From: a virus
Lineage: Duplodnaviria > Caudoviricetes
IMG/VR virus record: IMGVR_UViG_3300027566_000003
Reading direction: 5' to 3' (one strand)
Length of the DNA stretch: 64,000 nt
Shown: positions 1 through 64,000 of the stretch, one piece after another
Numbering within the stretch: position 1 is the first letter of the stretch
How the letters are laid out: each line of letters starts with the position of its first letter
The notes under the pieces: model-generated
Told to the model about the DNA's origin: nothing
Database searches by the model: none
What the model saw: the letters and a program-made list of their open reading frames with translations, nothing else
Program-made: the position numbers and the translations under genes

Positions 1-784
1 ATCTGATAAGACACTTAAACAATACATAGATACATTGGTTGAATTGGATCTTATTAGATATGATTGTGCAGGAGATATGATATTCAATATTAATGGAGCA
101 CAACCTCTTAGAAGAAAATCTAATTTTACATATGCTTTATTTAAACCACAGTGGGAATTGGAGTTGGAACATGCAATATCTTTATTTAAAAGTAGGAAAA
201 AAGCTAATGGATGGGAGTTCTTAACTAAAGATAAAGAAATATCTGCAAACGAGAAAAGGTCTGTGACACAAAAAATAAATATGTTAGAGAAATTATCTAT
301 AGATTCTACATTGACTCAAACACAAAAGAAGGAATTAGCAAAATTAAAAAGACAGCAAGAAAAATGGAAAGTAGAATATGATAACGAAGTAGATATTAGA
401 AAACTTGAAGAAGATAAATTATTAGCAGATAACCCTAATCAAGAATTATCCGAGATATATACAAATATGGGATGTGAAAGAAAAGCAGATAGGGCATCTG
501 AAGATGAGGAAAAAAGAATTGAAGAATTAAACAAACCTAAACCCAGAGGACTTCAGAATAAGAATCCTAAACCACTACCCTTACCAGAAATAAGTGATGA
601 AGATTTAGATATGTTTGATTGTGATTGGAATAATGAAGAAAATGATTATTGGGATATTAATGAACTTACAGATGAAGAACAAAAATCATTACAAGAAATA
701 GAAGAATTAAATCGGTCACAAATACCTATAGATGTATTACAACAAATTGAGGATGAATTGAATGAAAGAAATGAGGATAAATGA
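1..784 (+). CDS. 5'-truncated hypothetical protein (possible winged-helix region, acidic C-terminus)
   Basis: The frame is open from base 2 (SDKTLKQYIDTLVELDLIRY), so the track start at 35 is internal; D/E-rich tail. Confidence 0.6.
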   Translation, partial: SDKTLKQYIDTLVELDLIRYDCAGDMIFNINGAQPLRRKSNFTYALFKPQWELELEHAISLFKSRKKANGWEFLTKDKEISANEKRSVTQKINMLEKLSIDSTLTQTQKKELAKLKRQQEKWKVEYDNEVDIRKLEEDKLLADNPNQELSEIYTNMGCERKADRASEDEEKRIEELNKPKPRGLQNKNPKPLPLPEISDEDLDMFDCDWNNEENDYWDINELTDEEQKSLQEIEELNRSQIPIDVLQQIEDELNERNEDK

Positions 785-795
785 TAAAATAAATA

Positions 796-825
796 TTGAC
801 ATATATGTTATAAATGATATATACT
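796..825 (+). promoter_or_regulatory. sigma-A-like promoter
   Basis: TTGACA at 796-801, then TG-N-TATATA / TATACT at 815-825, upstream of the 949 ORF. Confidence 0.6.
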
Positions 826-948
826 ACATATGGAGAAAATTCTTAAGAAAGGTTGGAATAATTTTGAGCGGATTTACATAACTAAACTCATTTTAAAGCC
901 ACATATAAATATGAAAATAAAATATAATTAAAAGGAGAAGAAAAATAA

Positions 949-1983
949 ATGGAACAAATAACAAAACTATCAGTAAATTCTCTAAAGGTTCACCCAAGAA
1001 ATCTAGAATTCTTTGATGATATTGAAGGTGATACATATAAACAATTTAAAAAGTCCATTCAAGAAGATGGTATTATTACCCCTATTGTAGTAGCACCTGA
1101 CATGGTAATAGTATCTGGCAACCAAAGATATAAAGCATGTGTTGACTTAGGTATAGAATTAATTCCTGCAATTATTAGGGAAGAACTTATTAATGAGGAT
1201 TTAAAACTTAGGCAATTAATAGCAGCTAACTTTGGTAGATTAAGTAATGATCCTGCCAAGATGAGGAAAGCTGTTGCTGAGTATGTTGATTTAGTTGGGA
1301 ATAAGAATGGAGGTGATAGAAAATCAGAATATCAAGATGATACTCTGAAAACACATAAAGAAATAGCAAAAGAATTAAATATATCTGTTCGTGATCTACA
1401 AAATATTCTATCGCTTGAACGAAACCTTATTCCAGAACTTAAACAAGCATTAGATAAAGGATTTATATCTAAAACAGCAGCACTAGGTATCTGTTCAAAA
1501 TTAGATCCATCAGAACAACAATCTCTACTCACAGAACTTACTTCTCTTTTAGGAGATAAAGCAAATACCAATCCTCAAAAAGATAAAGTATCAGCAACCA
1601 ACACTGATATTCAAAAACTTACTGAAGAGATAAAACCAATTAAGACAAACAAAAAAGATTATAGAAAATCAATTCCTCAGACTACAATTAAACATTTAAT
1701 AAATAAAACTAATGGAAAATGTGAAATTTGTCATTGGGGAGGAATAGGACTTGAAGGAATATTGATTCCACATCATATACATAAATATGCCGACACAGAA
1801 GATAATTCTATTGAAAATTTAATATTGATTTGTCCTAATTGTCACAATACTATACATACATTAGAAAATTGTAAAGATGAAAGAATGATTGAAATAATTA
1901 TAAGTAATATCGATTTAAAAATTAAAAATGATTTATTATATTATTGTAATATATTAAATAATAAATTAGAAAAAGTAATATAA
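949..1983 (+). CDS. ParB/Srx-like N-terminal domain protein with HTH and C-terminal HNH endonuclease
   Basis: LKVHPRN...SIQEDGIITPIVV...IVSGNQRYKA (ParB-N); C-terminal CEIC...PHHI...NLILICPNCH (HNH); RBS AAGGAG. Confidence 0.8.
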   Translation: MEQITKLSVNSLKVHPRNLEFFDDIEGDTYKQFKKSIQEDGIITPIVVAPDMVIVSGNQRYKACVDLGIELIPAIIREELINEDLKLRQLIAANFGRLSNDPAKMRKAVAEYVDLVGNKNGGDRKSEYQDDTLKTHKEIAKELNISVRDLQNILSLERNLIPELKQALDKGFISKTAALGICSKLDPSEQQSLLTELTSLLGDKANTNPQKDKVSATNTDIQKLTEEIKPIKTNKKDYRKSIPQTTIKHLINKTNGKCEICHWGGIGLEGILIPHHIHKYADTEDNSIENLILICPNCHNTIHTLENCKDERMIEIIISNIDLKIKNDLLYYCNILNNKLEKVI

Positions 1984-2013
1984 TAACCATAATAATATTA
2001 AGGAGAAAAATAA

Positions 2014-3798
2014 ATGAAAAAAGCATATGATGAAAACCACAAACTTATAGATATTATTGAGTCCCAATCCACATCAACATACACATGCCCTGTCTGTAAA
2101 GAAGTATTAACCCGTAACTTTGGTGCTCAAAGACAATTCTATTCACACCCTCCTAACGTTGACGCAACAAATTGTGAAATAAAAATGAAACTAATAATCA
2201 AAGAAGATAAATCTATCTTCCAACAATCTGATACAGATATTTTATCTACAGAGTTTTATAGTAAACAATTTGATGATGTAGAAGTAGAAATGTCTGATTA
2301 TATGTCAGAAGATGACTATTATTTAACTCAGGAGCAAAAGGATATTATCTTTAGTACAGAGGATAGGGTTAAGGTATCAGCTCTTACAGGGAGTAGTAAA
2401 TCTACGACCCTATATTACTATAGCAAAGAACACCCTTTCAGTAAAATTCTCTACCTAGTATATAACAAATCAATGCAATTAGAAAGTGAAAAAATGTTTA
2501 AATCACAACGACACGTAGAAATACGTACTATACATTCGCTCGGCTATAATTATTCTGGAAAATTCTATAGAGATAAATTGACATTTAATTATGGTGTTGT
2601 AGATATTATTAAAGATTTAAATCTTAATTGGGACAAAGATATGGAACTTGCAGTTAAGATCAACGCAATGATGAAGGAATACTCACTGTCGTCAGCAGAA
2701 ACTTTTAGTGACTTAGAAATATTTAAAGAAGATGATATGAGAGGTAAAATATTAGCATTAAGTGAAAGATTATGGGAACTTAAAAAGAAATATAAGAATT
2801 CTGTCAAAATTAGTCACGATGATTATTTGAAGATGTTTCATTTAAGTCGCACAGATTTATCAAACAAATATGATATTATTATGCTTGATGAATGTCAAGA
2901 TTCTTCTAAAATGATGTTTGATATACTTAAAAACTCTAATGTTAAAGGTCTTGTGACTGTAGGAGATCCTTATCAAAAAATTAATGGATGGAAAAAAGCG
3001 GTAAATATTATGCCAATGTTTGATGCTAAAGAATATAAACTCACAACATCATTTAGAGTATCTAATAATATTGCACATATAGAAAACCTAATCATATCAG
3101 ATTTCATTGGTGACAATATTAAAATGAAAGGATTTAATACCAAGCAAACAATAGTAGATGCTATAGATAAATCAAAACCTTATGCCTGTTTATGTAGAAC
3201 TAATGCTTACATATTTGCAGAAATTGCTGAAGTATTAAGCGAAGATAAAAATAAAAAGCTTTTCTTTGTTGGAGGTTTTTCATCTTATTCATTTGATTCA
3301 CTTAAACAATGCTATTATTTCAGCCAAGGTCATCCTACAAAGAATAAATTATTTGCTAAGTTTGAAGACTACCATACTATGAAAACGTATGCGGAGGAAA
3401 TTGAAGAAATTGAACTTTTATCATTGATTAGAATGGTAGATAAATATGGTTCACGTATTATTGATATTGTAGATGGAATTAAAAATAATACTGTTACAGA
3501 TAAAAATAAAGCTGATATTATATTTTCGACATGTCACAAGGCGAAAGGTCTTACTATAGACACTCCTGTTTATATTAGTAATGATCATCTAGATTTAGAA
3601 GTTACTTATAGAAATAAATATTTTAAAAAAGAAGAGGATTTTAATGATAAAAAGAAGGTTAAAAAAGATATATCAGAGGAAATTTTTATCATATATGTTG
3701 CAATAAGTCGTTGTAAGGGTCAAATAGAACTCAGCGATAGTATTAAACGATATTTACTAATGAGATATAAAGACATGGGACACGAATTACATAATTAA
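2014..3798 (+). CDS. UvrD/SF1-like DNA helicase with N-terminal zinc finger
   Basis: ALTGSSKST (Walker A-like), LYLVYNKS, MLDECQD, VGDPYQKI, LTTSFR, STCHKAKGL, YVAISR; N-terminal YTCPVC...HPP. Confidence 0.85.
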   Translation: MKKAYDENHKLIDIIESQSTSTYTCPVCKEVLTRNFGAQRQFYSHPPNVDATNCEIKMKLIIKEDKSIFQQSDTDILSTEFYSKQFDDVEVEMSDYMSEDDYYLTQEQKDIIFSTEDRVKVSALTGSSKSTTLYYYSKEHPFSKILYLVYNKSMQLESEKMFKSQRHVEIRTIHSLGYNYSGKFYRDKLTFNYGVVDIIKDLNLNWDKDMELAVKINAMMKEYSLSSAETFSDLEIFKEDDMRGKILALSERLWELKKKYKNSVKISHDDYLKMFHLSRTDLSNKYDIIMLDECQDSSKMMFDILKNSNVKGLVTVGDPYQKINGWKKAVNIMPMFDAKEYKLTTSFRVSNNIAHIENLIISDFIGDNIKMKGFNTKQTIVDAIDKSKPYACLCRTNAYIFAEIAEVLSEDKNKKLFFVGGFSSYSFDSLKQCYYFSQGHPTKNKLFAKFEDYHTMKTYAEEIEEIELLSLIRMVDKYGSRIIDIVDGIKNNTVTDKNKADIIFSTCHKAKGLTIDTPVYISNDHLDLEVTYRNKYFKKEEDFNDKKKVKKDISEEIFIIYVAISRCKGQIELSDSIKRYLLMRYKDMGHELHN

Positions 3799-3829
3799 TC
3801 TCCTATAAGTACAAAAATAAAATATTTTC

Positions 3830-3858
3830 TTGACATTAAGTACACAGAATGTTAAATT
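3830..3858 (+). promoter_or_regulatory. sigma-A-like promoter
   Basis: TTGACA 3830-3835, 17-nt spacer, TG-N-TAAATT 3850-3858. Confidence 0.55.
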
Positions 3859-3995
3859 AGATATATACCAATCCAATCCAAATACCACATCACATACACA
3901 GATAAGGGACGGGGTATGTTTACAATTCATACCCACACAAACAATCATACCTATCCCCTACTCTAAATTTTACATAGAAAAGAGGTGATGAAAAT

Positions 3996-4268
3996 ATGAT
4001 TACTGCCCAAGAAAAAGGATATCAAATTACTTATAATGTTGAAAATGAACAATGGATCTATGTTGACACTAAAGAACCTGTAGAAAATAATCCAAGACCA
4101 TGTAAAAGATGTGGACAATTACCAACTAAAGAAGGTTATGATGCTTGTTTAGGTAAATTACCAGGAGTTAAAAATGCTTGTTGTGGTCACGGGTATGAAG
4201 ATGGATATATAATGTTTGAGGATGGTACTACAATTAGAGGTAATTTTAAAGTTGATAAGAAAAGATAA
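3996..4268 (+). CDS. small Cys-rich phage protein
   Basis: CKRCG, DACLG, NACCGHG motifs; RBS GAGGTG. Confidence 0.7.
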   Translation: MITAQEKGYQITYNVENEQWIYVDTKEPVENNPRPCKRCGQLPTKEGYDACLGKLPGVKNACCGHGYEDGYIMFEDGTTIRGNFKVDKKR

Positions 4269-4296
4269 TTAAAATAATAAAAGAGGTGAAAATAAA

Positions 4297-4698
4297 ATTT
4301 ACAAATACATTGGAACTTATTACATAGAACATCAGACCAATTTAGATGGTAAAATATCAAAAAATAAAGATGATAATTACCTTAAATTCAAAAACAATCA
4401 AATATATCGTTATTCTGATTCTATATTAGCAATGTTTCTTCCATCTGGAGCAAGTACAGTAAATAATCTAATGCCAAAATTTGAATCAGCAGGTATAAAA
4501 GTATGGGAATATATTAGTAGCGAAGTTTGTGAAGAAGCGGTTCTTTTGTTTAATGAAGAAAATATACATAATGTACATAAAATCGTTAAAATTCAAACTA
4601 TGGGTAGTAATCAGCAACTTAAAGATTATAAATTAAAATTAAAAGCGGATAAACTAAAAGCAAAACTTAAAGAAGAATTTGATAAAGGTAAAAAATAA
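4297..4698 (+). CDS. hypothetical phage protein, probable ATT start upstream of the track start at 4432
   Basis: Frame open from 4273; RBS GAGGTG lies just upstream of ATT at 4297 (IYKYIGTYYIEHQ...); no RBS near 4432. Confidence 0.55.
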   Translation: MYKYIGTYYIEHQTNLDGKISKNKDDNYLKFKNNQIYRYSDSILAMFLPSGASTVNNLMPKFESAGIKVWEYISSEVCEEAVLLFNEENIHNVHKIVKIQTMGSNQQLKDYKLKLKADKLKAKLKEEFDKGKK

Positions 4699-4986
4699 AT
4701 ATAACTAAAATGTAAGATATATAACAAATCAATAATTATAGACCCTATAATCTTTTGATGTTTTGATTTGACACAATCTTACCATTGACTAATTTAAACT
4801 CAACCTAGACTGAAATATATGCAATGTGTAATAATTCTAAATAACACGTATTCCCACTCTCATAAGGGTTTCAAGGTTTTATTAGAATTATTATAAATAA
4901 TCAATTTTCTTTAACTTAACCCTAATATTTTCTTAGATTTTGTATAAGAATAAAAATAAAATAATAAATAGAAAGAGGTTTTACAA

Positions 4987-5406
4987 ATGCAATCAATTTT
5001 GTTAAAAGGTCAAGTTATTTTAGATGAGAATGATTTATCAAGAATGAATTATCTTATCCACTGTCCTAGTACAAATAAAGAAGTGTCACTTACAGATATA
5101 TTAGATATAATTTACAATTCTAAAAATGCTATTAAGAAATTAGTAAGAATTTGCGGTAAGGTTTGTGTCAATGGGCATTCAATAAGCAGAATTAAAGAAT
5201 TAAATGGGTTTGAAGGTTTATACATAAAAGAGGATAAATATCATACACAATCTTATCATATTGGTAACTTTCCTGTTGAAAATGAGTTGTTTGAGTTAAT
5301 TGGAGAAGAAATTGAATTGATACTGGAAGATTACACAAATTCTATTAGTGAGTTTATTACAGCTTCGGAGGACGTTACAGATGACACAGCAACAAAGACA
5401 GCATAA
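4987..5406 (+). CDS. hypothetical protein
   Basis: 139-aa ORF, RBS GAGG. Confidence 0.65.
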   Translation: MQSILLKGQVILDENDLSRMNYLIHCPSTNKEVSLTDILDIIYNSKNAIKKLVRICGKVCVNGHSISRIKELNGFEGLYIKEDKYHTQSYHIGNFPVENELFELIGEEIELILEDYTNSISEFITASEDVTDDTATKTA

Positions 5407-5590
5407 TATTTCAGCAGTTTGTGATAATAGTAATAATATAGAATTAGATTATGTAGAAGAGGAATGTTCTTCGTGCTATAAACATATGACAAATATAAAG
5501 TACATATATGTTGATTTAGATTCGGGTAACTATTTATGTAAGTCGTGTTCAAAGGATTATAATAATGTTGTAAAATGTATGGATCTATAG
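5381..5590 (+). CDS. small zinc-finger protein
   Basis: RBS GGAGG at 5367 before ATG 5381; CSSC...CKSC. Confidence 0.6.
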   Translation: MTQQQRQHNISAVCDNSNNIELDYVEEECSSCYKHMTNIKYIYVDLDSGNYLCKSCSKDYNNVVKCMDL

Positions 5591-5602
5591 GAGAAAATAA
5601 TA

Positions 5603-5863
5603 ATGAAAAGTAACTGCTTATTAGGAGCAATGAAGCAATATATAAAACACCCATTGAGTACAAAGATACATATGCGTGGTTCATGGTTAGAAGTATTTCA
5701 ATTTAAATGGCCTCATTTTTATTGGTTGGATTTGAGAGATAATAATAATTATTATCATTTTTGTGCTAGGTATTCAGATGAACCATTTGTAAATCAGATT
5801 TGGTTTCAGGGTGAGGTTAAGAGGTTTGGTTGGCATGGTAAGAGTAAAAGAAAGGAGATGTAA
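5603..5863 (+). CDS. hypothetical protein
   Basis: 86-aa ORF, RBS AGGAG, aromatic-rich (WPHFYW). Confidence 0.65.
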   Translation: MKSNCLLGAMKQYIKHPLSTKIHMRGSWLEVFQFKWPHFYWLDLRDNNNYYHFCARYSDEPFVNQIWFQGEVKRFGWHGKSKRKEM

Positions 5864-5871
5864 ACTGTATT

Positions 5872-5982
5872 ATGAATCAAGTTATTATATTAAAGTGGCA
5901 TATTATACCATTAGATAAATGTGATGATGTTAGGATTGGGCAAATGTATTGTATGAAAAATTGCGAGAAAAGTCCAAATTAG
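5872..5982 (+). CDS. 36-aa hypothetical peptide (not in the ORF track)
   Basis: RBS AAGGAG, then ATG 5872; MNQVIILKWHIIPLDKCDDVRIGQMYCMKNCEKSPN. Confidence 0.35.
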   Translation: MNQVIILKWHIIPLDKCDDVRIGQMYCMKNCEKSPN

Positions 5983-6085
5983 AATAATAGTTAAAAGATC
6001 AATTTTATATGGTTATTGGGAGAGTTTTGTACTCTCCTACCCCTGTTTAGTTTAGATAATAATATAATAAGGAGTAATATAATAT

Positions 6086-6526
6086 ATGCTTTTATGTTTA
6101 AATTGCTATAAAGTTTATAACCAAAAGACAATAAAGAATAACATGTGTAAGGTTAAAGATTGCTACGGAGATGTTGTAGAAGTTGATGAATTATTTGTAC
6201 CAATTATTGCAGAGTTGAATAGAAAAGGTTATGAGACTAGATACTGTTGTAGCGGTCATGTTGCTGGAAATGGTGGTTTGCATAGTTATATATACTTTGA
6301 AGATTATACTTCTCTTCCTTGCTTGCCTGAAGGATATAAGCATGATCAAGATATGTATCCTCATATTAAATTCGATGAAGGAAAAGTTTCAATTCTAAGA
6401 TATTTTGATGAAAAATTAAGTCTTATGGAGTTGAGTAAACAACTTTATAAAAACGCAATTGTTGTGTTGGAATGGGTAGAGGGTTTAGAAGAGTATAATA
6501 AGAAAGACGGAGGAATAATTAATTGA
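6086..6526 (+). CDS. hypothetical phage protein (Cys/His motifs)
   Basis: CLNC...C...C and LNRKGYETRYCCSGH; RBS AAGGAG. Confidence 0.7.
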   Translation: MLLCLNCYKVYNQKTIKNNMCKVKDCYGDVVEVDELFVPIIAELNRKGYETRYCCSGHVAGNGGLHSYIYFEDYTSLPCLPEGYKHDQDMYPHIKFDEGKVSILRYFDEKLSLMELSKQLYKNAIVVLEWVEGLEEYNKKDGGIIN

Positions 6527-8814
6527 TTAACAGCGATGTACAATTATTTTGGGCAAATAATGAGAATGGTGATATTGCAATTATATTTGATATGGTAGAA
6601 GAAGATAGGAATAAGAAATACACATGTCCAGTTTGCGGATCAGATGTCAAACCTGTTGCTTTAGAAGGAAAAACAAAAGATGGTAAGGTAGCGCAAGTAT
6701 CTGCTCATTTCTCTCATTATGATGCTAGTAAATGTAGTAACGAGTCAGCGATCCACTACTGGTTCAAGAATAAAATATTACTCAATGGAGATAGTTTTAT
6801 TATTAAGACAGATGTTGAGAATAAATATAAATGTAAAGAAGTGTTGATTGAACAATTTTATAGAACTGAGTTTGGTATTTATAGACCTGATATTACCATC
6901 ATTACTGAGTGTGGTAAAAGTATTTACTTTGAAATGAATTATACTAACAAGAAGAAAGTAGAAGACTATATGGATAAGTGGTTAGAACTAGGCAATCCAG
7001 TGGTAGAAGTTGATATTAAGATGCTCATGGATGCAAGTTTTAACAAAAACACATACGAATTTAGAGCATTGTTTTATGAAGGTAAGTGTTTTAATACTAA
7101 GAAGAATGATTTGTATTATGATACTGTTGGACAATTTAAAGAAAGAATATGTAAAAACAATATTATTGACAATGAAATAAGGGAAAGAATTAAAAAACTT
7201 GATTGGTTTTGGTTGGAAACAATAAATTATAAAAGAGGAGAAACCAATATTGAGCAGTTGGTCGATTATATTGATTATGCTGAACATGATGAAAAGGATC
7301 TAATTTTCATGATATTATCTAAAAAGAGATGTGTCCCGATATATGAAGATTATATTAATTATAAGGTTGATTTGTTTGAGAAGTTAGCAATTGATTATTA
7401 TGGTAATTTTCAAAATGGTGTTTATGAGGAATATTTTATAATTGAAAAAATAAAAGAGGGGAAAAAGTATAAAAATATAAAATATAATACTATACAAATT
7501 AAAAACACATATTCTCCAGAATTAATTTTGATTTTTAATTTAATTAAATACACCAAAGAAGAATACTTAATTAAAATATATGATAATATTAATGTTATTA
7601 TTAAATTAATTCCACATTATGATAGATTTGATGAAATTTTATCTATACTGAAGGTGAAATATAATAGTGTGCCAAATTCAAAAGACCTAAAATTTTTTGC
7701 TTCGAAGAATGGAAGTTCATGTGAAATATCTTTGTATGCTAAGTCTAATTGGTATTATGACTATTATGATACTAAATATGCTTCAATTTATATTAATAAA
7801 AATAGTGTCAAGTATGAATATACAATTCATATCAATAAAGATAATAAGAAATATTTTGACAAAATAATTGATATGGATATATTAGATAAAAATAATGAAG
7901 TCAAAATGATTAAATTTATATCTGAAACTATTGATAAGGGGTTAGTGAGATATAATCAATATTTAATTAAAAAAGAAAATATAGAGAAGGAAAAACAATT
8001 TGAATTACTAAAAAAAGAAGAGCGAGAAAAAGAGGAGCAAGAGAAAATATTATTAGAAATTAAACAAGAAAAAATTACATTCAATAATATTTTGCTTAAA
8101 ATTATTCAAATATTTGAAGATAATAAAGATATTATTGTCGAATATAAATATAATTATTTTGTTGATAAACTTTTTGATAATTTATTATATTTTAAGGATC
8201 GTAATAATAAAGAATTTATTATTTACAGTGATTATTACTTACATAAAATTAACTGTGATAAGAGATCATATTATAGTCCTTATTTCAAACAGTGTCTTTA
8301 TAATAGTAAATGTGGAATCATTCAAATTAGTAGTAAAATTGATATAAGTGATGAAATTTATATAATGAATTTAATGAATTCCTATAAAATATCAAATAAA
8401 ATAGATATGCTGAATTATAAATTCCCAATTTATTTCAAGAACCCTAAAATTAATCTATCATTTAGAGATATGGGGTATAGTACAAAGAACTTGCCAAGAT
8501 ATAATTTTTTAAATGCAACACAGCAAATAAATAATATTCTTAAAGAAATATCATATATTAAATTCAAATTTTTAAACGACAAAAAAGATAGTAATATATA
8601 TTACTTGGAAACCACAGATGAAAATATTAATAATAAAATATACAAAGCACTTTATCCAATGATTTATTTGGCAGAGAAAAATCAAAATGATGTATTGAAT
8701 ATTAAACTCAATATAGATTTTACTTATGACGTAATAAAACAACCTTGGTTAATTAAAGAATTTATAGAAGCTCTAGAAAAACTAGGTATACATAACGTAC
8801 ATAACATAATTTAA
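6523..8814 (+). CDS. CoiA-like zinc-finger / PD-(D/E)xK nuclease-domain protein
   Basis: YTCPVC...HFSH...C..ESAIH (CoiA-N-like); YRPDITI...IYFEMNYTNKK (PD-(D/E)xK-like); ATGA-type overlap with the upstream gene. Confidence 0.65.
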   Translation: MINSDVQLFWANNENGDIAIIFDMVEEDRNKKYTCPVCGSDVKPVALEGKTKDGKVAQVSAHFSHYDASKCSNESAIHYWFKNKILLNGDSFIIKTDVENKYKCKEVLIEQFYRTEFGIYRPDITIITECGKSIYFEMNYTNKKKVEDYMDKWLELGNPVVEVDIKMLMDASFNKNTYEFRALFYEGKCFNTKKNDLYYDTVGQFKERICKNNIIDNEIRERIKKLDWFWLETINYKRGETNIEQLVDYIDYAEHDEKDLIFMILSKKRCVPIYEDYINYKVDLFEKLAIDYYGNFQNGVYEEYFIIEKIKEGKKYKNIKYNTIQIKNTYSPELILIFNLIKYTKEEYLIKIYDNINVIIKLIPHYDRFDEILSILKVKYNSVPNSKDLKFFASKNGSSCEISLYAKSNWYYDYYDTKYASIYINKNSVKYEYTIHINKDNKKYFDKIIDMDILDKNNEVKMIKFISETIDKGLVRYNQYLIKKENIEKEKQFELLKKEEREKEEQEKILLEIKQEKITFNNILLKIIQIFEDNKDIIVEYKYNYFVDKLFDNLLYFKDRNNKEFIIYSDYYLHKINCDKRSYYSPYFKQCLYNSKCGIIQISSKIDISDEIYIMNLMNSYKISNKIDMLNYKFPIYFKNPKINLSFRDMGYSTKNLPRYNFLNATQQINNILKEISYIKFKFLNDKKDSNIYYLETTDENINNKIYKALYPMIYLAEKNQNDVLNIKLNIDFTYDVIKQPWLIKEFIEALEKLGIHNVHNII

Positions 8815-8825
8815 GGAGGAGTAAC

Positions 8826-11624
8826 TTGATTAAGCAACAACAATTCTATGTTTTTCGTATTAAATCTTCTAGATTAAAAGAGTATAAGTATAATATAACA
8901 CTAACTCCAGATCAAGCAAGGAAAAACAAAGAACTAATATCTATTGGAGATAGTGAATTAATTAGACAAATCAGGAATCACATAGGGGTTGATACTGAAA
9001 AACTTCAAGAGTTAAATAAAATTAAGAAAATAATTAAATTTCAAAAATCATCAGACGCAAACATCAAAGCATTGGAAAATATTCAAAAACAAATTGATGA
9101 TATATTATTTGTTCCAGAAGTAATTGTAACAAATATAAATTCAAATAGTCAATATAAGAACATGTTTGCTGATAGTATAACTGTAAATAATAAGACTTTT
9201 AGACGTTTCATGTGTGGTAGTGGACATTCTCGTAACAGTAAAGTTATTTTTGTAGAAGAAGAAACTATTAATAGAATTAAATCAAAATTGGAAAATGGAT
9301 ATGATAATGAAAAAAACTTCAGTGCGAATAAGTTTAATGCTTATTTCGCACTCTACAGTAGTAGTACATATAAAGTAAGAAATTTAAAGTTCTGTGTTGT
9401 AAAAGACTTAGAGGTAAATATTAAAAGAAAAGTAGATTTTGTATTTCAGGATGAAGAAAAAACTTGGGTGGAAGAATTAGATAATCATTCAATAGACTTA
9501 AAACCTCATGATGGCGAAGGTATTTTAACAATACGTGGTGCAAAACTTTGGGCAGAGGATTTAGAAATTAATGATTATATTCCAGGATTTTTCGGAATCA
9601 GAAATTCGTTTATTAAAGGGATGCTAATTTCCTACCCAGTGGATGAGTACACTAATGAAATTTCTGGAACATGCAAATTTATTGATGCATGGGGTGCTGA
9701 AAGAGATTCTAGGGAATACGATATATTCCTGACCACTAGCCAACTAAAACTATGGAAGAATTATAAGTCACTTGAGGAATTTACTAAAAATTGCGAGGAT
9801 AATAATTTGTCTTGGGGAGTATGTCATGTAGCTCCCCAACGCAACAATAATTATTGCTTGACAAATTATCAGTATTTACAGACCTTAGATATGGAAGATA
9901 ATGATATTGAAGAACTTTGCAAATTTAATGTAGATTGGTTTAAAGATATTTTAGGTGCAGATGCTATTAAAACTTCTTTATATTTATTAGGCAAAGGTGT
10001 AGAAAAAATAGAAAACATAAATGACATTCATAATCCTATTGTAAAAGCAATCTTACTAAATAATACTCTAGCAAAAGACACATATATACAAACTAAAATA
10101 ATGAATAGTATAAGAAAAAAGATTCAACACTCTTATGCAGGAAAAGTTCTTATTCAAGGAAATTACCAAACTATGTTAGCAGACCCGTTTAGTTTATGCC
10201 AAAATATATTTGGTGAAAAACCGGAAGATTGTACAGGATTGCTTAATGAAGGAGAACATTATTCAGCATATTGGAATAATAAGAATGTTACAAGTGTTGA
10301 TGCGTGTAGAAGCCCTCTTACTCATTACTCAGAGCATAATATACTAAAACTTCAAAATCATAATGTGGTTAATCATTGGTATAGATATCAAACAACTGGT
10401 ATAATCTATCCAACACTAGGATTAGACACAATTCGTCATGCAGATTCAGATTTCGACCTAGATTTGGTATTTACTTCCAGTAATCCAGTATTCTTAAGAT
10501 GTTCTCACAAAGATACATTACCTATTACATACGAAAAGAAAACTGCTCCCATAGATAAACTTACAGAAGAAGCAATGTTTCAAGCCGATTTATTAAGTTT
10601 TAGTAATGATATAGGAACTATTACTAATTATTCTACAGATATGTATACTATGTTGGAACAATTTCATAAAGGAGGTAAATCACATAATACCATATTAGAG
10701 AGATTGAAAATAACTCGTATGCTCCAAGGGAATGCAATAGATAAATCAAAAGGTGTTCAGGTACAAGATTTCCCTAAAGATTGGATTACTTATCAAACAA
10801 TTAGATACAAGGATGAATGTGATGAAGATGGGAAAGTAATTAAAGGTAAAGAAAAGGATACACCAGAATCAATTAAAGAGAAAAAATTTCTAAATAAATT
10901 AGTTATTCATAGAAAACCATATTTTCAGGGATGGATATACCCTAAATATAGAAAGAAGTATTTAGAATATATAGAAAAAGCTAATTTATATTGTAAAGTA
11001 ATTTTTAAAATGTCTTTAGAACAACTTAAAGAAAAAAGAAGAAAAACACCAGAAGAAAATGATTATATGAGATTTCATTATCACAACCTACCACTTAGTA
11101 TATCTCCAAGTGTAATGAACAAATTGTGTTGGCATATGGAATATGCTTGTAAGGATATAAAAACAGAAGTAAGTATAGATAATAATGCTGATATTGTTGA
11201 AATATTAAAAGATAAAGATATAGAAAAAAATGATGTTACATTTTCAAAAGTTCTGAAGTTGTATAAAGATTTTTGTGGAAAGAAAAGAATTCATGAGAAA
11301 ACAAAGCAAAGATCATATACGAAAGATAAATATGATGAAGAATCATATGATGATTTACAATTATTTTATAAGCAAATACGCATTGAGGCATATAAAATAT
11401 GTTCAAACACCTCAGAATTAATAAATTATGCTACAGAAATAACTTATGAATTGCATCCAAAAGATAAGAAAGATTTCTTATGGGATGTATTTGGAAAAGA
11501 TGTTTTAGTAAATATAGAAAAAAATAAACAAGATAAAGTTTTTATTCCTATTTTAGATAACAATGGTACAATCGAATATTTAGGAGATAAATTCAAATTA
11601 CAGGAGGTTATATATGATATTTAA
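8826..11624 (+). CDS. yonO: single-subunit (YonO-type, RdRP-like two-barrel) DNA-dependent RNA polymerase
   Basis: 932 aa; DGEG, IRNSFIKGML, CRSP, metal-binding loop HADSDFDLD, IGTITN, QGNAIDKSK; position upstream of HU/YonK-like/terminase as in SPbeta. Confidence 0.88.
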   Translation: MIKQQQFYVFRIKSSRLKEYKYNITLTPDQARKNKELISIGDSELIRQIRNHIGVDTEKLQELNKIKKIIKFQKSSDANIKALENIQKQIDDILFVPEVIVTNINSNSQYKNMFADSITVNNKTFRRFMCGSGHSRNSKVIFVEEETINRIKSKLENGYDNEKNFSANKFNAYFALYSSSTYKVRNLKFCVVKDLEVNIKRKVDFVFQDEEKTWVEELDNHSIDLKPHDGEGILTIRGAKLWAEDLEINDYIPGFFGIRNSFIKGMLISYPVDEYTNEISGTCKFIDAWGAERDSREYDIFLTTSQLKLWKNYKSLEEFTKNCEDNNLSWGVCHVAPQRNNNYCLTNYQYLQTLDMEDNDIEELCKFNVDWFKDILGADAIKTSLYLLGKGVEKIENINDIHNPIVKAILLNNTLAKDTYIQTKIMNSIRKKIQHSYAGKVLIQGNYQTMLADPFSLCQNIFGEKPEDCTGLLNEGEHYSAYWNNKNVTSVDACRSPLTHYSEHNILKLQNHNVVNHWYRYQTTGIIYPTLGLDTIRHADSDFDLDLVFTSSNPVFLRCSHKDTLPITYEKKTAPIDKLTEEAMFQADLLSFSNDIGTITNYSTDMYTMLEQFHKGGKSHNTILERLKITRMLQGNAIDKSKGVQVQDFPKDWITYQTIRYKDECDEDGKVIKGKEKDTPESIKEKKFLNKLVIHRKPYFQGWIYPKYRKKYLEYIEKANLYCKVIFKMSLEQLKEKRRKTPEENDYMRFHYHNLPLSISPSVMNKLCWHMEYACKDIKTEVSIDNNADIVEILKDKDIEKNDVTFSKVLKLYKDFCGKKRIHEKTKQRSYTKDKYDEESYDDLQLFYKQIRIEAYKICSNTSELINYATEITYELHPKDKKDFLWDVFGKDVLVNIEKNKQDKVFIPILDNNGTIEYLGDKFKLQEVIYDI

Positions 11625-12426
11625 TGAATTAGAATATACTAAAAAAATGCTGATAAAAGGTTTTATCGGAGATAGATATACAATGGAGTTAAAAATATTA
11701 GCAAAGTATTATAATAAGATAAATGGATTAAAGACGGATGCAATCAAAGAAAAACTCAAGGAATTTTGTAAAAAGTTTTTACCAAAATATAATGAAGTAT
11801 TGCATTTAGAAATGATAATTAAAGCATCAAGGTATGGTGTTCAAAAGAAAAATACTTTAGTAGATATACCACCGATACCTATAACTAAGAGTGAGCTTGA
11901 TAAAATAGAATCTCTAAACGACACGAAATTAGAAACGATTGCATTTGTTGCCTTAGTATTAAGCAAGATGGATAAATATAGATTGAAAAAGAAAAGTAAG
12001 AAAGATGAATATTATTGTAATAATTTAAAAGAAATGTTTATAAATTCAAAGGTTAGAAGTGACAAAGAACAGAGAGAAGATTATATAGGAAAATTAAAAG
12101 AAACAGATTTGTTTGATTTGACTGTATTTGTAACATTAAAAGTTAATTTTGTTGATGAAACAAAAGAGCCTGAATTTACAATCGAAAAATATGAAAACTT
12201 TGTTTTAGAGTATTTGAGTTATAAAGGTGAAAATGTAGATTATTGTGTAAAATGTTGTTCTCCATTTCTGCCTACAAATGTTACTCATAAATACTGCCAA
12301 GAATGTGCAAAGGAAATTAGAAAAGAAAAAGTTCGTATAAATGTGCACAATTTCAGAGAAAAATCAAAATGTAATCATTCTGAAAACACCTGTAACACTG
12401 CTGTAACAATAGTTACAAGCACTTAA
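11614..12426 (+). CDS. conserved phage protein with C-terminal zinc finger, coupled to the RNAP gene
   Basis: Overlaps the RNAP stop by 11 nt; CVKC...YCQEC. Confidence 0.7.
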   Translation: MIFNELEYTKKMLIKGFIGDRYTMELKILAKYYNKINGLKTDAIKEKLKEFCKKFLPKYNEVLHLEMIIKASRYGVQKKNTLVDIPPIPITKSELDKIESLNDTKLETIAFVALVLSKMDKYRLKKKSKKDEYYCNNLKEMFINSKVRSDKEQREDYIGKLKETDLFDLTVFVTLKVNFVDETKEPEFTIEKYENFVLEYLSYKGENVDYCVKCCSPFLPTNVTHKYCQECAKEIRKEKVRINVHNFREKSKCNHSENTCNTAVTIVTST

Positions 12427-12587
12427 TGTAAATCCGTATATATGAATATAATAGAAATACAATTATAACAATGGTTTCAACCAATATTTAATTTATTATA
12501 TTCATAATTTGTAAGGTGTGGTCGATCACTTTGTAAATTTATAATAAAACAAAATAATAAACTCCAAAGGAGCATCAATATAACAAT

Positions 12588-12839
12588 TTGGAAAGAATCA
12601 CAAAAGAAGACATGTCATATTTAATACAAAAACAAGTTCTTAGACAGTCAAAAGGTAACTACGGAGACAATCTAGTGGTTACAGGTAAGTTTAGTAGTAA
12701 ACGTGGTAAACAGAGATTTGTAACAGATCCTTTATACAATTATCTTTCAAGATTAAAACAAGAAGAGATATTTGATTTAGATAAGATTAAGGATAATCAA
12801 AGGTATCTTTTTAGTGATAGTAGTGTAAATATCTCATGA
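12588..12839 (+). CDS. hypothetical protein
   Basis: TTG start, RBS AAGGAG. Confidence 0.65.
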   Translation: MERITKEDMSYLIQKQVLRQSKGNYGDNLVVTGKFSSKRGKQRFVTDPLYNYLSRLKQEEIFDLDKIKDNQRYLFSDSSVNIS

Positions 12840-12881
12840 ATAATAGTAATAATAAAATAAATTGCAGAGGAATGGTTTATA

Positions 12882-14132
12882 TTGCCCGATGAACCATACA
12901 CAATCAATCAACAATATATAGATTCGTGTGTATTAATGGATCACCCAAAAGAAGTTTTTGAAGAGTTTGATCATATCTTCCTTAGTGGTTATGTTGCAGG
13001 AGAGATGGACAATTTAAGGAAGAATGGAAAAACAGAAGAAACAAAATTTCAGGCCAGAAGAGCGTGTAGATATATAGATGCTAATGAGGACAAGATTACA
13101 TATCTTATTAGTGAGACTGATTACGATCTTCCAGAAAACTTTGATAAAGATAATATGGATAATAAAATAATCTCTATTTTATATAAAATGTGGAAAAATG
13201 ATAATAAATTTATTGCTTATAGTAATGACATATTGTTTAGGCAAAAATGTAAGGATTTAGGTATTCCTTATAGTAAATTTGAACCTACGGAATCTAATGG
13301 TGAAAAATACACAGGATATAAGACCATCCAAATGACAGAAAATGAACTTGCTAATTGGTATCAATCAGAAGCAAAATCAAATCTTTGGAATATGAATATC
13401 AATGAGTATTTATTAGTTCAGGTTAATAATGAAATAGTTGATAAATATCGTTGGACATCAAATGGGTTTAAAAGTATTGTAAAAAAAGATTTTAAAAGTA
13501 TGATGTTTGGAAATTTAAAACCAAAAGATATATACCAAGAGTTATGTATTGATAGTTTACATAATAATCAATTTACTGCTATTACAGGTAAACCAGGAAG
13601 TGGTAAATCACTTAGTAGTCTTATGTATATTATGTGGGCATTACAAAACCAAAAATATGATTCCTGCGTAATAATGTATAATCCCACAAAAGTTCGTGGT
13701 GCAGTTGATATGGGTTATTACAGTGGCAACTCCATAGAAAAGGGAATGCAACAGTTTATCGGCAATATGCTTATTACTAAATTTGGTGATAAAAGTATTG
13801 TGAATAATTTAATTACACAAGACAAGATTAGGTTGATTCCTATGGCAGATAGTAGAGGTATGGAGATAACTGATAATCAAATTCTTTATATAACTGAAGC
13901 TCAAAATACTACGCCTGATTTAATGAAACTTGCATTATCAAGATGTAGTAAAGATGCGAAAATCATTATAGAAGGTGATCCATATCAACAGGTAGATAAA
14001 ATAGATTATGTTGGAAGGAATAATGGTCTTCTACGAGCTATTGAAGTTTTCAAAAATGAAGATATGTTCGGATGTGTACATTTACCTAATATTTGGAGAA
14101 GTAGAATGGCAGATATATCTGATAAGATGTAA
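12882..14132 (+). CDS. phoH: PIN-PhoH (PhoH2-like) ATPase
   Basis: N-terminal YIDSCVL...MDNKII...SNDILFRQKC (PIN-like); GKPGSGKS, ITEAQN, IIIEGDPYQQVD, WRSRMA. Confidence 0.88.
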   Translation: MPDEPYTINQQYIDSCVLMDHPKEVFEEFDHIFLSGYVAGEMDNLRKNGKTEETKFQARRACRYIDANEDKITYLISETDYDLPENFDKDNMDNKIISILYKMWKNDNKFIAYSNDILFRQKCKDLGIPYSKFEPTESNGEKYTGYKTIQMTENELANWYQSEAKSNLWNMNINEYLLVQVNNEIVDKYRWTSNGFKSIVKKDFKSMMFGNLKPKDIYQELCIDSLHNNQFTAITGKPGSGKSLSSLMYIMWALQNQKYDSCVIMYNPTKVRGAVDMGYYSGNSIEKGMQQFIGNMLITKFGDKSIVNNLITQDKIRLIPMADSRGMEITDNQILYITEAQNTTPDLMKLALSRCSKDAKIIIEGDPYQQVDKIDYVGRNNGLLRAIEVFKNEDMFGCVHLPNIWRSRMADISDKM

Positions 14133-14384
14133 GGATTATTAATTTTTGCTCCCTCAGTCTGTTTCACTGTACGGAGTAAGGGGACAGACTGTTCATCTGT
14201 CGCCTCTTTAATTAACTTTAAGGAGGGTAGTAACAATCGAATCACTGAAGAGAGGTCTTTATGCTTAATAAAAAAGTATAATGCACCATGATTAAAAACA
14301 CATAGTCTGATACTCACAAGGTATACAGACTAAAATAACAAAAACAACAAAAACAAATTAAAATAAAAGGGGATAAAAATAAAC

Positions 14385-14663
14385 ATGAATAAAGAACAAC
14401 TCGTAGCGGTAGTAGCCCAAAAAATTAATACAACGAAAAAAGCATCTGACGAAGCAGTAACGGCAGTATTACAAGCAATTGAAGAAGCACTTGTAAATAA
14501 AGAAAAGGTATCTCTAACTGGATTCGGAACATTTTCTGTAAAAGATCGCGCAGAACGCAATGGTCGGAATCCGGCTACAAAAGAACCTATGGTAATTCCT
14601 GCAACTGTTGCTCCGCACTGGAAGGCTGGTAAAGTCCTTAGTGATAAGGTTAAAGGGAAATAA
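14385..14663 (+). CDS. hup: HU-family histone-like DNA-binding protein (YonN-like)
   Basis: MNKEQLV...GFGTFSVKDRAERNGRNPATKE signature. Confidence 0.95.
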   Translation: MNKEQLVAVVAQKINTTKKASDEAVTAVLQAIEEALVNKEKVSLTGFGTFSVKDRAERNGRNPATKEPMVIPATVAPHWKAGKVLSDKVKGK

Positions 14664-14676
14664 AGTAATTTACAGT

Positions 14677-14751
14677 GCTGGATTAGCTCAGTGGTAGAGC
14701 AGTTGCCTTGTAAGCATCATGTCATCCGTTCAAATAGGATATCCAGCTCCA
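14677..14751 (+). tRNA. tRNA-Thr(UGU)
   Basis: Acceptor GCTGGAT/ATCCAGC, D-arm GCTC-AGTGGTA-GAGC, anticodon loop CT-TGT-AA, TTCAAAT T-loop, encoded CCA. Confidence 0.9.
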
Positions 14752-14815
14752 TATAAATTAGCATAAGGCAAACTAATAATAAAAAATTAAAAATAAAAGG
14801 TGGAATAAATAAACA

Positions 14816-15031
14816 ATGGCAAAATCAAAACTTACAGAAACTAAGAAAATTACTCATAAACTAGCAACTGAAGGTGAATTAACTATTGAAAATAATATAG
14901 CAGTAATTAACATTCCCGACGAAGGTGTTAAAAATCTAATTGAGTTACTGAAAAATTTCTCAGGGAAATATGTTAAATTTTCTTTTACAGAAGAAGAAAT
15001 TGAAGATGTAGTTGGTGAGGATAATGGATAA
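14816..15031 (+). CDS. YonK-like small protein
   Basis: 71 aa, ...ELLKNFSGKYVKFSFTEE resembles SPbeta YonK from memory; syntenic after HU. Confidence 0.6.
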   Translation: MAKSKLTETKKITHKLATEGELTIENNIAVINIPDEGVKNLIELLKNFSGKYVKFSFTEEEIEDVVGEDNG

Positions 15032-15058
15032 GAAAAATCTGAATAATTAATCATACCT

Positions 15059-15193
15059 AACCACAATAAGGTTTGGAACAGGCATCCAACGCTCCAACAT
15101 ATGTTTTATATGAAGGATTAGAGATGTAGGAACTATATCAATAAGGATATAGAGTTTATAAAATAAACTGAGCGTCGCCCTACTATTGTGGTT
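15059..15193 (+). ncRNA. candidate multi-branched structured RNA
   Basis: AACCACAATA/TATTGTGGTT closing stem, ACGCTC/GAGCGT inner stem, three internal hairpins; no + strand ORF. Confidence 0.45.
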
Positions 15194-15203
15194 TGATTCG
15201 TTT

Positions 15204-15258
15204 TTAGAGAGTTAGGATAAAGTTATCATAGTTAGTAATTATTCTCCTAACTCTCTAA
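15204..15258. repeat. perfect 14-bp inverted repeat
   Basis: TTAGAGAGTTAGGA (15204-15217) / TCCTAACTCTCTAA (15245-15258). Confidence 0.85.
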
Positions 15259-15306
15259 CCTACTAATAATTTATCAAAATTTAAAATTAAAGGGGACAAA
15301 CAAAAC

Positions 15307-15948
15307 ATGACAACTGAAACAATGACAATCCATAAAGCATTATCTGAACTCAAAGTAATTGGTGCTAAAATTGATAAAACTATTTCCCAAGGAGTATATT
15401 GTAAAGCAAATAAACATTCCAACGACAAAATCAATGGTGTATCAGTAGAAGAATTCAAGACGCAAATTCAAGCTAGTTGGAACAAAGCCAATGACTTAAT
15501 CAGTCGCAGGAATGCCATTAAAAGAGCAACTGTTTTATCTAATGCTACTACAAAAGTAAAAATTGGCGATAATGAAATGACGGTAGCAGAAGCAATTGAG
15601 ATGAAAAATAGTGGAATGGCATATAAGAAAACTTTAATGAACACAATGAACCAACATTATGTACATTCTATTCAAATTATAGATAAAGAAAATGGAGAAA
15701 CATTAAATCAAAAAGCTGAAAATTATGTAATTGGATTATTTGGTTCAAAAGAAGGTAAGACAAATACTGATGAACTTGAAAAAGTTAGGAAAGAATTTAT
15801 TCTTAATAATTCATTTGAATTTGTAGATCCAATTAAAGTTAAGGAAAAAATTGATGAATTAGAGAAAGAAATTTCTGATTTTGAATCTGAGATCGATTCC
15901 ACGCTGAGCACATCAAATGCTCTGACTGTAATAGAAATTGAATATTAA
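15307..15948 (+). CDS. coiled-coil phage protein (DIP1984-like N-terminus)
   Basis: MTIHKALSELKVI...IKRATVLSNATTKV...MTVAEAI...IDSTLSTSNALTVIEI; mostly helical heptads. Confidence 0.75.
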   Translation: MTTETMTIHKALSELKVIGAKIDKTISQGVYCKANKHSNDKINGVSVEEFKTQIQASWNKANDLISRRNAIKRATVLSNATTKVKIGDNEMTVAEAIEMKNSGMAYKKTLMNTMNQHYVHSIQIIDKENGETLNQKAENYVIGLFGSKEGKTNTDELEKVRKEFILNNSFEFVDPIKVKEKIDELEKEISDFESEIDSTLSTSNALTVIEIEY

Positions 15949-15965
15949 TCCATAATCCTTAAGAA

Positions 15966-16323
15966 ATAACTACTTACTGTTTTCCGAAAACTTTAAACCA
16001 TAATTGACAAGTCTTTTATGTACTTAGACTGGTTTAATAAATATAAAGAAAGTACATATTATTTACATCTTTAACAGGATGTTTACTTTGAAAATTATAT
16101 GATTTAATTAAAATCAAATGATACAAAAGCAAAACAACAAAAATTCTGTAAAGATTAAAGTTTAAATCTAAACGCTTAAAGTTAAAAATTCAAAGTTTAT
16201 TATAAGTGTAAAGTTTAAGGTTTAAATAGTAAATAATAAAGATTGATTAAATCCCTGATAAAACGGTTTGGGATGATTATGCTTGCCCAAAAGTATCCGC
16301 AGGGCTGGAAAGCAGTAAGTTAT
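15966..16323 (+). ncRNA. candidate ~360-nt structured RNA with an internal ~7-nt periodic array
   Basis: ACTTACTGTTTTCC (15972-15985) pairs with GGAAAGCAGTAAGT (16307-16320); nested CCCTG/CAGGG and TTTGGG/CCCAAA; TAAAG(T/A)T-like units at ~16149-16244. Confidence 0.6.
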
Positions 16324-16724
16324 TATATAAATTTTGATTTATTAAAAGGAATTACGCCGACTGAATTAATTAAGACTTAATAAGATGTTTGTGAATACAC
16401 ATCTTACACATGAGAATAAAAGTTGTGTTTGACTACGGTTAAAAATACAATCTCTCATGGATACATACTTGGGGTTTAATCAAGAGACTCTATCTCATAT
16501 TTCGCCTTTATGGTGGTTATAAAAGTCGTTTGTGCTTTAGGCACGTTATATGGAGGCGTATGTCTCCCATCTAATATGGAAGGAGTTTCATAAACTGCCT
16601 TCAATAACAGAGTATGGAGTGTAAAGAAATTGTGTGACACAGTTAACTTTTCATTCTGTACTCTTATTTAATTTATTATACCCTCTCCCCTATTCTCTTA
16701 TAAGGAGATGAAATATAATAAAAG

Positions 16725-16907
16725 ATGAAGACAAATAAAATAGTAGAACAGCCTATTGAAAATAAATTAAACAAATACAATAATTATGATATTGAAAATG
16801 CTGATACTAAATGTCCGGTGTGTGGTAAATTACGTTTCTGGCTTAAATTTTATTGTAACGAAACAATTCTAAGATGTGAAGATTGTGGACATTTTGAGAA
16901 AATTTAA
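16725..16907 (+). CDS. small zinc-ribbon protein
   Basis: CPVCG...CEDCG; RBS AAGGAG. Confidence 0.6.
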   Translation: MKTNKIVEQPIENKLNKYNNYDIENADTKCPVCGKLRFWLKFYCNETILRCEDCGHFEKI

Positions 16908-16974
16908 TCCCCTATTGGTCGATTAGGGGATATTTTAATTTTGAAAATAAAATAACTTCTTTAGGAGAATTTAT

Positions 16975-18297
16975 TTGGAATATATACGAAAAGAAAATGA
17001 GTCATTTTTACAATTTGCTGATAGACTATTATCCAATAGAAAAGAATATGATTTAGACAAAGTTGAAGTTTATGAAATATTATACGGAGAACAAGTATCA
17101 GCAGATCATGCAAGAAAATGTCTAACTAGTTTAGAAAAAACAATTGAACAAGATAAAGTATGCAAAGTTGATATGCAATCTGATGAAAAATGTCTAGAAG
17201 ATAATTTGACTAAAAAATATAAATCAACCACAGAAATTAATAAAGATGGAACATATTCTAGTGATAAATTATTAGTTATGTCTGAAGAAGAATCTAAAAA
17301 TGTTAATTATCTTTTAAAATCTCATGGTTTTGACAACTTATCATGGGAATTAGTATCAGCAAGAAACAATATTTGGAATGTTTATAGTAAACAAGATGGT
17401 GTTAAAACACTTTATTCAAGCAAAATAGTAACTAAACCTAAAGTAAATCAATTTAATATTAATTGGATTAAACAGGCATTAGAAGATTTAGACCTAGAAA
17501 GTCCAGTAGTAGATCAAAAGCCTTATCATGTTAAAGGAAAAACTTTAGAAATTAATTTGGCAGATGTTCATATTGATAAACTTTGCTGTATTGATGAAAC
17601 AAGAAATAGTTATTCTACAGAAATTGGTATACAAAGATTATGGAATGTAATTAATGATATTATTGAAAAAGTAAATTTTTATAATATCAAGAAAATAATA
17701 TTTCCATTTGGTCAAGATGTGGCGAATATTGATAATATTTTCAATTCCACAACAAAAAATACGCCACAAGACACAGACGTAAAATATGATGTAATGTATA
17801 AATTGTTACTCAAAAATATAATTCAAATTATACATAAGCTTACTGATATTGCTCCAGTTCATGTAATATATGTCGGAGGAAATCATGATAAAGTAACATC
17901 GTTTACAATGACTGAAGCAATGTATTGGCATTTTTTGAATAATGATAATGTAGAAGTTGATTCTGTATTTAATAATCGCAAATACATAATGATTGGGAAA
18001 AACCTTCTGGGATTAGCACACGGGGCAGATGAACGCAAAAACATAGTTTATTGTATGCAAAATGATGTTCCTGAATTATGGGGGAAAGCGAAATATAGAG
18101 AATTTCATTTATCTCATTTCCATAAAGAAAAAATGACAGATGAACAAAATGGCATTGTTTTTAGATGGATAAGTGCAATTTGTGGCAATGACGCTTGGAC
18201 TTATAATAGTGGATATGTTGGTGCTCAAAAGAAAGCTCAATCTTTTATTTGGGATGACGATAAGGGTTTAGAAATGATTATTAATAGTTATGTTTAA
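16975..18297 (+). CDS. calcineurin-like metallophosphoesterase with N-terminal extension (YonJ-like)
   Basis: LADVHID, GQDVAN, GGNHD, LAHG, SHFH motifs; SPbeta synteny. Confidence 0.85.
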   Translation: MEYIRKENESFLQFADRLLSNRKEYDLDKVEVYEILYGEQVSADHARKCLTSLEKTIEQDKVCKVDMQSDEKCLEDNLTKKYKSTTEINKDGTYSSDKLLVMSEEESKNVNYLLKSHGFDNLSWELVSARNNIWNVYSKQDGVKTLYSSKIVTKPKVNQFNINWIKQALEDLDLESPVVDQKPYHVKGKTLEINLADVHIDKLCCIDETRNSYSTEIGIQRLWNVINDIIEKVNFYNIKKIIFPFGQDVANIDNIFNSTTKNTPQDTDVKYDVMYKLLLKNIIQIIHKLTDIAPVHVIYVGGNHDKVTSFTMTEAMYWHFLNNDNVEVDSVFNNRKYIMIGKNLLGLAHGADERKNIVYCMQNDVPELWGKAKYREFHLSHFHKEKMTDEQNGIVFRWISAICGNDAWTYNSGYVGAQKKAQSFIWDDDKGLEMIINSYV

Positions 18298-18326
18298 AAT
18301 AATTGAAAGACAAATGAGGTATTATT

Positions 18327-18965
18327 ATGGCATTTAAAAATTTTGATATTGACGACCTTTATGATAGTGAAGAAGTTAAAGAATTAGCAAAAGTTGTATT
18401 ACCAGATCCTAGTTTATTAGATTTTTATAATCGATTGTCAAAACGAGAAATTTGGATTAATGATTTTATAGATGATACATGTGTTGATCACGCAAAGCAA
18501 ATTATAGATTGGAATTTTCAGGATAGAAATATTTCTCTTGATGAAAGAGTAAAAATTAAAATATTCCTTCATACAGATGGTGGAGATACGACTGCTATGA
18601 ATGCCCTAATAGATTCCATTACCCTTTCTAAAACACCTTGTATGACTATTGCGATGGGTAAAATTTTTAGTGCAGGTGCTATGATTTTTCTTGCGGCAAA
18701 AGAAAGATTGCTATTTCCTACATCTAGAGTAATGATTCATAAGGGGTCGAGTGGTATTATTTCTGATGTAAATAAAATTATTGACTACTCTAAGTTTCTT
18801 GAAAAAGACAATGAAGTAACTAAAGAATTTATTCTTAAAAATACAAAAATTACCCCTAAGAAATATAAAGAAGTAGAAGATAAAGATTTATATTTATTTC
18901 CGAATGAATGTATTGAAATGGGAATTGCCACTGGAATAGTAGGGGATATCGAAGAATTGTTTTAG
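18327..18965 (+). CDS. clpP: ClpP-family serine protease
   Basis: LHTDGGD, FSAG (Ser), MIH (His), KDLY (Asp), ECIEMGI. Confidence 0.88.
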   Translation: MAFKNFDIDDLYDSEEVKELAKVVLPDPSLLDFYNRLSKREIWINDFIDDTCVDHAKQIIDWNFQDRNISLDERVKIKIFLHTDGGDTTAMNALIDSITLSKTPCMTIAMGKIFSAGAMIFLAAKERLLFPTSRVMIHKGSSGIISDVNKIIDYSKFLEKDNEVTKEFILKNTKITPKKYKEVEDKDLYLFPNECIEMGIATGIVGDIEELF

Positions 18966-18996
18966 GTTTTAGTTTTAATTAACAAATAATAATTGA

Positions 18997-19386
18997 TTGG
19001 AGAATTATAATATGCGTGTATTTAATGCAGAATCTGTTTGGGACAAAGAAGAACGTCAGTTGATTCAAATTCTAACTATCGATGGTCAGGAAGTTGATTT
19101 AGAAACATATGCTTCTGAATTGGATAATGAAACTAATGAAAATGGAATAGTAGAAGAAGTACAAGAGGGTATTAATCATGGTGATGATTGTACATGCGAA
19201 GACTGTATTGAAAATAGGAAGAATATTTATTTAGCTGAAGCTGTAAAATATATGTTTGAAAATGAACTTTGTCCTAAACATGTATTCGAAATGCTTGGAG
19301 ATGTCTATGATAGAGCAAATTACGAAGGATATGAAGAGGGTTATGATGATGCCAAAGAAGATATGAAAGAGTGGTTGGAGGATTAG
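18997..19386 (+). CDS. acidic hypothetical protein
   Basis: 129 aa, CTCEDC, GYEEGYDDAKE repeat-like tail. Confidence 0.65.
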   Translation: MENYNMRVFNAESVWDKEERQLIQILTIDGQEVDLETYASELDNETNENGIVEEVQEGINHGDDCTCEDCIENRKNIYLAEAVKYMFENELCPKHVFEMLGDVYDRANYEGYEEGYDDAKEDMKEWLED

Positions 19387-19572
19387 ACAATATAATATAT
19401 TATTATAAATTCTAAGATTTAAAAGATGGATATAATTTAATATTTTTACAGTAGATAAGGCACATCATTAATTTGGTGTGTCTGGATGTATTGTAAAAAT
19501 ACAATACAAAATAAAATTAACTGACTTTAATATTTAGAGTTTAGTCAGTACTCTAGAAAGGATGATTAAAAA

Positions 19573-20427
19573 ATGTATCAAGAAAAAATGGTGGTCTGTC
19601 TCAAGAACAATGGTAAGATTCTCAGAGAAAAAGAGGGAGCAATTCAAATTCCATTTGGTTCGGAGTATTCTATTTATATCAAAAATCTTGAAAGCAGAAA
19701 AACAAAAGTCAAAATATCTATTGATGGAACGGATGTACTTAATGGTCAATCATTATTAATTAATCCAAATGATACAACTGAATTAGAAGGATTTTTAAGT
19801 GATTGTGTTGCAAAAAATAAGTTCAAGTTTATTCCTAAGACAAAAGAAATTTCAGAATTTCGTGGAGATAAGATTGATGATAGTTTATTAAGAGTAGAAT
19901 TTTGGTATGAACGATTGAAACCAATTACACAGCAAATTAATCAAGTATATAATCCTTGGAATCCTTGGATTACGTATAAACAACCAACTTATGATTATAA
20001 TCCTACTTGGATAACTAATTTAAATTGTAATGTTAGCACTAATATAGTTAATAAGTCAATACAAATGGATTGTTTAAGATCATTTGATAATAATATTTGT
20101 CAAACAGGTTCCACATTAAATAGTTGTGCTTCAGATATTACTGTTAATAATTTCTCTTCGTTAAATAATTCTGTAAGTGTTAAAAGTCTTGAAGATGGTA
20201 TTACTGTGAAAGGAACTCCCATTGAACAACAATTTAAATATGGTGATATTGGTGAATTAGAAGATCAATCCCATGTCATTATTTTGCGTTTACAAGGTTA
20301 TAATGATGTTGGTGAAACGGTTGAGAAAGTTATTGGGACTAAAGATAAGTTACAATGTAAAACTTGTGGAAAAATTAGTGGGTCTGGTAGTAAATTTTGT
20401 GATAGATGTGGTAGTTATTTAGAGTAG
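19573..20427 (+). CDS. conserved phage protein with C-terminal zinc ribbon
   Basis: 284 aa; CKTCG...FCDRCG; RBS AAGGA. Confidence 0.75.
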   Translation: MYQEKMVVCLKNNGKILREKEGAIQIPFGSEYSIYIKNLESRKTKVKISIDGTDVLNGQSLLINPNDTTELEGFLSDCVAKNKFKFIPKTKEISEFRGDKIDDSLLRVEFWYERLKPITQQINQVYNPWNPWITYKQPTYDYNPTWITNLNCNVSTNIVNKSIQMDCLRSFDNNICQTGSTLNSCASDITVNNFSSLNNSVSVKSLEDGITVKGTPIEQQFKYGDIGELEDQSHVIILRLQGYNDVGETVEKVIGTKDKLQCKTCGKISGSGSKFCDRCGSYLE

Positions 20428-20594
20428 GTTAAAATTTAATATTTTGCTATAGATAATATCTCTAACTATTAAATTATAGTTAGAGATATTTTTGTGTAAC
20501 AAAATAAGTTGCACTAGGATAGGTTGCTTTAAATTAAAGCACTGATAAGTATTACCCATACTTCCACTATAAAAATGGGTAAAGGAGGTTTGCA

Positions 20595-21368
20595 ATGTCA
20601 AATCAATTAGTAAAATTTAAGGAACTGGAATTAATGGAAGTGGATTTTAATAGCAATCTAATCATAGTCGTAAAAATGAAAGACACTGGTAAAAGTTATG
20701 TGGGCGTAAATTGGATTTGTAATGGGATAGGGTTATCAGAAGGACAATTAAAAAATGAGCGTAAGAAAATTCAAGAAGATATTGTCCTTTCTAAAGGGGG
20801 ACGTAATTTAATCCTCCCTACAAAAGGTGGTAATCAGCAGTCTTTATGTCTTGAGTTAGATTTTTTACCTTTATGGTTAGCGAAAATATCTATTACTAAA
20901 GATATGCAACAAAATAAACCTGAAGTTATGGATAAACTTATTGATTATCAATTAAATGCGAAAGATGTATTATCTAAAGCATTTTTTGGAAAACAAGAAA
21001 AATGGGATTTGCAAAGAGAAGTTGGTAAAGTTGATAGAAAAAGAATGACTTCTAGTATCCAAACTTACATACCTAGTGCTAAACCTTTTACTTATGCTTC
21101 TTATACAGACATGACCTATAAAATTTTGTTTAATATGACAGCAAAACAAATAAGAGAAAGTAGAAATATAAATAAAAAAGGTGATCTTACAAGAGATTAT
21201 TTAACAGAAGCAGAATTAAAATTAGTTGATGAAGCAGAAACAATAGTTACTGCTTTGACGGCATTAGGATTTAAGCAAGATTATATAAAGCATCAGTTAG
21301 AAGTTAAGTATGGAAATAAAATGTTAGATGGTAATAAATTTTGTAAATTAGATAATAAAATAAAATAA
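20595..21368 (+). CDS. phage antirepressor (P22 Ant N-terminal-like domain)
   Basis: YVGVNWICNGIGL...CLELDFLPLWLAKIS...LIDYQ; RBS GGAGGT. Confidence 0.8.
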   Translation: MSNQLVKFKELELMEVDFNSNLIIVVKMKDTGKSYVGVNWICNGIGLSEGQLKNERKKIQEDIVLSKGGRNLILPTKGGNQQSLCLELDFLPLWLAKISITKDMQQNKPEVMDKLIDYQLNAKDVLSKAFFGKQEKWDLQREVGKVDRKRMTSSIQTYIPSAKPFTYASYTDMTYKILFNMTAKQIRESRNINKKGDLTRDYLTEAELKLVDEAETIVTALTALGFKQDYIKHQLEVKYGNKMLDGNKFCKLDNKIK

Positions 21369-21390
21369 AATAAAATAACATCCCTAAATA

Positions 21391-21420
21391 ACAAGACGCT
21401 TGAGTAATCAGGCGTTTTGT
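21391..21420 (+). terminator. intrinsic terminator after the antirepressor
   Basis: AAGACGCTTGA-GTAA-TCAGGCGTTTT hairpin. Confidence 0.55.
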
Positions 21421-21638
21421 GTGCGTATGGAATGGTTGTTTTTGTTTGGATGTTTTGTGGATAAGTCGATATCTCAAGCAAAATGTTTGAGATATTTGTT
21501 ATTCACTGAAATATGTGGATCAAAGTTGAGAGGTAATTTGGGTTAGCTACCCATCTCTGTACGCCTCTCTTCTTTATATTTTTTTTATTTGGAAATTAGT
21601 ACAGAGAAAATAAAAGTACAGAAAGAAGGAATTTAGAG

Positions 21639-23426
21639 ATGTTGGTTAGCGAAGAAGTAGAAGTTACACTTCATCCATCAAATGTTAAACATTATGAAGA
21701 TTTAGGTTATGAAATACCAAGAGAAAAAAATTAAAAAGAAACTTGTGATTCGTAAGGGTACAAAAATAAAGGTAAAAATAGAAGATCTTTTACCTGGAAC
21801 TAATGTAAAGATTATGTATAGATGTGATTATTGTGGAAAAGAAAAGTCAGTATTATATTGTGATTATACAAGGAGATCTTCAAAAAAAGACTGTTGTATT
21901 GATTGTTTACCTTTATATAATTCTGAAATAAATAAATTAAAATGGGAAGAAAAATTTAAATCTGAAACGAAAACATGTAGTAAATGTAAAAGAGAATTTC
22001 CTAAAACGACTGAATATTTCTTTCGAAGCATAGATAGACCAGACAGTTTATCTTGTCAATGTAAAGAATGTGCTTGTGGAAAAGAAATATTCGGAATAGA
22101 AAAAGAAATTATCCCAGAGGGATTTAAAAAATGTTTAGATTGTAAAGAAGTTTTTGAAATAAATGAAACTAATTTTAATACTTATGTTAAATCTTCTGAC
22201 GGTTTTTATAATATTTGTATTAAATGTCAAATTAATAGAAGACATAAGGATTCTATAGATGGATATAAGAAGTGTAAAATTTGTAACAGAGAACTTGCTA
22301 TCAATAGAGATTTTTATGACGTAGATGATAGATGTTTAGATGGATATAGGGGTATTTGTCGTGAATGCAACGGCGAAGACTTTTATCCAGAATTTAAAGC
22401 AGATCCTTGGAGTCAAGAAGATATTGATATTATAATTGAAAATTATGAACATAAAACAATTAAAGATATATTACCTTTACTTACTTCCATAAGAACTGAA
22501 AAATCAGTAATGCACTTAGCACAAAATTAGATTTAAGAAAAATAGATAATCATATAAAATACTATAAGCAAATTCAGTATAAAATTATTGATAATAAATT
22601 ACATAAATTATGTAAGTGTTGTGAGGAATACTTACCAGTAGATAGAGCATATTTTCCTGATGACCAAAAATGTACAGATAATTTAAGAAATGTATGCCGA
22701 GTTTGTAAAGGAGAGGAATATTTATTTGATTCAAATATTCATATTTGGACACAAGAAGAAACTACTATATTAATAAATAATTATTCTAGTATGACAAACA
22801 ATGAAATAAGAAATAAATACTTTCCGTTTCTAATAAATAGGCAAATAATGTGCAAAGGAAATAATTTAAATCTTTATAAAGCACAAGAAACGTTAGGTAG
22901 AATGTTTATTGAATTAGGTAAAATTACGTCAGATAGATTATTATCTTTAGATAAATGGAAAGGCGAAGATAATCCTCAATATGATAGTCAAAGATTTGGC
23001 AATCTAAATCCTAATTATAAAAATGGAATTAGTGCTTTGTCACAAGAATTAAGAAGAAATATAAAACAGTGGAAATTTGATAGTATGGATAATGCTAATT
23101 ATAAATGTTTTATTTCAGGAAAGAATTTTGATGATATTCATCACTTATATAGTTTTGGAAGTATAGTTCAAGATACTTTAAATGAAACTGGAATACCATT
23201 ATATGAGAATATCTCTTCATATACACAAGAAGAATTACAACAATTAATTGATAAATGTTTGGAGATACATAATCGTTACCCGTTAGGGATATGCATGCAG
23301 AAAAAATATCATATCCAATTTCATGTTGAGTTTAGGTATGGAAACAATACTCCTGAACAATTTTATCAATTCCTTGAAAATTATTATGATGGAAAATATA
23401 AATATTTGGAAGAAGTAACTCAATAG
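21639..23426 (+). pseudogene. frameshifted multi-zinc-finger HNH-type free-standing endonuclease (track ORFs 21709..22530 and 22791..23426)
   Basis: Removing one A from the A7 run at 21724-21730 and adding one A to the A4 run at 22523-22526 gives one continuous ORF from ATG 21639; C-terminal IHHLYSF...HIQFH...YGNNTPEQF. Confidence 0.8.
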
Positions 23427-23520
23427 TTCTGTTGACTATAAATGTATTATCTTTTTTTAGATAGTACATTTTTGTGTGACCAGAAATAAACAATTTAAGA
23501 ATAAAAGGAAGTGAAACTTA

Positions 23521-24693
23521 GTGGCAAGACAAAAATCTGTGGCAACAAATTCGATTGTGCCACAAGTTAAAATTGAAAATAACACAATCACATGCCCTAT
23601 GTGTGGAGAACCAAAATCTTCTATTAAAAGTGCTTTAAACTTTTATAAAAGTTTATCACCTTTGTATACAGGTATAAATCTAGAACGTGTTGACCAACCA
23701 ATGATGGTATTTTGTAAAGAATGTGTATGGAATACTTATGATACATATTTCAATATTTTAAAAGATATTAAGAAATCAGTTCTTATTACTTGTATGAAGT
23801 TTGATATACCATTCAATGAAGGTGACTTTGATGGAGCAATGAAACAGTACGTAAATAAACCATCTGCTCATCCGTTTAAAATATATATGACAAAATTAAA
23901 TTCATTGGGAAATTTCAACAACGCTTTAACTGGTTTTGATCCAAAGTTCTTATTTGATAAAGAAACTGGAAAAGACCTTATTACTAATGCATTGGAACTT
24001 GAAGTAAAGGATTTAGATTATAATGTTCAATTAAATGAACAGGATTTACAAGTTAAAGAAGATGTAATTAGACTTATAGGATATGATCCATTTGCTGGAT
24101 ATTCAAATTTTGACCAAAAGTTTTTATTTAATGAACTAATCACTTATCTTGACGAAGATACATTGGATGATGCTTTTAAATTAAGTCAGGTTTTACAATT
24201 AGTTAATAATAATAATCAGATACGAAAAATAGATTTAGTAATTTCTACTCTTAGTAATGATGCTAAGACTTTAATTTCGAACCAAGGAGAAATAAAATCT
24301 TTATCTGCTACTAAAAGTCAAATAGTAGGTAGTACAGATAAGATTGCAAAAGAGAATTCTATTTCTGTAAAAAATCGTGGAGATAAATCAGCAGGAAAAT
24401 CTACTCTCTCTAGTCTTATGAAACAATATAGAGAACTTAATTTTGAAGATGCTGAACAAGATTATTATGATCAAAATAAAGCATATGGCATGAAAATGAC
24501 AGCAGATATTTCAAATAAAAGTTTACTTGAACAATTACAGTTGGATGAAAATGATTATACTGATATGTTAAATACTCAAAGAGGATTGATCCAAGAGTAT
24601 CAGTCTAGAATTGAAGATTTAGAAGAGGAAAATAGACAATTAAATGTATTGTTAGATAAAAATGAATCACCTTCTATTTTGGAAGGTGATTAA
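23521..24693 (+). CDS. zinc-finger/coiled-coil protein upstream of TerL (YonG-like, possible small terminase)
   Basis: CPMC...CKEC; stop is 2 nt from the terminase start; synteny. Confidence 0.6.
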   Translation: MARQKSVATNSIVPQVKIENNTITCPMCGEPKSSIKSALNFYKSLSPLYTGINLERVDQPMMVFCKECVWNTYDTYFNILKDIKKSVLITCMKFDIPFNEGDFDGAMKQYVNKPSAHPFKIYMTKLNSLGNFNNALTGFDPKFLFDKETGKDLITNALELEVKDLDYNVQLNEQDLQVKEDVIRLIGYDPFAGYSNFDQKFLFNELITYLDEDTLDDAFKLSQVLQLVNNNNQIRKIDLVISTLSNDAKTLISNQGEIKSLSATKSQIVGSTDKIAKENSISVKNRGDKSAGKSTLSSLMKQYRELNFEDAEQDYYDQNKAYGMKMTADISNKSLLEQLQLDENDYTDMLNTQRGLIQEYQSRIEDLEEENRQLNVLLDKNESPSILEGD

Positions 24694-24695
24694 TT

Positions 24696-26549
24696 TTGGC
24701 TAAAAAATCAAAAGATATTTTAAGCACAAGAAAAATAGAGTTATATCTTCAAAATGCAAAAATAATAAAATACCTTAGACGTAATCCAGTAATTGCTTGC
24801 GAAATATTATTGGGAATTAAACTCATGGATAGCCAAAAATATATTTTAGAACAGTCATGGAATACCCCTCATATAGTTTGGTGTTGTTCTCGAAACTTTG
24901 GAAAATCATTTTTAGGAGCAATATTAATAATATTAAAAGCAATTTTATATGAGAATCAAGCGATTTATATAATCTCATCTGTTGGTAGTCAAGCACAAGA
25001 AACTTTCACTAAAATTGAAGAAATATGTTTAAGAATAGGGAAAACTTCAAATTCAATAGCTTCGCTTAAAGATATTGCTATGAACGAGACTGTTAAATCA
25101 CCTGCTTGTAAAACTGGATTTAGTCATTCACAAACAGGATTTCATGTTGAGTTTTATAATGGTAGCGAAATATTTACATTAAATGGAAATCCAGATAATA
25201 ACAGAAGTAAACGCGCAACGATGGTGTTTTTTGACGAGGCAGGGTTCTCATCTGATGAATTAATTGCAGTATCAGAAGCATTTGCCACACAGGATTTAAA
25301 CTTTATTACATCTATTGATGAAGATTTTAATTTAAAAACATTAAGAAAAAAATGTCCAACTCAATTAGTTTATGCTTCTTCAGCAAGTGACGTTGATACT
25401 ATATTTTATAGAAAGTATAAAGATTTTGCAAAAAAAATGTTTCTTGGAGATAAGAGATATTTTTGTTGTGATATTCCATGTGAAATACCTTTACATCCTT
25501 TAATGGATGGAAAAGAATATCCTCCTCTTTTACAACAATCTAAAGTTGATAATGCAATGTCTGCGAATCGCGAAAAAGCATTACGTGAATATTTCAACAA
25601 GTTTAGTACAGACGGAGGAGAAAATCAAATTGTTAAATGGGGACAAATCAGGCGTAATGAAACATTTATATTGCCAGAACTCCATTTTGTTGATGGTGGA
25701 AAATACGCTATTGCTTTTGACCCTGCAAGATCGGGGGATAATTCAATTATTACAGTTATGAAAATAATTGAAGATAAAAACATAGGTTATTATGGAGAAA
25801 TTGTTAATTGTACTAATTTAGTAGACTTAGCTAGTAAAAAAGGGATAAAAATGGCTTCGCCAGACCAAATTAAAGCATTAAAAGATTATATATTAGCATA
25901 TAATAGTAATTATCCTGATTATGAAAATATAGAAGTTCTTCAAATTGATGCCGGAGCTGGTGGTGGAGGAATAAGTGCATACTCAGATAATTTGTTGGAA
26001 GATTGGATAGATCAAAAAGGTATTAAGCATAAAGGATTTTTAGATAAAAAGTATGAGTTATATGAAGGATATGAAAATAAATATCCTAATGCAAGTAATA
26101 AATTAAATCTATTATCACCTAATAAATATAGGACACAAATGTGCGATGAATTTATTGAGCTAATGCAATTGGATTTAATAAAGTTTCCAAAAGAATATGA
26201 TGGAAAAGGATATGTTACTTTACAGAAACAAGTTGGCGAAGAAATAAAATTACAAACTAAATCACTAACAACAGAAGAAGAAATAGCTTTGTTAAATATG
26301 GATGTTTTAAAAAGTGAAATAACCTCGATATATAAATTTGAAAATCCAGAAAAAACAAGTAAATCATATAGAATGTCAAAAGAAAAAGAAGGAAAAGTAC
26401 ATGATGATAGATTTTATACAATTATCATGTTGTCTCATTATTTATATGATTTAAGAAGGAAGAATGTCACTAATAAAATAGATGACACCAATCTAGATGA
26501 TCATTTTGTTCCCCCATCATCTACTCCTTGGAATGATTTCAATAATTAA
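24696..26549 (+). CDS. terL: terminase large subunit (YonF-like)
   Basis: SRNFGKS Walker A, VFFDEAG Walker B, IAFDPARSGD and HDDRF nuclease motifs. Confidence 0.92.
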   Translation: MAKKSKDILSTRKIELYLQNAKIIKYLRRNPVIACEILLGIKLMDSQKYILEQSWNTPHIVWCCSRNFGKSFLGAILIILKAILYENQAIYIISSVGSQAQETFTKIEEICLRIGKTSNSIASLKDIAMNETVKSPACKTGFSHSQTGFHVEFYNGSEIFTLNGNPDNNRSKRATMVFFDEAGFSSDELIAVSEAFATQDLNFITSIDEDFNLKTLRKKCPTQLVYASSASDVDTIFYRKYKDFAKKMFLGDKRYFCCDIPCEIPLHPLMDGKEYPPLLQQSKVDNAMSANREKALREYFNKFSTDGGENQIVKWGQIRRNETFILPELHFVDGGKYAIAFDPARSGDNSIITVMKIIEDKNIGYYGEIVNCTNLVDLASKKGIKMASPDQIKALKDYILAYNSNYPDYENIEVLQIDAGAGGGGISAYSDNLLEDWIDQKGIKHKGFLDKKYELYEGYENKYPNASNKLNLLSPNKYRTQMCDEFIELMQLDLIKFPKEYDGKGYVTLQKQVGEEIKLQTKSLTTEEEIALLNMDVLKSEITSIYKFENPEKTSKSYRMSKEKEGKVHDDRFYTIIMLSHYLYDLRRKNVTNKIDDTNLDDHFVPPSSTPWNDFNN

Positions 26550-26606
26550 AAAAACAAATAAAAATTACAAATACATAAATAATATTCACAGAAATGAGGT
26601 GAAATT

Positions 26607-28202
26607 TTGGCACGAAGAAAAAAACAACATCAATCAATACCAATTCAAAAAACAATAATTAATACTCCTTCCTCCTTACCTTCTTCTATAAACACAGAAA
26701 CATCACCAGAACAATTTATGCGTAATTATGCTAATACTCTTTTTTCTACATTACAACAAATTAGAGAAAATCCATATTATATACCAATGTATGCGAATAG
26801 TTTAATGAAAGATATAAATATTGCTCCTTATAAACCTTCATCATCAGATATTGAAAATTGGTTAATATACCCTCAACAATTTGAACAACAACTAAGTAGT
26901 TTATCACAATATCTTGAAGGGGTAGTGATGCAATATGAAAGAACGATTTATCATTTTGCAACATTATTAACGTTTAATTATTATATATATCCAGTAACTT
27001 CTATTCCAACAGATAAAAAAGATTTATCTTCTTTTAAAAAATCATATAGTAAGGCATTGACTTGGTTAAGAAAATTTAGAGTGAAAGAACAACTTCAAAA
27101 TGTAATGTTAGGTATTATTAGAGAAGGTGGAAAGTATTATTATGTTAGAGAATCTTCCGATTTTATAGATTTACAGGAAATGCCACCTCAATGGTCTGTG
27201 ATAGATGGTAAAACTAGTTTAGGATATACATTTTCTTTTAATATGACTTTTTTTCTAAGAACACCTCAAGCTTTAGCAGATTATGCTCCAGAATTTGTAG
27301 AATGGTTTGATGATTTTTATGTAGATTATCAGACAAACAAAGGAATTCAATATTATAAACAAATGCCACCTGAAAAAAGTGTGGTATTTTTATTTGATGA
27401 TACAAAAGCAGCAAGATTAAACCCTTTAAGGTCATTATTTAAAGATGCTTTGGATGTTCAAGAATATAAGAAATTATTAAAAACAAAAACATTACTTGAC
27501 ACATGGAAATTGATATATATGAAATCTCCTTTAGATAAAGATGGTAAACCATCAATTGATTCTAAATTAATTGCAAATTGGGTTGCAACAGCTCAAGCAT
27601 CTCTCCCTTATGGTGCGGTAGCATTTGGAAGTCCATTAGACGCACAAGAATTAAGAGTTTCAGATAATCAATTTATTAATATTCTTGGTTCTCAAACTAA
27701 CGCAAAATTTTGGGAAAATGCTGGAGTAAATGCCAATATAATGGGGAATAGCGATGCAAAAAGTGCGTCAGCTATAAAAGCAAGTTTAGAAACAGATGTT
27801 AATTTTGTTTCCCATCTTTATCCGATTTTTGAAAGGTTTATAAATGCACAGTTAGCTCAAAAAACAGGAAAACATAAATTTGCTATAAAACTTTTTGGGG
27901 ATAAATTTAGTATTAAGGACACTCAAAAAGAATTAAAAGAAGCGATTCAATATGATGATAGTAACTATATTAAATGGATGGCATCTATGGATTATCAACC
28001 TTTTGAATTAGATGGTATGAATGGTATGATGGATGTTCTTGGTTTGAGAAAAAACATTAAACCACTTATGAGTAGTCATACTTTAAGTAGTAAAGATAAT
28101 AAAGGAGGAAAACCAACTGCGGAAGAATCGGGAGTAAATTTAGGAGATGCTGGAGAGATAACTTTAGATGCTGGTTCGAATGAAAATAAAATTACAGATT
28201 AA
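26607..28202 (+). CDS. portal protein (YonE-like)
   Basis: 531 aa directly after TerL; helical, FERFINAQL; called from synteny and size. Confidence 0.75.
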   Translation: MARRKKQHQSIPIQKTIINTPSSLPSSINTETSPEQFMRNYANTLFSTLQQIRENPYYIPMYANSLMKDINIAPYKPSSSDIENWLIYPQQFEQQLSSLSQYLEGVVMQYERTIYHFATLLTFNYYIYPVTSIPTDKKDLSSFKKSYSKALTWLRKFRVKEQLQNVMLGIIREGGKYYYVRESSDFIDLQEMPPQWSVIDGKTSLGYTFSFNMTFFLRTPQALADYAPEFVEWFDDFYVDYQTNKGIQYYKQMPPEKSVVFLFDDTKAARLNPLRSLFKDALDVQEYKKLLKTKTLLDTWKLIYMKSPLDKDGKPSIDSKLIANWVATAQASLPYGAVAFGSPLDAQELRVSDNQFINILGSQTNAKFWENAGVNANIMGNSDAKSASAIKASLETDVNFVSHLYPIFERFINAQLAQKTGKHKFAIKLFGDKFSIKDTQKELKEAIQYDDSNYIKWMASMDYQPFELDGMNGMMDVLGLRKNIKPLMSSHTLSSKDNKGGKPTAEESGVNLGDAGEITLDAGSNENKITD

Positions 28203-28219
28203 AGGAAGGTGAATATTAT

Positions 28220-28765
28220 ATGTCAAAAAGTTTGTTGAGTCAAGGATTAATGGAAAATTTGAGATTAATTGTAAAATTTCTATTTGATGGAAATCGTATA
28301 CTCGATAGAATTATGGATAATCTAGCTGTTCCATTAGTTATGACAAAAACAGAAAAAATATTACATGTACCTTTGGATCATCAATATCCTCTTTTAGCAG
28401 ATGAAGTTGTCGACTATATGCACAGTAGAAATCAGATGAGTGGATATTTAGCAACAATTGAAGATATGACAGAGTATAATTCTCCATTAGAAGCTTTTAA
28501 AAGGTATTTAGATTATCAATTAAAATTGGAAGAATTAATAAAAGATACTATAGAAATGGCATCAGATGAAGAAGATAAGATGACTAAGAAATTTTTAAAT
28601 AATTTTTTATTTAAAATAGGTATTTACACAAACCAAGCTCTTTTATTAGTTGATAAAGCAGAAATGTATGGCGATGATAAATTTTCTTGGATGATGATGG
28701 ATAATAATGCAGATAATCTTTTGATTCCTGATTTAATTTTAATTTCTGATAAAGAAGATGATTAA
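28220..28765 (+). CDS. ferritin-like four-helix-bundle protein
   Basis: HQYPLLADEVVDYM...PLEAFKRYLDYQLKLEELI...DKMTKKFLNNFL helix pattern. Confidence 0.6.
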   Translation: MSKSLLSQGLMENLRLIVKFLFDGNRILDRIMDNLAVPLVMTKTEKILHVPLDHQYPLLADEVVDYMHSRNQMSGYLATIEDMTEYNSPLEAFKRYLDYQLKLEELIKDTIEMASDEEDKMTKKFLNNFLFKIGIYTNQALLLVDKAEMYGDDKFSWMMMDNNADNLLIPDLILISDKEDD

Positions 28766-28767
28766 CT

Positions 28768-28965
28768 ATGTTTGTAAAAAATATAGAAGAAACTTTTGAT
28801 GAAAATGAAATATTTTATTGTGATAATTATAAGTTAAAAGACCTTTTAATAAAAAAAGGAATTTATTCTATTAATAACGGTTATAAAAAAAATAAACCAT
28901 ATTGGATTTTTATAAAAAGTAATGATTTATTAATGTGGATTAAAGAATTTAATTTTTGTAATTAA
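28768..28965 (+). CDS. small hypothetical protein (DUF5659-like)
   Basis: FYCDNYKLKDLLIKKGI...YWIF. Confidence 0.55.
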   Translation: MFVKNIEETFDENEIFYCDNYKLKDLLIKKGIYSINNGYKKNKPYWIFIKSNDLLMWIKEFNFCN

Positions 28966-28998
28966 TTCTTTAAAAATATAAAAAAAGGAGGAATAATA

Positions 28999-29442
28999 AT
29001 GAGTTCAAATTATTACAACGGTGATAGTGTAACAGAATTAAAAATTGATAGTTTAAAATTAGCAGATGGTGTTGCAATTACCGCGACTGGTGCTGAATTA
29101 AATATCCTCGATGGAGTGACAAAAACAGCAGCACAAATTAATTTATTAACTACAGGTGTGGCAGCAGGATATAAGATTGCATATGGCACAGCAACTATAG
29201 ATGCCGCTAGCAAAGATATTGCTACTGGACTAACTACTGTTGCAGGTGTTGTTGTATCTTTAGTTGGTGACCCAAGTTTAACACATATGTATTCAACTGC
29301 TACTGTAGGTAATCAAACGAATGCACCAATAGCTGGTAGCATTAGAATTAAGTCTTGGAAACCGACTGCAGCAAATGATGCTACTCCTATAGCAGCGACT
29401 TCAACATTTGCTTCAGTTTCCTGGGTTGCGATTGGGACTTAA
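28999..29442 (+). CDS. head decoration/fibre-like structural protein
   Basis: Ala/Thr-rich, ATGAELNILDG motif, located in the head module. Confidence 0.6.
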   Translation: MSSNYYNGDSVTELKIDSLKLADGVAITATGAELNILDGVTKTAAQINLLTTGVAAGYKIAYGTATIDAASKDIATGLTTVAGVVVSLVGDPSLTHMYSTATVGNQTNAPIAGSIRIKSWKPTAANDATPIAATSTFASVSWVAIGT

Positions 29443-29488
29443 ATTTATTAAGTTTAATTAAATTCATGAATAGAGAGGTGGTGAATAT

Positions 29489-31321
29489 GTGAATGAAATT
29501 GTAAAATTTAATTGTGATAGGTTTACTATTATAGAAGATGATCCAAGATTTATAACTTGTAAATTTTATTTTGGTTTAATCGGAGAAAACGCTAATGGTT
29601 CAGTTCTTTTAAAGGAAGACTATGAAAACAATAAAGACACAATAGGATATACTCCTATTTGTGGGTATTTTAAAGGAAAAGATTTTGGAGAACATGACCC
29701 TAAAGAATATCCCATGGGTGGATTATTAAGTTTTGCTGATTGTGAATATTCTTATGAAGAATATGAAAATAAAATATATGCTGTTGCAAAAGGTATTATC
29801 CAAAAGGAATACTTAAACAAGGAAGCAGAAAACGTTCTGAAAAGCGAAACAAAAAAAATCAGCATAGAAATTGAAGTTTTAGAAAAAGAAAAACTTTCTA
29901 ATGGTAAATTTAGATTTAAAAAATGGATATATCAGTGTATTACTATTTTAGGTGATAAATATACCCAAGGAATGGGACTTGCTCATCTTGAAGTTTTAAA
30001 CAAACCAAGAGAAAAGTATGCAATTTTTGTTAGTAAAACAATTGAAAGTTTTTCGGAAAAAGAAAATAACAATATTTATAGATTAAAAATAAACTTAACT
30101 AAAGAATCTACTGATTTTGATACATCTTGGTCAGAAGTTGATAAAATTTCTTTAAGAGATAAGATTATGGGAGCAAGCAATTATAAAATATTAGTCAAAA
30201 AATGCTATTTAATGGTATTACCAGGATACGAAGATGCCCCTAGTGAAAAACTTAAATATCCAATATGTATGATAAAAGATAATACGTTAATTTTATCAGT
30301 TAAAGGATGTGAATCGGCATTATCTTATCTTGAGAAAAATACAGATGATCCTAATTATCAATCTGCAAAAAATAAATTGAGCAAATATTATAAGATTTTG
30401 GGATTATCAACAGAAAATTTTATAGAAAGTGAGGGTACAGATGTGGGATTTAATAAAACAGAATTCGCGCTATTAAATGGTATGACATCTAATCAAATTG
30501 AAGGTATTTTTGAAGATCAATGCAAAAGTGCCGGATTAGATTGTTGGATATCCGATTGGTCTGATAAATATGTTTTTATCTATGATTATAAGTCAAGTAT
30601 GCATAAAGCTATTCCTTATACTATGGAGGAAAATACATTTAAGCTTGATTTTGCAAATTACAAAAAGGCAATTTCTACTCAAGTATGGTTGGTTGACGGA
30701 GATGATGAGGGAGAAATTCCTGAAACAGATATGATTCAACAAATGGTTGCTTCTATCATGGATAAAATGGCATCCGAAAAATCTACAATGGAAGAAACTA
30801 TGACATGTGACAAGGCAAAGATGGAAGAACAATATACCTTAAAAGTAAATGAGTTAACCGAAGCAAATGAAAAGTTTGCTATTGAGAAAAATGAATTTTC
30901 AGAAAAAATATCTCAAAAGGATGAATCTATTCTTAAAATTGGTCAAGAATTGGATGAACTTAAAGAGAAATATTCATTAAAAGAAACAGAAGTAGAAGCT
31001 TTAAAATCTGATATTACTAAGTTTGCAAAAGACAAAAAAGAGTCTGAGGCAGAAACTATTCTTGCAAAATATTCTAAGAAGATAAGCGAGGAAGAAAGAA
31101 CAGAACTATTTTCTAAATTAGAAAAATTTTCCTCTGTGGAAGATTTTGAAAAAGAAGTTAAAGCTTTTGTATGTGATAAATATGAATCAGAAATTAAAGG
31201 GAAAGATATTTCTACATATTCACGTTTAGGATTGCCACCTGTAACAAATGAAGAAGTAAAGACCAATAATGAACATTGGACTTCTTATATATCTGAGTAT
31301 GTTCCTCAAGTACAAAAATAA
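29489..31321 (+). CDS. prohead protease/scaffold fusion (YonD-like)
   Basis: N-terminal protease-like domain (PICGYF..DFGEH, ISIEIE, ITILG) and long C-terminal coiled coil; precedes the capsid genes. Confidence 0.7.
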   Translation: MNEIVKFNCDRFTIIEDDPRFITCKFYFGLIGENANGSVLLKEDYENNKDTIGYTPICGYFKGKDFGEHDPKEYPMGGLLSFADCEYSYEEYENKIYAVAKGIIQKEYLNKEAENVLKSETKKISIEIEVLEKEKLSNGKFRFKKWIYQCITILGDKYTQGMGLAHLEVLNKPREKYAIFVSKTIESFSEKENNNIYRLKINLTKESTDFDTSWSEVDKISLRDKIMGASNYKILVKKCYLMVLPGYEDAPSEKLKYPICMIKDNTLILSVKGCESALSYLEKNTDDPNYQSAKNKLSKYYKILGLSTENFIESEGTDVGFNKTEFALLNGMTSNQIEGIFEDQCKSAGLDCWISDWSDKYVFIYDYKSSMHKAIPYTMEENTFKLDFANYKKAISTQVWLVDGDDEGEIPETDMIQQMVASIMDKMASEKSTMEETMTCDKAKMEEQYTLKVNELTEANEKFAIEKNEFSEKISQKDESILKIGQELDELKEKYSLKETEVEALKSDITKFAKDKKESEAETILAKYSKKISEEERTELFSKLEKFSSVEDFEKEVKAFVCDKYESEIKGKDISTYSRLGLPPVTNEEVKTNNEHWTSYISEYVPQVQK

Positions 31322-31349
31322 TTTTTAAAAAAGAAAGGATTGATTAATA

Positions 31350-31874
31350 ATGGCTTATAATATTGTTGAATTCATGAATGAGGCATCTTTTGATGCAGAC
31401 GTTTTAAGTGTACAAAACGCAACTCTTCCGCTTGATGATGGTTATCTTGGAAAATTAACAGGTTTGGTAAGTGGAGAGAGAGATTTATATCTTATTGCTG
31501 TACCTGCTGCCGTAACAACTGAAGAGGTAGTAATGGTTGTTGGAGCAGAGGTTTATGTTGATGCTAATGGAATGAGGGTTCCCTTGCACAACAAAGCAAG
31601 TTTTACTTATCCTGCCACCAGACCTGTTAGGGCATATCGCCTACGCGCTGGTATGAGATTTAAGGTTAATACTGCTGGAATTGATGGATCTCCTGTTGTT
31701 GGACAATATGTAATTCCAGTCAATGGAACATTCCAATATGCAGCCGCAGCAGATTTAACTGGTAATACAAGAGTTGCTTTTATTGTTGAAGAAACTGGAA
31801 CTGCAACTTGTAATATTTTTACTGGTAAGACTATGGTAGACGCAACAATTATTCGTGTAGTTAAAGGCGTATAA
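31350..31874 (+). CDS. capsid decoration/cement protein (YonC-like)
   Basis: 174 aa between scaffold and major capsid; beta-rich. Confidence 0.6.
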   Translation: MAYNIVEFMNEASFDADVLSVQNATLPLDDGYLGKLTGLVSGERDLYLIAVPAAVTTEEVVMVVGAEVYVDANGMRVPLHNKASFTYPATRPVRAYRLRAGMRFKVNTAGIDGSPVVGQYVIPVNGTFQYAAAADLTGNTRVAFIVEETGTATCNIFTGKTMVDATIIRVVKGV

Positions 31875-31913
31875 AAATATTAAATAAAATAATGAAAGGA
31901 ATGATAAATAATT

Positions 31914-33020
31914 ATGAATAGAATTGCTAGATTTTCTAAGAAACAAGTAGCCGCAGTAGAATTGGGTGTGGAATTATATAAGCATCATCTTTATGAGAAA
32001 GAAAATGTGGGAGGTAGAAATATTCATTATTCTACTTTTGCAAATACTAAAGATGCAAGTGGATATGTAATTCCATTAAAAGACAAAAATATTATGTTCG
32101 GTAATATGATGGCAGATGAAGCATATGAAATTTCTGGATTAGATAAAGAACGTTTCCCTTTAATTGAAGCATTTACTTTCCAAAATTTTGAACGTGCTTA
32201 TTTTTCTGTTTTGGAAGAAACATTAAATAAAATTAATGCAAAAACTGAAATTGAACAAGCTTTAAACTTCTGTGAGGTAAAATCGTTTGCAGACGGTGAC
32301 TCGTACACCTTCCATATTCCAAGTAACCATTTATTGTCTGTTTCTACGGTTGCAAATGGTGTGAGAAGTGTACATTTTCAAACATTGTGGGAAGAAGATG
32401 TTACTCTTACTCCTAAAGTTAAGAAAGCTGGAGTTAAAATTGATATTTATCGTGTATCTTCTGGTATGTATGACTGGGGTTGGTTGATTAATCAAGTAGT
32501 TAAATCTTTCCGTACTAAAATGCAACAAGAAGTTATTGACATTGTTTATGGTGGATACACTACCATTGGAACTAATTTTAAAGAATCTACTTTTGCACAA
32601 GATTCATATATTCAACTCGCGGAAAGAGTTTCTGGAGCAAACGGTTCTCCTTGTGTTACTATTGGTACTAAAACAGCATTAAATAAAATTTTGCCAACCT
32701 CAGATTTCATGAAAATGCAACTTGGGCAAGAGTATGTTGATGTCGGATATATTCAAGCACCATTTGGGATTCCGACAATTCGTTTGGAGCAATCTATTAA
32801 ACCAAATTCTGCTTATGATTTCGCAATAGATAATAACTATATTGTTTTGATAAGTTCTGCTGTTGATAAAATCGCGAAGATGGCAATGGAAGGGAAAATG
32901 ACCATTCGACAATCTCGTGACTTTGAAAATAGTGACGATACTCGTTCTTATACTATTACAGACAAGTGGGAAATAAAATTAGCCTCTGCGTCATATTATG
33001 GCATGGTCAAAGTGTCGTAG
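31914..33020 (+). CDS. major capsid protein (YonB-like)
   Basis: 368 aa, canonical position, codon usage of a highly expressed gene, followed by a terminator. Confidence 0.75.
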   Translation: MNRIARFSKKQVAAVELGVELYKHHLYEKENVGGRNIHYSTFANTKDASGYVIPLKDKNIMFGNMMADEAYEISGLDKERFPLIEAFTFQNFERAYFSVLEETLNKINAKTEIEQALNFCEVKSFADGDSYTFHIPSNHLLSVSTVANGVRSVHFQTLWEEDVTLTPKVKKAGVKIDIYRVSSGMYDWGWLINQVVKSFRTKMQQEVIDIVYGGYTTIGTNFKESTFAQDSYIQLAERVSGANGSPCVTIGTKTALNKILPTSDFMKMQLGQEYVDVGYIQAPFGIPTIRLEQSIKPNSAYDFAIDNNYIVLISSAVDKIAKMAMEGKMTIRQSRDFENSDDTRSYTITDKWEIKLASASYYGMVKVS

Positions 33021-33032
33021 TATTTAAATTAT

Positions 33033-33063
33033 AAAAAGACACTTGTTTATTCAGGTGTCTTTT
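33033..33063 (+). terminator. intrinsic terminator after the major capsid gene
   Basis: AAAAGACACTTG...CAGGTGTCTTTT. Confidence 0.7.
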
Positions 33064-33117
33064 TATATAAATATTTTAAATAAAATACATATAGCCAAAG
33101 GAGAATTAAATAAAAAT

Positions 33118-33852
33118 ATGGCAAAACAACCATCTAATGTTTCGAATACTACAACAGAGACTTCAATTGTTTCTGAAACATCTGCACATTCTCTTGAATC
33201 AGAATTAATTTTAAAGAACAAAGAGTTGGAAAATAAAATAAATAATCTTACTCTTATGATGGAACAATTTCTATCTTCTCAAATAAAAAAAGAAGAAAAA
33301 ACGAATGAAGAAATTATTGAATATGAAAAACAAATAGCGAAACCTCAAAAACAAGAAAAAGATAAAGGTTTTCAAGCGTATGTAAATATTGATCATACTA
33401 AAAGAATTTTATTAATGAATATGATGCACGCTGGAGGAACTTTTACAACACATAGTAACAAACCAATTAGATTTAATCATTTTGGTCATATTCAACATGC
33501 TCGTTTTGAAGATGTCGAAAGTTTAGCATCAAAATACAGAAGTTATTTTGAAAAACTAGAAATAAGAATCTTAAATGACGATGATGCTGTAGAAGCTTTA
33601 TATTTAAAAGAAAGTTATAATAAGTACGATATCTCCAAAGAAGAACTTGAGAATATTATTGAATTGGATGCACAAAAAATTGTAGAGAAAATTAAATCTT
33701 TATCAGAACCGATGCAAGAATCAGCTTTATCTTTGATTGTTTCCAATGTCTCTAAAAGTAATCCTAAATTTATGGACAAAAATAAATGGGAAATTATTAA
33801 TAATGCATTTGGAATTAATATTCAAGAATTTGCTAATAAATACATTGGTTAA
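33118..33852 (+). CDS. virion morphogenesis protein (YonA-like)
   Basis: RBS AAGGAG before ATG 33118 (the track start at 33043 lacks an RBS); synteny. Confidence 0.6.
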   Translation: MAKQPSNVSNTTTETSIVSETSAHSLESELILKNKELENKINNLTLMMEQFLSSQIKKEEKTNEEIIEYEKQIAKPQKQEKDKGFQAYVNIDHTKRILLMNMMHAGGTFTTHSNKPIRFNHFGHIQHARFEDVESLASKYRSYFEKLEIRILNDDDAVEALYLKESYNKYDISKEELENIIELDAQKIVEKIKSLSEPMQESALSLIVSNVSKSNPKFMDKNKWEIINNAFGINIQEFANKYIG

Positions 33853-33878
33853 GATAAAAGAAAGGTGAGGATGATTCT

Positions 33879-34358
33879 ATGGCAACGCCTTTTGATGTTT
33901 TTTTTGAACAGTTCTTATTGATCATAGATGATTCAAGGTTTGTGACAAATTACACTCCAAATGAGCTTGCCATGGAATTATCAAAATATCTATATAGATC
34001 AATAGGAATATGTGGGGACTACCTATATATAGATTTAAATAGTTATACACCAACTACGGTAGATGATAATGATATATTATCAATTGGTGAATTTGCAGAT
34101 AGTTTTATTATGCAAGAAATAACATTTGTTGCAAGAGGTATGGTTATTCCTTATCTTGAATTTCAATTACAAAAAAATAAACATCTTAATCAAATAGTTT
34201 ATGGAAAAAATTATTTAGTTCACTCACAAGCAAATCATATAAAAGAGAATAGGGAAACAGTAAATAATGCAAAAAATAGTTTAATACAAGATATGATTAT
34301 GTATACCTACCATAAAGACCCTAATAATTTGCAAGGATCTAGTGGAGGTAGCATTTAA
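33879..34358 (+). CDS. head-tail adaptor/neck protein (YomZ-like)
   Basis: MATPFDVFFEQFL...; position after the capsid genes. Confidence 0.55.
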   Translation: MATPFDVFFEQFLLIIDDSRFVTNYTPNELAMELSKYLYRSIGICGDYLYIDLNSYTPTTVDDNDILSIGEFADSFIMQEITFVARGMVIPYLEFQLQKNKHLNQIVYGKNYLVHSQANHIKENRETVNNAKNSLIQDMIMYTYHKDPNNLQGSSGGSI

Positions 34359-34359
34359 A

Positions 34360-35634
34360 ATGGGTTTAAATGATTTAATTAGTAATTATAATAAAAGAAT
34401 ATCTTCAAATGGATTATCAATCAAAGATGAATATGTAAACTCCTTACTAGACAACATCAACGATTCTTTCTACACTTCTCCATCCTATTATCAAATTACA
34501 AAAAATGAGGATTATATTACAAAATTTGATGCATGGATAACTGACGAAAAAAGTTATGATGCAGATATTTCAAAAAAACAAATTAATATGAAACCAGGAC
34601 AATTATTATCTCAAGGAGAAATAATCAATTGGGAAAATAAAAAATGGTTATGTACTAAGATTGATCAACAAGATACATATTGGAACAATGGTTTGATTGA
34701 ATTTTGTAATTATGAGTTAAAATGGGTAAATCAAGATGGTTTAGTTGTAAGTGCTTGGGGAGTACTAGAAGATAGAAAATCTTTCACAGAGGGAATTCAA
34801 GAGAATAAATACATTATTGTTGGTGATTCAAATTATATTATTACATTACCTCGTAACGACAATACACTTGAAATTCGTAGAGATGATAAATTTTTAATTA
34901 GTAATAATTCTAATAATCCTATTGGATATAAAGTTATAAAAGTTAATGATAGTTATAAATATGGTTTAATTATCTTGAATCTTCAAGAATTAGGAGCAGA
35001 AATATCTCCAAATGATAATGCAGAATTAATGATTGCAAATTATTATAATAGAATTGCTAGTTACTCCCTCCAAATCCTAAACACCCCAAATCTCCAACAA
35101 GATATTTCTACCGAACTTCAAATCCAAGTTCAAATAACACGCACAATAAACAATATCTCAACAGTCCTCTCCCCTAATCCATCACTATTATACGAATCAA
35201 GTAATACTTCAATCTGCACAATTAATTCTACAGGATTATGTACATTTTTAAGTGAAGGGAATGTGGATATAACTGTTAAATTAGCAGATGATGAGGAAAT
35301 TAGTGATTTGATAAGTATAGATGTGATTTCAGGTGTTGTGGATAATTATAGTTATAGCTTGGTGGGGAATGATTCTATTAAATTGAATCAAACTGCTATA
35401 TATGTCGCAAAGAGATATAATAATTCTGTTGAAATTGTTAGTGAGGAATTTGATTTCGAAGTGGTTGGGGATGTGCCTATAAACAAGTATTTGTTGACGA
35501 TTATTAATGGAAGTGTAAATTCTGTTAATTTGAAGTGTCTTGGATATCCGCATACGATTACTTTGAGGGCATATTTGAGGAGTAATCATGGAATCTTTGT
35601 TGAGAAAAATGTGGATTTGAAGGGGATTATTTAG
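34360..35634 (+). CDS. head-closure/neck protein with Ig-like C-terminal domains
   Basis: RBS GGAGGT before ATG 34360; CNYELKW motif; YESSNTSICTINSTGLCT..G.VDITV (Big_2-like). Confidence 0.65.
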   Translation: MGLNDLISNYNKRISSNGLSIKDEYVNSLLDNINDSFYTSPSYYQITKNEDYITKFDAWITDEKSYDADISKKQINMKPGQLLSQGEIINWENKKWLCTKIDQQDTYWNNGLIEFCNYELKWVNQDGLVVSAWGVLEDRKSFTEGIQENKYIIVGDSNYIITLPRNDNTLEIRRDDKFLISNNSNNPIGYKVIKVNDSYKYGLIILNLQELGAEISPNDNAELMIANYYNRIASYSLQILNTPNLQQDISTELQIQVQITRTINNISTVLSPNPSLLYESSNTSICTINSTGLCTFLSEGNVDITVKLADDEEISDLISIDVISGVVDNYSYSLVGNDSIKLNQTAIYVAKRYNNSVEIVSEEFDFEVVGDVPINKYLLTIINGSVNSVNLKCLGYPHTITLRAYLRSNHGIFVEKNVDLKGII

Positions 35635-35691
35635 GTTGTGATTAATAATGGTTAATATAATAAATTTAATTTGTTAGGTTGGTGGTGATAG

Positions 35692-36216
35692 ATGTCAAAT
35701 AAATTTGTTGATTATGTTGAACTTAATGGTGTGGAAAAAATAATCAATTATTTAACAAGCTATATTATACAAAATGATAATATATGCAAACTTTTAAAAT
35801 ACAACGATGAAAATGCTTTATCTTATTCTTTAACAGATGAAGATAGATATATTTTAATAGACTCAAATCCAATAAATAAAGATAATCGTAGAATATACTT
35901 TCAACCATACATTAATAAAACAATAATAAAAGAGCAAACAGAACTACGTATATATCCTGCAAGTTTTGATATTGAGACTAGGGTTTTGGGAAAAGTTTAT
36001 TTAGCAATAGATATAATTTTACATAATGATTTATGGGATTTAGTTGATTCAAGAATTCGTCCTTTAGCATTGCTAAATGAACTTTTAATTTCACTTAATG
36101 GTACTAATGTTGAAGGCATAGGTCTTCTTAATCTTGAAAAAGAAAGAATCTCATTAATTGCCTATAATGATTATATTTCTGGTTATCGAATCATCTTGTG
36201 TACTAGGGTAGTTTAG
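35692..36216 (+). CDS. putative tail-completion/terminator protein
   Basis: 174 aa in the neck-tail position. Confidence 0.5.
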   Translation: MSNKFVDYVELNGVEKIINYLTSYIIQNDNICKLLKYNDENALSYSLTDEDRYILIDSNPINKDNRRIYFQPYINKTIIKEQTELRIYPASFDIETRVLGKVYLAIDIILHNDLWDLVDSRIRPLALLNELLISLNGTNVEGIGLLNLEKERISLIAYNDYISGYRIILCTRVV

Positions 36217-36217
36217 T

Positions 36218-37132
36218 ATGGATATGTCGCAGTATGAACAATATTTAATCTATAATAAACCCATCCCTTATATGTCAGAAAAATCATTAAAAAGAAGACA
36301 AGAAATTGAAAATGAAATTATTAAATTAAATAACAATAAGACATTTAATGAAAACAATGATGAAGAAATAAAATCTAAATTATCTCAACTACAAGAAGAA
36401 TATGAAAAACTAATATTATTAATCTATCCAGTAAAAATGATTGATTATCTTCGTTTTTACACGTCTGTTAATTGTTTATCCTTTGATAAAAATAAAATTC
36501 CTGACCCAAAAGTAATATCTATGAGTTATTTAGATTTTATTTTTCATTTAATAGAAAATGATCCCAATGGAAAATATTATGCATTGATGTTGTGTGACGT
36601 TTTAAATTTATGTTGCAAAATTGAAATTAATAAAATTAGTTATCGAAAAAGCGAAACCGGAAAAATCAATTTAATTATTGAAAAAGATGAAAATGAAGAA
36701 GTAATTAATGCAAACGATTTTGAAAATATTAAAAATATAATATTAAAACAGAATATTCCTGATTATGATGACTCATATATTGATCCAAAAATAGAAGAAG
36801 TTCTAAAAGAAACTGAGGAATTTTTAAATAGACATAAAAAGAAAATGGCTTCCTTAGAAGATCAAATAATTTGTGTGATGTTGGCATTACATGAAACAAA
36901 TGAAGAAAAAATACATAATCTTACCATACGAAAATTTTCAAAAATACTTCAAAGATATGACTTTAAACTTCATTATGAAATTTATAAAACTGCTGAAATG
37001 GGTGGCATGGTAACATTTAAACAAGAAATTGATCATTGGATGAGCGAAATTTCAAATAAGAAATATTCTAGTTTTGATAATACTATCGTAGAATATGATG
37101 CACTAAAAAGTAAAATAGAAAGTGCTACATAG
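36218..37132 (+). CDS. conserved tail-module protein (YomV-like)
   Basis: 304 aa, LTIRKFSKILQRYD...IDHW; synteny only. Confidence 0.5.
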   Translation: MDMSQYEQYLIYNKPIPYMSEKSLKRRQEIENEIIKLNNNKTFNENNDEEIKSKLSQLQEEYEKLILLIYPVKMIDYLRFYTSVNCLSFDKNKIPDPKVISMSYLDFIFHLIENDPNGKYYALMLCDVLNLCCKIEINKISYRKSETGKINLIIEKDENEEVINANDFENIKNIILKQNIPDYDDSYIDPKIEEVLKETEEFLNRHKKKMASLEDQIICVMLALHETNEEKIHNLTIRKFSKILQRYDFKLHYEIYKTAEMGGMVTFKQEIDHWMSEISNKKYSSFDNTIVEYDALKSKIESAT

Positions 37133-37156
37133 GTATATAAATAATATTAAGGAGGA

Positions 37157-38203
37157 ATGTTAATTATGGCAATTAATAAAAAGTTTATTGCTGGAGTGGG
37201 AAGAACTTTTAACTATGATGCAAACGATAATCTTTTATGGGTAGGAAAAACATTATTAAATAGCGCAATTGATATTACATCATCCCAACAAGAGTTAAGG
37301 GCTGGCATTGGAAATTCTTTACAAATGGTGTATTTTCATTCTGGTAAGTTAGAATTAACACAAGAGGAACAACAATTTAACTTAACAATGATTGCTAATT
37401 CTATTGGATCGACTATCACAACTGGAGGTTCAGTTTGGGTAGAAGAAACAGTAACGGTTACTGGAGGTGCTGGATCGGTATTAGGCACTCCTATAGCCAC
37501 ATCAACGGGGACAGTGTATGGGTGGGTCGAACAAAGCGATGGAACAACTCAAAGAATTACCTTTTCAACCAAGTCATTTTCTGGAATTACTCAACAAACA
37601 GGCAATGTTTGTGTAAGATATTATGCAACAAATTCAGCAGCCAGAGTTATTAATGTTAATGCAAATATTATTCCTAATGTTGTTAGGACTGTAATAGAGG
37701 CACAAATGTTTTCTGGTGATACTAATAATGCAAGCACATCAACTTTAGTTGGTAAAGTCCTTGTAGAAGTTCCAAGACTTCAACTAGACGGAAGTGCTAA
37801 ATTAAATTTAACAAGTACAGGTGTTTCTAGTACACCAATTAAAGGTACTGCACTAGCATCTACTGTTGCAGGATGTAGTTCTTCTGGAATTTATGCAACA
37901 ATTACTGAAGTTTTAGATTCGGCTAACTGGTATGATGACGTTTTTGCATTGGCTTTGACTGTAGACCCTATTACTTTAACCACCGCTATATCCCCTCTGA
38001 CAGTAGATTTAAGAGCAATTCCCACAAATGGACTTGCGTTTAAACCACCATATGGAGATATTACATGGGCAACATCTGATGCAACTAAATTTACTGTTTC
38101 TAATGGAGTTTTAACAAAAGTTGCCGCCGGAAGTGCAAACTTAAATTATACAATCACCGGGAAAACTTCTATTACAGGTCAAACGGTTGTGACGGTTTCT
38201 TAA
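37157..38203 (+). CDS. major tail (tube) protein with C-terminal Ig-like domain
   Basis: Thr/Ser/Gly-rich; C-terminal ITWATSDATKFTVSNGVLT (Big_2-like); followed by a hairpin terminator. Confidence 0.75.
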   Translation: MLIMAINKKFIAGVGRTFNYDANDNLLWVGKTLLNSAIDITSSQQELRAGIGNSLQMVYFHSGKLELTQEEQQFNLTMIANSIGSTITTGGSVWVEETVTVTGGAGSVLGTPIATSTGTVYGWVEQSDGTTQRITFSTKSFSGITQQTGNVCVRYYATNSAARVINVNANIIPNVVRTVIEAQMFSGDTNNASTSTLVGKVLVEVPRLQLDGSAKLNLTSTGVSSTPIKGTALASTVAGCSSSGIYATITEVLDSANWYDDVFALALTVDPITLTTAISPLTVDLRAIPTNGLAFKPPYGDITWATSDATKFTVSNGVLTKVAAGSANLNYTITGKTSITGQTVVTVS

Positions 38204-38262
38204 TTAAATAAATAAAATATAAATAATAGAGTTTAACATCCTCTATTATTTATATTGTTTAG

Positions 38263-38685
38263 GTGAATTTTATGAATATATGTGAACACGGAACAATAAA
38301 AATAGATAGTATAAATCAAAGTATATTTTGTAATATATTAAAAGAAAATTGTTGTTTTGTAAGATGGTGTATTATTGAACAGTGTATTTTAAATACAAAT
38401 AATTATATTAATTGTAAGGTAAGGATTAACAATATGGTAAAAATAAAAAATAATATAGAAAAAGATAATAACATTAATTTAAATATTATTAATGATTCAA
38501 ATGAAGAATATTGCAAAGTGCTTTGGTTAAGAGATAATACATTCGCCATTGACTTTAAAGGGTATGGGATTTCTATTCAAATAGAAAATTTACTTAATAG
38601 GGGAAAAATTAAAGAATATATAAAAGTAAAATACGAAAGCGAAATTGGAAAAGAAGATTTTAAAATATTTCCAATTTATGAATAG
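38263..38685 (+). CDS. hypothetical protein (Cys-rich N-terminus)
   Basis: CEH...C...CCFVRWC; FAIDFKGYG. Confidence 0.55.
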   Translation: MNFMNICEHGTIKIDSINQSIFCNILKENCCFVRWCIIEQCILNTNNYINCKVRINNMVKIKNNIEKDNNINLNIINDSNEEYCKVLWLRDNTFAIDFKGYGISIQIENLLNRGKIKEYIKVKYESEIGKEDFKIFPIYE

Positions 38686-38707
38686 TATTTTAGATTTAAC
38701 AAACTAA

Positions 38708-38817
38708 AAAATGGTTTCTTATAAATTTGCGCAAATTTATAAGTGTAATTAAGAAGACTATATTATCCGAGATATAGTCTTCTTTCCCATTCTCTGATTC
38801 GGGAAGGAGAAAATAAT
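38708..38817 (+). promoter_or_regulatory. conserved double-hairpin/pseudoknot leader, copy 1
   Basis: ATGGTT - palindrome 38719-38742 - GTGTAA - 13-bp hairpin 38751-38784 (loop TATCCGAG) - TTCGGG - RBS AAGGAG. Confidence 0.7.
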
Positions 38818-39828
38818 ATGTTAGAAACTAAAGAGTTAAATATAAAACTTTCATCAAAAAATATTAATTATTATGAACAATTGGGATATAACATTCCAAA
38901 ATATAAAGACACTAGTGGTAAACAAAGAGTCAAAAAAGGAACTGAAATAAAAATTAAGATAGAACATTTACCATTACAATCACATAATAAAGTAGATGTT
39001 AAATGTGATTATTGTGAAAAAGTATTTCCAAAACCTTATTATTCTTACATTAATAGCAAAAATACATATGTAGTTAATAAAGATGCTTGTAATGATTGTA
39101 AATATATTAAGATAAAAGAATGTAATTTAATTAATTATGGATATGAAAATACTTCACAAATACCTGAATATAGAGAACATCTTAGATTATTAAAACGAAA
39201 TGATTTTGAGAAGGTAAAACGAGATTTTGAGAATATGAATTTTACACTTTTGACAACAGAAGATGAATATATTAATTCAAGACAATCTATGAAATGTATA
39301 TGCAATAATCATCCAAATATTATTCAAGAAAAAGAGCATTTCCATACCACAAAAGACGTAGGTTGTAAATATTGTCGGGCAGAAAATATTTCTGGAGAAG
39401 GAAATTGGAATTATCAAGGTGGAATTACTCCACTTCACAACTATCTTAGACAACATATATTGCAATGGAAAAAAGATTCAATATTATTTTATAATGGAAA
39501 GTGTGTTTTGACTAATAATACAACGACTATAGTACATCATTTATATTCATTTAATTTAATATTGCAAGAATTAATTCAAGAATTAAAATTAGATATGGAT
39601 TTTACTAAAATTAAAGTGGAAGATTTACCGGATGATCAATTAAAGTTATTAAAAGACAGATGTTTAGAATTACATTATAAATACGGGTTAGGTGTCTGTT
39701 TGTCCGATAATGTCCACAAACTTTTTCACTCACTTTATTCTTATGGCAATAACATTCCAGAACAATTCACAGAATTCCAACAACGTTATAACAATGGAGA
39801 ATTCACATCTCTCCTATTAGCAAAATGA
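38818..39828 (+). CDS. free-standing HNH-type endonuclease with N-terminal zinc domain
   Basis: YYEQLGY..KGTEIKIKIEHL..KCDYC; C-terminal IVHHLYSF...HKLFHSLY.YGNNIPEQF. Confidence 0.8.
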   Translation: MLETKELNIKLSSKNINYYEQLGYNIPKYKDTSGKQRVKKGTEIKIKIEHLPLQSHNKVDVKCDYCEKVFPKPYYSYINSKNTYVVNKDACNDCKYIKIKECNLINYGYENTSQIPEYREHLRLLKRNDFEKVKRDFENMNFTLLTTEDEYINSRQSMKCICNNHPNIIQEKEHFHTTKDVGCKYCRAENISGEGNWNYQGGITPLHNYLRQHILQWKKDSILFYNGKCVLTNNTTTIVHHLYSFNLILQELIQELKLDMDFTKIKVEDLPDDQLKLLKDRCLELHYKYGLGVCLSDNVHKLFHSLYSYGNNIPEQFTEFQQRYNNGEFTSLLLAK

Positions 39829-39942
39829 AAATATTAATAAATAAACTCACAAATAAATAATTATAGATAATGTACAAATCTATAATTATTACCAACAAAC
39901 AAAAAAACAACTCACAAAACCAACAACAAAACATCAAAATAT

Positions 39943-39995
39943 AAGGGGAGGTGGAATGGACATAAAAATCCATCTTACCTCCCCTTATTTTTTAT
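39943..39995 (+). terminator. intrinsic terminator
   Basis: TAAGGGGAGGT...ACCTCCCCTTA followed by a T-run. Confidence 0.7.
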
Positions 39996-40083
39996 TTTTC
40001 AATAAATCTATATTCCAAACAATAATCTCAAAATCCAAAGAATCTAATAATCTAAGAATCAAAAAAGAAAGGGTGAAAATACT

Positions 40084-40440
40084 ATGTCAGTAAGAGCACA
40101 TTGGGTTTTTCATAATGTTGCTACAGAAGCAGGTAATGGAGATGAATACAAAATTGCTAATGTTGGATCAAACACAATATTAGTTTTAGCATTGCAAACT
40201 ATACCAACAGTCGAATCAACACCAGTAACCTACACTATACATTTTGAAGCAAAAGGATTAATCGGTGATTATGTTTCTATACCAGTTTGGGATGAAACAA
40301 AAATGGATTTAGTCCTTAGTGCTACAGAAACAAGTGGTAAATTGTTTACAATCGATTTAACAGGGAAATCAAGTTTCCGTGTGAATCTTGTTTCTATAGA
40401 TGGTGGGAGTTTAAGTGTTCAAGGGAAGGTGATTGAGTAG
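40084..40440 (+). CDS. small beta-rich tail-appendage protein
   Basis: 118 aa, stop abuts the next ATG; resembles an internal segment of 49108..50790. Confidence 0.55.
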   Translation: MSVRAHWVFHNVATEAGNGDEYKIANVGSNTILVLALQTIPTVESTPVTYTIHFEAKGLIGDYVSIPVWDETKMDLVLSATETSGKLFTIDLTGKSSFRVNLVSIDGGSLSVQGKVIE

Positions 40441-43400
40441 ATGGTAGATTTAATTGCTCGTGGTTTATCAAAAACAAATGCTATAAAATATGGCACCATA
40501 GGCATAGACACAGTTCAATCTATACCAGACACAAGTATCATTAGATTCAACTTAGTCAATGGAATGTTTTTTGATTGGGATTTATCATCTACAGACACAA
40601 TGTTTAGATCAACTTATGATACAAATAATAATGGTATAGTTGACAAATCAGAAAAACTAAAAAATAGTACAGATTCTACATTTAATGATGGAAATTATTA
40701 TTTAGATCGTACTAATCATACAGGATTCGATACAGCAAATAAAATAACAGTTAATAAAACTAATCTTATTGAAAATCTTGCAACGTTTACAGGCACTACA
40801 TTACAAGATTTAATAGATTTTATAGATTCTCTTGATACATTTAAAAATGGTGAATTAAATCTTGGAACAAAAAATGCAGTGAATTCATGGAAAATTATAA
40901 AAGAAGATGATGATTTATCATTTTATAGATATGATGAATATAATTCTCAATATAATTTAATTACTAGTTTTGGAGCATCCGTAAAATCCGATAAATTCAT
41001 ATTGACGGAATGGCAAGGGAGTATCCAAGGTTTAAAAGGAGATGGAACTTCAAGAACTTTATTGAAAACATCAGTTGATGATAATGGAGTTTTAATTGGA
41101 AATTATTATGGTCGTGCTGGTTTAATTAGTAATGGATTATATTTTTCTATGTATCCAACTGGCGTTGATTCTACATTTGTTTTAAATTCATGTACTGATT
41201 CTGAAGGAACTTCTAATGCTCAATCAATAACAAAGTTCACAACAAGATATCAGCCATTAGTACATGGTTTTTATACTGGAATTAGTGGACTTGATTTAAT
41301 ATCTGTTCCAAGTGGTACAACTGTTCGTGTATGGGTTGAGTCAGATGACCAAGACGACATAATGTTTGAAACTATAAATTATATAAATTTTAAAAAGGGA
41401 TTAGGCTTATCAGTATCTATTGGTGTAAATAACATTGTTTTTTATGAACCATTCCCAATTGATAAAGATACTCCCTTTTATTTAAATATAGAATTTAGCA
41501 ATGCCGTAACAATTAAAGGGTCTATTACTAACAATAATCAAGTTGGAGATCCGAAATTTTATCCTATGGGCAGTATTATCAGAGAAACTGCTGCATTTGA
41601 AAAATTAGCGACTCAAGATTGGGTTACTGAGAATACAAAGAAAACTGACAGTATGACAACAGATAGTAGTATATTATATGCTTCTGCAAAATCAGTATCT
41701 TCATTATCTAAGGTTGTATCTGCTATTTCTGGTGGTGCATCTCCATTGGTTCCGATTTCTTGTGAAGACTTTTCATTGCTACAAACTGGCACAAATGGAC
41801 AGCATTATATTTTTACCAATGATGGGATAATAAATACTCAAATAATAAGTAAACGTGATCATTGCTATGTAGTTGAAACTTTTGATTATACGGAAATTTT
41901 ACCGACTCAATATATACAAGAAGAAGATTATGTTGTAATTTCAAATGAAGTTGTTTCAAATGGTGCAATTTTTATTACAAATATTACACCTAACACTTTA
42001 GGTAAAAATGTAAGTAAAACTATGAACGATTATCCTAATGAAGCAACAATAAATAGTATTGCATCCGATGATGATACATGGACAGTTACAGTAATTTGGG
42101 ATAGAGGGTCAGAAGAATATTGTGGTCAACCTAAAGTTAATGGTATTGATGTAATAAATATTACAAATGTTGGTGGAGGAACTTTTACCGGAACAGTGAT
42201 AGTTACAACTAGCGAAATTACTGATAATGCAATAACCGCAACTTTTGGAACAGCAAGTTATAGAGTAGGTGTAGTTGTAGAAACTCCTCCAATAATTACA
42301 ACATTAACACTAAATAATACTCCAACTGATTATCCCATATCTTCATGGTCTGTTCAACAAACAGAGGTTAAAGTTGGAGACATTATGACATTTGATATCA
42401 TATCGGATAAAGATATTGTTGCTGTGGAGGTAGCATCTTATGGTGCAGGATCATCTAAAATTATAAATGTAACACAAGGTGCGACATTTACTGATTTAAC
42501 ATTTACGGTAGCATCTACTGGTTTAGTATCATCTAGTAAAACAATTAAAGTACGTGTGAAAAGTCCTACTGGGTCTTGGTCTGATTATGTAGAAAGTTCA
42601 AATAGTATTATATGCAATGACTTAACTCCTACAATTAGTGTGAATACAATAACATATCCATCAACTCAAACTGCATTAAAAAATAGCGAAACTGCAAGTG
42701 TTACATTTAATACTTCAAATCAAACAAGTGTAATTGTGACTGCTATTGGTTCAGATATTTCAATAAGTGGAGTTAATTCTACTACTGGTGCTTTTACAGC
42801 AACTAGAATTGGTGGAAGTTATGTTGATAATATTGATAATTTTACTGGTGTTGCTAGAAAAGATAGTAACGGTTCAAGTGTAAGTGTAAATGGATGTATT
42901 TTTATTGCAAATATCGCTCCTGTATTGTCTTCACAAAGTTTATTAACTTATAATGTAATGTCGGGCGTTGGCACTGTTACAAATACCCTTACTTTTAGTC
43001 AAAAGGTAAAAATTAAAAGTATTTCAGCATTAACTGCCGGAACACTGGTAACTGGAACAACTTCGACTTATACAACAACATATGGATTAGGTATATCGGC
43101 ACAATCCTCAGATACACATTCTAATACAGCAAATACAACAAATTTAGTAGTTACAGGACTTAGTGGAATTGATTCTGTAAGTATTCCAATCAACTATTAT
43201 ATTAGAGGATTTGCTAATATTGTTTTGAATTTTACTTACTCTGAATTATCAAAAGTAATTGGAACTATGGTTACAGATGTTACTAAGTGTGTAGTATCAG
43301 GAAAAATATTAAGTACGCCAATATTCGAAATTGCTAAAGAATATATTACTTATTCCAGTGTGGTTTTAGCTACTGCTGATAAATGGAGTATAAGTGCAGA

Positions 43401-43491
43401 TGGTTTGAATTTCTTAATTCCAGATGCAGTAAAATCATTCGGATATACAACGGGAGTTGATTGTGAGATTAACATATCTGAAATTTATTAA
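40441..43491 (+). CDS. large virion structural / tail-fibre-like protein
   Basis: 1016 aa, Thr/Ser-rich beta repeats, YDTNNNGIVDKSE motif. Confidence 0.65.
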   Translation: MVDLIARGLSKTNAIKYGTIGIDTVQSIPDTSIIRFNLVNGMFFDWDLSSTDTMFRSTYDTNNNGIVDKSEKLKNSTDSTFNDGNYYLDRTNHTGFDTANKITVNKTNLIENLATFTGTTLQDLIDFIDSLDTFKNGELNLGTKNAVNSWKIIKEDDDLSFYRYDEYNSQYNLITSFGASVKSDKFILTEWQGSIQGLKGDGTSRTLLKTSVDDNGVLIGNYYGRAGLISNGLYFSMYPTGVDSTFVLNSCTDSEGTSNAQSITKFTTRYQPLVHGFYTGISGLDLISVPSGTTVRVWVESDDQDDIMFETINYINFKKGLGLSVSIGVNNIVFYEPFPIDKDTPFYLNIEFSNAVTIKGSITNNNQVGDPKFYPMGSIIRETAAFEKLATQDWVTENTKKTDSMTTDSSILYASAKSVSSLSKVVSAISGGASPLVPISCEDFSLLQTGTNGQHYIFTNDGIINTQIISKRDHCYVVETFDYTEILPTQYIQEEDYVVISNEVVSNGAIFITNITPNTLGKNVSKTMNDYPNEATINSIASDDDTWTVTVIWDRGSEEYCGQPKVNGIDVINITNVGGGTFTGTVIVTTSEITDNAITATFGTASYRVGVVVETPPIITTLTLNNTPTDYPISSWSVQQTEVKVGDIMTFDIISDKDIVAVEVASYGAGSSKIINVTQGATFTDLTFTVASTGLVSSSKTIKVRVKSPTGSWSDYVESSNSIICNDLTPTISVNTITYPSTQTALKNSETASVTFNTSNQTSVIVTAIGSDISISGVNSTTGAFTATRIGGSYVDNIDNFTGVARKDSNGSSVSVNGCIFIANIAPVLSSQSLLTYNVMSGVGTVTNTLTFSQKVKIKSISALTAGTLVTGTTSTYTTTYGLGISAQSSDTHSNTANTTNLVVTGLSGIDSVSIPINYYIRGFANIVLNFTYSELSKVIGTMVTDVTKCVVSGKILSTPIFEIAKEYITYSSVVLATADKWSISADGLNFLIPDAVKSFGYTTGVDCEINISEIY

Positions 43492-43498
43492 TTTGTAA

Positions 43499-43607
43499 TA
43501 AAAATGGTTGTCTAATAAGGTTGCAAATTTATTAGACGTAAAACAAGAGTCATGCTGTCACATGACTCTTTTCCATGTAAAACTTTTTGACAGAAAAGGA
43601 GAAATAA
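43499..43607 (+). promoter_or_regulatory. conserved double-hairpin/pseudoknot leader, copy 2
   Basis: ATGGTT - CTAATAAG-GTTGCAAA-TTTATTAG - CGTAAAAC - AAGAGTCATG/CATGACTCTT with loop CTGTCA complementary to TGACAG at 43588-43593. Confidence 0.75.
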
Positions 43608-45080
43608 ATGAAAAAAGATTTATATAAACATATAGATTTAACTAATATACCAAAAAATAAAAGCAGATATAATTGGTTAAATTCTATCGGTAAAGAATGT
43701 AAATTTATATATGATGATATTTCTGGTTATGTTACAATAGTTGATTATAATTATAAGAAGCATAAATTGTATATTAAATATCTCGATAATGAGATTTTTG
43801 AAATTAATACTGATAATTTTTCTGATTGTGCTTTTGGTAAATTGTTAGGAAAAATAACTAGTGAATTTAAAATTAAATTAGGCAAAACTATAAAAAACAA
43901 AAAACAAGATTTTATTATTATAGACAGGGAAAAACATATAAGTGCGAATAATAAGTGTTTTGATAAGATATATAAATATCATTGTAATAAATGTGGACAT
44001 GAAGATTGGTTAATAGAACATAATTTATTAAAAGGAATTGGATGCTCCTGTTGCGGTATAACTCCTAAAAAAGTTATTGAAGGAATTAATGATATCCCAA
44101 CAACTGCCCTTTGGATGGTTAAGTATTTTCAAGGTGGATACGATGAAGCAAAACTATATACAAAATCAAGCAGTAAAACAATTTTCCCGATTTGTCCTGA
44201 TTGCGGAAGAATAAAGAATAGACCTATGTCTATTAATTCAATTTATACAAATAAAACAATAAGGTGTACTTGTAAAGACGGTAGGAGTTATCCAGAAAAA
44301 ATAATGTTTAATATATTGGAACAATTACATATTGATTTTTTAAGTGAATATTCTCCAGATTGGATTAAACCATTAAGATATGATTTTTATTTTGAATTAG
44401 GTAATAAAAAATATATTGTCGAAATGGATGGTGGTATTGGTCACGGAAATAAAGTAGTATATAATAATTCAATATATACCGTAGAATATGCACTAAACAT
44501 TGATAATTATAAAGATAACCTAGCAAATATTAATAATATAGATATTATTAGAATTGACTGTAAAATTTCTGATATAGATTATATAAAAACTAATATATTT
44601 AATACAAAATTGTTAAATATATTAGAACTTTCAAGCATTGATTGGATAAAATGTGATGAATTTGCTTTAAGTAATTTAGTAAAAAAAGCTTGTGAAATAA
44701 AAAAAGAAAACGAAAATTTATCAACATCTGATATCGGTTTATTATTACATTTAAATCGTAGTACAATATGTAAATATTTAAAAGAAGGAAGTAAATTTGG
44801 TTGGTGTAATTATAATCCAAATAATGAGAGAATGAAATCGTTAGGTCATAAAGTAAATATTAGGAAAGTTGAGGTATTTAAGAATGATACATCTTTAGGA
44901 ATTTTTGAAAGCACAAATGATATAGAAAGAAAAAGTGAAGCTTGCTTTGGAGTAAAATTATTACAGTCTTGTATATCTCTAGTTTGTAATGGTAAACAAA
45001 AATCACACAAAGGATTTATTTTCAAGTATATAAATAACGAAAACCAAGAAGTGGTTAATAATTTATCCACTTCTTTTTAA
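43608..45080 (+). CDS. free-standing Vsr/DUF559-like endonuclease with zinc fingers and NUMOD1-like HTH
   Basis: RYDFYF...IVEMDGGIGH; CNKC, CSCC, CPDC; C-terminal FESTNDIER...ISLVCNGKQKSHKGFIF. Confidence 0.75.
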   Translation: MKKDLYKHIDLTNIPKNKSRYNWLNSIGKECKFIYDDISGYVTIVDYNYKKHKLYIKYLDNEIFEINTDNFSDCAFGKLLGKITSEFKIKLGKTIKNKKQDFIIIDREKHISANNKCFDKIYKYHCNKCGHEDWLIEHNLLKGIGCSCCGITPKKVIEGINDIPTTALWMVKYFQGGYDEAKLYTKSSSKTIFPICPDCGRIKNRPMSINSIYTNKTIRCTCKDGRSYPEKIMFNILEQLHIDFLSEYSPDWIKPLRYDFYFELGNKKYIVEMDGGIGHGNKVVYNNSIYTVEYALNIDNYKDNLANINNIDIIRIDCKISDIDYIKTNIFNTKLLNILELSSIDWIKCDEFALSNLVKKACEIKKENENLSTSDIGLLLHLNRSTICKYLKEGSKFGWCNYNPNNERMKSLGHKVNIRKVEVFKNDTSLGIFESTNDIERKSEACFGVKLLQSCISLVCNGKQKSHKGFIFKYINNENQEVVNNLSTSF

Positions 45081-45105
45081 TGTAAAAATAAAGGAGGTTA
45101 AAGTA

Positions 45106-47661
45106 ATGTCAATGACTAGTGACCAAATTTATGATTGGATTGTAGCCAATTGGACTTCAAAATCAAATTATAGAGAAAGTGCTGATGTTGGTATTCCAAC
45201 AGATACACCATCTCATTTTTTAATACATAACGATATTACAACTAAAAAAATATATACATGGGATGGAAATACGTGGTCTGCTGGATTAGGTGGAGGATCT
45301 GGTTCATTGACTGTTCAAAATGTAGCATCTGCAACAAATATAATAACTGCATTTAACAAGTTAATTTTAGTTGATGCATCATTGAATAATGTCACAGTAA
45401 TTCTACCATCTTCTACATCACTAACTATTGGACAGAGTTTATGCGTAAAAAGAACTGATAACTCAAATTATACATTAAGAATAATTGCTAATGGAACTGA
45501 AATAATTGATGGTAGTACAAATTCTATCTATTTATACGGGCAAAATGATTGTGTGACTTTAACTAGCACAGCAGTTGGTAAAATACATATTAGTGCTGAT
45601 AATCGTAATAGTACAGGGTCAAGTGCAAGTTATTTAAAAGTAACTAGAGGAACAACAGTTGCAATTGCAGATAATACAAATATAAAATTTCCTACTGTCG
45701 AGGATTCCCAAGGTACTGATATTTCATATGATACATCTACAGGAATTGTTAAATTAAAAGCAAATATTAAATATAGACTTAGATGTGCAATTAATATGAT
45801 GACATTTTCATCTGATAATGCTTATGCAGAGTTAAAATTTTATAACATAACAGCATCACAATTTGTTGGAATTTCTGGTTCCGCAAATCCAATCACAAGA
45901 AATACTAATGAAGCTAAAATTTTAGAAACAGAATATACTTTTACTCCAATTGTTGAAACTCAAATATCTCCTAGATTAACAGTTTCTTCTAATATTTCTA
46001 GTATTACAACAGCTTGGTTAGAAGTTGAAGAAATAAGTCACCAAGCTACAGTAATTCAAACTGTAGACTATTGTTTTGCAAGAGTTACTTCTAATGTTAC
46101 TACTGCAAATACTATTATTCCAGTTTCTCTAGTAGTTGGAAATATTGAAGTATCAAATAATATGTTTTACCTGAAAGTAGGTAGCACATATGAGTTAGAA
46201 GCATTTATAGAGTTTAATGGGAATACTGGTTCTGTTTGGGCAGAATATGTTTGGACTGATTCTGTTGGAACTTATTTACCAACTAGTACTACAGGTTTAT
46301 CTGTTCCTGTACAAAGTGCGTCAGCAGATTCTAGTTTACCAACAAAAGCTATTATTACTCCTACTCAAAATATGTCAGTAAAAGTAATGACAACAGGTAC
46401 TGTTGCAGGTATTACTGGTATAGCACTTACTAGGTCATATTTTAAAATTACGCAAATTGGATCAACGGCATGTACAGATAGTATTACCTTAAATACCATT
46501 AACTCAACTTCTTCATCAGGACTAAATGTTCATACTAAAAATACTATTACACCGACAAAATTAGGTGTAACAAATGAATTTGTTGGACAAAATGGTTCTG
46601 GTTCTGATTATGAAATTAGTGCGCTTAATTTAGGAAATGATATGTTTTATGCTTCTGTTTCAACAAAAATACCAGTTGGTGCATGGGGTGATGGTTGCAG
46701 AATGGATTTTAGTACACCTGCTGGTTCGAATAGTAATGTTCAGATTCCTAGAATGAGTATATTGCCGTTTTCAGGGAATGTGGGAATTGGTACAACCGAA
46801 CCAAATATTAATGATAAAGTAACCATTAAAGGTACGACTACTGATGGAACAACTAATATTATCAATGGGTTAGATAACAATGATATATCTGTATTTAAAG
46901 TAGATACTAACGGAAAATTAACAACCAATGATGTTGTTACTAATATAGTCAGTACGGCTGATGGAACTAATGGTTATGTAACAATGAATTCTGGTGGTAC
47001 TAGGACGGGTTTTTTTGAGTGGAAAAAACCAGATGATACAAGATTAGGGTTTATGGGAGACGGAGAATTTGATATAAATCTAGCATTAGAAAATGATGCT
47101 AATTTTAAGATTGTTAGTACTACTGGTGGATTTCTTGTACCAAAGATGACGAGAGCACAAAAAGATGCGATTATTTCTCCTATTTCTGGACTTGAGGTGT
47201 ATGTGACAGATGAAAGTTCTGGTAAGTATATTTATAACGGCACAAGATGGGATAAAGTTAGCAACCTTGCATATCTAAAAGCAAGTAATATAGTGGCAGT
47301 TAATCCAGCAGCTAATATATTACTTAACTTCAGTTCAGGTGTTGTGTCAAATGGGATTAAAACCAATCATGGTAATGGACAGTATACACTGTATCCCGGG
47401 GTTTATGAATTAATGGGGGTACAACTCTTGAATGAAAATGATGCTGGAATAAGTTATCAATTTTATAACTACACAACATCTAGTTATACAGGTGAACAAG
47501 GTAATAATGCCGATGTTGCAGGGTCAGCAGGAACAGGAAGTCCTGCATTTGCTATATTGGAATGTACAGTTGACACACAGATCGGACTTAGATGCACAAA
47601 CGATAGCGCGACAGTTACGGCCTCATTGGGTAACTGGTTGAAGATTAGACAGATATCATAG
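45106..47661 (+). CDS. tail fibre / receptor-binding protein
   Basis: 851 aa; GNVGIGTTEP, GFLVPKMTRAQ motifs; Thr/Ser-rich. Confidence 0.7.
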   Translation: MSMTSDQIYDWIVANWTSKSNYRESADVGIPTDTPSHFLIHNDITTKKIYTWDGNTWSAGLGGGSGSLTVQNVASATNIITAFNKLILVDASLNNVTVILPSSTSLTIGQSLCVKRTDNSNYTLRIIANGTEIIDGSTNSIYLYGQNDCVTLTSTAVGKIHISADNRNSTGSSASYLKVTRGTTVAIADNTNIKFPTVEDSQGTDISYDTSTGIVKLKANIKYRLRCAINMMTFSSDNAYAELKFYNITASQFVGISGSANPITRNTNEAKILETEYTFTPIVETQISPRLTVSSNISSITTAWLEVEEISHQATVIQTVDYCFARVTSNVTTANTIIPVSLVVGNIEVSNNMFYLKVGSTYELEAFIEFNGNTGSVWAEYVWTDSVGTYLPTSTTGLSVPVQSASADSSLPTKAIITPTQNMSVKVMTTGTVAGITGIALTRSYFKITQIGSTACTDSITLNTINSTSSSGLNVHTKNTITPTKLGVTNEFVGQNGSGSDYEISALNLGNDMFYASVSTKIPVGAWGDGCRMDFSTPAGSNSNVQIPRMSILPFSGNVGIGTTEPNINDKVTIKGTTTDGTTNIINGLDNNDISVFKVDTNGKLTTNDVVTNIVSTADGTNGYVTMNSGGTRTGFFEWKKPDDTRLGFMGDGEFDINLALENDANFKIVSTTGGFLVPKMTRAQKDAIISPISGLEVYVTDESSGKYIYNGTRWDKVSNLAYLKASNIVAVNPAANILLNFSSGVVSNGIKTNHGNGQYTLYPGVYELMGVQLLNENDAGISYQFYNYTTSSYTGEQGNNADVAGSAGTGSPAFAILECTVDTQIGLRCTNDSATVTASLGNWLKIRQIS

Positions 47662-47682
47662 TAATTAACAAAATAATAAATT

Positions 47683-47794
47683 AAATATGGTTACTTAATA
47701 AGAGTCGACGCTTATTAAGTGTAAAACGAGAGACTATGCCGTTACATAGTCTCTTTTCCATTATATTTAATCTCAATGACGGAAGGAGAATAAA
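47683..47794 (+). promoter_or_regulatory. conserved double-hairpin/pseudoknot leader, copy 3
   Basis: ATGGTT - CTTAATAAG-AGTCGACG-CTTATTAAG - TGTAAAAC - GAGAGACTATG/CATAGTCTCTT with loop CCGTTA complementary to TGACGG at 47777-47782. Confidence 0.75.
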
Positions 47795-48715
47795 ATGGGG
47801 AGAAAACTAACTAATGAGTTTATTAAAATAGGTGTCGAAAAATTAGGTTATAAATTAGCAAGTACATATGTTGGTCAATTAACAAAAATAACCATATATG
47901 ATGAATTAGGATATTATTATGTTGTTGGAGCAAAATCATTATTAAAAAATCATATTCCAGATAAATTTCATTTATTCAATCCTTACACAATACAAAATAT
48001 AAAATTATGGGCAAAATTAAATAATAAACCTTTTGAATTATTGAGTGATACATATGAAGGAAGTGACAAATATCTTCGATGGAAATGTTTAAAGGAAGAT
48101 TGCAGAGAAGAATTTGATGCAACTTGGAATAATATTATTAATAATAAAGGTTGCCCCTACTGTTCTGGGCATAAAGTAGGATTATCTAACTGTCTAGCAA
48201 CTAAAAATCCAGAACTTATAAAAGAATGGAATTTAATTAGAAATGGTAGTTTAACTCCTTTTGACGTAACTTGGTGTAGCGGAAAAGAAGTTTGGTGGAA
48301 ATGTAAGAAATGTAATCATGAGTGGAAAGCGAGAATAAGTAATAGAACTAGCACTAATAAAACAGGTTGCCCAGAGTGTAAAGAACCAAAAGGTGAAAAA
48401 GAATGTAAACGAGTTTTTGACTTAAAAAATGTTTATTATATACCTCAAAAAGAGTTTGATGGTTTAATTGGATTAAGAGGTGGTTTATTATCTTATGATT
48501 TTTATTTACCTAAATACAATTTATTGATTGAGTATCAAGGAGAATATCATGAATTTCAACAAAGCCATGTAAGTGAAAATAAATTTAAAACTCAACAAGA
48601 ACACGACAGAAGAAAAAGAGAATATGCAAAAGACAATAATATTAAACTTCTAGAAATATGGTACTGGGATATAGATAAGATTGAAAAAATTCTTGAAAAA
48701 GAATTGTTTATATAA
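47795..48715 (+). CDS. free-standing zinc-ribbon + Vsr/DUF559-like endonuclease
   Basis: NCLATKNPELIKEWN...WWKCKKCNHEW...GCPEC; SYDFYLPKYNLLIEYQGEYH. Confidence 0.8.
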   Translation: MGRKLTNEFIKIGVEKLGYKLASTYVGQLTKITIYDELGYYYVVGAKSLLKNHIPDKFHLFNPYTIQNIKLWAKLNNKPFELLSDTYEGSDKYLRWKCLKEDCREEFDATWNNIINNKGCPYCSGHKVGLSNCLATKNPELIKEWNLIRNGSLTPFDVTWCSGKEVWWKCKKCNHEWKARISNRTSTNKTGCPECKEPKGEKECKRVFDLKNVYYIPQKEFDGLIGLRGGLLSYDFYLPKYNLLIEYQGEYHEFQQSHVSENKFKTQQEHDRRKREYAKDNNIKLLEIWYWDIDKIEKILEKELFI

Positions 48716-48738
48716 TCAACATTAATTATAAGAAAGGA

Positions 48739-49047
48739 ATGATAAAAATGCGTAACTATAAAAGTAACTTCTTCGGCGACAAAGGTACATCAAGCTCTAA
48801 CCTCGAAGTAATCCAAAAGTGGAAAGAAGTGCAAACCAACAATAATATTTCTGCTGTATCTTTTAATTTTATACCATCACAAGATTGTACAATCATAATC
48901 AATGGTTCACATCCTATACCATTTTTAGCAAACCAACCATTTGTCATTGATACATCAGGTGCAAATCCTACACATAAACCGATTTGGCAATTTCAAATTG
49001 TCGAAGCTGGAATTGATTATTGGTATATGGGAATATTAAAAGATTAG
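48739..49047 (+). CDS. small structural protein
   Basis: 102-aa beta-rich ORF, RBS AAGGA. Confidence 0.55.
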   Translation: MIKMRNYKSNFFGDKGTSSSNLEVIQKWKEVQTNNNISAVSFNFIPSQDCTIIINGSHPIPFLANQPFVIDTSGANPTHKPIWQFQIVEAGIDYWYMGILKD

Positions 49048-49107
49048 TTTAGTGAGTAATTAATTATAACAAAATTATAAAAATAAAGAGTAAAGGAGTG
49101 ATAAATA

Positions 49108-50790
49108 ATGAGTAATGGGCTTTTTCAAAATTCAGGAATAATACAAACTACTTTTCCAAGTGCTCAACCAGTTGCGATTGTTGGAAATTTAGCGGATGTT
49201 GCAGTAGATGAAAATGGAGCCATAGCTGTTTCAGGAATAACAGTAGATTCGCTGTCTATTGGTGATGTAGGGTTAAAACCGAGTTTACCATCTGCAAATT
49301 TTACAATGCATACTGGTACAACGGCTATCAGTGATGGTATTGATCTAAATGTAGATGGTTATACAACAGCTATCATTCGTGTTTCTGGTACATTTAAGGC
49401 TACAATTAATTTTTTGGGAACAAGTGATAATATATATTATAATCCAGTAATGGCATATAACTCGGTTACCGAATTACCCTCTACTAAAGCACAAGTAAGT
49501 GGAATTTACTACATTAATTGTGTCGGAATTAAAAAAATACGAGTAAGGGTAGATGTATATTATTCAGGCACAGTAACAGTAACTGGAATTGCGTCAGTTA
49601 ACGCACCAAAAACTCAAACTGCAAGGATTGTTAATACATCTTCTGTTCCTGCGATAACCCGTAAAACTTTATCAGCATACCCTAAAAAACCTCTAGATTA
49701 CTCCGTTATTAATTCCTCCACATATGGAACCGTAATACATGTGTCTAGTATTGGATTTGATGGTTCTTTATATGGCTATTCATCTTTAAAAAAAATATTT
49801 AGAACAGCAGATGCTTTTGCTACGGCATTGGATTATGGACAAGATTTTTCCGGATTAATACCATCTACATCTAGTTTGTTACATGTGTTTCAAACTCATG
49901 CAGGATATGTTGTTATAGAAACCGACTCTACAACAAAACGTGGTGGTATATGGTTTTCAACAACTTTTACAAGTGGTTTTACAAAAATAGTTGAAATGGA
50001 TAGAGGATATCCTATTAAATTAAACACAAGTATATACAATGCTGGTGTAAATCAAACGGTAATTTTATGTGGAGAATATGTAATAACGTCTCCAAATCCA
50101 GCATCAGGTGGATTGAGACTATTTGGTAGTTTTGATGGTGGTGCAACATGGGTTTCACTTAAAGAAACAGTATTGGTAGATAGTGTATATAATAGCCATT
50201 GGCACGCATCAACTTATGATCCTTATGCTGGCAGGATTTATGCACAAACTGGTGATGCTACTAATGCAATGCTTTATTATTCTGAAGATTTAGGACAAAA
50301 TTGGAATGAGATAAGAGCAACAGATGAAAACGGAGTTCTCCCCCAACCAACTACATTAATATCTTTTCCTGATATTATCACCGCGCTTCCAGATAGAGGA
50401 TATCCTCCTTGTGTTTTATCAATTAAAAAAGATACAAATTATAAAGATATAAATGGAGAAAAGTTCTTATTTTCATTGGATTATTCTATATATCCAGCAT
50501 TTGGAACTGGTGCTGGAAAATATACTGGTAGGCCAATTGCTCAAGATGGCATCGAAGCGTATTTTCAAGTACCTACTGTAACGGGACATCAACAAATATT
50601 TGTTGTTGGGACAGCAGACGGTGGGCAAACTTGGCACACCGTATTAGTATTGAATTTATCTAGATATGCAAGTGGTAATGCTAATGAAGGGATAGTGGGA
50701 CCTGATAAAAATGGGTTTCTTTATATGTATTATAATGACAACGGGGCAAAAATAGCAAAAATTACTAAGCAAAATTGGATATATAGTTAA
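49108..50790 (+). CDS. tailspike-like protein with BNR/Asp-box beta-propeller
   Basis: Asp-box-like SFDGGATW, SEDLGQNW, TADGGQTW repeats. Confidence 0.7.
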   Translation: MSNGLFQNSGIIQTTFPSAQPVAIVGNLADVAVDENGAIAVSGITVDSLSIGDVGLKPSLPSANFTMHTGTTAISDGIDLNVDGYTTAIIRVSGTFKATINFLGTSDNIYYNPVMAYNSVTELPSTKAQVSGIYYINCVGIKKIRVRVDVYYSGTVTVTGIASVNAPKTQTARIVNTSSVPAITRKTLSAYPKKPLDYSVINSSTYGTVIHVSSIGFDGSLYGYSSLKKIFRTADAFATALDYGQDFSGLIPSTSSLLHVFQTHAGYVVIETDSTTKRGGIWFSTTFTSGFTKIVEMDRGYPIKLNTSIYNAGVNQTVILCGEYVITSPNPASGGLRLFGSFDGGATWVSLKETVLVDSVYNSHWHASTYDPYAGRIYAQTGDATNAMLYYSEDLGQNWNEIRATDENGVLPQPTTLISFPDIITALPDRGYPPCVLSIKKDTNYKDINGEKFLFSLDYSIYPAFGTGAGKYTGRPIAQDGIEAYFQVPTVTGHQQIFVVGTADGGQTWHTVLVLNLSRYASGNANEGIVGPDKNGFLYMYYNDNGAKIAKITKQNWIYS

Positions 50791-50873
50791 TAAACAAATT
50801 AATTGATTTTATTACAAAGGCATGACTTATTTGGTTGTGCCTTTGTTTGATATTTGATGATATGGAGTGAAAT

Positions 50874-51410
50874 GTGATAAAGAATCAACAAAAGTACATA
50901 CACGCATACGATTTATCTATGGAATCAACAGGATTTTGTATATTTGATAAAGATATGATTCCTGTATTAATCGATTCTATCCCTACTAAAAAAAACCAAT
51001 CTCATGGGAAAAGATTAAAAGTAATTTATGATAAGTTAATGGAATTAAGAGATAAATATCCACCTGAAGTCGTCGTGATCGAAAGAGGATTTAGTAGGTT
51101 TAATATGGCAACTCAGGTGATATACAGGGTTCATGGAATTTGTCAATTGGCTTATCATGATATAGAGACCGTCTACTACCCTCCCAAAACCGTTAAAGAA
51201 GCAATTTTAAGTGGTAATGCAACAAAGAAACAAGTGCAAGAGGAAATTAAGAAAAGATATCCTGATTTAGTTTTTAAGAATGAGGATGAATCAGATGCTT
51301 ACGCTGTAAGTTTAACATATTTTATTAAAACAGGTAAATTGGAATGGGAAAAAGATATTATTTTGAAAGAAAAGAAAATTAGAAAGAAAAAGGTTGTTGA
51401 GGATAGATAA
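50874..51410 (+). CDS. ruvC: RuvC-like Holliday junction resolvase
   Basis: AYDLSMESTG, VVIER, PKTVKEAILSGNATKKQV, DESDAYAV. Confidence 0.88.
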   Translation: MIKNQQKYIHAYDLSMESTGFCIFDKDMIPVLIDSIPTKKNQSHGKRLKVIYDKLMELRDKYPPEVVVIERGFSRFNMATQVIYRVHGICQLAYHDIETVYYPPKTVKEAILSGNATKKQVQEEIKKRYPDLVFKNEDESDAYAVSLTYFIKTGKLEWEKDIILKEKKIRKKKVVEDR

Positions 51411-51480
51411 TTTAATTTGTTGTAGAACTTTAGACACTTTAGATAAGTGTCTTTTATTGTGCGACAAATTAGTTGTACGT

Positions 51481-51596
51481 AAACAGACTAGGGAGAGCTA
51501 CCCGAAAGACACAACGCCTTAGTGTTTGTCTGTTTATTATCTTTTTGAGAAGAAATTTTAAGGTTAATAAAACAATATGAAAGGCGGTTGTTGGAG
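51481..51596 (+). promoter_or_regulatory. three-way-junction leader with anti-RBS loop
   Basis: AAACAGAC/GTCTGTTT outer stem; inner loop CGCCTT complementary to AAGGCG at 51581-51586. Confidence 0.6.
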
Positions 51597-53164
51597 ATGT
51601 TAGAAACAAAAGAAGTAGAAGTAGTTTGGTCTAATTGGGGAAAAGAATATTATATTCTAAAAGGTTATTGTTTTACTAGAATAGGCGACGCATTTATAGT
51701 TAAAATTGAAGATGTGCATCCTAATTCAAATATAACCATCGAATATGAATGTGATTATTGTAAAACACCCCAAAAAATATACTTTAGAGATTATAACAAA
51801 CAAAAAAGAGATATTATAAATAGAGATTGTTGCAGTAAATGTGCTCATTTTAAAGTTGCTGAAATAAAGAAAAAGAAAGCAGAGTTAGGAATATTAAATA
51901 AAACGATTCTGGTTATTGGAAGTTTTATCCCAATAGATTAAAAGAATTACATATATTTTTAAAAAATAATAAATTTGAAGATATCTTTAATATTGGTTAT
52001 TCACAATTAAAAGAATCTTTTTATCAAAATAAAGATAATGTAATTGATATGATATTTGAATTAAAATTAAATATTTTTGAAGTATGCAATAATTTACATA
52101 AGTTATATTTCTACATTAATGAAAATAACATACAAAATATTATAAATATTTTTATTGAAAGGCATAAATACTTTCCTTCCCTATTAGAAATGTCAAATAA
52201 TTTACAAATTTCTTATTCAATTTTAGCTAAATGTGGTGGTTATTATTATATAAAGAATAGTATGGGATATTATGATAATGACATTGGTAGTAAATTATTA
52301 GATACAAAAAATAGTATGGAGAATTTTGAAAAATATAAAAATGTTAGTGGTATTTATAAGATAACTAATATTAAAAATGCAAAAGTGTATATTGGGCAAG
52401 CAATAGATTTGTGGCATAGAATTAGTTCTGGATATATTTATACATTGCCTAAAGGAAAATGTCACAATGTTCACCTTCAAAGAGCGTGGGATAAAGACGG
52501 AGGAGAAAGTTTTTATATAGAAGTTATTGAAGTTTGTGATGTTGAATTTTTAACGAAAAGAGAACAATTTTGGATTGATCAAACTCAATGTTTTAACAAC
52601 AAATTTGGTTATAATGTTTTGGAATTTGCCGAAAGTAATAGAGGTGCTAAAATATCTGAAGAAACAAGGAAAAAGATGAGTGATGCTTCTAAATTAAAAT
52701 TCGGGTGGAATCATACACAAGAAACAAAAACTATTTTATCAGAAAAACATTCTAAATCTATTATTCAATTAAATTTAGATGGTATTTATATTAAAGAGTG
52801 GAAAAACTCCAATGATGCGTCAATTACATTAACTGGTAAAAATACAAGTGCTAATAATATAAGAGATTGTGCAAATGGGCGAGGTGCTTCAGCTTGTGGT
52901 TACATATGGATATATAAAGATAAGTATAATGAATTAACTTTTGACAAAATGGATTATGAAAATAGAGATACAACTAAACGAAGGGTTATTCAATTAAGTT
53001 TAAGTAATGAATATATAAAAACATTTAGGACAATAACTGAGGCAAAAAATACAACAAAAGCAAGTAATATAAGTGCATGTTTAAATGGTTTACAACATAA
53101 AAGTGGTGGATTCAAATGGATGTATGAAGAAGATTATTTAAATAAAATAAAGGAAGTGAATTAA
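51588..53164 (+). pseudogene. frameshifted GIY-YIG endonuclease with NUMOD3/NUMOD1-like repeats (track ORFs 51588..51941 and 52049..53164)
   Basis: One A added to the A4 run at 51900-51903 joins both ORFs with no stops; SGIYKITN..VYIGQA, HTQETKTILS, FRTITEA...ISACL. Confidence 0.8.
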
Positions 53165-53168
53165 ACTA

Positions 53169-54230
53169 ATGGCAAACAAAGGTCGTGGAAGAGTATATAA
53201 CCCAATCTATACAAAGCAAGAATGGGAATTAGTAAATCCCAAAAACAAAGAAGCAATGAATGACTTTCTTGAAGAATATAAGCAAAGAAAAAAGAAGAAG
53301 TCAACTATTGATGCTTACTTTCAGGATTTGAGAATTATTCTACTTTATGTTAAAAGATTTTGTGATAATAAATGTATATTTGATTTAGGTAAAAAGGATT
53401 TTAGGAGAATTAGCATTTGGTTTAGTGATGATTTAAAACTATCTAATGCAAGAGCAAATAGATTAATGAGTGCGGTTAGGTCTATGCTTTCATATGCAGA
53501 AGATGATGACGAAACAGAATATGACAATAATGTTGCTCGTAAGGTGAAAGGTTTACCGAAAGAACCAGTTAAAACAAATGAAGACGATTTCTTTATGACA
53601 TTTGATCAAGTATGGAGAGTTAGAGAAGAATTATTAAAACGTGGTAAATTACAGCTTGCAGTTTTACATATGCTTCTATTCGATTCTGGTGGACGAAGGA
53701 ATGAAGTATATCAGATTAAAAAACAAGATGCTCAAGAAGGAAATAAGACAAATATAGTTGTTGGTAAAAGAGGAAAATCATTTCCTTTAGTATTTTTAAA
53801 TGACACTAGAGAATTAGTAAGACAGTTTATATCAGAACGTGGCGAAGACAATTTAGATGCTGTATGGATAACTGGTAAGGGTGAAAATAAAAGAGAAGTA
53901 ACGTACGGAGCTTTATATGATAGAGTTGTTGCTATTTCTGCTATATTGAGTGAATTAGAAGGAAAAGAATTAAATATTTTTCCGCATTCATATCGCCACA
54001 GTCGCGCAGAATGTCTCTTACAGGGGCAAGATCCACGTATCATTGATCCGTCTACGGGATTGCCTAAGAAGTTTACTTTAGAGGAAGTCCAGCTATTTCT
54101 TCATCATTCAGATCCGAAAACAACCCAAGATTACGCGAAAGATCATAGTGAAGAAATGATTGATACCATGTTTAATTTTGATGGTGAAGTTAAAGTTAAG
54201 AAACCGGAAGAAATCACACCAACAACATAA
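53169..54230 (+). CDS. tyrosine recombinase (YomM-like)
   Basis: SGGRRNE (R), GKRGK (K), HSYRH (HxxR), LHHSD (H), TQDY (Y); catalytic set intact. Confidence 0.92.
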   Translation: MANKGRGRVYNPIYTKQEWELVNPKNKEAMNDFLEEYKQRKKKKSTIDAYFQDLRIILLYVKRFCDNKCIFDLGKKDFRRISIWFSDDLKLSNARANRLMSAVRSMLSYAEDDDETEYDNNVARKVKGLPKEPVKTNEDDFFMTFDQVWRVREELLKRGKLQLAVLHMLLFDSGGRRNEVYQIKKQDAQEGNKTNIVVGKRGKSFPLVFLNDTRELVRQFISERGEDNLDAVWITGKGENKREVTYGALYDRVVAISAILSELEGKELNIFPHSYRHSRAECLLQGQDPRIIDPSTGLPKKFTLEEVQLFLHHSDPKTTQDYAKDHSEEMIDTMFNFDGEVKVKKPEEITPTT

Positions 54231-54384
54231 AAAACACATTTCATTCCAATACACCATTTTTAAGACCCTTTAATATCAATGGTTTCAGAGAATCGCCAAC
54301 CTTGGCGATTTAAATATTTACACCAGATTGAAATCCTCTCTATTTTTAGAAGAGGATTTTTATGTGCTGTAAATCGCACTAAAC

Positions 54385-54482
54385 ACTAGCAGGAGTAATG
54401 GCTTAATTACCCATTATCAAAGGGTACTCTCCCCTATCCTGCTAGTCAATATCTTTTAGTGAGAGTAAAATAAGAAAGAGAG
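54385..54482 (+). promoter_or_regulatory. three-way-junction leader with anti-RBS loop
   Basis: ACTAGCAGGA/TCCTGCTAGT outer stem; inner loop TACTCTC complementary to GAGAGTA at 54461-54467. Confidence 0.65.
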
Positions 54483-56456
54483 ATGATATTAATAATGATT
54501 AATTACAAAGAATTTCTAGAGCAAATGGAACTTGAAACAAAGAAAAATCATGTAATAGAAGCAGTAAACTTGACAATTAAGGACTTGGCAGAATATAATG
54601 TAATTGTACCAGAAGATAGTGAATATTACAAAGGATTAAGCCAATTACTTTATTATATAATGTTTTACCCGTTACCTAATAAGAAAGCAATTATTAACTT
54701 TCCTACGGGTTGTGGTAAATCAACTGCTATGAATGCAGGAATTTCCTATATGTTAAGAAATAAAATATTACAACCATACGCAGGAACAATAATATTAAAA
54801 CTTACAAAAGATGATTGTAATGAAACAGTTAGAGAAATCAATAAGAAAGCAAAATTAGATTTAGCATATGCATATCACTCTGGATTTGATAAACTAAACA
54901 ATAGAAAAAGAAGTGATATTTCTAATGATGAACTAAAAGAATATCCAGTAATTGTATTAACTCATAGTGGATATTTACAACTTATTGACAAAGATGATAT
55001 AAATAAACTATGTGAATGGTCTGATAAAAGAATTAATACAAAGCGTGGAAAATATAATACATATTATAGGGAGAGATTAATTGTGGATGAAGCAATTAAT
55101 AATGTTCAATTTATGACAGTTACAATGAAGTCAATTTCTGATATGGAAAATGCAATCATGAATATGGGAAACGAAGATATTTATGATAGATTTAATGGAT
55201 TCGTGACCAAAATCAAGAAAGAATTTTTGAAATCGTATGACACGAAGAAGAACAGTGTATTCTTTTGCGAGTTCGACAATATCGAAGTACCAGATGGGTT
55301 AGATGAGTTATTTTTCTCTTGTAAAGATAAACAAGCCAAAGACTCATATATGGCAATAAGAACAATGTTAGCAACTGGTGGTTATGTAAATATTCATGAG
55401 GATATTAAGTATAAATCAATCATCACCTACAAGTACATAGATATTAATAATCCATATTTCCATAAAGTAACATTAGATGCTACATCAGGAATTAATTATC
55501 TATATGAAATTGATAGCAATTCAGAAGTAAGAGATTTGCCGCAAATAAAATCTTATAAGAATATGCATCTAAATATATTTAATGGAGTCACCGGATCATC
55601 TGCTTCAATGAAAAAAGGATTAGAAGATGGATTGTTAGATGCAATCATTGAAGATATTAAGAGTAAGATTATTGGGGAAGAGAAAGTTTTGATTGTAACT
55701 AATAGTGAAGAACGAGATAAAATGATTATTGAAGCATTAAAGGGATATGAAAAATTAGACCAAATTGATGTCACCCACTATGGACGTACAGTAGGGAGTA
55801 ATAAATGGAGTGATTTTGACAAAATATTTGTATTAGGGATTCAATTGTTACCAGATGCAATATATCCTTTAATGTATTTCACTAGTTCTGTAAAAGAAGA
55901 AGAATTAACAGCAGAGAAATTTAATTCATTAGATACTACTCTTGTTCCAATAAAAGGCAATAGAAAATACAAACAAAAAGAATTTGAGAAAGTTAAAGTG
56001 TCTACTATTTCTGCAATGGTTGTGCAAACTTTAAACAGAATCAAATGTAGAGGTTATGCAGATGGAGAAATTCCTGAGACCCACGCCTATTTCATAAATC
56101 GTGATAAAGAGATAGATGCTCTCATTGCCCAAGCGATGCCAGATATTCAAATTACGTATAATTGGGGAATTGAATATAAGTCAAGAAAAAGTGGAAAAAC
56201 AGTAGAGAACAAGAAGGATGTTGTTGAGACATTAATTGAATTCTATGAGAAATTTAGACTTGACGAAAATTATAGAAATAAATTATTTGTCGATGAAATT
56301 TTTACTGAAAAAGGATTAAGTAAAGCAAAAATAAAAGAATTATTAGATATTAAGACAAATACTTTTAATATTTCTATGAGTAAACCTTTGATGTTGCAAT
56401 ATGTAAAAGATTATAATATTGATTTAATCTCTAATAATAGATATGTAAAATTTTAA
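54483..56456 (+). CDS. SF2 (DEAD-like) helicase-domain protein with possible C-terminal HTH
   Basis: FPTGCGKST, VLTHSG, IVDEA, LDATS, QTLNRIKCR. Confidence 0.75.
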   Translation: MILIMINYKEFLEQMELETKKNHVIEAVNLTIKDLAEYNVIVPEDSEYYKGLSQLLYYIMFYPLPNKKAIINFPTGCGKSTAMNAGISYMLRNKILQPYAGTIILKLTKDDCNETVREINKKAKLDLAYAYHSGFDKLNNRKRSDISNDELKEYPVIVLTHSGYLQLIDKDDINKLCEWSDKRINTKRGKYNTYYRERLIVDEAINNVQFMTVTMKSISDMENAIMNMGNEDIYDRFNGFVTKIKKEFLKSYDTKKNSVFFCEFDNIEVPDGLDELFFSCKDKQAKDSYMAIRTMLATGGYVNIHEDIKYKSIITYKYIDINNPYFHKVTLDATSGINYLYEIDSNSEVRDLPQIKSYKNMHLNIFNGVTGSSASMKKGLEDGLLDAIIEDIKSKIIGEEKVLIVTNSEERDKMIIEALKGYEKLDQIDVTHYGRTVGSNKWSDFDKIFVLGIQLLPDAIYPLMYFTSSVKEEELTAEKFNSLDTTLVPIKGNRKYKQKEFEKVKVSTISAMVVQTLNRIKCRGYADGEIPETHAYFINRDKEIDALIAQAMPDIQITYNWGIEYKSRKSGKTVENKKDVVETLIEFYEKFRLDENYRNKLFVDEIFTEKGLSKAKIKELLDIKTNTFNISMSKPLMLQYVKDYNIDLISNNRYVKF

Positions 56457-56460
56457 TCAG

Positions 56461-56513
56461 ACTGAAAAGTGTGGTTATTCTATTTATATATACAGTGAAC
56501 CACACTTTTCAGT
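56461..56513. terminator. 16-bp perfect inverted repeat after the helicase gene
   Basis: ACTGAAAAGTGTGGTT / AACCACACTTTTCAGT. Confidence 0.7.
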
Positions 56514-56855
56514 TATATGATTTAGTAAAAATAACCAATAACAATATAAATAAATTAAAATAACATATCCATGAAGTAATTTTGGTGACAACCAAAATTG
56601 CGTAATGAAAAGCTCCGCAGGATACTAAGCAAAATAAATTAACAAAAATCTTAACATAAATATAATTAAAATAATTTCCAGACATTCGTCAAAGGGGAAC
56701 GAATGGTCATTCGCAAGCTCATTCCCTCCCAAATTTTCGCTATCGCTCAATTTGGGGTATATTATTTGATTTATTTATTCTATCTTGATATTTCCTCCTT
56801 CACCTCTCTCCATTTATCGCCTATTCAAAAGACTAATAGAAAAGGAGCTAAAAAT

Positions 56856-57074
56856 ATGACATTTGAAGAATGTTGTACAATATCTATTGATAATGAAGAA
56901 TTAATACAAGAATTTAATAGACTAACAGGACATAAATTAGGAATGTCAAGAACTCCAATTCAAAAACTAATTGATGATTCATGTAATTACAATCCAGATA
57001 AAGAAGCTATTCCAGATTTTTGTCGCTTTGTTTTTAAGTCAATTTGGACACCTTTGGTAGATATGGATAATTAG
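56856..57074 (+). CDS. small hypothetical protein
   Basis: RBS AAGGAG before ATG 56856 (MTFEECC); the track start at 56703 runs through hairpins. Confidence 0.6.
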   Translation: MTFEECCTISIDNEELIQEFNRLTGHKLGMSRTPIQKLIDDSCNYNPDKEAIPDFCRFVFKSIWTPLVDMDN

Positions 57075-57089
57075 GATTTTTATAATAAA

Positions 57090-57124
57090 AAAAGAGACTC
57101 TATCCCACTAGAGTCTCTAAAAAC
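57090..57124. terminator. bidirectional terminator between convergent genes
   Basis: AAAAAGAGACTCTA-TCCCAC-TAGAGTCTCTAAAAA. Confidence 0.7.
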
Positions 57125-57174
57125 TAATATTTTATTTATCTATTTATTATATCCCACTTTATCTTCACCTTATA

Positions 57175-57987
57175 TCACCCAAACACAACCAAACCATTCT
57201 CCCTCCTATCCAACAACAAATCATAAATATAATCAATCCCAATAGTCTTGACTCTTGTTTGCTCATTATCAATATCATCTCTATTGTCAACACTTTCATG
57301 ATTAATATTAAAATAATTTTCAAATCCTACATTTGGCAAATTCCTATATCTGCCATTGGTTTTATTTTTACTAAGAATTCCACAATCTCTAAGAATACTT
57401 GTTAATGATTTCTTATTAACTTTGATTCTACTTCCCTTCTCTTCGCTTCTAGTACTTATCATTTTAGAAACTTGTTCAAATGTATAGGTACCTTCAGCGT
57501 CAAGAAACACTCCATATTTGTCTAATTTTGGTTGTGCTTCTTGCAATTGTTGTTCTACGATTAACCGTTTTTGCCTCTCATCTTTGAGCTGTGTGGCTAA
57601 CTGGATTATAAAGTCGGGATCATTTAATGTTTTTTCAATTACTTCCTCTGACATATAAGTACCATGTTTACGAATTGTAGGTAATACAATATCAAATACC
57701 CATGATTCAAATTTTTCTGCTTCTGGCAAAATACTTCCTGCTATAAGTCTATAAATATCTCCTTCTGGTATAAGATTTATTTCAATTCCATTAACTTTTA
57801 ACCCGTTACATTTTGTAACGCCTTTGCATTTTCTTGATAATGTAGTTCTCCATCCACCTTCAGAATACCCTAAAGCTTTTAAGACATCATTGGCTACTGT
57901 GTATGGTTTACCATCTATTTCGGTTACTCTTAATTGTCCAAATTGTTCGCTCATAAATACTTGTAATTCATTTGTCATTGTTAACAT
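57175..57987 (-). CDS. BRO-N / KilA-C phage antirepressor (minus strand; the ORF track strand label is wrong)
   Basis: CAT at 57985-57987 and TCA at 57175-57177 on the + strand; SEQFGQLRV..ANDVLKALGY..LIPEGDIYRL..FESWVFDIVLPTIRKHGTY. Confidence 0.92.
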   Translation of the reverse strand: MLTMTNELQVFMSEQFGQLRVTEIDGKPYTVANDVLKALGYSEGGWRTTLSRKCKGVTKCNGLKVNGIEINLIPEGDIYRLIAGSILPEAEKFESWVFDIVLPTIRKHGTYMSEEVIEKTLNDPDFIIQLATQLKDERQKRLIVEQQLQEAQPKLDKYGVFLDAEGTYTFEQVSKMISTRSEEKGSRIKVNKKSLTSILRDCGILSKNKTNGRYRNLPNVGFENYFNINHESVDNRDDIDNEQTRVKTIGIDYIYDLLLDRRENGLVVFG

Positions 57988-58183
57988 ATTATTTATTACC
58001 TCTTTCTTTTAATTAATTATTTTTGTATTTATTGATTATGATTATGATAATTTTATGATCATGTTTTATCACATATGTAAAATCCACATTCAAGTATCAT
58101 CTCTGATTTTGTTAGAACATCTAAAGTTTTTATTTTTATCTATAATCATATCCATTATAATCCCACTCCTCCTTCCCTAAGTA

Positions 58184-58264
58184 AGTATATAATAAAATTT
58201 TCCATATGTCAATAAGAGCAAAAATAAAATATTTGACATATGTGGCACTAAAGTGTAATATAAT
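58184..58264. promoter_or_regulatory. divergent sigma-A promoter pair
   Basis: Minus strand TTGACA(58212-58207)-17-TATACT(58189-58184); plus strand TTGACA 58233-58238 with TAATAT/TATAAT at 58256-58264; inverted CATATGTCAA/TTGACATATG. Confidence 0.7.
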
Positions 58265-58362
58265 ATTGTTGGTGGTAGGATTATTTGTTTATTATTATTC
58301 CTTCTCCTGATTTGATTCTGTTGTAGATACATATGTTTGAAGTTTTGATGAGCATATGAGGG

Positions 58363-58686
58363 TTGTGGTATAATGGTAGTAGGATAAGGAGTGGTTGGGA
58401 TATGGATAAAAGTGTAGACAATTTAAATCATAAAGATTTAAAAGTTTATTGTAATAGAGGGCAAATCAATAAAAAAATGGACGGAAGAAGAATTCAATGG
58501 TTAGTTGAAAAGTTAAAAAATTATGGAATAATTATAGAATACAAAGCTCTTGTTCAATTACTTAATAATCGTAGTGAATGGAAATTAATATATGCTATCG
58601 GGCTGTGCTATGTTTTTCAATCAAAAATTGGTGACTTATTTTTTTTGGATAGTGAAGGGGAAATTATAGATATTGATTTTGTATAA
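58363..58686 (+). CDS. putative XRE/Cro-like HTH regulator (true start probably internal)
   Basis: ...LVQLLNNRSEWKLIYAIGLCYVFQSKIGDLF resembles an XRE C-terminus. Confidence 0.5.
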   Translation: MWYNGSRIRSGWDMDKSVDNLNHKDLKVYCNRGQINKKMDGRRIQWLVEKLKNYGIIIEYKALVQLLNNRSEWKLIYAIGLCYVFQSKIGDLFFLDSEGEIIDIDFV

Positions 58687-58693
58687 TTGGATA

Positions 58694-58722
58694 TTGACAA
58701 TATCCATGTACTCCTGTATACT
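58694..58722 (+). promoter_or_regulatory. sigma-A promoter
   Basis: TTGACA-17 nt-TATACT. Confidence 0.75.
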
Positions 58723-58776
58723 ATTATTAAGTTAAGGTAAACAAATCAATCATCCTTAACAAATTAGTATAGAGGA

Positions 58777-59424
58777 GTGTTTGTGATGAGAAAACAACCT
58801 AAAGAATTATCCTACGACGATAAAATGGAATTAGATTTACTTGAAAATTTAGAATTCAGAACATGTCATTTGTGTAATGAGATTAGACTCAATGGAGATA
58901 TTCATATTTCTTGGGCAGATTTGTGTAGTATCCTTTCTCCTTCCGATCCAAGCAAAATAGCTGATAAGATTTTTGCTCATATCAACAAAATGAAAATGTT
59001 TAATAGTGATTTATATCATGAAATTTATGACGCAATTTATGATATTGGGAATGTCGAGAAAGACGGAGATAAATTTTATAATTGCGATGTGTTGTGGATT
59101 AGTTCTATAAGTCATATTATTTATGAGAATTTTAGAGAACAATGGAAGATTATTATTAAGATAATGCATGAGATACATAGAGAATATGGTGGGAGTTTTG
59201 ATTTAGGTTTCTTGTTTAGAGAAACTATTTTAACCATGAGAGAAAAATGTTTGATTGGTGATGATTTGTTTACTTGTGAATATGAGTATAAGAAGTGTAA
59301 GGGTGATGGTGAGGATAATAAGGATGAAATAGATAAGGTTTATGAGGATTATTATGGGGAGGAAGAATATGATTGTGGGTTTGAAGATTTAGAATTTGTG
59401 AGTGATAAGAGGATTTTGCATTAA
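58777..59424 (+). CDS. hypothetical protein
   Basis: 215 aa, RBS GAGGAG, acidic tail. Confidence 0.6.
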   Translation: MFVMRKQPKELSYDDKMELDLLENLEFRTCHLCNEIRLNGDIHISWADLCSILSPSDPSKIADKIFAHINKMKMFNSDLYHEIYDAIYDIGNVEKDGDKFYNCDVLWISSISHIIYENFREQWKIIIKIMHEIHREYGGSFDLGFLFRETILTMREKCLIGDDLFTCEYEYKKCKGDGEDNKDEIDKVYEDYYGEEEYDCGFEDLEFVSDKRILH

Positions 59425-59453
59425 TGGGTAGATTGTGATTATTCTGGCTTGAT

Positions 59454-61146
59454 ATTATGGGGAGTTTATTCTCCCCTCAAATTAAATGAAAGGTGGTGAA
59501 TATATGTCAAACTTTGTTTTAACTCTACCATTAAAAACCGAAACATATCAAGAAGATATTTTAAGTAAGCGTTTTGAAATTGGGAGAAAAATGTATAATG
59601 CTTGTTTAAATGAATTATATAAGCGTTACAATACATTAAGACAATCAAAAGAGTACCAAAAAGTTTGTAAAATGACAAAAGGTAAAGAACGGAATAAGCA
59701 GTTTCAAGCATTAAACAACAAATACGGTTTGACAGAATATTCACTACATGATTTTGTTAAACCTATGCAACATAAATACAAGAAAAACATTGATGCATTT
59801 ACTTCGCAAAAAGTAGCTACAAGATGTTTCTCGGCATTTCAAGGCTTAATGTTTCATACAGCTAAAAAAGTTGGTTATAAATCTTATAATGATTTAGATT
59901 CTTTAGAAGGAAAATCAAATGGTACTGGAATAAGATTTATAGACAATGTGCTATTGTGGAATGGATTAAAAATATCTGTAGTAATTAAAAAGAATGATAC
60001 TTATGCTAAAATGTCTTTAGAAAATAAAATAAAGTATTGTCGTATTGTACGTAAAATGATAAAAGGGAAAAATCATTATTATATTCAGTTGATTTTAGAT
60101 GGTATTCCTCCAATGAAGATAACTAAACAAGGTGAAATTAAAGGGAGTATAGGCAAGGGTAATGTAGGAATTGATATTGGAACGCAAACAATTGCTTATA
60201 GTAGTCAATATCAAGTCAAACTTCTAGAACTAGCACCAAACATCAATAAAATTGATAGAGAAGTTAAATTACTCCAGCGTAAAATGGACAGATCGAGAAG
60301 AGCAACAAATCTTAATAAATTCAATGATAATGGTACTATAATTAAAGGCAATAAAGATAAATGGGTTTATAGTAACCATTACATTAAAATTAAGAACGCT
60401 AGAAAAGAATTATTTAGGAAACAATCTGCACTTAGAAAGCAGTCTCACAATATTTTAGCAAATGAGATCATTAATTTAGGCGATAAATTCTATGTTGAAA
60501 ATATGAGTTATTCTGGATTGCAGAAAAGAAGTAAAAAAACTACTAATAAGAAAAATGGAAAGTTTAATAAGAAGAAGAGATTTGGTAAATCATTAGCGAA
60601 TAAAGCACCTTCAATGTTCTTAACAATCTTGGACAATAAACTTAAATGGAATGACACCCAATTGTATAAAATTGATACAGTAAAAATTAAAGCAAGTCAA
60701 TATAATCATATTGATGATGTTTATGTCAAAAAGGACTTGTCAGAAAGATGGAATGATTTTAGTGAATTTAAGATTCAAAGGGATTTATATTCAGCATTTC
60801 TGATAATGAGTGTGAATAATGATATGGAAACAATTAATAGAGATTCGTGTTTTGAGAAGTTTAATGAGTTTAAAGTGTTGCACGATATTGAGGTTGAAAG
60901 ATTAAGAAGTTTGGATTTAAGTAAAGCATTAAGAAATGTAATCTAACAATTAAATAACGGTTTAGAAACGAGCCGTATGCTATCGTTAATTTGACCAATG
61001 GGTTGATTGATAGTGAAATTCTTATGGAAAATGATTAGTGTTTATATGTTGTAAAATACAGATGAAATGTAATGCCTGTAAATGAGAGTATTAAAGAAAA
61101 TTATTTAGTACATAAGAACCCCATGCCTTTAGGCGTGGGAGTTTCA
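59454..61146 (+). mobile_element. non-autonomous IS200/IS605-family (IS1341-type) TnpB-only element
   Basis: TTGAT at 59449-59453; left hairpin GGGGAG/CTCCCC 59459-59476; right hairpin CCCATGCCT/AGGCGTGGG 61120-61139 followed by GAGTTTCA; no tnpA. Confidence 0.75.
59486..60946 (+). CDS. tnpB: TnpB RNA-guided endonuclease
   Basis: RuvC-I VGIDIG, RuvC-II YVENM, RuvC-III QRDLYSA; likely start ATG 59504. Confidence 0.9.
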   Translation: MKGGEYMSNFVLTLPLKTETYQEDILSKRFEIGRKMYNACLNELYKRYNTLRQSKEYQKVCKMTKGKERNKQFQALNNKYGLTEYSLHDFVKPMQHKYKKNIDAFTSQKVATRCFSAFQGLMFHTAKKVGYKSYNDLDSLEGKSNGTGIRFIDNVLLWNGLKISVVIKKNDTYAKMSLENKIKYCRIVRKMIKGKNHYYIQLILDGIPPMKITKQGEIKGSIGKGNVGIDIGTQTIAYSSQYQVKLLELAPNINKIDREVKLLQRKMDRSRRATNLNKFNDNGTIIKGNKDKWVYSNHYIKIKNARKELFRKQSALRKQSHNILANEIINLGDKFYVENMSYSGLQKRSKKTTNKKNGKFNKKKRFGKSLANKAPSMFLTILDNKLKWNDTQLYKIDTVKIKASQYNHIDDVYVKKDLSERWNDFSEFKIQRDLYSAFLIMSVNNDMETINRDSCFEKFNEFKVLHDIEVERLRSLDLSKALRNVI

Positions 61147-61166
61147 GATCTAGAGGCCAAGATTAT
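60947..61166 (+). ncRNA. predicted omegaRNA (right-end scaffold plus flanking guide)
   Basis: ~200-nt non-coding tract between the tnpB stop and the right-end hairpin; inferred from known TnpB biology. Confidence 0.55.
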
Positions 61167-61289
61167 ATATTTAAACGGTTAGAAAAACTCAAAAAGAAAG
61201 ACTTGCAATTACAGCAAGCCAATTAAGAATTCATGCAAATTAAGTATATCACAGATTCATAAAGTAATCTATAAAAGGAGGAAATTTAT

Positions 61290-61418
61290 ATGGACGATAA
61301 AGAAAATTTTTTATCTGAAATTAAAATGATGATTGAGTTGGATGAGATGTTAAGATTTAATCAGATATTCTTTAACAGTGTTAAAGAACAAATATTAATA
61401 TCAAATTTAATGTCGTGA
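61290..61418 (+). CDS. 42-aa peptide upstream of vapD (candidate antitoxin; not in the ORF track)
   Basis: RBS AAGGAGG; MDDKENFLSEIKMMIELDEMLRFNQIFFNSVKEQILISNLMS. Confidence 0.45.
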   Translation: MDDKENFLSEIKMMIELDEMLRFNQIFFNSVKEQILISNLMS

Positions 61419-61434
61419 GTATTTTGATTTTAAA

Positions 61435-61800
61435 TTGGAAATACTGTTGATATATGGAAAGGAAGGTGATATGATGTTTAAAAAGATTAAGGGAGGAAAA
61501 TCAATGTATGCTATTGCTTTTGATTTAGATACACAAATTTTAAGTGAAAACTATGATAAACAACATTATAACAACGCATACAACGAGATTAAGCTTTATT
61601 TGTCAAGTAAAGGTTTTGACCGACAGCAAGGTAGTGTTTATTTTGGTAATGAATCAATTGATGCCGTAAAAACTGTTTTAGTTGTTCAAGGTTTGGCAAG
61701 GAAATATCCATGGTTCGCTCCATCTGTAAAAGATATTCAGATGTTGAGAATTGAAGAGAATGGTGATTTGTTACCAGCTATTTTAGGAGCTAATGATTAG
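61435..61800 (+). CDS. vapD: VapD (Cas2-like) endoribonuclease
   Basis: MYAIAFDLDT...NAYNEIK...GFDRQQGSVY...WFAPSVKDIQMLRIEE; likely start 61504 or 61471, both with an RBS. Confidence 0.9.
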   Translation: MEILLIYGKEGDMMFKKIKGGKSMYAIAFDLDTQILSENYDKQHYNNAYNEIKLYLSSKGFDRQQGSVYFGNESIDAVKTVLVVQGLARKYPWFAPSVKDIQMLRIEENGDLLPAILGAND

Positions 61801-61834
61801 ATTAGAGGTTAATAATTTAATAGTTTGTTTTTAA

Positions 61835-61862
61835 AAGAACCTAGATTTCTAGGTTCTTTTAT
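61835..61862 (+). terminator. terminator after vapD
   Basis: AAAGAACCTAG-ATTT-CTAGGTTCTTT. Confidence 0.7.
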
Positions 61863-62046
61863 TATGCCCAAATTTAATATTGATAGTTTTAGCAGACCTT
61901 TGGACGCTCTGGTTTGCTATTAAATAAGCAACAATCTGCAATTGCAATGCAGTAGAAGGGAATACACTCCTCCCTTCTTTTTTTTGTTGCCTTTTTATAT
62001 GGAATTGTTTGGAGTGTGGGTTTAGTAATGAGTAAGAATATAAAAT

Positions 62047-63679
62047 TTGAAGGAGTGCTGGAATTATATGAGAATTAAATGGTCAAAAGAAGAAACGAAT
62101 TTTTTAAAAGATAATTACATGGTCATGACAGATGAAGAATTGGCGGGAAAACTAGGAAAAACAACGATACAAATAAAAGATAAGAGAAATCATGAGCATT
62201 TAGTAAGGATAACAATTTTTTCCAAAGAATTTTTAATATCTGAATTTTGGCGTTTCTTTAATGAAAATGAAAGATATCCTTTAAAAAAAGAATTAAAACC
62301 AGCAATTGGTTATCCATCAGGAGTTAATTATGAACGTAAATGGGGAAGTTGGAATAGTTTTTTAAAAGAAATTGATGTATTAGGTGACAGTGGGTGGTAT
62401 AAATGTGATGAACAAGTTTTGATTGATTATTATACTAATAGTTCCATCGAAGAGATTAATGATAGATTAATGATTAAACGTAATAAAGAAATAATAATGA
62501 AAAAGGCAAACAATTTAGGATTATACATAAAAAAAAGAAGTAGTGAAGAATATCAATTAATTATCCAAGATTATTTAAATGGAACAAATTGTCAAGAAAT
62601 AGCTAAGAAATATGGATATAGTGATGGAGCTTCAATATATTATGTTCTTAAAAAATACAACATTGAATTAAATAGAAATGATATATGGTCTGAAGAACAA
62701 ATAGAAAATCTTAAAATATATTACCCCTACAACAGAATGGGAGGAATTGTTAGAATTATTAAAACCATTTGATAAAGATGGAATTATACATAAGGCATCA
62801 GATTTGAATATAAAAAGATTGCTAAATTCAGAATGGTCAGAAGAAGATATTAATATTTTGAAAGAATATTACGGAGAAAAATCTACAAAACAATTAGCAA
62901 TATTATTGCCATATCGTACAGAATCATCAATAGTTACAAAAGGATATAAATTAGGATTAGAGTCAAGAATAAGATGGTCTGATGAAGATATAGAAATATT
63001 TATCAAAGAATACCCAATTAAAACAAATAAAGAGTTAGCAAACATATTTAATAGGACACCTACTGCAATCATGGGAGAGGCGTTAAAATTAGGATTAAAG
63101 AAAGATATTGAAGAACATTTATATATTATATATGATGAAGAAAAATTAATACGTGAATTAAAGGAGTATGCTCAAATTTTAGGAAGAACACCTCTTTCAT
63201 ACGAAGTAAATGAAAATAAAAATATGGCACATTCCAATACATATAGACGTTGTTTTGATGGTTATGTTGATGCTTGTCAAAAGGCAGGTTTAGAACCAAA
63301 TTATGAAGGAAATATATTTTCTCCAAGGACATATAGATCAAAAAATAATGATTTGTGTCTTTCGCAGCCAGAATTAATTATTACTAATTTATTTATAGAT
63401 AATGTTTTAGAGTACGAGAAAGAAGTATATTATTCGTCTTTTTCAGACGATCCTAGGTGTGGTTATAAGAGATGTGATTGGTTTTTAGTAGATGGTATAA
63501 TTGTAGAATATTTTGGTATGGAAAGGAGAGAATCTTATCAAAAAAGAATGTTAGAAAAACAAGCTATATGTTCAGATAATAATTTAATATTAATAGAACT
63601 TTATCCAAAGGATATGAGAAAAGGGCTAGAAGGTTTAATAAATAAATTTAAAGAGTATGGTATTGAATTAAGTCAATAA
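62047..63679 (+). pseudogene. frameshifted repeat-rich free-standing endonuclease (track ORFs 62047..62772 and 62747..63679)
   Basis: Removing one C from the C4 run at 62724-62727 joins the ORFs; W(S)xE(E/D) repeats, homing-endonuclease-associated repeats (FSKEFLISEF, YDEEKLIRELKE..GRTP), C-terminal CDWFLVDGIIVEYFG. Confidence 0.75.
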
Positions 63680-63829
63680 TTTTAATTATTAAATAAAAAT
63701 AACCAAATGAATGGCGTGATTGATGCTCAACAATCAACCATTAACATAAATTCCAATTACATGTTGCATACCTCTTACATTTTAGAATATAATGTAAATA
63801 ACTATAAAAAAGTAGGAGGTATACAAAAT

Positions 63830-64000
63830 ATGAAACTTTTTATTCAAAGTTTAGGTGTATGTTCAACTATTTTATTTTTACTAGCAGGATTTAAGTTATT
63901 ATTAATAAATTCCATATCAGGTGATTCAATTGTAGAAAGTTATTATCATTGTATAGGAGTTATGTCATTTGGTTTTGCCTTATTATCTGGTGGTTTACTC
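63830..64000 (+). CDS. 3'-truncated membrane protein
   Basis: RBS AGGAGGT; MKLFIQSLGVCSTILFLLAGFKLLL...GVMSFGFALLSGGLL, hydrophobic segments. Confidence 0.55.
   Translation, partial: MKLFIQSLGVCSTILFLLAGFKLLLINSISGDSIVESYYHCIGVMSFGFALLSGGLL

What the first reader, a model, noticed from the sequence alone, without database searches (positions are those of the whole stretch)
15307..16323. Coiled-coil protein followed by a closed ~360-nt RNA displaying a ~7-nt periodic array: candidate ribonucleoprotein system
Seen: 18 nt after the stop of the 213-aa helical protein, a 14-bp stem (15972-15985/16307-16320, one G-U) closes a ~360-nt domain. It contains hairpins (ACATC/GATGT, TGATTT/AAATCA), a GC-rich nested arm (CCCTG..CGG.TTTGGG/CCCAAA..CCG.CAGGG) and about 14 imperfect ~7-nt units (TAAAGAT TAAAGTT TAAATC TAAACGC TTAAAGT TAAAAAT TCAAAGT ... 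AAGTTTA AGGTTTA) at ~16149-16244 that cannot self-pair. Established analogies: TRAP and Hfq bind periodic ssRNA, and type III toxin-antitoxin systems use repeat RNAs downstream or upstream of a protein gene. Inference: an oligomeric protein loads onto a periodic single-stranded RNA track, acting as a scaffold, sponge or antitoxin.
Basis: partly seen in the sequence, partly recalled or inferred. Interest (0 to 1): 0.85.

Follow-up and report, generated by a model that had tools for sequence, protein, structure and literature searches.

The report
Phage RNA with dedicated partner protein
The "empty" 360 bases behind this phage gene encode a conserved, closed, knotted RNA with a track of 7-base repeats; it follows the same small helical protein gene in every related locus examined, including model phage T5, and its function is unknown.

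Summary
Window 15966-16326 is a real structured RNA. A covarying closing stem (P1) encloses a 5' domain, a variable loop, about 12 in-phase heptamers (consensus Y-A-A-A-G-N-U, 7 + 5 units) and a covarying 3' arm.

Only its first 86 nt are catalogued, as the orphan Rfam motif RAGATH-27. The window scores 59 bits there, below the 76.1 cut-off.

The RNA lies directly behind the 213-aa protein gene (phrog_1491, mislabelled "tail fiber") in every locus tested:
- 136 of 136 viral loci;
- 24 of 24 bacterial or MAG contigs that had downstream sequence;
- T5 (gene T5.085), My1, PVP-SE1, phiCD211, phiPsa300, Vibrio Skimmer, Bacillus PK16 and Erwinia Simmy50.

Wobble pairs show the structure belongs to the gene's strand.

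The gene's own 5' UTR carries 2-3 of the same heptamers next to the ribosome-binding site (p 9e-10 against neighbouring genes). My best reading is therefore a ribonucleoprotein: the protein loads on the heptamer track and represses its own translation. This is inferred. No binding, abundance or phenotype data exist.

It is not a type III toxin-antitoxin system, an origin or a mobile element.

This scan reported the same family earlier on other DNA (T5-like and Bacillus phages). I re-tested those claims here.

The parts
14677..14751 (+). tRNA-Thr(UGU), upstream context. The same tRNA precedes the gene in the gut-phage relatives.
15273..15296 (+). 5' UTR with 2-3 heptamer-like units running into the Shine-Dalgarno sequence (GGGGA, 15292-15296). 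Candidate translational operator.
   Evidence: A 13-nt core is invariant in close relatives. Tandem heptamer score of this UTR in 29 lineages: median 9.7 bits, against 1.0 for 104 control UTRs, p 9e-10.
15307..15948 (+). Partner protein gene, 213 aa, phrog_1491 (T5.085 family). Helical, with nearly invariant N- and C-terminal strands.
15966..15985 (+). P1 closing stem, 5' strand (core 15972-15985).
15973..16058 (+). Stretch matching Rfam RAGATH-27 (59 bits, below the 76.1 cut-off).
15986..16009 (+). Conserved junction after P1 (GAAAAC ... AAAC ...). The G and first A are invariant in 35 relatives.
16010..16057 (+). Pseudoknot. S1 is 16010-16014 / 16026-16030. S2 is 16018-16025 / 16050-16057.
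   Evidence: S1 is 81.8% paired with 3 of 5 pairs compensatory. The same topology with different sequences occurs in T5, My1, PVP-SE1 and Simmy50. S2 is the RAGATH-27 hairpin.
16067..16155 (+). P3 helix (16067-16080 / 16143-16155) enclosing the variable loop 16081-16142. Relatives carry other hairpins or a tRNA-like insert here.
16149..16197 (+). Heptamer sub-array 1: 7 units, consensus Y-A-A-A-G-N-U.
16209..16243 (+). Heptamer sub-array 2: 5 units.
16253..16306 (+). 3' arm (CCCUG..CGG.UUUGGG / CCCAAA..CCG.CAGGG), then the near-invariant GGCUG directly before P1.
16307..16326 (+). P1 closing stem, 3' strand. Conservation among relatives ends here.

Best explanation
Window 15273-16326 is one expression unit of a widespread phage module: a small helical protein and a 230-480-nt structured RNA encoded 5-26 nt behind its stop codon.

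Shown:
- The RNA is a closed scaffold: a P1 closing stem, a conserved GAAAAC junction, a pseudoknot, a variable loop, a 3' arm and a GGCUG motif.
- The scaffold displays about 12 single-stranded heptamers (YAAAGNU, 7 + 5 units).
- The gene and the RNA never occur apart in roughly 170 loci, down to about 30% protein identity.
- The structure belongs to the gene's strand.
- Two or three of the same heptamers sit at the gene's ribosome-binding site.

Inferred:
- The protein is co-transcribed with the RNA and loads cooperatively on the heptamer track, forming a ribonucleoprotein.
- Once the track is full, surplus protein binds the look-alike units in its own 5' UTR and shuts off its translation. 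This is the feedback logic of ribosomal-protein operons.

What the particle does is open. Its home in phage tRNA islands, and the tRNA-like inserts in its variable loop, point to translation, tRNA handling or counter-defence during early infection.
For: Structure. P1 is 92.7% paired with 12 of 14 pairs changed on both sides. The 3' arm outer helix is 98.9% paired. The covariation score is 0.468, against 0.175 in shuffles (0 of 500 as high) and 0.09-0.14 for slid controls. RNAalifold finds both helices independently and leaves the array unpaired.

Strand. P1 pairs in 92.7% of cells on the + strand and 78.0% on the - strand, with 17% G-U cells.

Periodicity. Lag-7 z scores are 4-7 in most of 35 members. 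The array is about 105 nt in most members, with a median of 11 recognisable units, typically 7 + 5.

Linkage:
- 136 of 136 RNA hits have the gene ending just upstream, and 136 of 136 genes have the RNA. About 45 of these loci were picked by an RNA pattern alone.
- 24 of 24 genome-contig loci with downstream sequence have the RNA.
- Eight named phages from five or more host phyla or classes have it.

Operator. Heptamer scores in the 5' UTRs have a median of 9.7 bits against 1.0 in controls, p 9e-10.

Protein. The family has 3,323 clusters at 50% identity. The best 150 are all 203-234 aa and never fused to another domain. The termini are nearly invariant.

Transcript. Intrinsic terminators directly follow P1 in Vibrio Skimmer, phiPsa300 and PK16. 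The T5 copy is present in RNA libraries of four studies, and contigs of two studies end within 10 nt of the P1 3' end.
Against: No direct evidence shows that the protein touches the RNA.
- The protein is mildly acidic (pI about 5.5) and has no recognisable RNA-binding domain or known fold.
- A/U-rich sequence before a start codon is common. The controls answer this only statistically, and the 29 lineages are related.
- The window's own UTR units read AAAA, not AAAG, and score below 9 bits.
- GOLLD and ROOL, the closest analogues by context, work as RNA-only assemblies.
- The RNA-library evidence comes from contigs. These cannot show abundance, strand or true ends, and DNA carry-over is possible.
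Confidence: 0.5

Rival explanations
1. An RNA-centred machine of the GOLLD/ROOL type. The RNA acts alone or as a homo-oligomer. Its heptamer track binds a host factor (S1, Hfq-like or CSD proteins, an RNase) or tRNA anticodon loops. The upstream protein is a co-expressed helper or chaperone, or merely a linked gene.
For: Same context as GOLLD and ROOL: phages, tRNA islands, and tRNAs inside a variable linker. The protein lacks any RNA-binding signature. The heptamer core AAA(G) could pair with U-rich loops (inference).
Against: Strict adjacency at 5-26 nt in every lineage, within otherwise mosaic tRNA regions, is hard to explain without functional dependence. The same heptamers at the gene's RBS tie the track to control of this particular gene. 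GOLLD and ROOL have no such partner gene.
Confidence: 0.27
2. A cis-acting 3' UTR element that stabilises, terminates or processes the mRNA or tRNA-operon transcript, with no function in trans.
For: It is always in the 3' UTR of the same gene. Terminators follow it in several phages. It lies within tRNA operons that need processing.
Against: A 230-480-nt RNA with a pseudoknot, an invariant junction and a length-conserved periodic track, kept across phyla, is far more elaborate than known 3' stabilisers. The variable loop tolerates whole tRNA inserts while the core is fixed.
Confidence: 0.1
3. A type III-like toxin-antitoxin pair in which the repeat RNA neutralises a toxic protein.
For: A protein gene lies next to a repeat-bearing RNA, in phages.
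Against: The repeats are 7 nt, not about 36 nt. They are embedded in a large unique scaffold. The RNA lies downstream, not upstream behind a terminator. The protein is all-helical with no endoribonuclease family hit. The module sits in lytic phages such as T5.
Confidence: 0.03
4. A DNA-level element: replication origin iterons, a packaging site, or a miniature transposon with terminal inverted repeats.
For: AT-rich, with short direct repeats and terminal inverted repeats. Conservation stops exactly at the right arm.
Against: 17% of P1 cells are G-U pairs that are valid only on the gene's strand. Internal helices covary. The position is fixed behind one gene, with no target duplications and no second copy in the genome. 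A 7-nt period does not match the DNA helical repeat.
Confidence: 0.02

Closest known systems
RAGATH-27 RNA motif (Rfam RF03100; Weinberg et al. 2017, PMC5737381)
   Same: The first 86 nt of the window RNA align end to end with the model. Relatives in human-gut phages exceed its cut-off at 88-97 bits and share the full architecture.
   Different: The Rfam model treats its first 46 nt as unpaired. It misses the closing stem, the array, the 3' arm and the partner gene. The window scores below the cut-off, and the T5, PK16 and phiCD211 copies are not detected at all. No function has been described, and no paper in the library names the motif.
GOLLD and ROOL large ornate phage RNAs (Rfam RF01998, RF03087; bioRxiv 10.1101/2024.12.08.627333)
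   Same: Phage-encoded and large. They sit in or beside tRNA islands, and tRNAs sometimes lie inside a variable linker.
   Different: There is no sequence or model match. This RNA is smaller. It has a periodic single-stranded track and an obligate adjacent protein gene. GOLLD and ROOL form RNA-only cages and have no known partner.
HutP with the hut terminator RNA of Bacillus subtilis (PMC2425495); also TRAP with the trp leader
   Same: A protein oligomer reads a 3-4-nt core repeated at fixed spacing on single-stranded RNA. HutP reads XAG with 4-nt spacers, which is a period of 7, in two blocks. Here the core is AAAG at period 7, in two blocks.
   Different: HutP and TRAP are regulators of host operons and belong to known folds. 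This protein matches neither family. The track has 12 units, not 3 + 3, and sits in a dedicated scaffold RNA. Binding is not shown.
TnpB or IscB with their omega/reRNA, including RAGATH-18 with IS607 TnpB (PMC11061315)
   Same: A precedent that a RAGATH motif turned out to be the RNA partner of the gene immediately upstream. The layout is also the same: a protein gene followed directly by its structured RNA.
   Different: There is no nuclease domain, no guide segment and no transposon ends here.
Type III toxin-antitoxin systems (ToxIN)
   Same: A repeat RNA encoded next to a protein gene in phage-host conflict settings (my knowledge).
   Different: Repeat length, gene order, protein fold and the scaffold all differ.

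Membership tests
RAGATH-27 (RF03100) | Score at or above the curated gathering cut-off (76.1 bits). | tested here: not met
   The window scores 59.0 bits, E 3.6e-7. No hit at gathering threshold.
RAGATH-27 (RF03100) | Full-length match to the conserved 5' strand plus the covarying hairpin. | tested here: met
   Model positions 1-86 of 86 are aligned, and the hairpin is formed by 16018-16025 / 16050-16057.
RAGATH-27 (RF03100) | Homology to bona fide members. | tested here: met
   Loci L146, L234, L262, L195 and L248 score 88-97 bits. They align with the window over the whole RNA.
GOLLD / ROOL | Match to the family covariance models. | tested here: not met
   No hit at gathering threshold, or at E <= 10, on 15900-17000.
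GOLLD / ROOL | Phage context beside tRNA genes, with tRNAs in a variable linker. | tested here: met
   tRNA-Thr lies upstream in the window. tRNAs flank the RNA or lie inside it in relatives. Literature.
Type III toxin-antitoxin (ToxIN-like) | Tandem repeats of about 34-45 nt, upstream of the toxin gene. | tested here: not met
   The repeats have period 7 and lie downstream of the gene, inside a unique scaffold.
Type III toxin-antitoxin (ToxIN-like) | Toxin of an endoribonuclease family. | tested here: inconclusive
   No Pfam, NCBIfam or PDB sequence match. The model is all-helical with small sheets. PADLOC was not searched.
HutP / TRAP-type periodic RNA readers | Protein belongs to the HutP or TRAP family. 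| tested here: not met
   Pfam returned only a sub-threshold DUF3479 hit. Fold searches gave no HutP or TRAP match.
HutP / TRAP-type periodic RNA readers | Short core repeated at fixed spacing on unpaired RNA. | tested here: met
   PWM of the heptamer: Y, A 0.96, A 0.89, A 0.76, G 0.71, N, U 0.79. Spacing is 7. The array is unpaired in the consensus fold.
HutP / TRAP-type periodic RNA readers | Oligomeric protein that binds the repeats. | not testable with these tools
   Needs EMSA, RIP or a structure.
tmRNA / RNase P RNA (closed RNAs of similar size) | Detection by ARAGORN or the Rfam models. | tested here: not met
   ARAGORN finds only tRNA-Thr. No tmRNA or RNase P hit at E <= 10.
phrog_1491 protein family (T5.085-like) | Full-length profile match. 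| tested here: met
   E 1.5e-54 over residues 3-212 of the protein and positions 2-210 of the 211-position profile. tblastn finds 738 phage records, T5 among them.
phrog_1491 protein family (T5.085-like) | The 'tail fiber protein' function that the label states. | not tested
   The label appears only in automatic annotations. The gene sits among early and tRNA genes, not in tail modules, in T5, PVP-SE1, PK16 and phiCD211. No fold match to fibre proteins stands out.

The most novel reading that the evidence does not exclude
The particle is a counter-defence or translation-takeover device of phage tRNA islands. Its 12 evenly spaced YAAAG units, which resemble Lys codons, act together with the protein as a multivalent decoy or docking track. 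The targets would be U-rich anticodon loops (tRNA-Lys) or host nucleases that cut at AAA(G/A) or in anticodon loops. This would shield phage and host tRNAs or mRNAs early in infection. The tRNA-like inserts with erratic anticodons in some relatives would be bait of the same kind.
Probability: 0.08. Interest if true: 0.92.

Novelty: new variant of a known kind. Interest (0 to 1): 0.8.

Why it matters
A structured RNA of about 350 nt, with an obligate protein partner, lies unannotated in one of the oldest model phages (T5) and in hundreds of phages used for therapy and biocontrol, including rV5-like, T5-like, Bacillus and Clostridioides phages. The partner protein family has more than 3,000 clusters at 50% identity.

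The finding redefines an orphan Rfam motif as the 5' quarter of a much larger RNA. It corrects a widespread "tail fiber" mis-annotation. It also adds a third large RNA class to phage tRNA islands beside GOLLD and ROOL, and this one has a protein handle that makes biochemistry straightforward.

If the periodic-track RNP and its self-regulation hold, it would be a new type of viral RNA-protein assembly. It is directly testable in T5 and E. coli.

Tried and rejected
- Homo-oligomer prediction (3 copies): no verdict. Score 0.51 against a best control of 0.36.
- Sequencing runs for the window itself: no RNA holder listed, only groundwater DNA metagenomes.
- Protein function: Pfam and NCBIfam gave nothing usable. 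A PDB profile search gave nothing below E 0.18. Foldseek against PDB and Swiss-Prot gave no hit below 1e-3. The best VIA match was 3kdq_A (Z 10.3, rmsd 10.2), a protein of unknown function. The Atlas returned only unnamed viral clusters.
- Sigma-70 promoter and terminator scan of 14600-17100: no more sites than chance, and no terminator.
- Short pattern scans (a 14-mer and a 17-mer) of viral contigs returned mostly chance hits. Only the gapped patterns were specific.
- A naive pseudoknot scorer did not beat mononucleotide shuffles. The pseudoknot therefore rests on S1 covariation and on the same topology recurring in distant phages.
- Search for a heptamer 'regulon' elsewhere in the window: the top tandem hits cluster in the RNA, with no clear second target.
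- The invariant UTR word AAAATTTAAAATT is not a repeated promoter-like motif in the window.
- The upstream hairpin at 15207-15258, noted by other readers as a possible second component, is kept only in one close relative (L005). It is absent from L001, L006 and L007, so I left it out of the module.
- Literature searches for RAGATH-27, T5.085, T5 non-coding RNAs and new phage RNA families found no description. The T5 RIP-seq libraries probably come from DRT9 work (the only T5 RIP-seq study the search found; run and study ids are coded), which concerns something else.

Full report
SETTING

The window is part of a 122-kb virus record (28% G+C, groundwater metagenome). All genes lie on the + strand. 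Around the finding, in order:
- a PIN-PhoH2 gene (12882-14132);
- tRNA-Thr(UGU) (14677-14751);
- a small ORF;
- the 213-aa gene (15307-15948);
- a 1-kb stretch without long ORFs;
- a zinc-ribbon ORF;
- an 'exonuclease' (phrog_704);
- a ClpP-like protease.

THE OBSERVATION

The stem, the hairpins, the GC-rich arm and the 7-nt periodicity are all present at the stated coordinates.
- The 366-nt stretch folds far better than shuffles (z -6.9).
- Lag-7 autocorrelation of the array is 0.60 (z 5.5).
- In close relatives (69-96% protein identity), conservation begins just after the stop codon and ends exactly at the 3' strand of the closing stem. Beyond that point the genomes differ.

WHAT IS CATALOGUED

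At gathering thresholds Rfam sees only the tRNA. A permissive scan aligns 15973-16058 end to end with RAGATH-27 (RF03100) at 59 bits, E 3.6e-7, below its 76.1 cut-off. RAGATH-27 is an 86-nt orphan motif, and its first 46 positions are drawn as unpaired. No paper in the library names it.

THE RNA IS MUCH LARGER THAN THE MOTIF

A degenerate pattern from the motif retrieved 49 viral loci. In every one, the 14 nt before CGAAAAC pair 14 of 14 with a segment 320-430 nt downstream, and the sequence of the pair differs between groups. All share three further features: a heptamer array, an AAAUCC...hairpin...GGCUG 3' arm, and a variable middle. These loci are bona fide RAGATH-27 members at 88-97 bits.

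I aligned 35 representatives (A4). On this alignment:
- P1 is 92.7% paired, with 12 of 14 pairs changed on both sides.
- The outer helix of the 3' arm is 98.9% paired, with 4 of 5 pairs compensatory.
- Pseudoknot stem S1 is 81.8% paired.
- The covariation score is 0.468, against 0.175 for shuffles (0 of 500 as high) and 0.09-0.14 for slid partners.

RNAalifold recovers P1 and the 3' arm on its own and leaves the array unpaired. G-U pairs make P1 92.7% paired on the + strand but only 78% on the - strand. The structure is therefore an RNA of the gene's strand, not a DNA element.

THE HEPTAMERS

The in-phase consensus is Y, A (0.96), A (0.89), A (0.76), G (0.71), N, U (0.79). Most members have 10-12 recognisable units, typically seven at 7-nt spacing, a 16-19-nt break, then five more. 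In most members the array is about 105 nt.

THE GENE-RNA PAIR

The protein is phrog_1491 (E 1.5e-54). It occurs in 738 phage records and in 3,323 clusters at 50% identity. The best 150 are all 203-234 aa and unfused.

A nucleotide profile of the RNA finds it directly behind the gene in all loci fetched through the protein, down to 36% identity. Conversely, all loci fetched through the RNA pattern have the gene upstream. The tally is 136 of 136 in both directions. Spacing is usually 5-26 nt, and one locus has a 0.9-kb insertion.

An independent scan of bacterial and MAG contigs gave 26 loci, from Clostridia, Bacteroidota, Gamma- and Alphaproteobacteria. All 24 with downstream sequence carry the RNA, including compact 230-260-nt versions that keep every core element.

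Eight named phages show an unannotated gap of 360-640 nt after the gene with the same anatomy: T5 (T5.085), Pectobacterium My1, Salmonella PVP-SE1, Clostridioides phiCD211, Pseudomonas phiPsa300, Vibrio Skimmer, Bacillus PK16 and Erwinia Simmy50. phiCD211, My1 and PVP-SE1 were scanned in full and T5 and PK16 at E <= 0.01; none of the five has an Rfam hit there. phiPsa300, Skimmer and Simmy50 were not scanned. Intrinsic terminators directly follow P1 in three of them.

tRNA CONTEXT

The pair usually sits in or beside tRNA arrays. In the gut-phage group a tRNA-like gene lies inside the variable loop. Its body is conserved but its anticodon is erratic: GCC, AUA, GAA, UGA, UAA or unreadable. GOLLD and ROOL share this context, and GOLLD can hold tRNAs in its linker.

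EXPRESSION

No RNA library holds the window's own sequence. The T5 copy is held by RNA-seq and RIP-seq libraries of four studies. In two of them, contigs covering T5.085 plus the RNA stop at 7961 and 7979 of L320, within 10 nt of the predicted P1 3' end (7971), with an uncovered gap beyond. This is a weak hint only, because contigs show neither level nor strand.

THE PROTEIN

The AlphaFold2 model is confident (pLDDT 88). It shows long helices tied together by a small sheet made from the nearly invariant N- and C-terminal strands. No family or fold match is informative. The protein is mildly acidic. The 'tail fiber' label is an annotation artefact as far as context shows.

A LINK BETWEEN TRACK AND GENE

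The gene's 5' UTR carries two or three tandem heptamer-like units running into the Shine-Dalgarno sequence. This holds in the window (15273-16296 region: 15273-15296) and in lineages as far apart as T5, PVP-SE1, My1 and Clostridia MAGs. I scored these UTRs with the array's own weight matrix. Across 29 lineages the median is 9.7 bits, against 1.0 for 104 SD-bearing control UTRs in the same loci (Mann-Whitney p 9e-10). Only 1% of controls reach the target median.

Whatever reads the track therefore probably also reads this gene's initiation region. The simplest candidate is the gene product itself, which gives a titration and feedback circuit.

VERDICT

Shown:
- a deeply conserved, strand-specific, closed and pseudoknotted RNA with a periodic unpaired track;
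- its obligate adjacency to one protein family;
- copies of the track's unit in that gene's UTR.

Inferred:
- RNP formation (about 0.5);
- autoregulation;
- a role tied to tRNA islands.

Rejected: type III toxin-antitoxin system, origin or mobile DNA, tmRNA or RNase P, chance.

PRIOR REPORTS IN THIS SCAN

The same family was reported earlier on other DNA (e1-126707, e1-137208, e1-268811, e1-5355777). I verified its presence in T5, the RAGATH-27 relation and the gene linkage independently here. A later check of one of those reports kept the observation (94 in 100) but not its bold reading (1 in 100). Functional claims should stay modest.

Noticed in passing
L013-L074 (for example L017:3831-3905, L043:3826-3900, L058:3802-3874): The tRNA-like gene inside the RNA's variable loop keeps its body, but its anticodon changes erratically between close relatives (Gly GCC, 'Tyr' AUA, Phe GAA, Ser UGA, Leu UAA, unreadable). 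That is unlike a decoding tRNA under selection.
   Followed up: partly
L278:2255-2330 (Erwinia phage Simmy50): The variable loop holds a T-arm-like segment followed by an acceptor and D-arm-like segment, which looks like a circularly permuted tRNA-like module. ARAGORN calls no tRNA there.
   Followed up: no
window 8826-11624: A 932-aa protein of phrog_8308. If so, the phage may use its own promoters, which would explain the lack of sigma-70 sites near the finding.
   Followed up: no
window 15207-15258: A perfect inverted repeat of about 12 bp between the small ORF and the gene. It is kept with compensatory changes in L005 but absent from L001, L006 and L007. It is probably a local terminator or processing hairpin and not part of the module.
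   Followed up: partly
window 16975-18297 and L271:3740-4939: The gene after the RNA is an 'exonuclease' (phrog_704, no Pfam hit) both here and in Clostridioides phage phiCD211. This is a second conserved neighbour in low-GC lineages.
   Followed up: no
window 12882-14132: A PIN-PhoH2 fusion (RNA helicase/nuclease type) lies two genes upstream, next to the tRNA. It is another RNA-handling gene in this island.
   Followed up: no
L001:4622-4689: An int-alpA RNA (RF02996) hit above its gathering score, about 600 nt downstream of the RNA in a close relative. The window has no counterpart.
   Followed up: no
RefSeq records of T5, My1, PVP-SE1, phiCD211 and many others: The partner protein is widely annotated as 'tail fiber protein' without support. 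The label appears to have propagated automatically.
   Followed up: partly

Follow-up and report, generated by a model that had tools for sequence, protein, structure and literature searches.

The window analysed here, a 64,000-nt stretch of phage DNA, carries three homing endonuclease-like genes, each behind a structured leader (copies A to C of what we call the HEG leader) with two hairpins, H1 and H2. Next to the SD of each gene lies a short segment complementary to the H2 loop. The leaders and their genes are laid out as follows.

38709-38820, plus strand: HEG leader copy A (model R1 82.5 bits; RNAfold z -3.8), with AUGG 38711-38714, H1 38718-38743 (a perfect 26-nt palindrome), H2 38751-38784 (loop 38764-38771), CCAU 38787-38790, pyrimidine tract 38791-38795, complement UUCGGG 38798-38803, SD AAGGAG 38804-38809 and ATG 38818
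38818-39828, plus strand: homing endonuclease-like gene after copy A, 336 aa (phrog_12131 homing endonuclease, phrog_5104)
43502-43610, plus strand: HEG leader copy B (model R1 86.4 bits; z -3.9; perfect 6-bp loop/target match), with H1 43510-43537, H2 43545-43570 (loop CUGUCA 43555-43560), CCAU 43573-43576, complement UGACAG 43588-43593, SD 43596-43601 and ATG 43608
43608-45080, plus strand: homing endonuclease-like gene after copy B, 490 aa (phrog_4538, phrog_9084 homing endonuclease)
47685-47797, plus strand: HEG leader copy C (model R1 87.7 bits; z -4.2; 6 bp, one U-G), with H1 47693-47720, H2 47728-47755 (loop CCGUUA 47739-47744), CCAU 47758-47761, complement UGACGG 47777-47782, SD 47783-47788 and ATG 47795
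47795-48715, plus strand: HNH/DUF4379 homing endonuclease-like gene after copy C, 306 aa (PF14311 3.4e-27, phrog_559 5e-53)

The original prediction had united these leaders (sites 3-5) with five others (sites 1, 2 and 6-8) in one family whose hairpin loops pair with the RBS region of the gene behind them. All eight string pairs exist, exact in sequence and position. We enumerated hairpins (stem of at least 6, loop of 3-16) within 130 nt before each of the 144 genes called in the full 122,175-bp genome, scored a match where the loop was complementary, with G-U allowed, to the -26..-1 region of its own gene, and took the expected values from the same loops set against the RBS regions of other genes. 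Matches of at least 6 nt occurred in 24 of 124 leaders against 23.5 expected (P = 0.51), and matches of at least 5 nt in 59 against 53.6, a chance rate at which a 6-9-nt loop/RBS match does not serve as a diagnostic sign. The statement that no such pairing precedes core structural genes fails under the same definition, because the large terminase (24696, with a 10-nt match) and the portal gene (26607) are among the high scorers. Strong hairpins (stem of at least 8, loop of at most 9) did show an excess, with 6/30 matching at 6 nt or more against 1.4 expected; three of these six are the leaders at 38.7k, 43.5k and 47.7k, and two have A/U-only loops (TTTTATT, TTTATT).

The leaders at 38709-38820, 43502-43610 and 47685-47797 are paralogous copies of an uncatalogued cis-acting leader RNA; the family is absent from Rfam 15, where a search gave no match at E ≤ 5. 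Relatives were collected by a neighbouring-protein search and pattern scans, and the roughly 40 members lie on related contigs from a clade of uncultured, low-GC phages of 120-350 kb. Model R1, built from the leader without its pseudoknot, recovers 35 unique members. The leader starts 5-25 nt past the upstream stop codon. From 5' to 3', an A/U-rich stretch and the invariant AUAUGGUU lead into H1, a long hairpin, which the junction GUAAWW connects to H2. After H2 come YCCAU, a short run of pyrimidines (the pyrimidine tract), the 6-7-nt complement of the H2 loop (the target), a strong SD (AAGGAG, GAGGAG or AAAGG, 0-3 nt after the target) and the ATG. The base of H2 is conserved (AAAGAGA/UCUCUUU) and its top is variable. 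Compared with shuffles, the three window paralogues reach RNAfold z values of -3.8 to -4.2.

Covariation supports the fold. In alignment A4 (28 sequences), double changes were present at 11/11 pairs of H1, 10/12 of H2 and 6/7 of the loop/target helix, and 91.6% of the cells were paired, compared with 74.8% in shuffles (0/500) and 39-51% when the 3' partner was slid. Loop/target pairing was at least 5 in 31/34 scored members and at least 6 in 26/34, against 24.5% and 10.6% when the loops of other members were used. About 20 different loop/target pairs occur in the family, and members found by the model alone or in other phages add further compensated pairs (CUACUA/UAGUAG, CCUAUA/UAUAGG, CCUAAC/GUUAGG, CCAGUA/UACUGG, UUCCUUA/UAAGGAA). 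In one member (L113) the complementarity is lost, and in two (L008, L129) the downstream part of the leader is missing. We show that, across the aligned members, H1, H2 and the H2-loop/pre-SD pairing are kept by compensatory changes. By this evidence the pairings of sites 3-5 (38766/38798, 43555/43588, 47739/47777) are real and conserved, while model R1 does not find the other five leaders.

Of the genes behind the leader, 25/25 tested are HEG-like, and the 25 proteins fall into four BLAST clusters (a phrog_12131/5104/559/9084 network, phrog_4538, GIY-YIG and EndoVII/HNH), each with HEG-annotated members. This shows that the HEG leader goes together with nucleases from four or more unrelated families. 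Contig L001 encodes, in syntenic position, a 487-aa protein with 43% identity to the 490-aa nuclease at 43608; model R1 finds no HEG leader in front of it, so the leader is not indispensable.

We infer that, in this groundwater-metagenome phage, the HEG leader controls translation of the nuclease, probably by repressing it. Our preferred reading (probability about 0.6) is of an uncatalogued leader whose covarying loop/pre-SD pairing would govern translation initiation of the nuclease, preferably by repression. By pairing with the SD, the pyrimidine tract would form a weak hairpin (H3) with the target exposed in its loop; the H2 loop would then contact this target, loop to loop or as an H-type pseudoknot, and so lock H3. 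The selfish nuclease would thus be held at a low or conditional level, comparable to I-TevI, mobE and segB, whose translation is limited by RBS-sequestering structures (PMC3014915). In the minimum-energy fold of nearly all tails, the pyrimidine tract and SD form a 4-7-bp hairpin with the target in its loop. Predicted SD accessibility is also lower in the family than in genes of the genome (median unpaired 0.28 vs 0.55, P = 3e-7), a comparison of related sequences with an artificial A-rich tail. In nested-only folds, the SD accessibility of the three window copies is unremarkable (ranks 17, 40 and 84 of 138). H3 is weak (-2 to -6 kcal/mol) and has no support from covariation: the paired share of cells is 82%, with 80% in shuffles and 68-80% after sliding. 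Its potential to pair comes from the purine-rich make-up of the SD opposite a tract of pyrimidines. With the shortest linkers (~6 nt from CCAU to H3), H2, H3 and the loop-loop helix may be sterically incompatible.

The conserved pairing adjoins the SD rather than covering it, an arrangement shared with the IncI/IncB activator pseudoknot that counts against repression. In those plasmids, according to PMC8053102 (citing Asano and Mizobuchi 1998), RepZ cannot be translated without the pseudoknot beside the repZ RBS. By analogy, the loop/pre-SD pairing could activate translation, with the pseudoknot drawing the pyrimidine tract along the H2 groove, off the SD, and presenting the SD to the 30S subunit. 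The target ends short of an SD that is itself left free, and the weakness of H3 and its lack of covariation point the same way, yet we consider activation rather unlikely. There is no conserved leader peptide (the AUAUGGUU AUG opens frames of 3-13 codons, varying in length and lacking an SD), no antisense partner is known, strong and well-spaced SDs need no activator unless occluded, and the documented logic for selfish nucleases is restraint (PMC3014915). It is quite improbable that the leader serves mainly as a module for RNA processing, stability or insulation, with control of nuclease translation secondary. H1 and H2 would then end or protect the upstream structural-gene transcript (as a weak terminator, 3' stabiliser or RNase site), and the tertiary pairing would create a compact nuclease-resistant fold. 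The start of the leader so close to the upstream stop codon, the terminator-like A tract before H2 and UUUU(C)CCAUUU after it, and the location of the cassettes among late structural genes (tail sheath at 40441) would fit such a module. However, a terminator scan makes no call, the U tract being too short; a pure terminator requires neither H1 nor a covarying partner further downstream, and the target is fixed beside the SD in about 40 members.

That the conserved features act as DNA, as a nuclease recognition or landing site or a cruciform whose complementarity is a DNA inverted repeat, is hardly credible, even though the near-perfect palindrome of H1 continues across its centre (TGCA, TCGA, GCGC, GGCC), which an RNA hairpin does not require. 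One loop/target type does occur with different nuclease families, and one junction with different nucleases in relatives, but stem sequences vary freely while pairing is kept, an ill fit for a sequence-specific DNA site. Furthermore, H1, H2 and the loop/target helix contain many G-U pairs (UUCUGAU/GUCAGAG, CCGUUA/UGACGG), which the opposite strand or a cruciform would turn into A-C mismatches; because of the G-U pairs, we read the HEG leader as sense-strand RNA.

Translational repression by the HEG leader would share with the T4-type hairpins (I-TevI, I-TevII/III, mobE of Aeh1, segB) a cis structure at the initiation region that restrains a selfish nuclease (PMC3014915). Those structures are single, gene-specific hairpins holding the SD or AUG and are relieved via a late promoter inside the structure, whereas the HEG leader is a 110-nt multi-helix module common to unrelated nucleases, with its conserved pairing beside the SD and no evident internal promoter. 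The IncI1/IncB repZ (repA) leader likewise pairs the loop of an upstream stem-loop with sequence beside the SD (PMC8053102; Asano and Mizobuchi 1998). Its activating pseudoknot depends on leader-peptide translation and is antagonised by an antisense RNA that binds this loop. The HEG leader shows no leader peptide and no antisense RNA. In kissing complexes such as ColE1 RNA I/RNA II and TAR/TAR*, a 6-7-nt hairpin loop is fully paired to a complementary loop in trans. In the HEG leader the partners lie on one mRNA, about 25-35 nt apart, and the display of the target in a loop is putative.

A known RNA with a similar layout lies within the same window, at site 6.

51481-51586, plus strand: int-alpA RNA (Rfam RF02996; RNA 51481-51550; 39.5 bits, gathering score 35.8, E 7.8e-5) and downstream complements, with P1 51481-51488/51528-51535, P2 51491-51503, P3 51509-51525 (loop AACGCCUUA), UAAGG 51559-51563 and AAGGCG 51581-51586, the SD region of ATG 51597

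The hairpin of site 6 corresponds to P3 of a genuine int-alpA RNA, the sole match of the Rfam model. Because this model matches only 51481-51550 and model R1 finds three copies in the whole genome, the eight leaders do not form one family. We know of no function for int-alpA RNA. The motif is referenced to Weinberg et al. 2017 (PMC5737381), where the main text does not discuss it. The P3 loop of int-alpA can pair with either of two downstream targets on viral contigs, the second of them fused to the SD. At least one downstream complement occurs in 75/84 instances against 24 in permutations, and at least two in 48/84 against 5.8. The previously noted partner AAGGCG (51581) fits this SD-fused second site, TAAGG (51559) being the first. 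HNH/NUMOD nucleases, Rha/Bro/KilA proteins or integrases are frequently encoded behind it on these contigs. Both RNAs are 5' leaders of phage or prophage accessory genes, which bears out the predicted placement before accessory or selfish genes, and in both a three-way junction carries a third hairpin whose loop pairs with a sequence near the SD, beyond the closing stem. The HEG leader differs in lacking the defining UAGGG..CCCGAAAG core of int-alpA, in a closing stem of at most 4 invariant bp (AUGG/CCAU), in a first hairpin of 11-13 bp and in having one target instead of two. Loop-to-pre-SD pairing is under selection in two RNA families of the window, the HEG leader, present three times, and int-alpA, present once; it is unproven at sites 1 and 8.

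The remaining four leaders are as follows.

20553-20589, plus strand: hairpin before an antirepressor gene (site 1), with stem 20553-20559/20575-20581, a 15-nt loop with ACUUCC and SD GGAGGU 20584-20589
21528-21641, plus strand: int-alpA-like degenerate leader (site 2), a sequence reading assigned by resemblance only, with stem GAGAGG 21528-21533/CCUCUC 21564-21569 enclosing GGGUUAGCUACCC 21540-21552 and unpaired UCUCUGUAC 21554-21562, complements GUACAGAGA 21599-21607 and GUACAGA 21616-21622 beside SD GAAGGA, and ATG 21639
54385-54467, plus strand: three-way-junction leader before a DEAD-like helicase (site 7; RNAfold z -2.2), with outer stem 54386-54394/54437-54445, hairpin GUAAU..AUUAC, hairpin GGG-UACUCUC-CCC (loop 54425-54431) and complement GAGAGUA 54461-54467
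61954-62057, plus strand: terminator-like hairpin (site 8; hairpin 61954-61978, loop AUACACUCC, then U8), with loop complements GGAGUGU 62011-62017 and GGAGUG 62052-62057, the SD region of ATG 62068

For these sites the odds are about even that the complementarity arose by chance or as a by-product, since any SD is matched by a loop with much CUCC or CUUCC; the generic match rate equals expectation. The layouts of sites 2 and 7 suggest variants similar to int-alpA. At site 2, where ATG 21639 starts a frameshifted HEG, the 9-nt segment lies outside any hairpin loop, the second, partial complement GTACAGA (21616) abuts the SD, and neither Rfam nor the homologue search gave a match. The one homologue of site 7 (L138:3902-4021, 81% identical) keeps CUCUC/GAGAG and has lost the two outer pairs without compensation, which favours chance. 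The partner first proposed at site 8, GGAGTGT (62011), lies 57 nt before ATG 62068, the likely start codon, and hence not at the RBS; the second copy, GGAGTG (62052), is the real SD region, and the sole homologue (L343) is nearly identical. Loop and partner show no variation among relatives at site 8, nor do they at site 1, where loop and SD are identical in L344, L349, L350 and L352. Against chance, sites 2, 7 and 8 each resemble int-alpA in having a pair of downstream complements of which the second lies at the SD. Also against it, the stem of site 1 covaries in these four relatives (A-U to G-C, C-G to U-A) around a 15-nt loop that stays invariant.

Three intergenic regions of the window (38686-38817, 43492-43607 and 47662-47794) are paralogues with two strong hairpins each, H1 and H2, and lie directly upstream of homing-endonuclease-like genes (HEGs). 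Fold z-scores ranged from -3.8 to -4.2 in these HEG leaders and from -2.2 to +0.7 in the other five leaders of the original prediction. The first relatives were two IMG/VR loci (L002 and L003) beside a neighbouring structural protein, and further relatives came from pattern scans of viral and metagenome contigs for the conserved base of H2. A detector blind to downstream pairing returned 30 unique members, and a covariance model with no pseudoknot inside, R1, returned 35 in the retrieved loci and only the three copies on the whole of the phage's own genome. Other phage genomes with members measure 122-349 kb, and each genome holds one to three copies. The leader is organised as follows.

Architecture of the HEG leader, from 5' to 3'
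A/U-rich stretch beginning 5-25 nt past the upstream stop codon (5' start)
Invariant AUAUGGUU
H1, 9-13 bp
Junction GUAAWW
H2, with the base AAAGAGA/UCUCUUU conserved and the top variable
YCCAU, then a pyrimidine tract (CCUUU, CUCUU or CUUUU)
Target, 6-7 nt complementary to the H2 loop
AAGGAG, GAGGAG or AAAGG 0-3 nt past the target, then ATG (3' end)

No Rfam family matched the HEG leaders at E ≤ 5. Judged from sequence comparison, the HEG leader is a cis-acting phage HEG leader RNA with the layout of int-alpA (Rfam RF02996, described in Weinberg 2017; a three-way junction RNA with helices P1, P2 and P3), and it is new relative to Rfam. H1 (38718-38743, 43510-43537, 47693-47720 and homologues) is a near-perfect palindrome through its centre (TGCA, TCGA, GCGC, GGCC or GTCGAC), such that the DNA sequence has no unpaired loop, an unexplained feature that RNA hairpins do not require.

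The tertiary pairing is supported by covariation. In an alignment of 28 sequences, changes on both sides occurred in 11/11 pairs of H1, 10/12 pairs of H2 and 6/7 pairs between the H2 loop and its target, and 91.6% of cells were paired, compared with 74.8% in shuffles (the observed values were reached by 0/500) and 39-51% when the 3' partners were slid. The AUGG/CCAU helix, which would close a three-way junction, was paired in 97% of cells, with both strands invariant and zero pairs changing on both sides. Among the scored R1 members, the loop/target match was at least 5 in 31/34 and at least 6 in 26/34, whereas the same test with other members' loops gave 24.5% and 10.6%, respectively. R1-only members or other phage genomes added the compensated pairs CUACUA/UAGUAG, CCUAUA/UAUAGG, CCUAAC/GUUAGG, CCAGUA/UACUGG, CUGCUA/UGGCAG and UUCCUUA/UAAGGAA. 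The frequency of G-U pairs indicates that the structure belongs to the sense RNA. One member has broken pairing (L113:2692-2809, loop UAUCGG vs target UAUAGG), and two others have no SD or ORF part (L008:4453-4580 and L129:2621-2748); all three are probably decaying copies.

The window corresponds to positions 15180-79179, on the minus strand, of one virus record of 122,175 bp; the G+C content of the record is 28.8%, and nearly all genes lie on the + strand of the window. The sole sequencing run containing it is a groundwater metagenome, possibly its source, and no RNA runs containing the stretch are listed. Megablast found no near-identical phages in GenBank, and the nearest relatives of the nucleases are <35% identical. 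A host search by scanning genome contigs gave one true HEG-leader member, whose 3-kb contig had been placed in a Clostridiales MAG; this is too weak for naming a host.

Genes and RNA features of the window
14677-14751: tRNA-Thr (UGU), the sole gathering-level Rfam match in a first, faster-filter scan
24696: large terminase
26607: portal
40441: tail sheath
50874: RuvC
53169: integrase-like gene
59486: transposase
HEGs, scattered among the window genes:
21639/21709: HEG, frameshifted
38818, 43608 and 47795: HEGs behind the HEG leaders
51597: HEG fragment
52049: HEG, GIY-YIG
62068: HEG, HNH_repeat/HTH

As the nucleases sit between structural genes, we considered group I introns. Rfam gave no group I or II intron match around the nucleases, neither at gathering nor at E ≤ 5, and the flanking ORFs have a stop codon, or an SD and ATG, of their own where they end or begin, rather than being exons of one gene as expected for an intron. 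Neither AATGGTT, TACCCAT nor TTTYCCAT behaved as a general promoter motif, showing no excess by strand or intergenic position. Between 38200 and 49200, a sigma-70 scan, whose model may not be the phage's, found promoter-like sites at shuffle level, and a terminator scan did not call H2 on the + strand.

The 25 proteins of at least 100 residues encoded downstream of HEG leaders match nuclease/HEG PHROGs and Pfam families almost exclusively, including phrog_12131/5104, 559/9084/7140, 4538, GIY-YIG 314/7168/5123, EndoVII/HNH and DUF4379, and fall into four BLAST clusters with HEG-annotated members in every one. One loop/target type can accompany nucleases of several families, as with CCGUUA, which stands before five different N-termini. 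At the junction behind an 851-aa structural gene, the window carries a leader and a phrog_559-type nuclease (47685-47797), while L002:6912-7029 and L003:6540-6656 carry a leader and a phrog_4538-type nuclease, which suggests cassette replacement at one site. In L001, a homologue of the 43608 nuclease stands at the syntenic place without an HEG leader. The mixing of families, the differing junction nucleases and the leaderless homologue mark leader and ORF as modules that can be separated. The interval L001:5845-5960 was considered as an empty site and rejected, because the preceding 487-aa gene is that same nuclease homologue and the interval is not vacant.

Loop-to-RBS complementarity as such does not single out these leaders. 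The original prediction placed complementary strings in eight leaders (pairs starting at 20560, 21554, 38766, 43555, 47739, 51515, 54425 and 61964; sites 1-8), all of which are present in the sequence, and presented them as one family preceding accessory genes. For a generic test, 144 genes were called on the whole genome, hairpins (stem at least 6, loop 3-16) were collected from the 130 nt upstream of each, and the score was the longest run over which any loop could pair with the -26..-1 region of the same gene, with G-U at half weight. A score of at least 6 was reached in 24/124 leaders, compared with 23.5 when other genes' RBS regions were used (P = 0.51), and thresholds of 5, 5.5 and 7 likewise gave no significant excess. 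The prediction had counted a similar rate in shuffled or core-gene leaders as grounds against it; since the rate is at chance level, its generic statement is refuted, and the terminase and portal genes are among the top scorers, contrary to its observation of none before core structural genes. Strong hairpins only (stem at least 8, loop at most 9) did show an excess, 6/30 vs 1.4 expected; the HEG leaders (38.7k, 43.5k, 47.7k) account for three of the six, and A/U-only loops for two. The lesson for scans is that short loop/RBS matches in an A/T-rich genome are no evidence, and that comparative data alone sort real cases from background.

Comparison identified site 6 as an int-alpA RNA (51481-51550; 39.5 bits vs a gathering threshold of 35.8, E = 7.8 × 10−5), seen with permissive filters and missed by faster ones. 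Its junction between P1 and P3, UAGGG-hairpin-CCCGAAAG, is present at 51489-51508. Elsewhere in 20400-62200, which covers the HEG leaders and sites 1, 2, 7 and 8, permissive filters gave no int-alpA match at E ≤ 5; the HEG leaders differ in having junctions of their own, UU(N), GUAAWW and U(N), in place of the int-alpA junction. A core scan of IMG/VR yielded >118 int-alpA loci. Among the matches listed, 75/84 unique instances carry one or more downstream complements of the P3 loop, vs 24 in permutations, and 48/84 carry two or more, vs 5.8. Again among the matches listed (loci L159-L276), the positions of the complements have maxima at about 16-20 and 28-38 nt downstream, with the farther site fused to the SD, and the genes behind viral int-alpA frequently encode HNH/NUMOD nucleases, Rha/Bro/KilA proteins or integrases. 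At site 6, the predicted AAGGCG (51581) holds up as the SD-fused second site, to which a first site, UAAGG at 51559, has to be added. We found no description of the two-complement pattern in the literature searched. Behind the int-alpA RNA lies a 114-aa N-terminal HEG fragment (phrog_12131), and 107 nt past it a GIY-YIG/NUMOD nuclease that lacks an evident SD; the stretch 51597-53164 possibly represents a cassette that has decayed or is composite.

Pairing of a loop with the SD region is thus selected in two RNA families, the HEG leader and int-alpA, to which four of the eight leaders belong. The idea of a single family does not survive, as R1 finds three copies only and int-alpA matches at one place only, while the pseudoknot and its tie to selfish or accessory genes are upheld.

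How the pairing would act can be approached from predicted folds. The minimum-energy fold of nearly every tail contains a small hairpin, H3 (4-7 bp, -2 to -6 kcal/mol), in which the SD is predicted to pair with the pyrimidine tract and the target to be exposed in the loop, and predicted SD accessibility is lower in family members than in the genome's genes (median 0.28 vs 0.55, P = 3 × 10−7). H3 shows no covariation beyond what composition yields, so we treat the SD hairpin as a possibility and not as a finding. We infer a translational switch, for which a repressive lock is the favoured mechanism: the H2 loop would dock onto the loop of the SD hairpin, or make an H-type pseudoknot beside the SD. 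Repression is favoured because the SDs are strong and well spaced, because the leaders share a conserved anti-SD-like tract in a constant position, and because restraint through RBS structure is a documented logic for phage HEGs (PMC3014915). By analogy with IncI1/IncB repZ (PMC8053102), the loop/target pairing might instead activate translation, which fits the geometry in that the pairing lies beside the SD and not on it. However, the IncI1/IncB activator, whose loop is also contested by an antisense RNA, needs leader-peptide translation to open an inhibitory structure, and the HEG leaders have no conserved leader peptide; their sole upstream AUG, in AUAUGGUU, opens frames of 3-13 codons, inconsistent in length and without an SD. 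T4-type RBS-sequestering hairpins hold the SD or AUG inside the helix and have a late promoter within the structure that gives a shorter, translatable transcript. The candidate SD helix of the HEG leaders is the predicted one of 4-7 bp, which shows no covariation beyond composition.

Large phages abound in free-standing homing endonucleases, and to our knowledge restraint of their expression is known for a few T4-type genes only. The HEG leader provides a well-defined RNA module of ~110 nt common to unrelated nuclease families, and nature has supplied about 20 compensated versions of a single tertiary pairing beside the SD, a ready-made mutant series for examining how such pairings tune translation. 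The orphan Rfam motif int-alpA gains a concrete, testable mechanism, a loop with two alternative targets of which the second is fused to the SD, and is tied in phages to homing endonucleases and antirepressor-type genes. A bolder reading, which we consider improbable, is that both RNAs are branches of "selfish-gene leaders", that is, three-way junctions that dock their apical loop next to the SD or onto it, answering a shared signal of phage or host origin (a protein, ligand or infection stage) and undergoing fast, conflict-driven turnover of the compensated loop/target pair. Were this so, the conflict might involve nucleases cutting the leader DNA of rival cassettes or, alternatively, orthogonality might be needed between cassettes within one cell, and the leader would be at once regulator and battleground of cassette exchange.

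Outside the window, the phage's own genome (window-equivalent 75440-75505, L004) carries a hairpin, AGUUGCUG-CUGUU-CGGCAACU, then CCAU, with AACAG directly 5' of GGAGG and the ATG of a structural-looking 269-aa gene. As a fourth HEG-leader copy (window-equivalent 75451) it was rejected, there being no R1 match; it is a miniature look-alike.

At sites 1, 2, 7 and 8, loop/RBS pairing stays a candidate from complementarity. Leaders 1, 2 and 8 had no blastn match in any of the retrieved loci, and later protein-anchored retrieval gave close relatives only. The site 1 hairpin (20553-20581), before an antirepressor gene, differs from four relatives (L344, L349, L350 and L352) by two compensated stem pairs, and its 15-nt loop, ACUUCCACUAUAAAA, is identical in all four; selection seems to act on the loop sequence itself. 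At site 7, a three-way junction, the single homologue retains CUCUC/GAGAG alone. Site 8 is a terminator-like hairpin whose loop finds its complement in two places, 62011 and the true SD (62052); the gene start is likely 62068. At site 2, the outer stem GAGAGG/CCUCUC and the GGGUUAGCUACCC hairpin are kept, and the unpaired UCUCUGUAC has two complements, one at 21599 and another, adjacent to the SD, at 21616. The HEG behind this leader (21639-22530) is split: the frame from the ATG at 21639 is 30 codons long (MLVSEEVEVTLHPSNVKHYEDLGYEIPREKN*) and closes in an A-rich run (GAGAAAAAAATTAAAAAG, ~21716-21733), and the remainder lies in another frame from 21709, which could reflect a pseudogene, an assembly error or a slippage site.

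What the first reader, a model, noticed from the sequence alone, without database searches (positions are those of the whole stretch)
38708..47794. One ~100-nt module occurs three times with identical spacing ahead of different nucleases
Seen at 38708, 43499 and 47683: ATGGTT starts 19.5 nt before the centre of a palindrome (TGCGCA, TTGCAA, GTCGAC cores in AT arms) and GTAA starts 14.5 nt after it in all three. Then come an AAGAG/GAGAG..hairpin..CTCTT or CTTCTT, T(T/C)CCAT, a loop-complementary hexamer and AAGGAG. Arms and loops differ but pairing is kept. The downstream proteins are an HNH-like and two differently built Vsr-like nucleases. Inference: a transferable expression cassette (candidate late promoter for the YonO-type RNAP plus translational pseudoknot), or the conserved end of a mobile nuclease cassette.
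Basis: partly seen in the sequence, partly recalled or inferred. Interest (0 to 1): 0.8.

Follow-up and report, generated by a model that had tools for sequence, protein, structure and literature searches.

The report
Structured RNA leader of mobile nuclease genes
Three homing-endonuclease genes inserted among the tail genes of a large uncultured phage each begin with the same folded ~110-base RNA leader, which travels with the nuclease gene, pairs with its ribosome-binding site, occurs in about 90 distinct versions in related phages, and is in no RNA catalogue.

Summary
ATGGTT starts at 38711, 43504 and 47687. A 28-nt palindrome follows, centred 19.5 nt after that start, and GTAA starts 14.5 nt after the centre.

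The module is a real family. A pattern scan and a covariance model found 92 distinct copies in viral, metagenome and MAG contigs. All 81 downstream ORFs of 80 aa or more are homing-endonuclease-like (Vsr/I-Bth0305I-like, DUF7487, GIY-YIG, HNH).

The fold has these parts:
- P1: AUGG pairs with CCAU and closes a three-way junction.
- P2: always 14+14 nt.
- P3: its loop pairs 6-8 nt with the bases abutting AAGGAG. There are 27 loop words, each matched in cis.
- Anti-SD box: UCUCU(U).

P2 carries 98 G.U against 3 A.C pairs, so the sense strand folds. That means RNA, not a duplex protein site.

Empty-site comparisons put ATGGTT within about 13 nt of the left edge of the inserted DNA. Unrelated nuclease ORFs sit behind near-identical leaders.

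Best reading: a portable translational control or insulator leader of free-standing HEG cassettes.

One feature is unexplained. The apical tetramer of P2 is self-complementary in 77 of 78 distinct P2 hairpins. The same holds in the few copies read of other, sequence-unrelated leaders of the same layout. Earlier notes of this scan cover only this same genome.

The parts
38703..38817 (+). Leader copy 1. P1 5' strand ATGG 38711-38714. P2 38717-38744, apical hexamer TGCGCA. GTAA 38745-38748. P3 38751-38784, loop 38764-38771. TCCCAT 38785-38790, of which CCAT is the P1 3' strand. Anti-SD TCTCT 38791-38795. Pseudoknot 3' strand TCGG(G) 38799-38803. SD AAGGAG 38804-38809.
   Evidence: (84.3 bits)
38818..39828 (+). 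Cargo 1 (H1, 336 aa). Homing-endonuclease-like, with the N-terminal 'MLxTKEvEv..Y..lGY' domain shared by many cargo proteins. C-terminal HNH-like motif not verified.
   Evidence: (phrog_12131, phrog_5104, phrog_681)
43496..43607 (+). Leader copy 2. ATGG 43504-43507. P2 43510-43537, apical hexamer TTGCAA. GTAA 43538-43541. P3 43545-43570, loop CTGTCA 43555-43560. TTCCAT 43571-43576. Anti-SD CTTTT 43583-43587. Pseudoknot 3' strand TGACAG 43588-43593. SD 43596-43601.
   Evidence: (83.6 bits)
43608..45080 (+). Cargo 2 (H2, 490 aa). Homing endonuclease that shares the phrog_9084/4538/7140 domain with H3.
47679..47794 (+). Leader copy 3. ATGG 47687-47690. P2 47693-47720, apical hexamer GTCGAC. GTAA 47721-47724. 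P3 47728-47755, loop CCGTTA 47739-47744. TTCCAT 47756-47761. Anti-SD TCTC 47771-47774. Pseudoknot 3' strand TGACGG 47777-47782. SD 47783-47788.
   Evidence: (90.5 bits)
47795..48715 (+). Cargo 3 (H3, 306 aa). Two DUF4379 treble-clef fingers plus an I-Bth0305I/Vsr-like catalytic domain. Relatives in cultured Firmicute phages are annotated as (VSR) homing endonucleases.
38263..38685 (+). Upstream structural-block gene (140 aa). Its stop codon lies 25 nt before ATGGTT of copy 1. A homologous gene precedes the leader in L004.
40441..43491 (+). Upstream gene of copy 2 (1016 aa, tail-sheath PHROG). Its stop codon lies 12 nt before ATGGTT.
45106..47661 (+). Gene between cassettes 2 and 3 (851 aa, PTL_trimer tail protein). 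It starts 25 nt after the H2 stop, and its own stop lies 25 nt before ATGGTT of copy 3.

Best explanation
Each site is a copy of a cis-acting, structured mRNA leader of about 110-125 nt. The leader forms the 5' end of a mobile, free-standing homing-endonuclease gene (HEG) cassette inserted just after the stop codon of a phage structural gene.

The sense-strand RNA folds as follows. AUGG pairs with CCAU (P1) and closes a three-way junction. P2 is an AU-rich hairpin of exactly 14+14 nt whose apical hexamer is self-complementary. P3 is a 9-14-bp hairpin. The whole P3 loop pairs (6-8 bp) with the bases that abut the Shine-Dalgarno AAGGAG. A conserved pyrimidine box, UCUCU(U), pairs with AAGGAGA.

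I propose that these two contacts form a kissing complex that buries a strong SD. A nuclease gene transcribed by read-through as part of the late structural operon would then be translated only weakly or conditionally, without polar damage to its neighbours.

Shown here: the family exists, the helices and the pseudoknot covary, the sense strand is the one that folds, the association with HEGs is exclusive, and the leader lies at the edge of the inserted DNA. Inferred: the fold represses translation, and it acts on read-through transcripts. Unknown: what, if anything, opens the fold.
For: Family: 37 viral, 2 genome and at least 119 metagenome stretches match the pattern. 92 distinct copies pass a P2 check. 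The covariance model finds further copies that the pattern missed.

Structure: 98.2-98.3% of cells are paired, and every P2 and P3 pair shows double changes. The covariation score is 0.69-0.72 against 0.23 in shuffles (0 of 500 shuffles reach it) and 0.07-0.13 when partners are slid.

Pseudoknot: there are 27 distinct loop words. A Watson-Crick run of 6 or more occurs in 80% of copies, against 1.8% when loops are paired with tails of other copies. The 3' end of the run lies 0-1 nt from AAGGAG in 75 of 77 copies.

Anti-SD: a pyrimidine box is present in 86 of 92 copies, and U-to-C changes turn U.G into C-G.

Strand: 98 G.U against 3 A.C in P2 (35 against 0).

Cargo: 81 of 81 ORFs are HEG-like, from several families.

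Cassette edge: in L046 and L048, compared with the empty site in L049, the insertion starts about 5 nt before ATGGTT and ends after the HEG stop. A second empty site is compared with L021, and a third gene pair lies adjacent in L195.

Portability: L046 and L048 are 90% identical through the leader up to the start codon, then carry unrelated ORFs, then are 80% identical again. Between otherwise dissimilar genomes the leader is an island of 80-100% identity.

Precedent: RBS-sequestering RNA structures regulate I-TevI, I-TevII, I-TevIII, segB and mobE (PMC2988022).
Against: There is no expression or structure-probing data, and no RNA run is listed. Nested-only folding does not make the SD less accessible than in other genes of the window: unpaired probability is 0.27, 0.72 and 0.28, against a median of 0.64 for 21 other genes. 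P4 is short (4-6 bp with a wobble), and because the SD cannot vary, its support is mostly one-sided. A pseudoknot next to an RBS can also activate translation, as in IncI/IncB plasmids. P1 hardly varies in the main class, and the pattern used to collect copies fixed it; support comes from 2-4 variant-class copies with G-C changed to A-U. The self-complementary P2 loop and the fixed P2 length have no role in this model. A perfect SD combined with a repressing fold suggests a switch whose trigger is not identified.
Confidence: 0.6

Rival explanations
1. Activator pseudoknot. Pairing of the P3 loop with the bases just 5' of the SD keeps the anti-SD box from closing on the SD, or creates a standby site, so the fold turns nuclease translation on. 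This would work as in the repZ/repA leaders of IncI-alpha/IncB plasmids.
For: The geometry is the same: a hairpin loop pairs with the segment abutting the RBS. A strong, invariant SD is kept. In nested folds the SD is partly closed by the pyrimidine box.
Against: The 3' strand of the pseudoknot lies inside the loop of the anti-SD/SD hairpin and is contiguous with it, so both can form together as a kissing complex. No leader peptide is conserved: the ATGGTT frames stop after 3 to more than 30 codons. There is no sign of an antisense RNA.
Confidence: 0.12
2. Sensor RNA. The conserved junction (AUGG-UU, GUAAU, UYCCAU) between covarying helices is a binding pocket for a small molecule or a phage/host protein. 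Alternatively the self-complementary P2 loop mediates kissing homodimers. Either way, binding or dimerisation switches the pseudoknot and so nuclease translation.
For: Conservation is concentrated at the junction while the helices covary. P2 length is invariant. The apical tetramer is self-complementary in 77 of 78 distinct P2, is usually flanked by a purine-purine mismatch, and takes 5 different words. Palindromic P2 loops also occur in the few copies read of sequence-unrelated leaders of the same layout.
Against: No ligand or protein candidate is known. No known aptamer matches: the best Rfam score is preQ1-II at 17.7 bits against a gathering score of 47. Dimerisation could not be tested here. 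The junction boxes were partly fixed by the collecting pattern.
Confidence: 0.12
3. Promoter cassette. ATGGTT, GTAA and the AT-rich tract are DNA signals for a phage RNA polymerase, so each nuclease gene brings its own late promoter.
For: The boxes are conserved at fixed spacing. A related leader type in L195-L199 has a perfect TTGACA-N17-TATAAT directly upstream. Promoters of the phage polymerase are unknown (PMC5467207).
Against: The spacer is a covarying hairpin with 98 G.U against 3 A.C, so it is selected as a folded sense strand, and a template-strand hairpin is excluded. No -10-like hexamer lies at a fixed position upstream. Sigma-70-type sites are not enriched: 94 found against 98.7 expected. 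At most about 13 nt of cassette DNA lie upstream of ATGGTT. P1 covaries in the variant class.
Confidence: 0.08
4. RNA processing, stability or termination element. The AU-only tract followed by stable hairpins is an RNase (Y, III or E-like) site or a weak terminator. It would separate the structural-gene message from the nuclease message.
For: About 15-20 nt of A/U-only sequence precede P1. P3 is flanked by A and U runs. T4 segB and segG and Aeh1 mobE transcripts are processed by RNase E, and mobE carries a weak terminator (PMC2988022).
Against: The consensus scan flags no terminator on the + strand at any copy. The U tract is interrupted by CCC or CC. Essential tail genes follow the nuclease genes with only about 25-nt gaps and no room for promoters. 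This model does not explain the cis-matched pseudoknot onto the RBS flank.
Confidence: 0.08

Closest known systems
RBS-sequestering RNA structures of T4-family homing endonuclease genes (I-TevI, I-TevII, I-TevIII, segB, Aeh1 mobE; PMC2988022)
   Same: They are cis-acting RNA structures in front of phage HEGs that lie on long polycistronic transcripts. The SD is paired. Their purpose is to limit nuclease translation.
   Different: Those are simple, gene-specific hairpins relieved by a late promoter inside the structure. Here one conserved multi-helix fold (three-way junction, loop-to-RBS-flank pseudoknot, anti-SD box) is shared by many unrelated HEGs, sits at the edge of the mobile DNA, and shows no internal promoter.
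Activator pseudoknots of IncI-alpha/IncB plasmid rep leaders
   Same: A hairpin loop pairs with a short segment next to the RBS of the regulated gene.
   Different: There the pseudoknot activates translation, depends on translation of a leader peptide, and is blocked by an antisense RNA. None of these features is seen here.
Retroviral dimerisation initiation site (HIV-1 DIS) kissing loop (recalled from memory)
   Same: A 6-nt self-complementary word sits in a hairpin loop, flanked by unpaired purines. The word varies between lineages, but self-complementarity is kept.
   Different: DIS serves genome dimerisation and packaging in a virus of animals. Here the hairpin is part of a phage mRNA leader, and dimerisation is untested.
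Three-way-junction riboswitch aptamers (purine class) and preQ1-II
   Same: The junction is conserved between covarying helices. A pseudoknot reaches the SD region.
   Different: No Rfam model matches. The loop contact goes to the expression platform rather than to the other loop. No ligand is known.

Membership tests
Any Rfam 15 family | Score at or above the family's gathering threshold | tested here: not met
   the only hit in the window is a tRNA; the best hits on copy 2 score 10-19 bits against gathering scores of 47-100; nothing in L046 at E <= 1.
T4-type RBS-sequestering regulation of HEGs (functional class) | SD paired within a stable RNA structure upstream of a phage HEG | tested here: met
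   The pyrimidine box complementary to AAGGAGA is present in 86 of 92 copies. Helix 5 is 97.6-98.7% paired. The adjacent pseudoknot is supported. This is sequence-level evidence only.
T4-type RBS-sequestering regulation of HEGs (functional class) | Late promoter inside the structure, so that late transcripts lack the inhibitory arm | tested here: inconclusive
   No conserved promoter-like element lies inside or upstream. The promoters of this phage's polymerase are unknown (PMC5467207).
Intrinsic terminator | G+C-rich stem followed directly by a run of U | tested here: not met
   flags no + strand terminator at 38.7, 43.5 or 47.7 kb. P3 is followed by UUUCCCAU or UUUUCCAU.
Sigma-70-type promoter | -35 and -10 hexamers at 16-18 nt spacing, conserved among copies | tested here: not met
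   sites are not enriched, and the ones in copy 1 lie in variable stems; no fixed -10 upstream. ATGGTT and GTAA are 28 nt apart.
Free-standing homing endonuclease cassette | Present or absent as a unit between conserved flanking genes of related phages | tested here: met
   L049 is empty where L046 and L048 are filled, and L049 is empty where L021 is filled. The same gene pair lies adjacent in L195.
Free-standing homing endonuclease cassette | Encodes a nuclease of a known HEG family | tested here: met
   PHROG and Pfam hits. H3 model against I-Bth0305I (3r3p, TM 0.69 by target, prob 1.00) and Vsr (1cw0, 1vsr). Annotated relatives.
DIS-like kissing-loop dimerisation element | Self-complementary hexamer exposed in a hairpin loop | tested here: met
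   the apical tetramer is palindromic in 77 of 78 distinct P2. The hexamer is TTGCAA 39, TTCGAA 19, TGCGCR 10. A purine-purine mismatch lies at the next position in 57 of 78.
DIS-like kissing-loop dimerisation element | RNA forms homodimers through that loop | not testable with these tools
   Needs native gels or SEC-MALS of transcripts with loop mutants.
IncI/IncB-type activator pseudoknot | Leader peptide whose translation is needed, and an antisense RNA against the loop | tested here: not met
   The frames that start at ATGGTT are not conserved in length or sequence. No antisense features were found.

The most novel reading that the evidence does not exclude
The leader is one member of a wider, undescribed architecture of phage mRNA leaders. 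The layout is an outer stem, a hairpin with a self-complementary loop, and a second hairpin whose loop pairs next to the RBS. In this reading the self-complementary loop drives DIS-like kissing homodimers (or the conserved junction binds a ligand or protein), and this gates translation or processing of mobile genes. At least four sequence-unrelated leader types with this layout, all with palindromic first loops, occur in these phages. One of them precedes a helicase-like gene.
Probability: 0.2. Interest if true: 0.85.

Novelty: new variant of a known kind. Interest (0 to 1): 0.64.

Why it matters
Homing endonuclease genes must be expressed enough to spread without harming the phage operons they invade. 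Until now this control was known only as gene-specific hairpins in T4-like phages.

Here a single conserved RNA fold is part of the mobile DNA itself. It is shared by nucleases of several unrelated families and is exchanged among them. That makes it a ready-made expression-control cassette, and possibly the homology that lets nuclease ORFs swap.

Practical consequences:
- It gives a precise marker for the 5' edge of HEG insertions in uncultured Firmicute-type phages.
- It is a new, strongly covarying RNA family for Rfam.
- It is a compact natural part that could insulate a toxic gene inside an operon.
- The self-complementary loop poses an open question that a few gel and reporter experiments could settle.

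Tried and rejected
- Rfam at gathering and E-value thresholds: no family.
- megablast and blastn of the region and of a leader against cultured phages: no match. The best cultured-type relative of H3 (MT835469) has no leader.
- Relatives of the 1016-aa protein by pattern search: none. By tblastn only distant jumbo-phage hits. So the window's own three sites could not be compared with empty sites, and sites in related contigs were used instead.
- P0004 is not a homologue of the window's 1016-aa protein.
- uORF starting at ATGGTT: frames end after 3 to more than 30 codons and are not conserved. Rejected.
- Duplex-DNA operator, cruciform or template-strand promoter hairpin (N4-like): rejected by 98 G.U against 3 A.C.
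- Zero-spacer palindromes as a general feature of this genome: 6 found including the 3 modules, against 3-10 in shuffles. Rejected.
- Palindrome homogenisation by template switching as the sole cause of the palindromic P2 apex: unlikely, because wobble pairs and a conserved purine-purine mismatch persist beside it.
- SD accessibility from nested folding: inconclusive, and the pseudoknot is not modelled.
- Conserved 3' end motif of the cassettes: none is general. The next gene's SD usually follows within 10-40 nt.
- Sequencing runs: one DNA holder (groundwater metagenome), no RNA holder listed.
- PDB sequence searches of H1 and H2 gave nothing useful.


Full report
**1. Observation**

Reading the three sites and aligning them confirms the description.
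- ATGGTT starts at 38711, 43504 and 47687.
- A 28-nt palindrome follows one base later. Its centre is 19.5 nt after the ATGGTT start in all three copies.
- GTAA starts 14.5 nt after that centre.
- Then come a second hairpin, T(T/C)CCAT, a short segment complementary to the second hairpin's loop, AAGGAG, and a start codon 6-8 nt on.

The downstream ORFs are 38818-39828, 43608-45080 and 47795-48715.

Each ~115-nt stretch folds well below shuffled controls (z about -4). The three proteins are unrelated to one another by BLASTP, while the leaders are about 70% identical. nhmmer and a covariance model find exactly these three copies in the 122-kb record.

**2. Context**

The window is the minus strand of an IMG/VR contig of 122,175 bases. 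One of its proteins also lies on a contig of 236,919 bases.

From the terminase gene (24696) to about 50.8 kb, all genes are on the + strand and are structural. They include a virion protein, a tail-sheath PHROG, a PTL_trimer protein and a XepA-like protein. Relatives carry YomU_Tube, YomN, YomX and similar genes, so this is an SPbeta-like tail module.

The three nuclease genes sit between these genes. Each leader starts 12-25 nt after the stop codon of the gene before it. After H2 and H3 the next structural gene starts about 25 nt after the nuclease stop. Transcription of the tail genes therefore has to pass through the cassettes.

The only cellular genome that holds a high-scoring copy on a long contig is a Clostridium sp. 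MAG. A second hit lies on a 2.6-kb contig of a Cloacimonadota MAG and may be mis-binned.

**3. The module is a family**

I scanned with an exact pattern: ATGGTT, 28 N, GTAA, a gap, TYCCAT, a gap, AAGGAG.
- It found 37 stretches in viral contigs. Four of these are chance hits without a palindrome.
- It found 17 in species-representative genomes. The model confirms 2 of them.

After a check that P2 pairs, 92 distinct copies remain. A covariance model built on 29 copies recovers them at 75-114 bits. It also finds copies that the pattern missed. Single phage contigs hold one to three copies. No Rfam family matches, and no cultured phage holds the module at blastn sensitivity.

**4. Structure**

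On the structure-guided alignments 98.2% (34 distinct rows) and 98.3% (81 distinct rows) of cells form pairs. All 10 P2 pairs and all 9 P3 pairs show changes on both sides. The covariation score is 0.72 and 0.69, against 0.23 in shuffles (0 of 500 shuffles reach it) and 0.07-0.13 when partners are slid. These alignments are fitted to the model, which favours it. The slid controls and the raw sequences show the same picture.

*P2.* It has no length variation in the pattern-collected copies: always 14+14 nt. One copy found only by the model has a single inserted base.

*P1.* AUGG:CCAU is nearly invariant in the main class, and the pattern fixed it. In a divergent variant class (ATAGGY ... CTTTTAT; L005:6754, L037:7852, L030:399, L042:490) the G-C pair becomes A-U. 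That supports a closing helix, and so a three-way junction.

*Pseudoknot.* Per-sequence analysis shows that the P3 loop pairs with the bases abutting the SD.
- There are 27 distinct loop words.
- A Watson-Crick run of at least 6 occurs in 80% of copies, against 1.8% when loops are tried against tails of other copies.
- The run ends 0-1 nt before AAGGAG in 75 of 77 copies.

*Anti-SD box.* Ten to fourteen bases upstream of the SD lies a pyrimidine box (TCTCT 61, CTCTT 12, others 13, none 6 of 92) that is complementary to AAGGAGA. Where it changes, U.G becomes C-G or the register shifts with the A-run.

The 3' strand of the pseudoknot lies in the loop of this anti-SD/SD hairpin and is contiguous with its 3' strand. 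The two contacts can therefore form together, as a loop-loop kissing complex that encloses the SD.

**5. Which molecule folds**

In 78 distinct P2 hairpins the non-Watson-Crick stem positions are 98 G.U, 3 A.C and 79 mismatches. Most of the mismatches are one conserved purine-purine position (35 G.U against 0 A.C in the first set). On the other strand, G.U would read as A.C. So selection acts on the folded sense strand.

This excludes a duplex protein-binding palindrome, a cruciform and a template-strand promoter hairpin. Together with a pseudoknot onto the RBS flank, it points to the mRNA.

**6. The leader belongs to the mobile DNA**

- The downstream gene is a homing-endonuclease relative in every case. 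81 of 81 ORFs of at least 80 aa match the first cargo set, and the rest are truncated or cut by contig ends.
- The families differ: DUF4379 plus I-Bth0305I/Vsr-like, DUF7487, GIY-YIG with NUMOD, I-HmuI-like, and HNH PHROGs.
- An AlphaFold model of H3 (pLDDT 71) has its best domain-level PDB matches to the I-Bth0305I catalytic domain and to Vsr. Its relatives in cultured Firmicute phages are annotated as (VSR) homing endonucleases.
- The leader starts 7-49 nt after the stop of a co-oriented upstream gene in most loci.

*Empty-site comparison.* Contig L049 has the same 164/166-aa gene and the same ~90-aa gene as L046 and L048, with only a 50-nt spacer between them. In L046 and L048 the homology breaks about 5 nt before ATGGTT and resumes just after the nuclease stop. 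L049 is likewise empty at the next junction, where L020 and L021 carry a leader plus HEG. L195 has the first gene pair adjacent as well.

*Cargo swap.* L046 and L048 are 90% identical from the upstream gene through the leader to the start codon. They then carry unrelated 1.1-1.3-kb nuclease ORFs and are 80% identical again in the next gene. Other pairs show different cassettes at one site (L026/L033 against L019; L013 against L031; L024 against L037).

*Island of identity.* The window's copies 1 and 3 share 80-100% identity with leaders in otherwise dissimilar contigs, with about 50% identity on both sides. Within the leader, P2 and P3 are themselves reassorted.

*Decay.* Decaying nucleases sit behind intact leaders: a premature stop in L008/L046, and ATG changed to ACG in L009/L048.

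**7. Mechanism**

The best-supported reading is a portable translational control leader. The nuclease gene rides on read-through late transcripts, and the leader holds its strong SD in a kissing complex. The principle is established for T4-family HEGs, where hairpins sequester the RBS of I-TevI, I-TevII, I-TevIII, segB and mobE (PMC2988022). What differs here:
- One conserved, complex fold serves many unrelated nucleases.
- It sits at the edge of the mobile DNA.
- I see no internal promoter that would relieve repression.

Repression itself is inferred. Nested folding alone does not single out these SDs, and the same geometry can activate translation in plasmid rep leaders.

The promoter reading lacks support:
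- No fixed -10 lies upstream.
- Sigma-70-like sites are not enriched.
- There is too little cassette DNA upstream of ATGGTT.

A strong terminator is unlikely because tail genes follow without room for promoters. Processing or stabilisation remains possible.

**8. Unexplained feature**

The apical tetramer of P2 is self-complementary in 77 of 78 distinct hairpins (TGCA 39, TCGA 20, GCGC 10, GGCC 7, AGCT 1). It is usually part of a palindromic hexamer and is flanked by a purine-purine mismatch. A hairpin loop has no need for this, and P3 loops do not show it. The three copies in the window carry three different hexamers.

The same property appears in other leaders of the same layout but unrelated sequence:
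- Window 21515-21640 and 51478-51620: GGG-nnAGCUA-CCC, before further HEG-like ORFs.
- L195-L199: loop with UGAUCA, here behind a perfect TTGACA-N17-TATAAT.
- L200: loop with GCGC.
- Window 54385-54470: loop with UAAUUA, and a second loop UACUCUC matched by GAGAGUA, before a DEAD-box helicase-like gene.

A self-complementary loop flanked by purines is the signature of kissing-loop dimerisation elements. I rate that as a lead, not a finding.

**9. Verdict**

The 'mobile cassette end' and 'translational pseudoknot' readings are supported. The 'late promoter' reading is not. The element is a new, well-supported RNA family and a new variant of a known regulatory principle, with one feature that no current model explains.

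Noticed in passing
window 21515-21640 and 51478-51620: A second leader type lies before two further HEG-like ORFs (starts 21639 'MLVSEEVEV', broken by a stop near 21732, and 51617 'MLETKEVEV'). It has an outer stem and an inner GGG-nnAGCUA-CCC hairpin with a palindromic loop. A second loop word is repeated in complement next to the RBS: CTCTGTAC/GTACAGAG, and CGCCTT/AAGGCG.
   Followed up: partly
window 54385-54482: The same layout precedes a DEAD-box helicase-like gene (54483-56456). The outer 9-bp stem is ACTAGCAGG/CCTGCTAGT. The first hairpin is TAATGG/CCATTA with a loop holding TAATTA. The second is AGGG/CCCT, whose loop TACTCTC is matched by GAGAGTA at 54462. So this architecture is not confined to nucleases.
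   Followed up: partly
L195:8107-8250 and L196-L199 (upstream of DUF7487 HEGs): A third leader type sits directly behind a perfect TTGACA-N17-TATAAT. It has P1 (U)UAGGGA/UCCCUA, P2 AUAAGU/ACUUAU with a loop holding UGAUCA, and P3 GGGGAU/AUCCCC whose loop UCCUGA is matched by UCAGGA before AGGAGG.
   Followed up: partly
L005:6754-6855, L037:7852-7944, L030:399-487, L042:490-592, L200:~480-600: This is a divergent variant class of the main leader (ATAGGY, TACTGATA, CTTTTAT). P3 looks like an intrinsic terminator (G+C-rich stem plus a U run), and the pseudoknot overlaps a weak SD. It precedes DUF7487-type HEGs, for example after the YomU_Tube gene.
   Followed up: partly
L008:12332-12433 (= L046) and L009/L048 start region: Decaying nucleases sit behind intact leaders. 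L008 has a premature TAA after 34 codons, with the rest of the ORF still open in frame. In L009/L048 the usual start ATG is changed to ACG.
   Followed up: partly
window 39829-39960; L006, L042, L023, L016 downstream of the HEG stop: After the nuclease at the tail-tube site there is an AT-rich hairpin with a palindromic centre (TGTACA, TTGCAA, TAGCTA). A C/A-rich, G-poor spacer follows and, in L042 and L023, a strong terminator. This may belong to the phage backbone at that junction.
   Followed up: no
window 38818-39828 versus 21639-23426, 51597-51863 and G000 beyond the window (69546-69893 in window numbering): The N-terminal and C-terminal halves of H1 have separate paralogues elsewhere in the genome. 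Nuclease genes are therefore built from shuffled domains. The paralogues lack the main leader.
   Followed up: partly
window 50874-51410: A RuvC-like resolvase gene lies just downstream of the three cassettes, and at the same position in relatives L041, L042 and L043.
   Followed up: no

What the first reader, a model, noticed from the sequence alone, without database searches (positions are those of the whole stretch)
51481..54482. Two three-way-junction leaders with the same topology and unrelated sequence
Seen: before GIY-YIG, outer AAACAGAC/GTCTGTTT with inner GGG/CCC and GACAC/GTGTT. Before the helicase, outer ACTAGCAGGA/TCCTGCTAGT with inner TAATGG/CCATTA and AGGG/CCCT. In both, the second inner loop is complementary to the RBS region. 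Inference: a riboswitch-like or protein-sensed fold shared by unrelated cargo genes.
Basis: partly seen in the sequence, partly recalled or inferred. Interest (0 to 1): 0.6.

Follow-up and report, generated by a model that had tools for sequence, protein, structure and literature searches.

The report
Anti-ribosome-site junction leader RNAs
Both folds are real three-armed leader RNAs of one family (one is a catalogued but unexplained Rfam motif, int-alpA), and one loop of each matches a nearby decoy and the downstream gene's ribosome-binding site, so they most likely set how much of that gene is translated.

Summary
Both three-way junctions exist exactly as described. Element A (51481-51550) scores above the curated threshold of Rfam RF02996 (int-alpA RNA, function unknown). 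Element B (54385-54446) is not recognised by Rfam. It is still a variant of the same leader family: it replaces type A in front of the orthologous helicase-like gene in related phages, and one relative carries a B/A recombinant.

Covariation supports all three helices in both types. In 18 of 18 phage leaders, the loop of the second hairpin is complementary to exactly two downstream sites: a proximal "decoy", and the Shine-Dalgarno region 9-15 nt before the start codon. Loop and both sites change together (CUCUC/GAGAG, CUCGC/GCGAG, CUCAC/GUGAG, UCCUU/AAGGA, GCCUU/AAGGC, GUCCU/AGGAC). Six E. coli int-alpA copies follow the same rule.

Best reading: a cis-acting anti-Shine-Dalgarno leader that tunes translation of mobile cargo genes (homing endonucleases, the helicase-like gene). 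The trigger and the direction of control are unknown. No evidence supports ligand or protein sensing.

No paper in the searched library explains int-alpA. Earlier notes of this scan reached the same reading on at least 13 other genomes, so this is a confirmed further case with a new subtype.

The parts
51432..51456 (+). Terminator-like hairpin plus T-run closing the RuvC-like gene, directly upstream of leader A. The only promoter-like call here is TAGACA-18-TATTGT (51431-51460), which overlaps the hairpin arm and T-run rather than its loop.
   Evidence: Scan; sequence. Promoter-like hexamers were no more frequent than in shuffles (1 found, 0.6 expected).
51481..51550 (+). Element A, an int-alpA-type three-way junction. 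P1 51481-51488/51528-51535; hairpin 1 51491-51503; J2/3 GAAA; hairpin 2 51508-51526 with anti-SD loop AACGCCTTA (51513-51521); U-rich tail from 51536.
   Evidence: Rfam RF02996, 39.5 bits (gathering 35.8), E 6e-6. MFE fold. Own model R2 gives 69.3 bits. Covariation on A6: 94.4% of cells paired, 13 of 16 pairs changed on both sides.
51559..51563 (+). Site 1 of leader A (TAAGG), the proximal sequence complementary to loop 2 (decoy).
   Evidence: The equivalent site covaries with the loop in L002A, L004A-L006A and L017.
51581..51586 (+). Site 2 of leader A (AAGGCG), the Shine-Dalgarno region, 10 nt before ATG 51597. Complementary to loop 2 over 6 nt.
   Evidence: duplex -10.1 kcal/mol, against -5.8 for site 1.
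51597..53164 (+). Cargo of leader A: a GIY-YIG homing endonuclease split into two ORFs, 51597-51941 (N-terminal part) and 52049-53164 (GIY-YIG part). The second frame is open from 51902, so one frameshift in 51902-51941 separates them.
   Evidence: PHROGs phrog_12131 and phrog_314, and Pfam PF01541. Frame analysis.
53169..54230 (+). Tyrosine recombinase/integrase gene lying directly upstream of leader B. E. coli has the same integrase-then-motif order.
   Evidence: Pfam PF00589 and phrog_1. An integrase also lies upstream of the B leader in L002, L003, L020 and L023. E. coli contexts.
54317..54361 (+). Conserved upstream cassette of leader B: motif TTTACAyCAGATTGAA (possible -35), then a hairpin at 54331-54359 whose loop holds a -10-like hexamer, then a T-run.
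   Evidence: Conserved in L002, L003 and L017. Promoter-like TTTACA-18-TATTTT found, but not above chance (2 found, 1.5 expected), so the promoter is inferred only.
54364..54379 (+). P0 hairpin (GTGC-TGTAAATC-GCAC). It is one copy of the recurrent palindrome TTGTGy-N7-8-rCACAA that precedes most leaders of both types.
   Evidence: The stem sequence varies with compensation (TGTGC/GCACA, TGTGT/ACACA, TGTGTC/GACACA). Function unknown.
54385..54446 (+). Element B, a type-B three-way junction. P1 54385-54394/54437-54446; hairpin 1 54396-54416; hairpin 2 54421-54435 with anti-SD loop TACTCTC (54425-54431).
   Evidence: MFE fold z -4.35. Model R1 gives 80 bits, with 11 sense copies in relatives. Covariation on A4: 97.3% paired, 10 of 20 pairs changed on both sides, 0 of 500 shuffles as high. 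No Rfam hit at E<=5.
54461..54467 (+). Site 1 of leader B (GAGAGTA), a 7-nt complement of loop 2 (decoy).
   Evidence: duplex -8.7 kcal/mol. It covaries in relatives: GCGAGT with loop CTCGC, GTGAGT with CTCAC, GAGAGC with GCTCTC.
54478..54482 (+). Site 2 of leader B (GAGAG), inside the SD region AAGAAAGAGAGATG, 12 nt before ATG 54495.
   Evidence: The middle base covaries with the loop (GAGAG, GCGAG, GTGAG).
54495..56456 (+). Cargo of leader B: a 653-aa helicase-like protein. The start is set by homologs (MINYKEF).
   Evidence: Weak Pfam DEAD match, E 3.8e-4, below threshold. No PHROG match. 80-91% identical orthologs in L002-L006.
61927..62057 (+). Third leader of the same architecture but unrelated sequence: a three-way junction at 61927-61991, with hairpin 2 at 61954-61978 and loop ATACACTCC. 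Site 1 is GGAGTGT (62011-62017); site 2 is GGAGTG (62052-62057) in the SD of an HNH_repeat gene.
   Evidence: Genome-wide two-site scan, fold, Pfam PF18780. Not detected by Rfam, R1 or R2. Assigned by architecture only; no homologs examined.

Best explanation
A and B are 5'-leader RNAs of one family, transcribed on the + strand with the gene that follows.

Each folds into a three-way junction whose second hairpin displays a 7-9-nt loop that mimics the 3' end of 16S rRNA (an anti-Shine-Dalgarno mimic). The loop can pair with either of two downstream sequences. Site 1 lies 10-23 nt after the junction. Site 2 is the core of the gene's own Shine-Dalgarno sequence, 9-15 nt before the start codon.

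Pairing with site 2 hides the ribosome-binding site. Pairing with site 1, which is usually the stronger duplex, leaves it free. The leader therefore sets or switches how much of the cargo gene is translated, most plausibly by holding down nucleases and other mobile-element genes.

Shown: the fold, its covariation, the two complementary sites, their co-variation with the loop, and their position relative to start codons. Inferred: that pairing happens in the RNA, that it controls translation, the direction of control, and what shifts the balance between the two sites.

Element A is a bona fide member of Rfam int-alpA. B is a new subtype with a different junction. The cassettes recombine with each other.
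For: Family identity:
- A matches RF02996 above the gathering score (39.5 against 35.8 bits). The orthologous helicase leader in L006 scores 54 bits.
- Model R2, built from the phage type-A copies, finds E. coli int-alpA copies at 26-32 bits.
- B occupies the position of A before the same helicase-like gene. L017 is a B/A recombinant.

Structure:
- Type B is 97.3% paired, with 10 of 20 pairs showing double changes.
- Type A plus E. coli is 94.4% paired, with 13 of 16 pairs showing double changes.
- Slid and shuffled controls score far lower in both.
- 14 G.U cells in type B, and the fixed orientation with the downstream gene, argue for RNA of the + strand.

Loop-to-site pairing:
- 18 of 18 leaders have exactly two sites of at least 5 nt complementary to loop 2 within the tail. 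For three of them the loop was read by hand, because the MFE fold mis-set hairpin 2.
- Site 2 always ends 9-15 nt before the ATG.
- Hairpin-1 loops have no site in 7 of 8 controls.
- In shuffled tails P(two or more sites) is 0.002-0.09 per loop class. The product over 8 classes is about 1e-14.
- Loops match two sites only in tails of their own class (swap matrix).
- Six E. coli copies show ACCUUA/UAAGGU/AAGGU, GCCUUA/UAAGGC/AAGGU (G.U) and ACCCUA/UAGGG/AGGGU.

Genome-wide: only 4 of 136 genes have such a two-site loop, against 0.7 expected. A and B are two of them.

Precedent: homing-endonuclease genes of T-even phages are kept silent by RNA structures that sequester the RBS (PMC2988022).
Against: - No experiment exists, and no transcript ends are known. 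The promoter is inferred only, and promoter-like hexamers are not above chance.
- Site 1 forms the stronger duplex in 14 of 18 leaders. By simple thermodynamics the SD would mostly be free, so a trigger or a kinetic element is missing from the model.
- Single-site leaders elsewhere in this window (20547-20588; 38686-47794) pair next to the SD rather than with it. SD masking may therefore not be the common denominator.
- The pseudoknot counts come from my own script, not from a phylogeny-aware test. Many of the 18 leaders are close relatives; there are about 6-8 independent loop classes.
- The alignments used for helix covariation were fitted to the models.
Confidence: 0.68

Rival explanations
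1. Trans-acting small RNA, as Rfam files int-alpA. Transcription ends at the U-rich tract after P1, which releases the junction as a free sRNA. Its loop 2 then pairs with SD regions in trans, either on read-through copies of its own mRNA or on other mRNAs.
For: - Rfam types RF02996 as 'Gene; sRNA'.
- A U-rich tract follows P1 in the Rfam consensus and in most phage copies.
- Two sites could serve one cis loop and one trans loop.
Against: - Each loop's identity bases match the SD of the gene immediately downstream and no other class of tail (swap matrix), which is what a cis element predicts.
- The T-run usually starts 5-7 nt after P1, and the terminator scan does not call the junctions.
- The E. 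coli copies L044 and L045 have no U-run after P1.
Confidence: 0.1
2. Ligand- or protein-sensing switch. The junction binds a small molecule or a protein, and binding decides whether loop 2 takes site 1 or the SD.
For: - Type-A junction nucleotides (CUAG, CGAAA, UG) and the loop motif are conserved from E. coli satellites to this low-GC phage. This suggests a specific tertiary fold or binding surface.
- A two-partner loop is the logic of an expression platform.
Against: - Type B and the third leader keep the loop/site logic but share none of the junction nucleotides.
- Cargo genes are heterogeneous mobile-element genes with no common metabolite.
- No candidate partner protein co-occurs consistently.
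Confidence: 0.1
3. A 3'-end element of the upstream gene: a branched terminator, or a sib-like retroregulator of the integrase gene. The complementarity to the downstream SD would be secondary.
For: - The motif lies just after the integrase stop codon in six E. coli loci (roughly 10-30 nt by the locus coordinates), and an integrase gene lies upstream of the B leader in five phage loci.
- P1 plus a U-rich tract resembles a terminator.
Against: - Leader A follows a RuvC-like gene, and the L004 and L006 leaders have no integrase upstream.
- A separate canonical terminator hairpin already precedes A and B.
- This idea does not explain why both downstream sites covary with the loop.
Confidence: 0.06
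4. An exoribonuclease-resistant or 5'-stabiliser fold. The three-way junction, latched by the pseudoknot between loop 2 and site 1, forms a compact knot that blocks 5'-to-3' decay (RNase J) or 5'-end-dependent RNase E entry, and so protects the cargo mRNA. This is the xrRNA principle.
For: - The topology is the same as in flavivirus xrRNA: a three-way junction plus a pseudoknot between the apical loop of the last hairpin and the downstream strand (PMC7603331).
- Site 1 is the stronger partner in most leaders.
Against: - It does not explain covariation of the SD (site 2) with the loop.
- No equivalent of the essential 5'-end/junction pseudoknot (PK1) was looked for or seen.
- E. coli, which has int-alpA, lacks a 5'-to-3' exonuclease (my own knowledge).
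Confidence: 0.04
5. A DNA-level recombination or cassette-junction site (attC-like folded single strand, or a homology patch) used by the adjacent tyrosine recombinase. This would explain the mosaicism.
For: - An integrase gene lies next to many copies.
- L017 is a recombinant with a breakpoint near P1.
- The cargo differs behind similar leaders.
- PeSL cassettes of T4-type phages set a precedent for regulatory cassettes acting as crossover points (PMC2839356).
Against: - G.U pairs make the fold strand-specific.
- P1 sequences are not conserved across the family, as recombinase arms would be.
- The link to the SD and start codon has no DNA-level rationale.
- Mosaicism can come from ordinary homologous exchange in the conserved cassette.
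Confidence: 0.02

Closest known systems
int-alpA RNA motif (Rfam RF02996). To my recollection it is one of the candidate RNAs of Weinberg et al. 2017 (PMC5737381). That paper's main text does not mention it, and no supplement was readable here.
   Same: - Element A matches the model above threshold.
- It has the same three-way junction, the same junction nucleotides (CUAG, CGAAA, UG), the same loop motif (CCUUA), and the same U-rich tail followed by AAGG.
- It has the same association with integrase genes and mobile elements.
- E. coli copies show the same two-site rule.
   Different: - Rfam files it as an sRNA of unknown function, and the Rfam consensus shown by cmscan annotates no pseudoknot.
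- Here the evidence points to a cis leader acting on the SD.
- Element B and the third leader (61927-61991) are not recognised by the model and lack its junction nucleotides.
- The hosts here are uncultured low-GC phages and the cargo is mostly homing endonucleases.
RBS-sequestering leader hairpins of T-even phage homing-endonuclease genes (I-TevI, I-TevII, I-TevIII, segB, mobE; review PMC2988022)
   Same: An RNA structure in the leader of a selfish nuclease gene occludes the Shine-Dalgarno sequence and limits translation.
   Different: - There, a simple local hairpin contains the SD, and relief comes from a late promoter inside the structure.
- Here, a distant hairpin loop displayed on a three-way junction pairs with the SD, and a second decoy site competes.
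- No internal promoter has been shown.
Pseudoknot riboswitch expression platforms, such as preQ1-I and SAM-II (my own knowledge)
   Same: A hairpin loop pairs with a 3' tail that includes SD bases, forming an H-type pseudoknot that controls translation initiation.
   Different: Those are ligand-dependent and tied to coherent metabolic genes. Here there is no ligand evidence, there are two alternative tail partners, and the scaffold is a three-way junction.
Flavivirus exoribonuclease-resistant RNA (xrRNA; PMC7603331)
   Same: A three-way junction with a pseudoknot between the apical loop of the last hairpin and the downstream single strand.
   Different: The function is nuclease resistance rather than translation. 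It needs a second pseudoknot involving the 5' end, which was not examined here. There is no relation to an SD.
PeSL promoter/stem-loop cassettes of T4-type phages (PMC2839356, PMC4122927)
   Same: Conserved regulatory cassettes (terminator, promoter, stem-loop) flank variable genes and are points of modular exchange between related phages.
   Different: PeSLs are described as promoter-terminator motifs that act through DNA homology. They have no junction RNA and no loop-to-SD complementarity.

Membership tests
int-alpA RNA (Rfam RF02996) | Covariance-model score at or above the curated gathering score (35.8 bits) | tested here: met
   Element A scores 39.5 bits, E 6e-6. The hit was missed by the whole-window scan with Rfam's fast filters.
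int-alpA RNA (Rfam RF02996) | The same score criterion, applied to element B | tested here: not met
   No RF02996 match at E<=5 over 51350-54600, nor over the whole window at E<=1. B is therefore filed as a related variant, not as a member.
int-alpA RNA (Rfam RF02996) | Three-way junction: P1 enclosing two hairpins, supported by covariation | tested here: met
   type B; type A plus E. coli.
int-alpA RNA (Rfam RF02996) | Conserved junction and loop nucleotides (CUAG, CGAAA, UG; loop CCUUA) | tested here: met
   Present in A (alignment to the model). Absent from B, whose junctions are G, UCAA and A and whose loop is UACUCUC.
int-alpA RNA (Rfam RF02996) | Location beside integrase genes in mobile elements | tested here: met
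   The integrase gene 53169-54230 lies between A and B. E. coli copies lie directly after integrase genes.
Riboswitch | Conserved ligand-binding core shared by all members, and association with genes of one pathway | tested here: not met
   Junction nucleotides differ between A, B and the third leader. The cargo is heterogeneous. Ligand binding itself cannot be tested here.
Intrinsic terminator | G+C-rich stem followed within 0-2 nt by a T-run | tested here: not met
   The terminator scan calls only the hairpin at 51432-51452, not the junctions. The first T4 run starts 6-7 nt after P1 in A and B.
T-even homing-endonuclease RBS hairpins | SD enclosed in the stem of a local hairpin, with a late promoter inside the structure | tested here: not met
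   In nested folds the SD is not paired with leader A's or B's junction. Pairing is long-range, loop to SD. The resemblance is one of mechanism only.
xrRNA | Three-way junction, a loop-to-downstream-strand pseudoknot, and a 5'-end pseudoknot giving exonuclease resistance | tested here: inconclusive
   The first two features fit. The 5'-end pseudoknot was not examined. Nuclease resistance cannot be tested with these tools.

The most novel reading that the evidence does not exclude
int-alpA and its unrecognised relatives (type B, the third leader at 61927, and possibly the single-site leaders in this phage) form a widespread, sequence-programmable class of cis regulators of mobile-element genes.

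Each uses a junction-displayed mimic of the 16S rRNA 3' end that toggles between a decoy and the real SD. Private 'address' bases keep co-resident leaders from cross-talking. The toggle would be driven by an as yet unknown signal, such as ribosome availability, transcript length, or a phage or host factor.
Probability: 0.3. Interest if true: 0.75.

Novelty: new variant of a known kind. Interest (0 to 1): 0.55.

Why it matters
int-alpA is a catalogued RNA motif with no known function. The loop/decoy/SD covariation seen here holds in uncultured phages and, independently, in E. coli islands. It turns the motif into a directly testable hypothesis: a cis-acting anti-SD leader.

Three further points follow:
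- Sequence-based models miss whole subtypes (type B and the third leader), so the class is larger than Rfam suggests.
- The leaders accompany homing endonucleases and other mobile cargo. They may explain how such genes are kept at tolerable expression levels.
- Their conserved cassettes are points of modular exchange between phages.

Tried and rejected
- Whole-window Rfam scan at gathering threshold and the RF02996 search of the own genome with the genome search: both missed element A because of their filters. The permissive scan found it.
- megablast and tblastn against the phage collection: no match. The phage has no close named relative in that collection.
- A generic three-way-junction descriptor over all intergenic regions gave 868 hits in this AT-rich genome and was useless. 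It was replaced by the two-site loop test.
- The MAFFT alignment of hairpin 2 through the start codon (A8) aligned site 2 well but not the loop. The pseudoknot could therefore not be counted with the count of structure pairs; I used my own tables instead.
- Sigma-70-type promoter scans gave hits no better than shuffles. The idea that the -10 lies in the loop of the upstream hairpin remains a conjecture.
- tRNA-like or ribozyme readings of B: ARAGORN and Rfam found nothing there.
- A leader peptide served by site 1: no consistent start codon lies 5-13 nt downstream of site 1 (inspection of the tails).
- CsrA-type GGA sites would fit type A (AAGGA twice) but not type B (GAGAG), so this was dropped.
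- Nested-ensemble accessibility of loop and sites was not decisive.
Full report
**Setting**

The window is the minus strand of a 122-kb IMG/VR virus record, estimated 66% complete. Its DNA is AT-rich (the relevant leader elements are 0.34-0.46 G+C). Neither the finding's region (51000-55000) by megablast nor the helicase-like protein by tblastn matched the phage collection.

The gene order around the finding is as follows:
- a RuvC-like resolvase (50874-51410);
- leader A;
- a GIY-YIG homing endonuclease split into two ORFs (51597-51941 and 52049-53164; the second frame is open from 51902);
- a tyrosine recombinase (53169-54230);
- leader B;
- a 653-aa helicase-like gene (54495-56456).

**Observation**

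B is much more stable than shuffled sequence (z -4.35). A is not (z -1.24), so A needs outside support.

**Identity of A**

A permissive Rfam scan matches 51481-51550 to RF02996, int-alpA RNA, at 39.5 bits (gathering score 35.8; E 6e-6 locally, 1.2e-4 for the whole window). The standard filtered scan had missed it.

The alignment shows the family's junction nucleotides (CUAG, CGAAA, UG), the loop motif CCUUA and the U-rich tail. The paper library holds no study of the motif's function. The main text of the 2017 survey (PMC5737381) does not discuss it, and its supplements are not held.

**Homologous leaders**

Five IMG/VR loci encode 80-91% identical orthologs of the helicase-like protein. Their leaders differ:
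- L002 and L003 have type-B leaders.
- L004 and L006 have type-A leaders. L006 scores 54 bits against RF02996.
- L005 has a homing-endonuclease gene inserted between a type-A leader and the helicase start.

A pattern scan for B's P1 found further true copies in related contigs.

A covariance model of type B (R1) finds 11 sense copies at 45-87 bits, and only one in this genome. A model of type A (R2) finds 7 phage copies at 59-74 bits, and also the E. coli int-alpA copies at 26-32 bits.

Pair counts give:
- Type B: 97.3% of cells paired, 10 of 20 pairs changed on both sides, 0 of 500 shuffles as high.
- Type A with E. coli: 94.4% paired, 13 of 16 pairs changed on both sides.

Both alignments were fitted to the models, which favours the structure. 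The slid controls (27-70% paired) show the signal is specific. G.U pairs (14 cells in type B) make the fold specific to the + strand.

**A and B are one family**

Three observations tie them together:
- They replace each other at the orthologous position before the helicase-like gene.
- They share the upstream cassette: a conserved motif TTTACAyCAGATTGAA, a hairpin with a T-run, and a small palindromic hairpin TTGTGy-N7-8-rCACAA.
- L017 is a recombinant. Its 5' cassette and P1 are nearly identical to those of leader B. Its interior and tail (CGAAAGACAC......GAAAGGCGG) are those of leader A.

"Unrelated sequence" is therefore true of the junction interiors only.

**The loop and its two partners**

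In every one of 18 phage leaders, the loop of hairpin 2 has exactly two complementary sites of at least 5 nt in the following 85 nt. In three of them the MFE fold mis-set the hairpin, and the loop was read by hand.
- Site 1 lies 10-23 nt after P1.
- Site 2 lies 8-26 nt further on and ends 9-15 nt before the start codon, so it falls in the Shine-Dalgarno region.

The loop and both sites change together:

| Loop | Site 1 | Site 2 |
|---|---|---|
| CUCUC | GAGAG(U) | GAGAG |
| CUCGC | GCGAGU | GCGAG |
| CUCAC | GUGAGU | GUGAG |
| GCUCUC | GAGAGC | GAGAG |
| UCCUUA | UAAGGA | AAGGA |
| GCCUUG | AAGGC | AAGGC |
| CGCCUUA | UAAGG | AAGGCG |
| GUCCUA | UAGGAC | AGGAC |

The CUCGC class occurs in two otherwise different leaders.

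A swap matrix shows that a loop finds two sites only in tails of its own class. In dinucleotide-shuffled tails, two sites occur with P 0.002-0.09 per class; the product over 8 classes is about 1e-14. Hairpin-1 loops serve as a negative control, with no site in 7 of 8.

The variable "address" base sits where the SD departs from perfect complementarity to 16S rRNA (for example AGAAAG-N-GAG, AAGG-C-GG). The constraint therefore cannot come from the ribosome; it points to pairing with the loop. The 16S 3'-end sequence used in this argument is from my own knowledge.

Across the whole 122-kb record, only 4 of 136 genes have such a two-site loop (0.7 expected). They are A, B, a third three-way-junction leader at 61927-61991 before an HNH_repeat gene, and one low-complexity case.

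**Independent lineage**

A blastn search with the Rfam consensus printed found int-alpA in 220 E. coli genomes. In six loci examined, the motif lies between the stop codon of a tyrosine integrase gene and a variable hypothetical gene, which is followed by an HTH regulator.

Their loops and sites follow the same rule: ACCUUA/UAAGGU/AAGGU, GCCUUA/UAAGGC/AAGGU (G.U), and ACCCUA/UAGGG/AGGGU. The two-site architecture is therefore a property of the whole family, not of these phages alone.

The integrase-then-leader order recurs in the phages. An integrase gene lies directly upstream of the B leader in the window, L002, L003, L020 and L023.

**Cargo**

Genes behind the leaders are:
- homing-endonuclease types (HNH_repeat, SegE-like GIY-YIG, treble-clef zinc finger);
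- the helicase-like gene;
- several unknowns.

A P22-type antirepressor gene (20595-21368) follows a related single-site leader, described below, rather than a two-site one. Homing-endonuclease genes of T-even phages are known to be silenced by RNA structures that sequester the RBS (PMC2988022). That gives a biological rationale.

**Mechanism and its gaps**

The best reading is a cis-acting anti-SD loop, displayed on a junction scaffold, that competes with the ribosome for the SD, with site 1 as a competing decoy.

What is shown is the structure, the complementarity, the covariation and the geometry. Pairing in vivo, an effect on translation, and its direction are all inferred.

A real difficulty is that site 1 forms the stronger duplex in 14 of 18 leaders, though not in A (-5.8 against -10.1 kcal/mol). 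A simple equilibrium would therefore leave the SD free in most leaders. Something must shift the balance: kinetics, transcript ends, a factor, or free copies of the junction acting in trans.

Promoters and transcript ends could not be established. Leaders elsewhere in the window pair next to the SD rather than with it. Their relation to the two-site leaders is open.

**Rivals**

- A trans-acting sRNA (Rfam's label) is not excluded, but it fits the private loop-to-SD matching less well.
- A ligand or protein sensor is possible for type A, whose junction is conserved across phyla. Nothing supports it, and type B lacks that junction.
- A terminator or retroregulator of the integrase gene, an xrRNA-like stabiliser (same topology; PMC7603331) and a DNA recombination site each explain part of the picture. 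None explains the covariation of the SD with the loop.

**Earlier notes of this scan**

I consulted these after forming my reading. They report the same int-alpA-type anti-SD leaders on at least 13 other genomes, and a related single-site leader family at 38710-47794 of this window. They are unchecked AI notes and do not count as evidence here. My results agree with them.

This report adds the following:
- the type-B subtype with its own model;
- the B/A recombinant;
- the replacement of A by B at an orthologous position;
- the third leader in this window;
- the E. coli loop/site variants.

**Verdict**

Element A is a member of a known orphan family. Element B is a new variant. The mechanism is well supported by comparative evidence but untested.

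Noticed in passing
window 61927-62057: A third three-way-junction leader with unrelated sequence. P1 is about 7 bp by the fold (GCAAC/GTTGC core), and the hairpin-2 loop is ATACACTCC. The loop matches GGAGTGT (62011-62017) and the SD GGAGTG (62052-62057) of an HNH_repeat gene. The listed TTG start at 62047 is probably too early.
   Followed up: partly
window 20515-20588: A leader before a P22-type antirepressor gene (20595-21368). It has a terminator hairpin, then TTGTGTAACAAAATAAGTTGCAC, then a junction-like fold. Its second hairpin loop, TTACCCA, matches TGGGTAA directly abutting the SD AAGGAGG. There is one site only.
   Followed up: partly
window 21527-21607: A fold with outer stem GAGAGG/CCTCTC and inner stem GGGT/ACCC. 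Its single-stranded TCTCTGTAC is complementary to GTACAGAGA 30 nt downstream. It lies before gene 21709-22530, whose N-terminus resembles that of ORF 51597.
   Followed up: no
window 38686-38817, 43492-43607, 47662-47794: Three paralogous leaders of the form ATGGTT-hairpin-GTAAAAC-hairpin-CCAT. The second loop (CTGTCA, CCGTTA, TCCGA) pairs, with G.U wobbles, with the bases just 5' of the SD AAGGAG.
   Followed up: partly
window 51902-51941: The GIY-YIG homing-endonuclease gene behind leader A is broken into two overlapping frames, with one frameshift near an A-rich run. The cause could be a pseudogene, an assembly error or programmed shifting; it is undecided.
   Followed up: partly
window 15973-16058: A sub-threshold Rfam match to RAGATH-27 (59 bits against gathering 76.1, E 2e-5) in a 1-kb gene-free stretch. 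Earlier notes of this scan describe a larger RNA here.
   Followed up: no
L004:1165-1232: RAGATH-18 RNA (52.8 bits, above gathering 44.9) in a related phage contig, upstream of the helicase leader. The motif is tied to IS607-type TnpB elements (PMC11061315, by its title and abstract).
   Followed up: no
L005:2359-4003: In this relative a treble-clef zinc-finger gene of homing-endonuclease type (Pfam DUF4379) sits exactly between a type-A leader and the helicase start codon. The leader's tail is nearly identical to the helicase leader of L004. The inserted gene thus appears to have taken over the helicase's leader.
   Followed up: partly
window 54364-54379 and the equivalent positions in L002-L006, L017, L018, L020, L023, L030, L035: A small palindromic hairpin, TTGTGy-N7-8-rCACAA, lies between the upstream T-run and P1 of most leaders. 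It shows compensatory stem changes, and G.U pairs in L003. It could be an RNA hairpin or an operator; its function is unknown.
   Followed up: partly
window 14677-14751: A tRNA-Thr (UGU) gene, found by both ARAGORN and Rfam.
   Followed up: no
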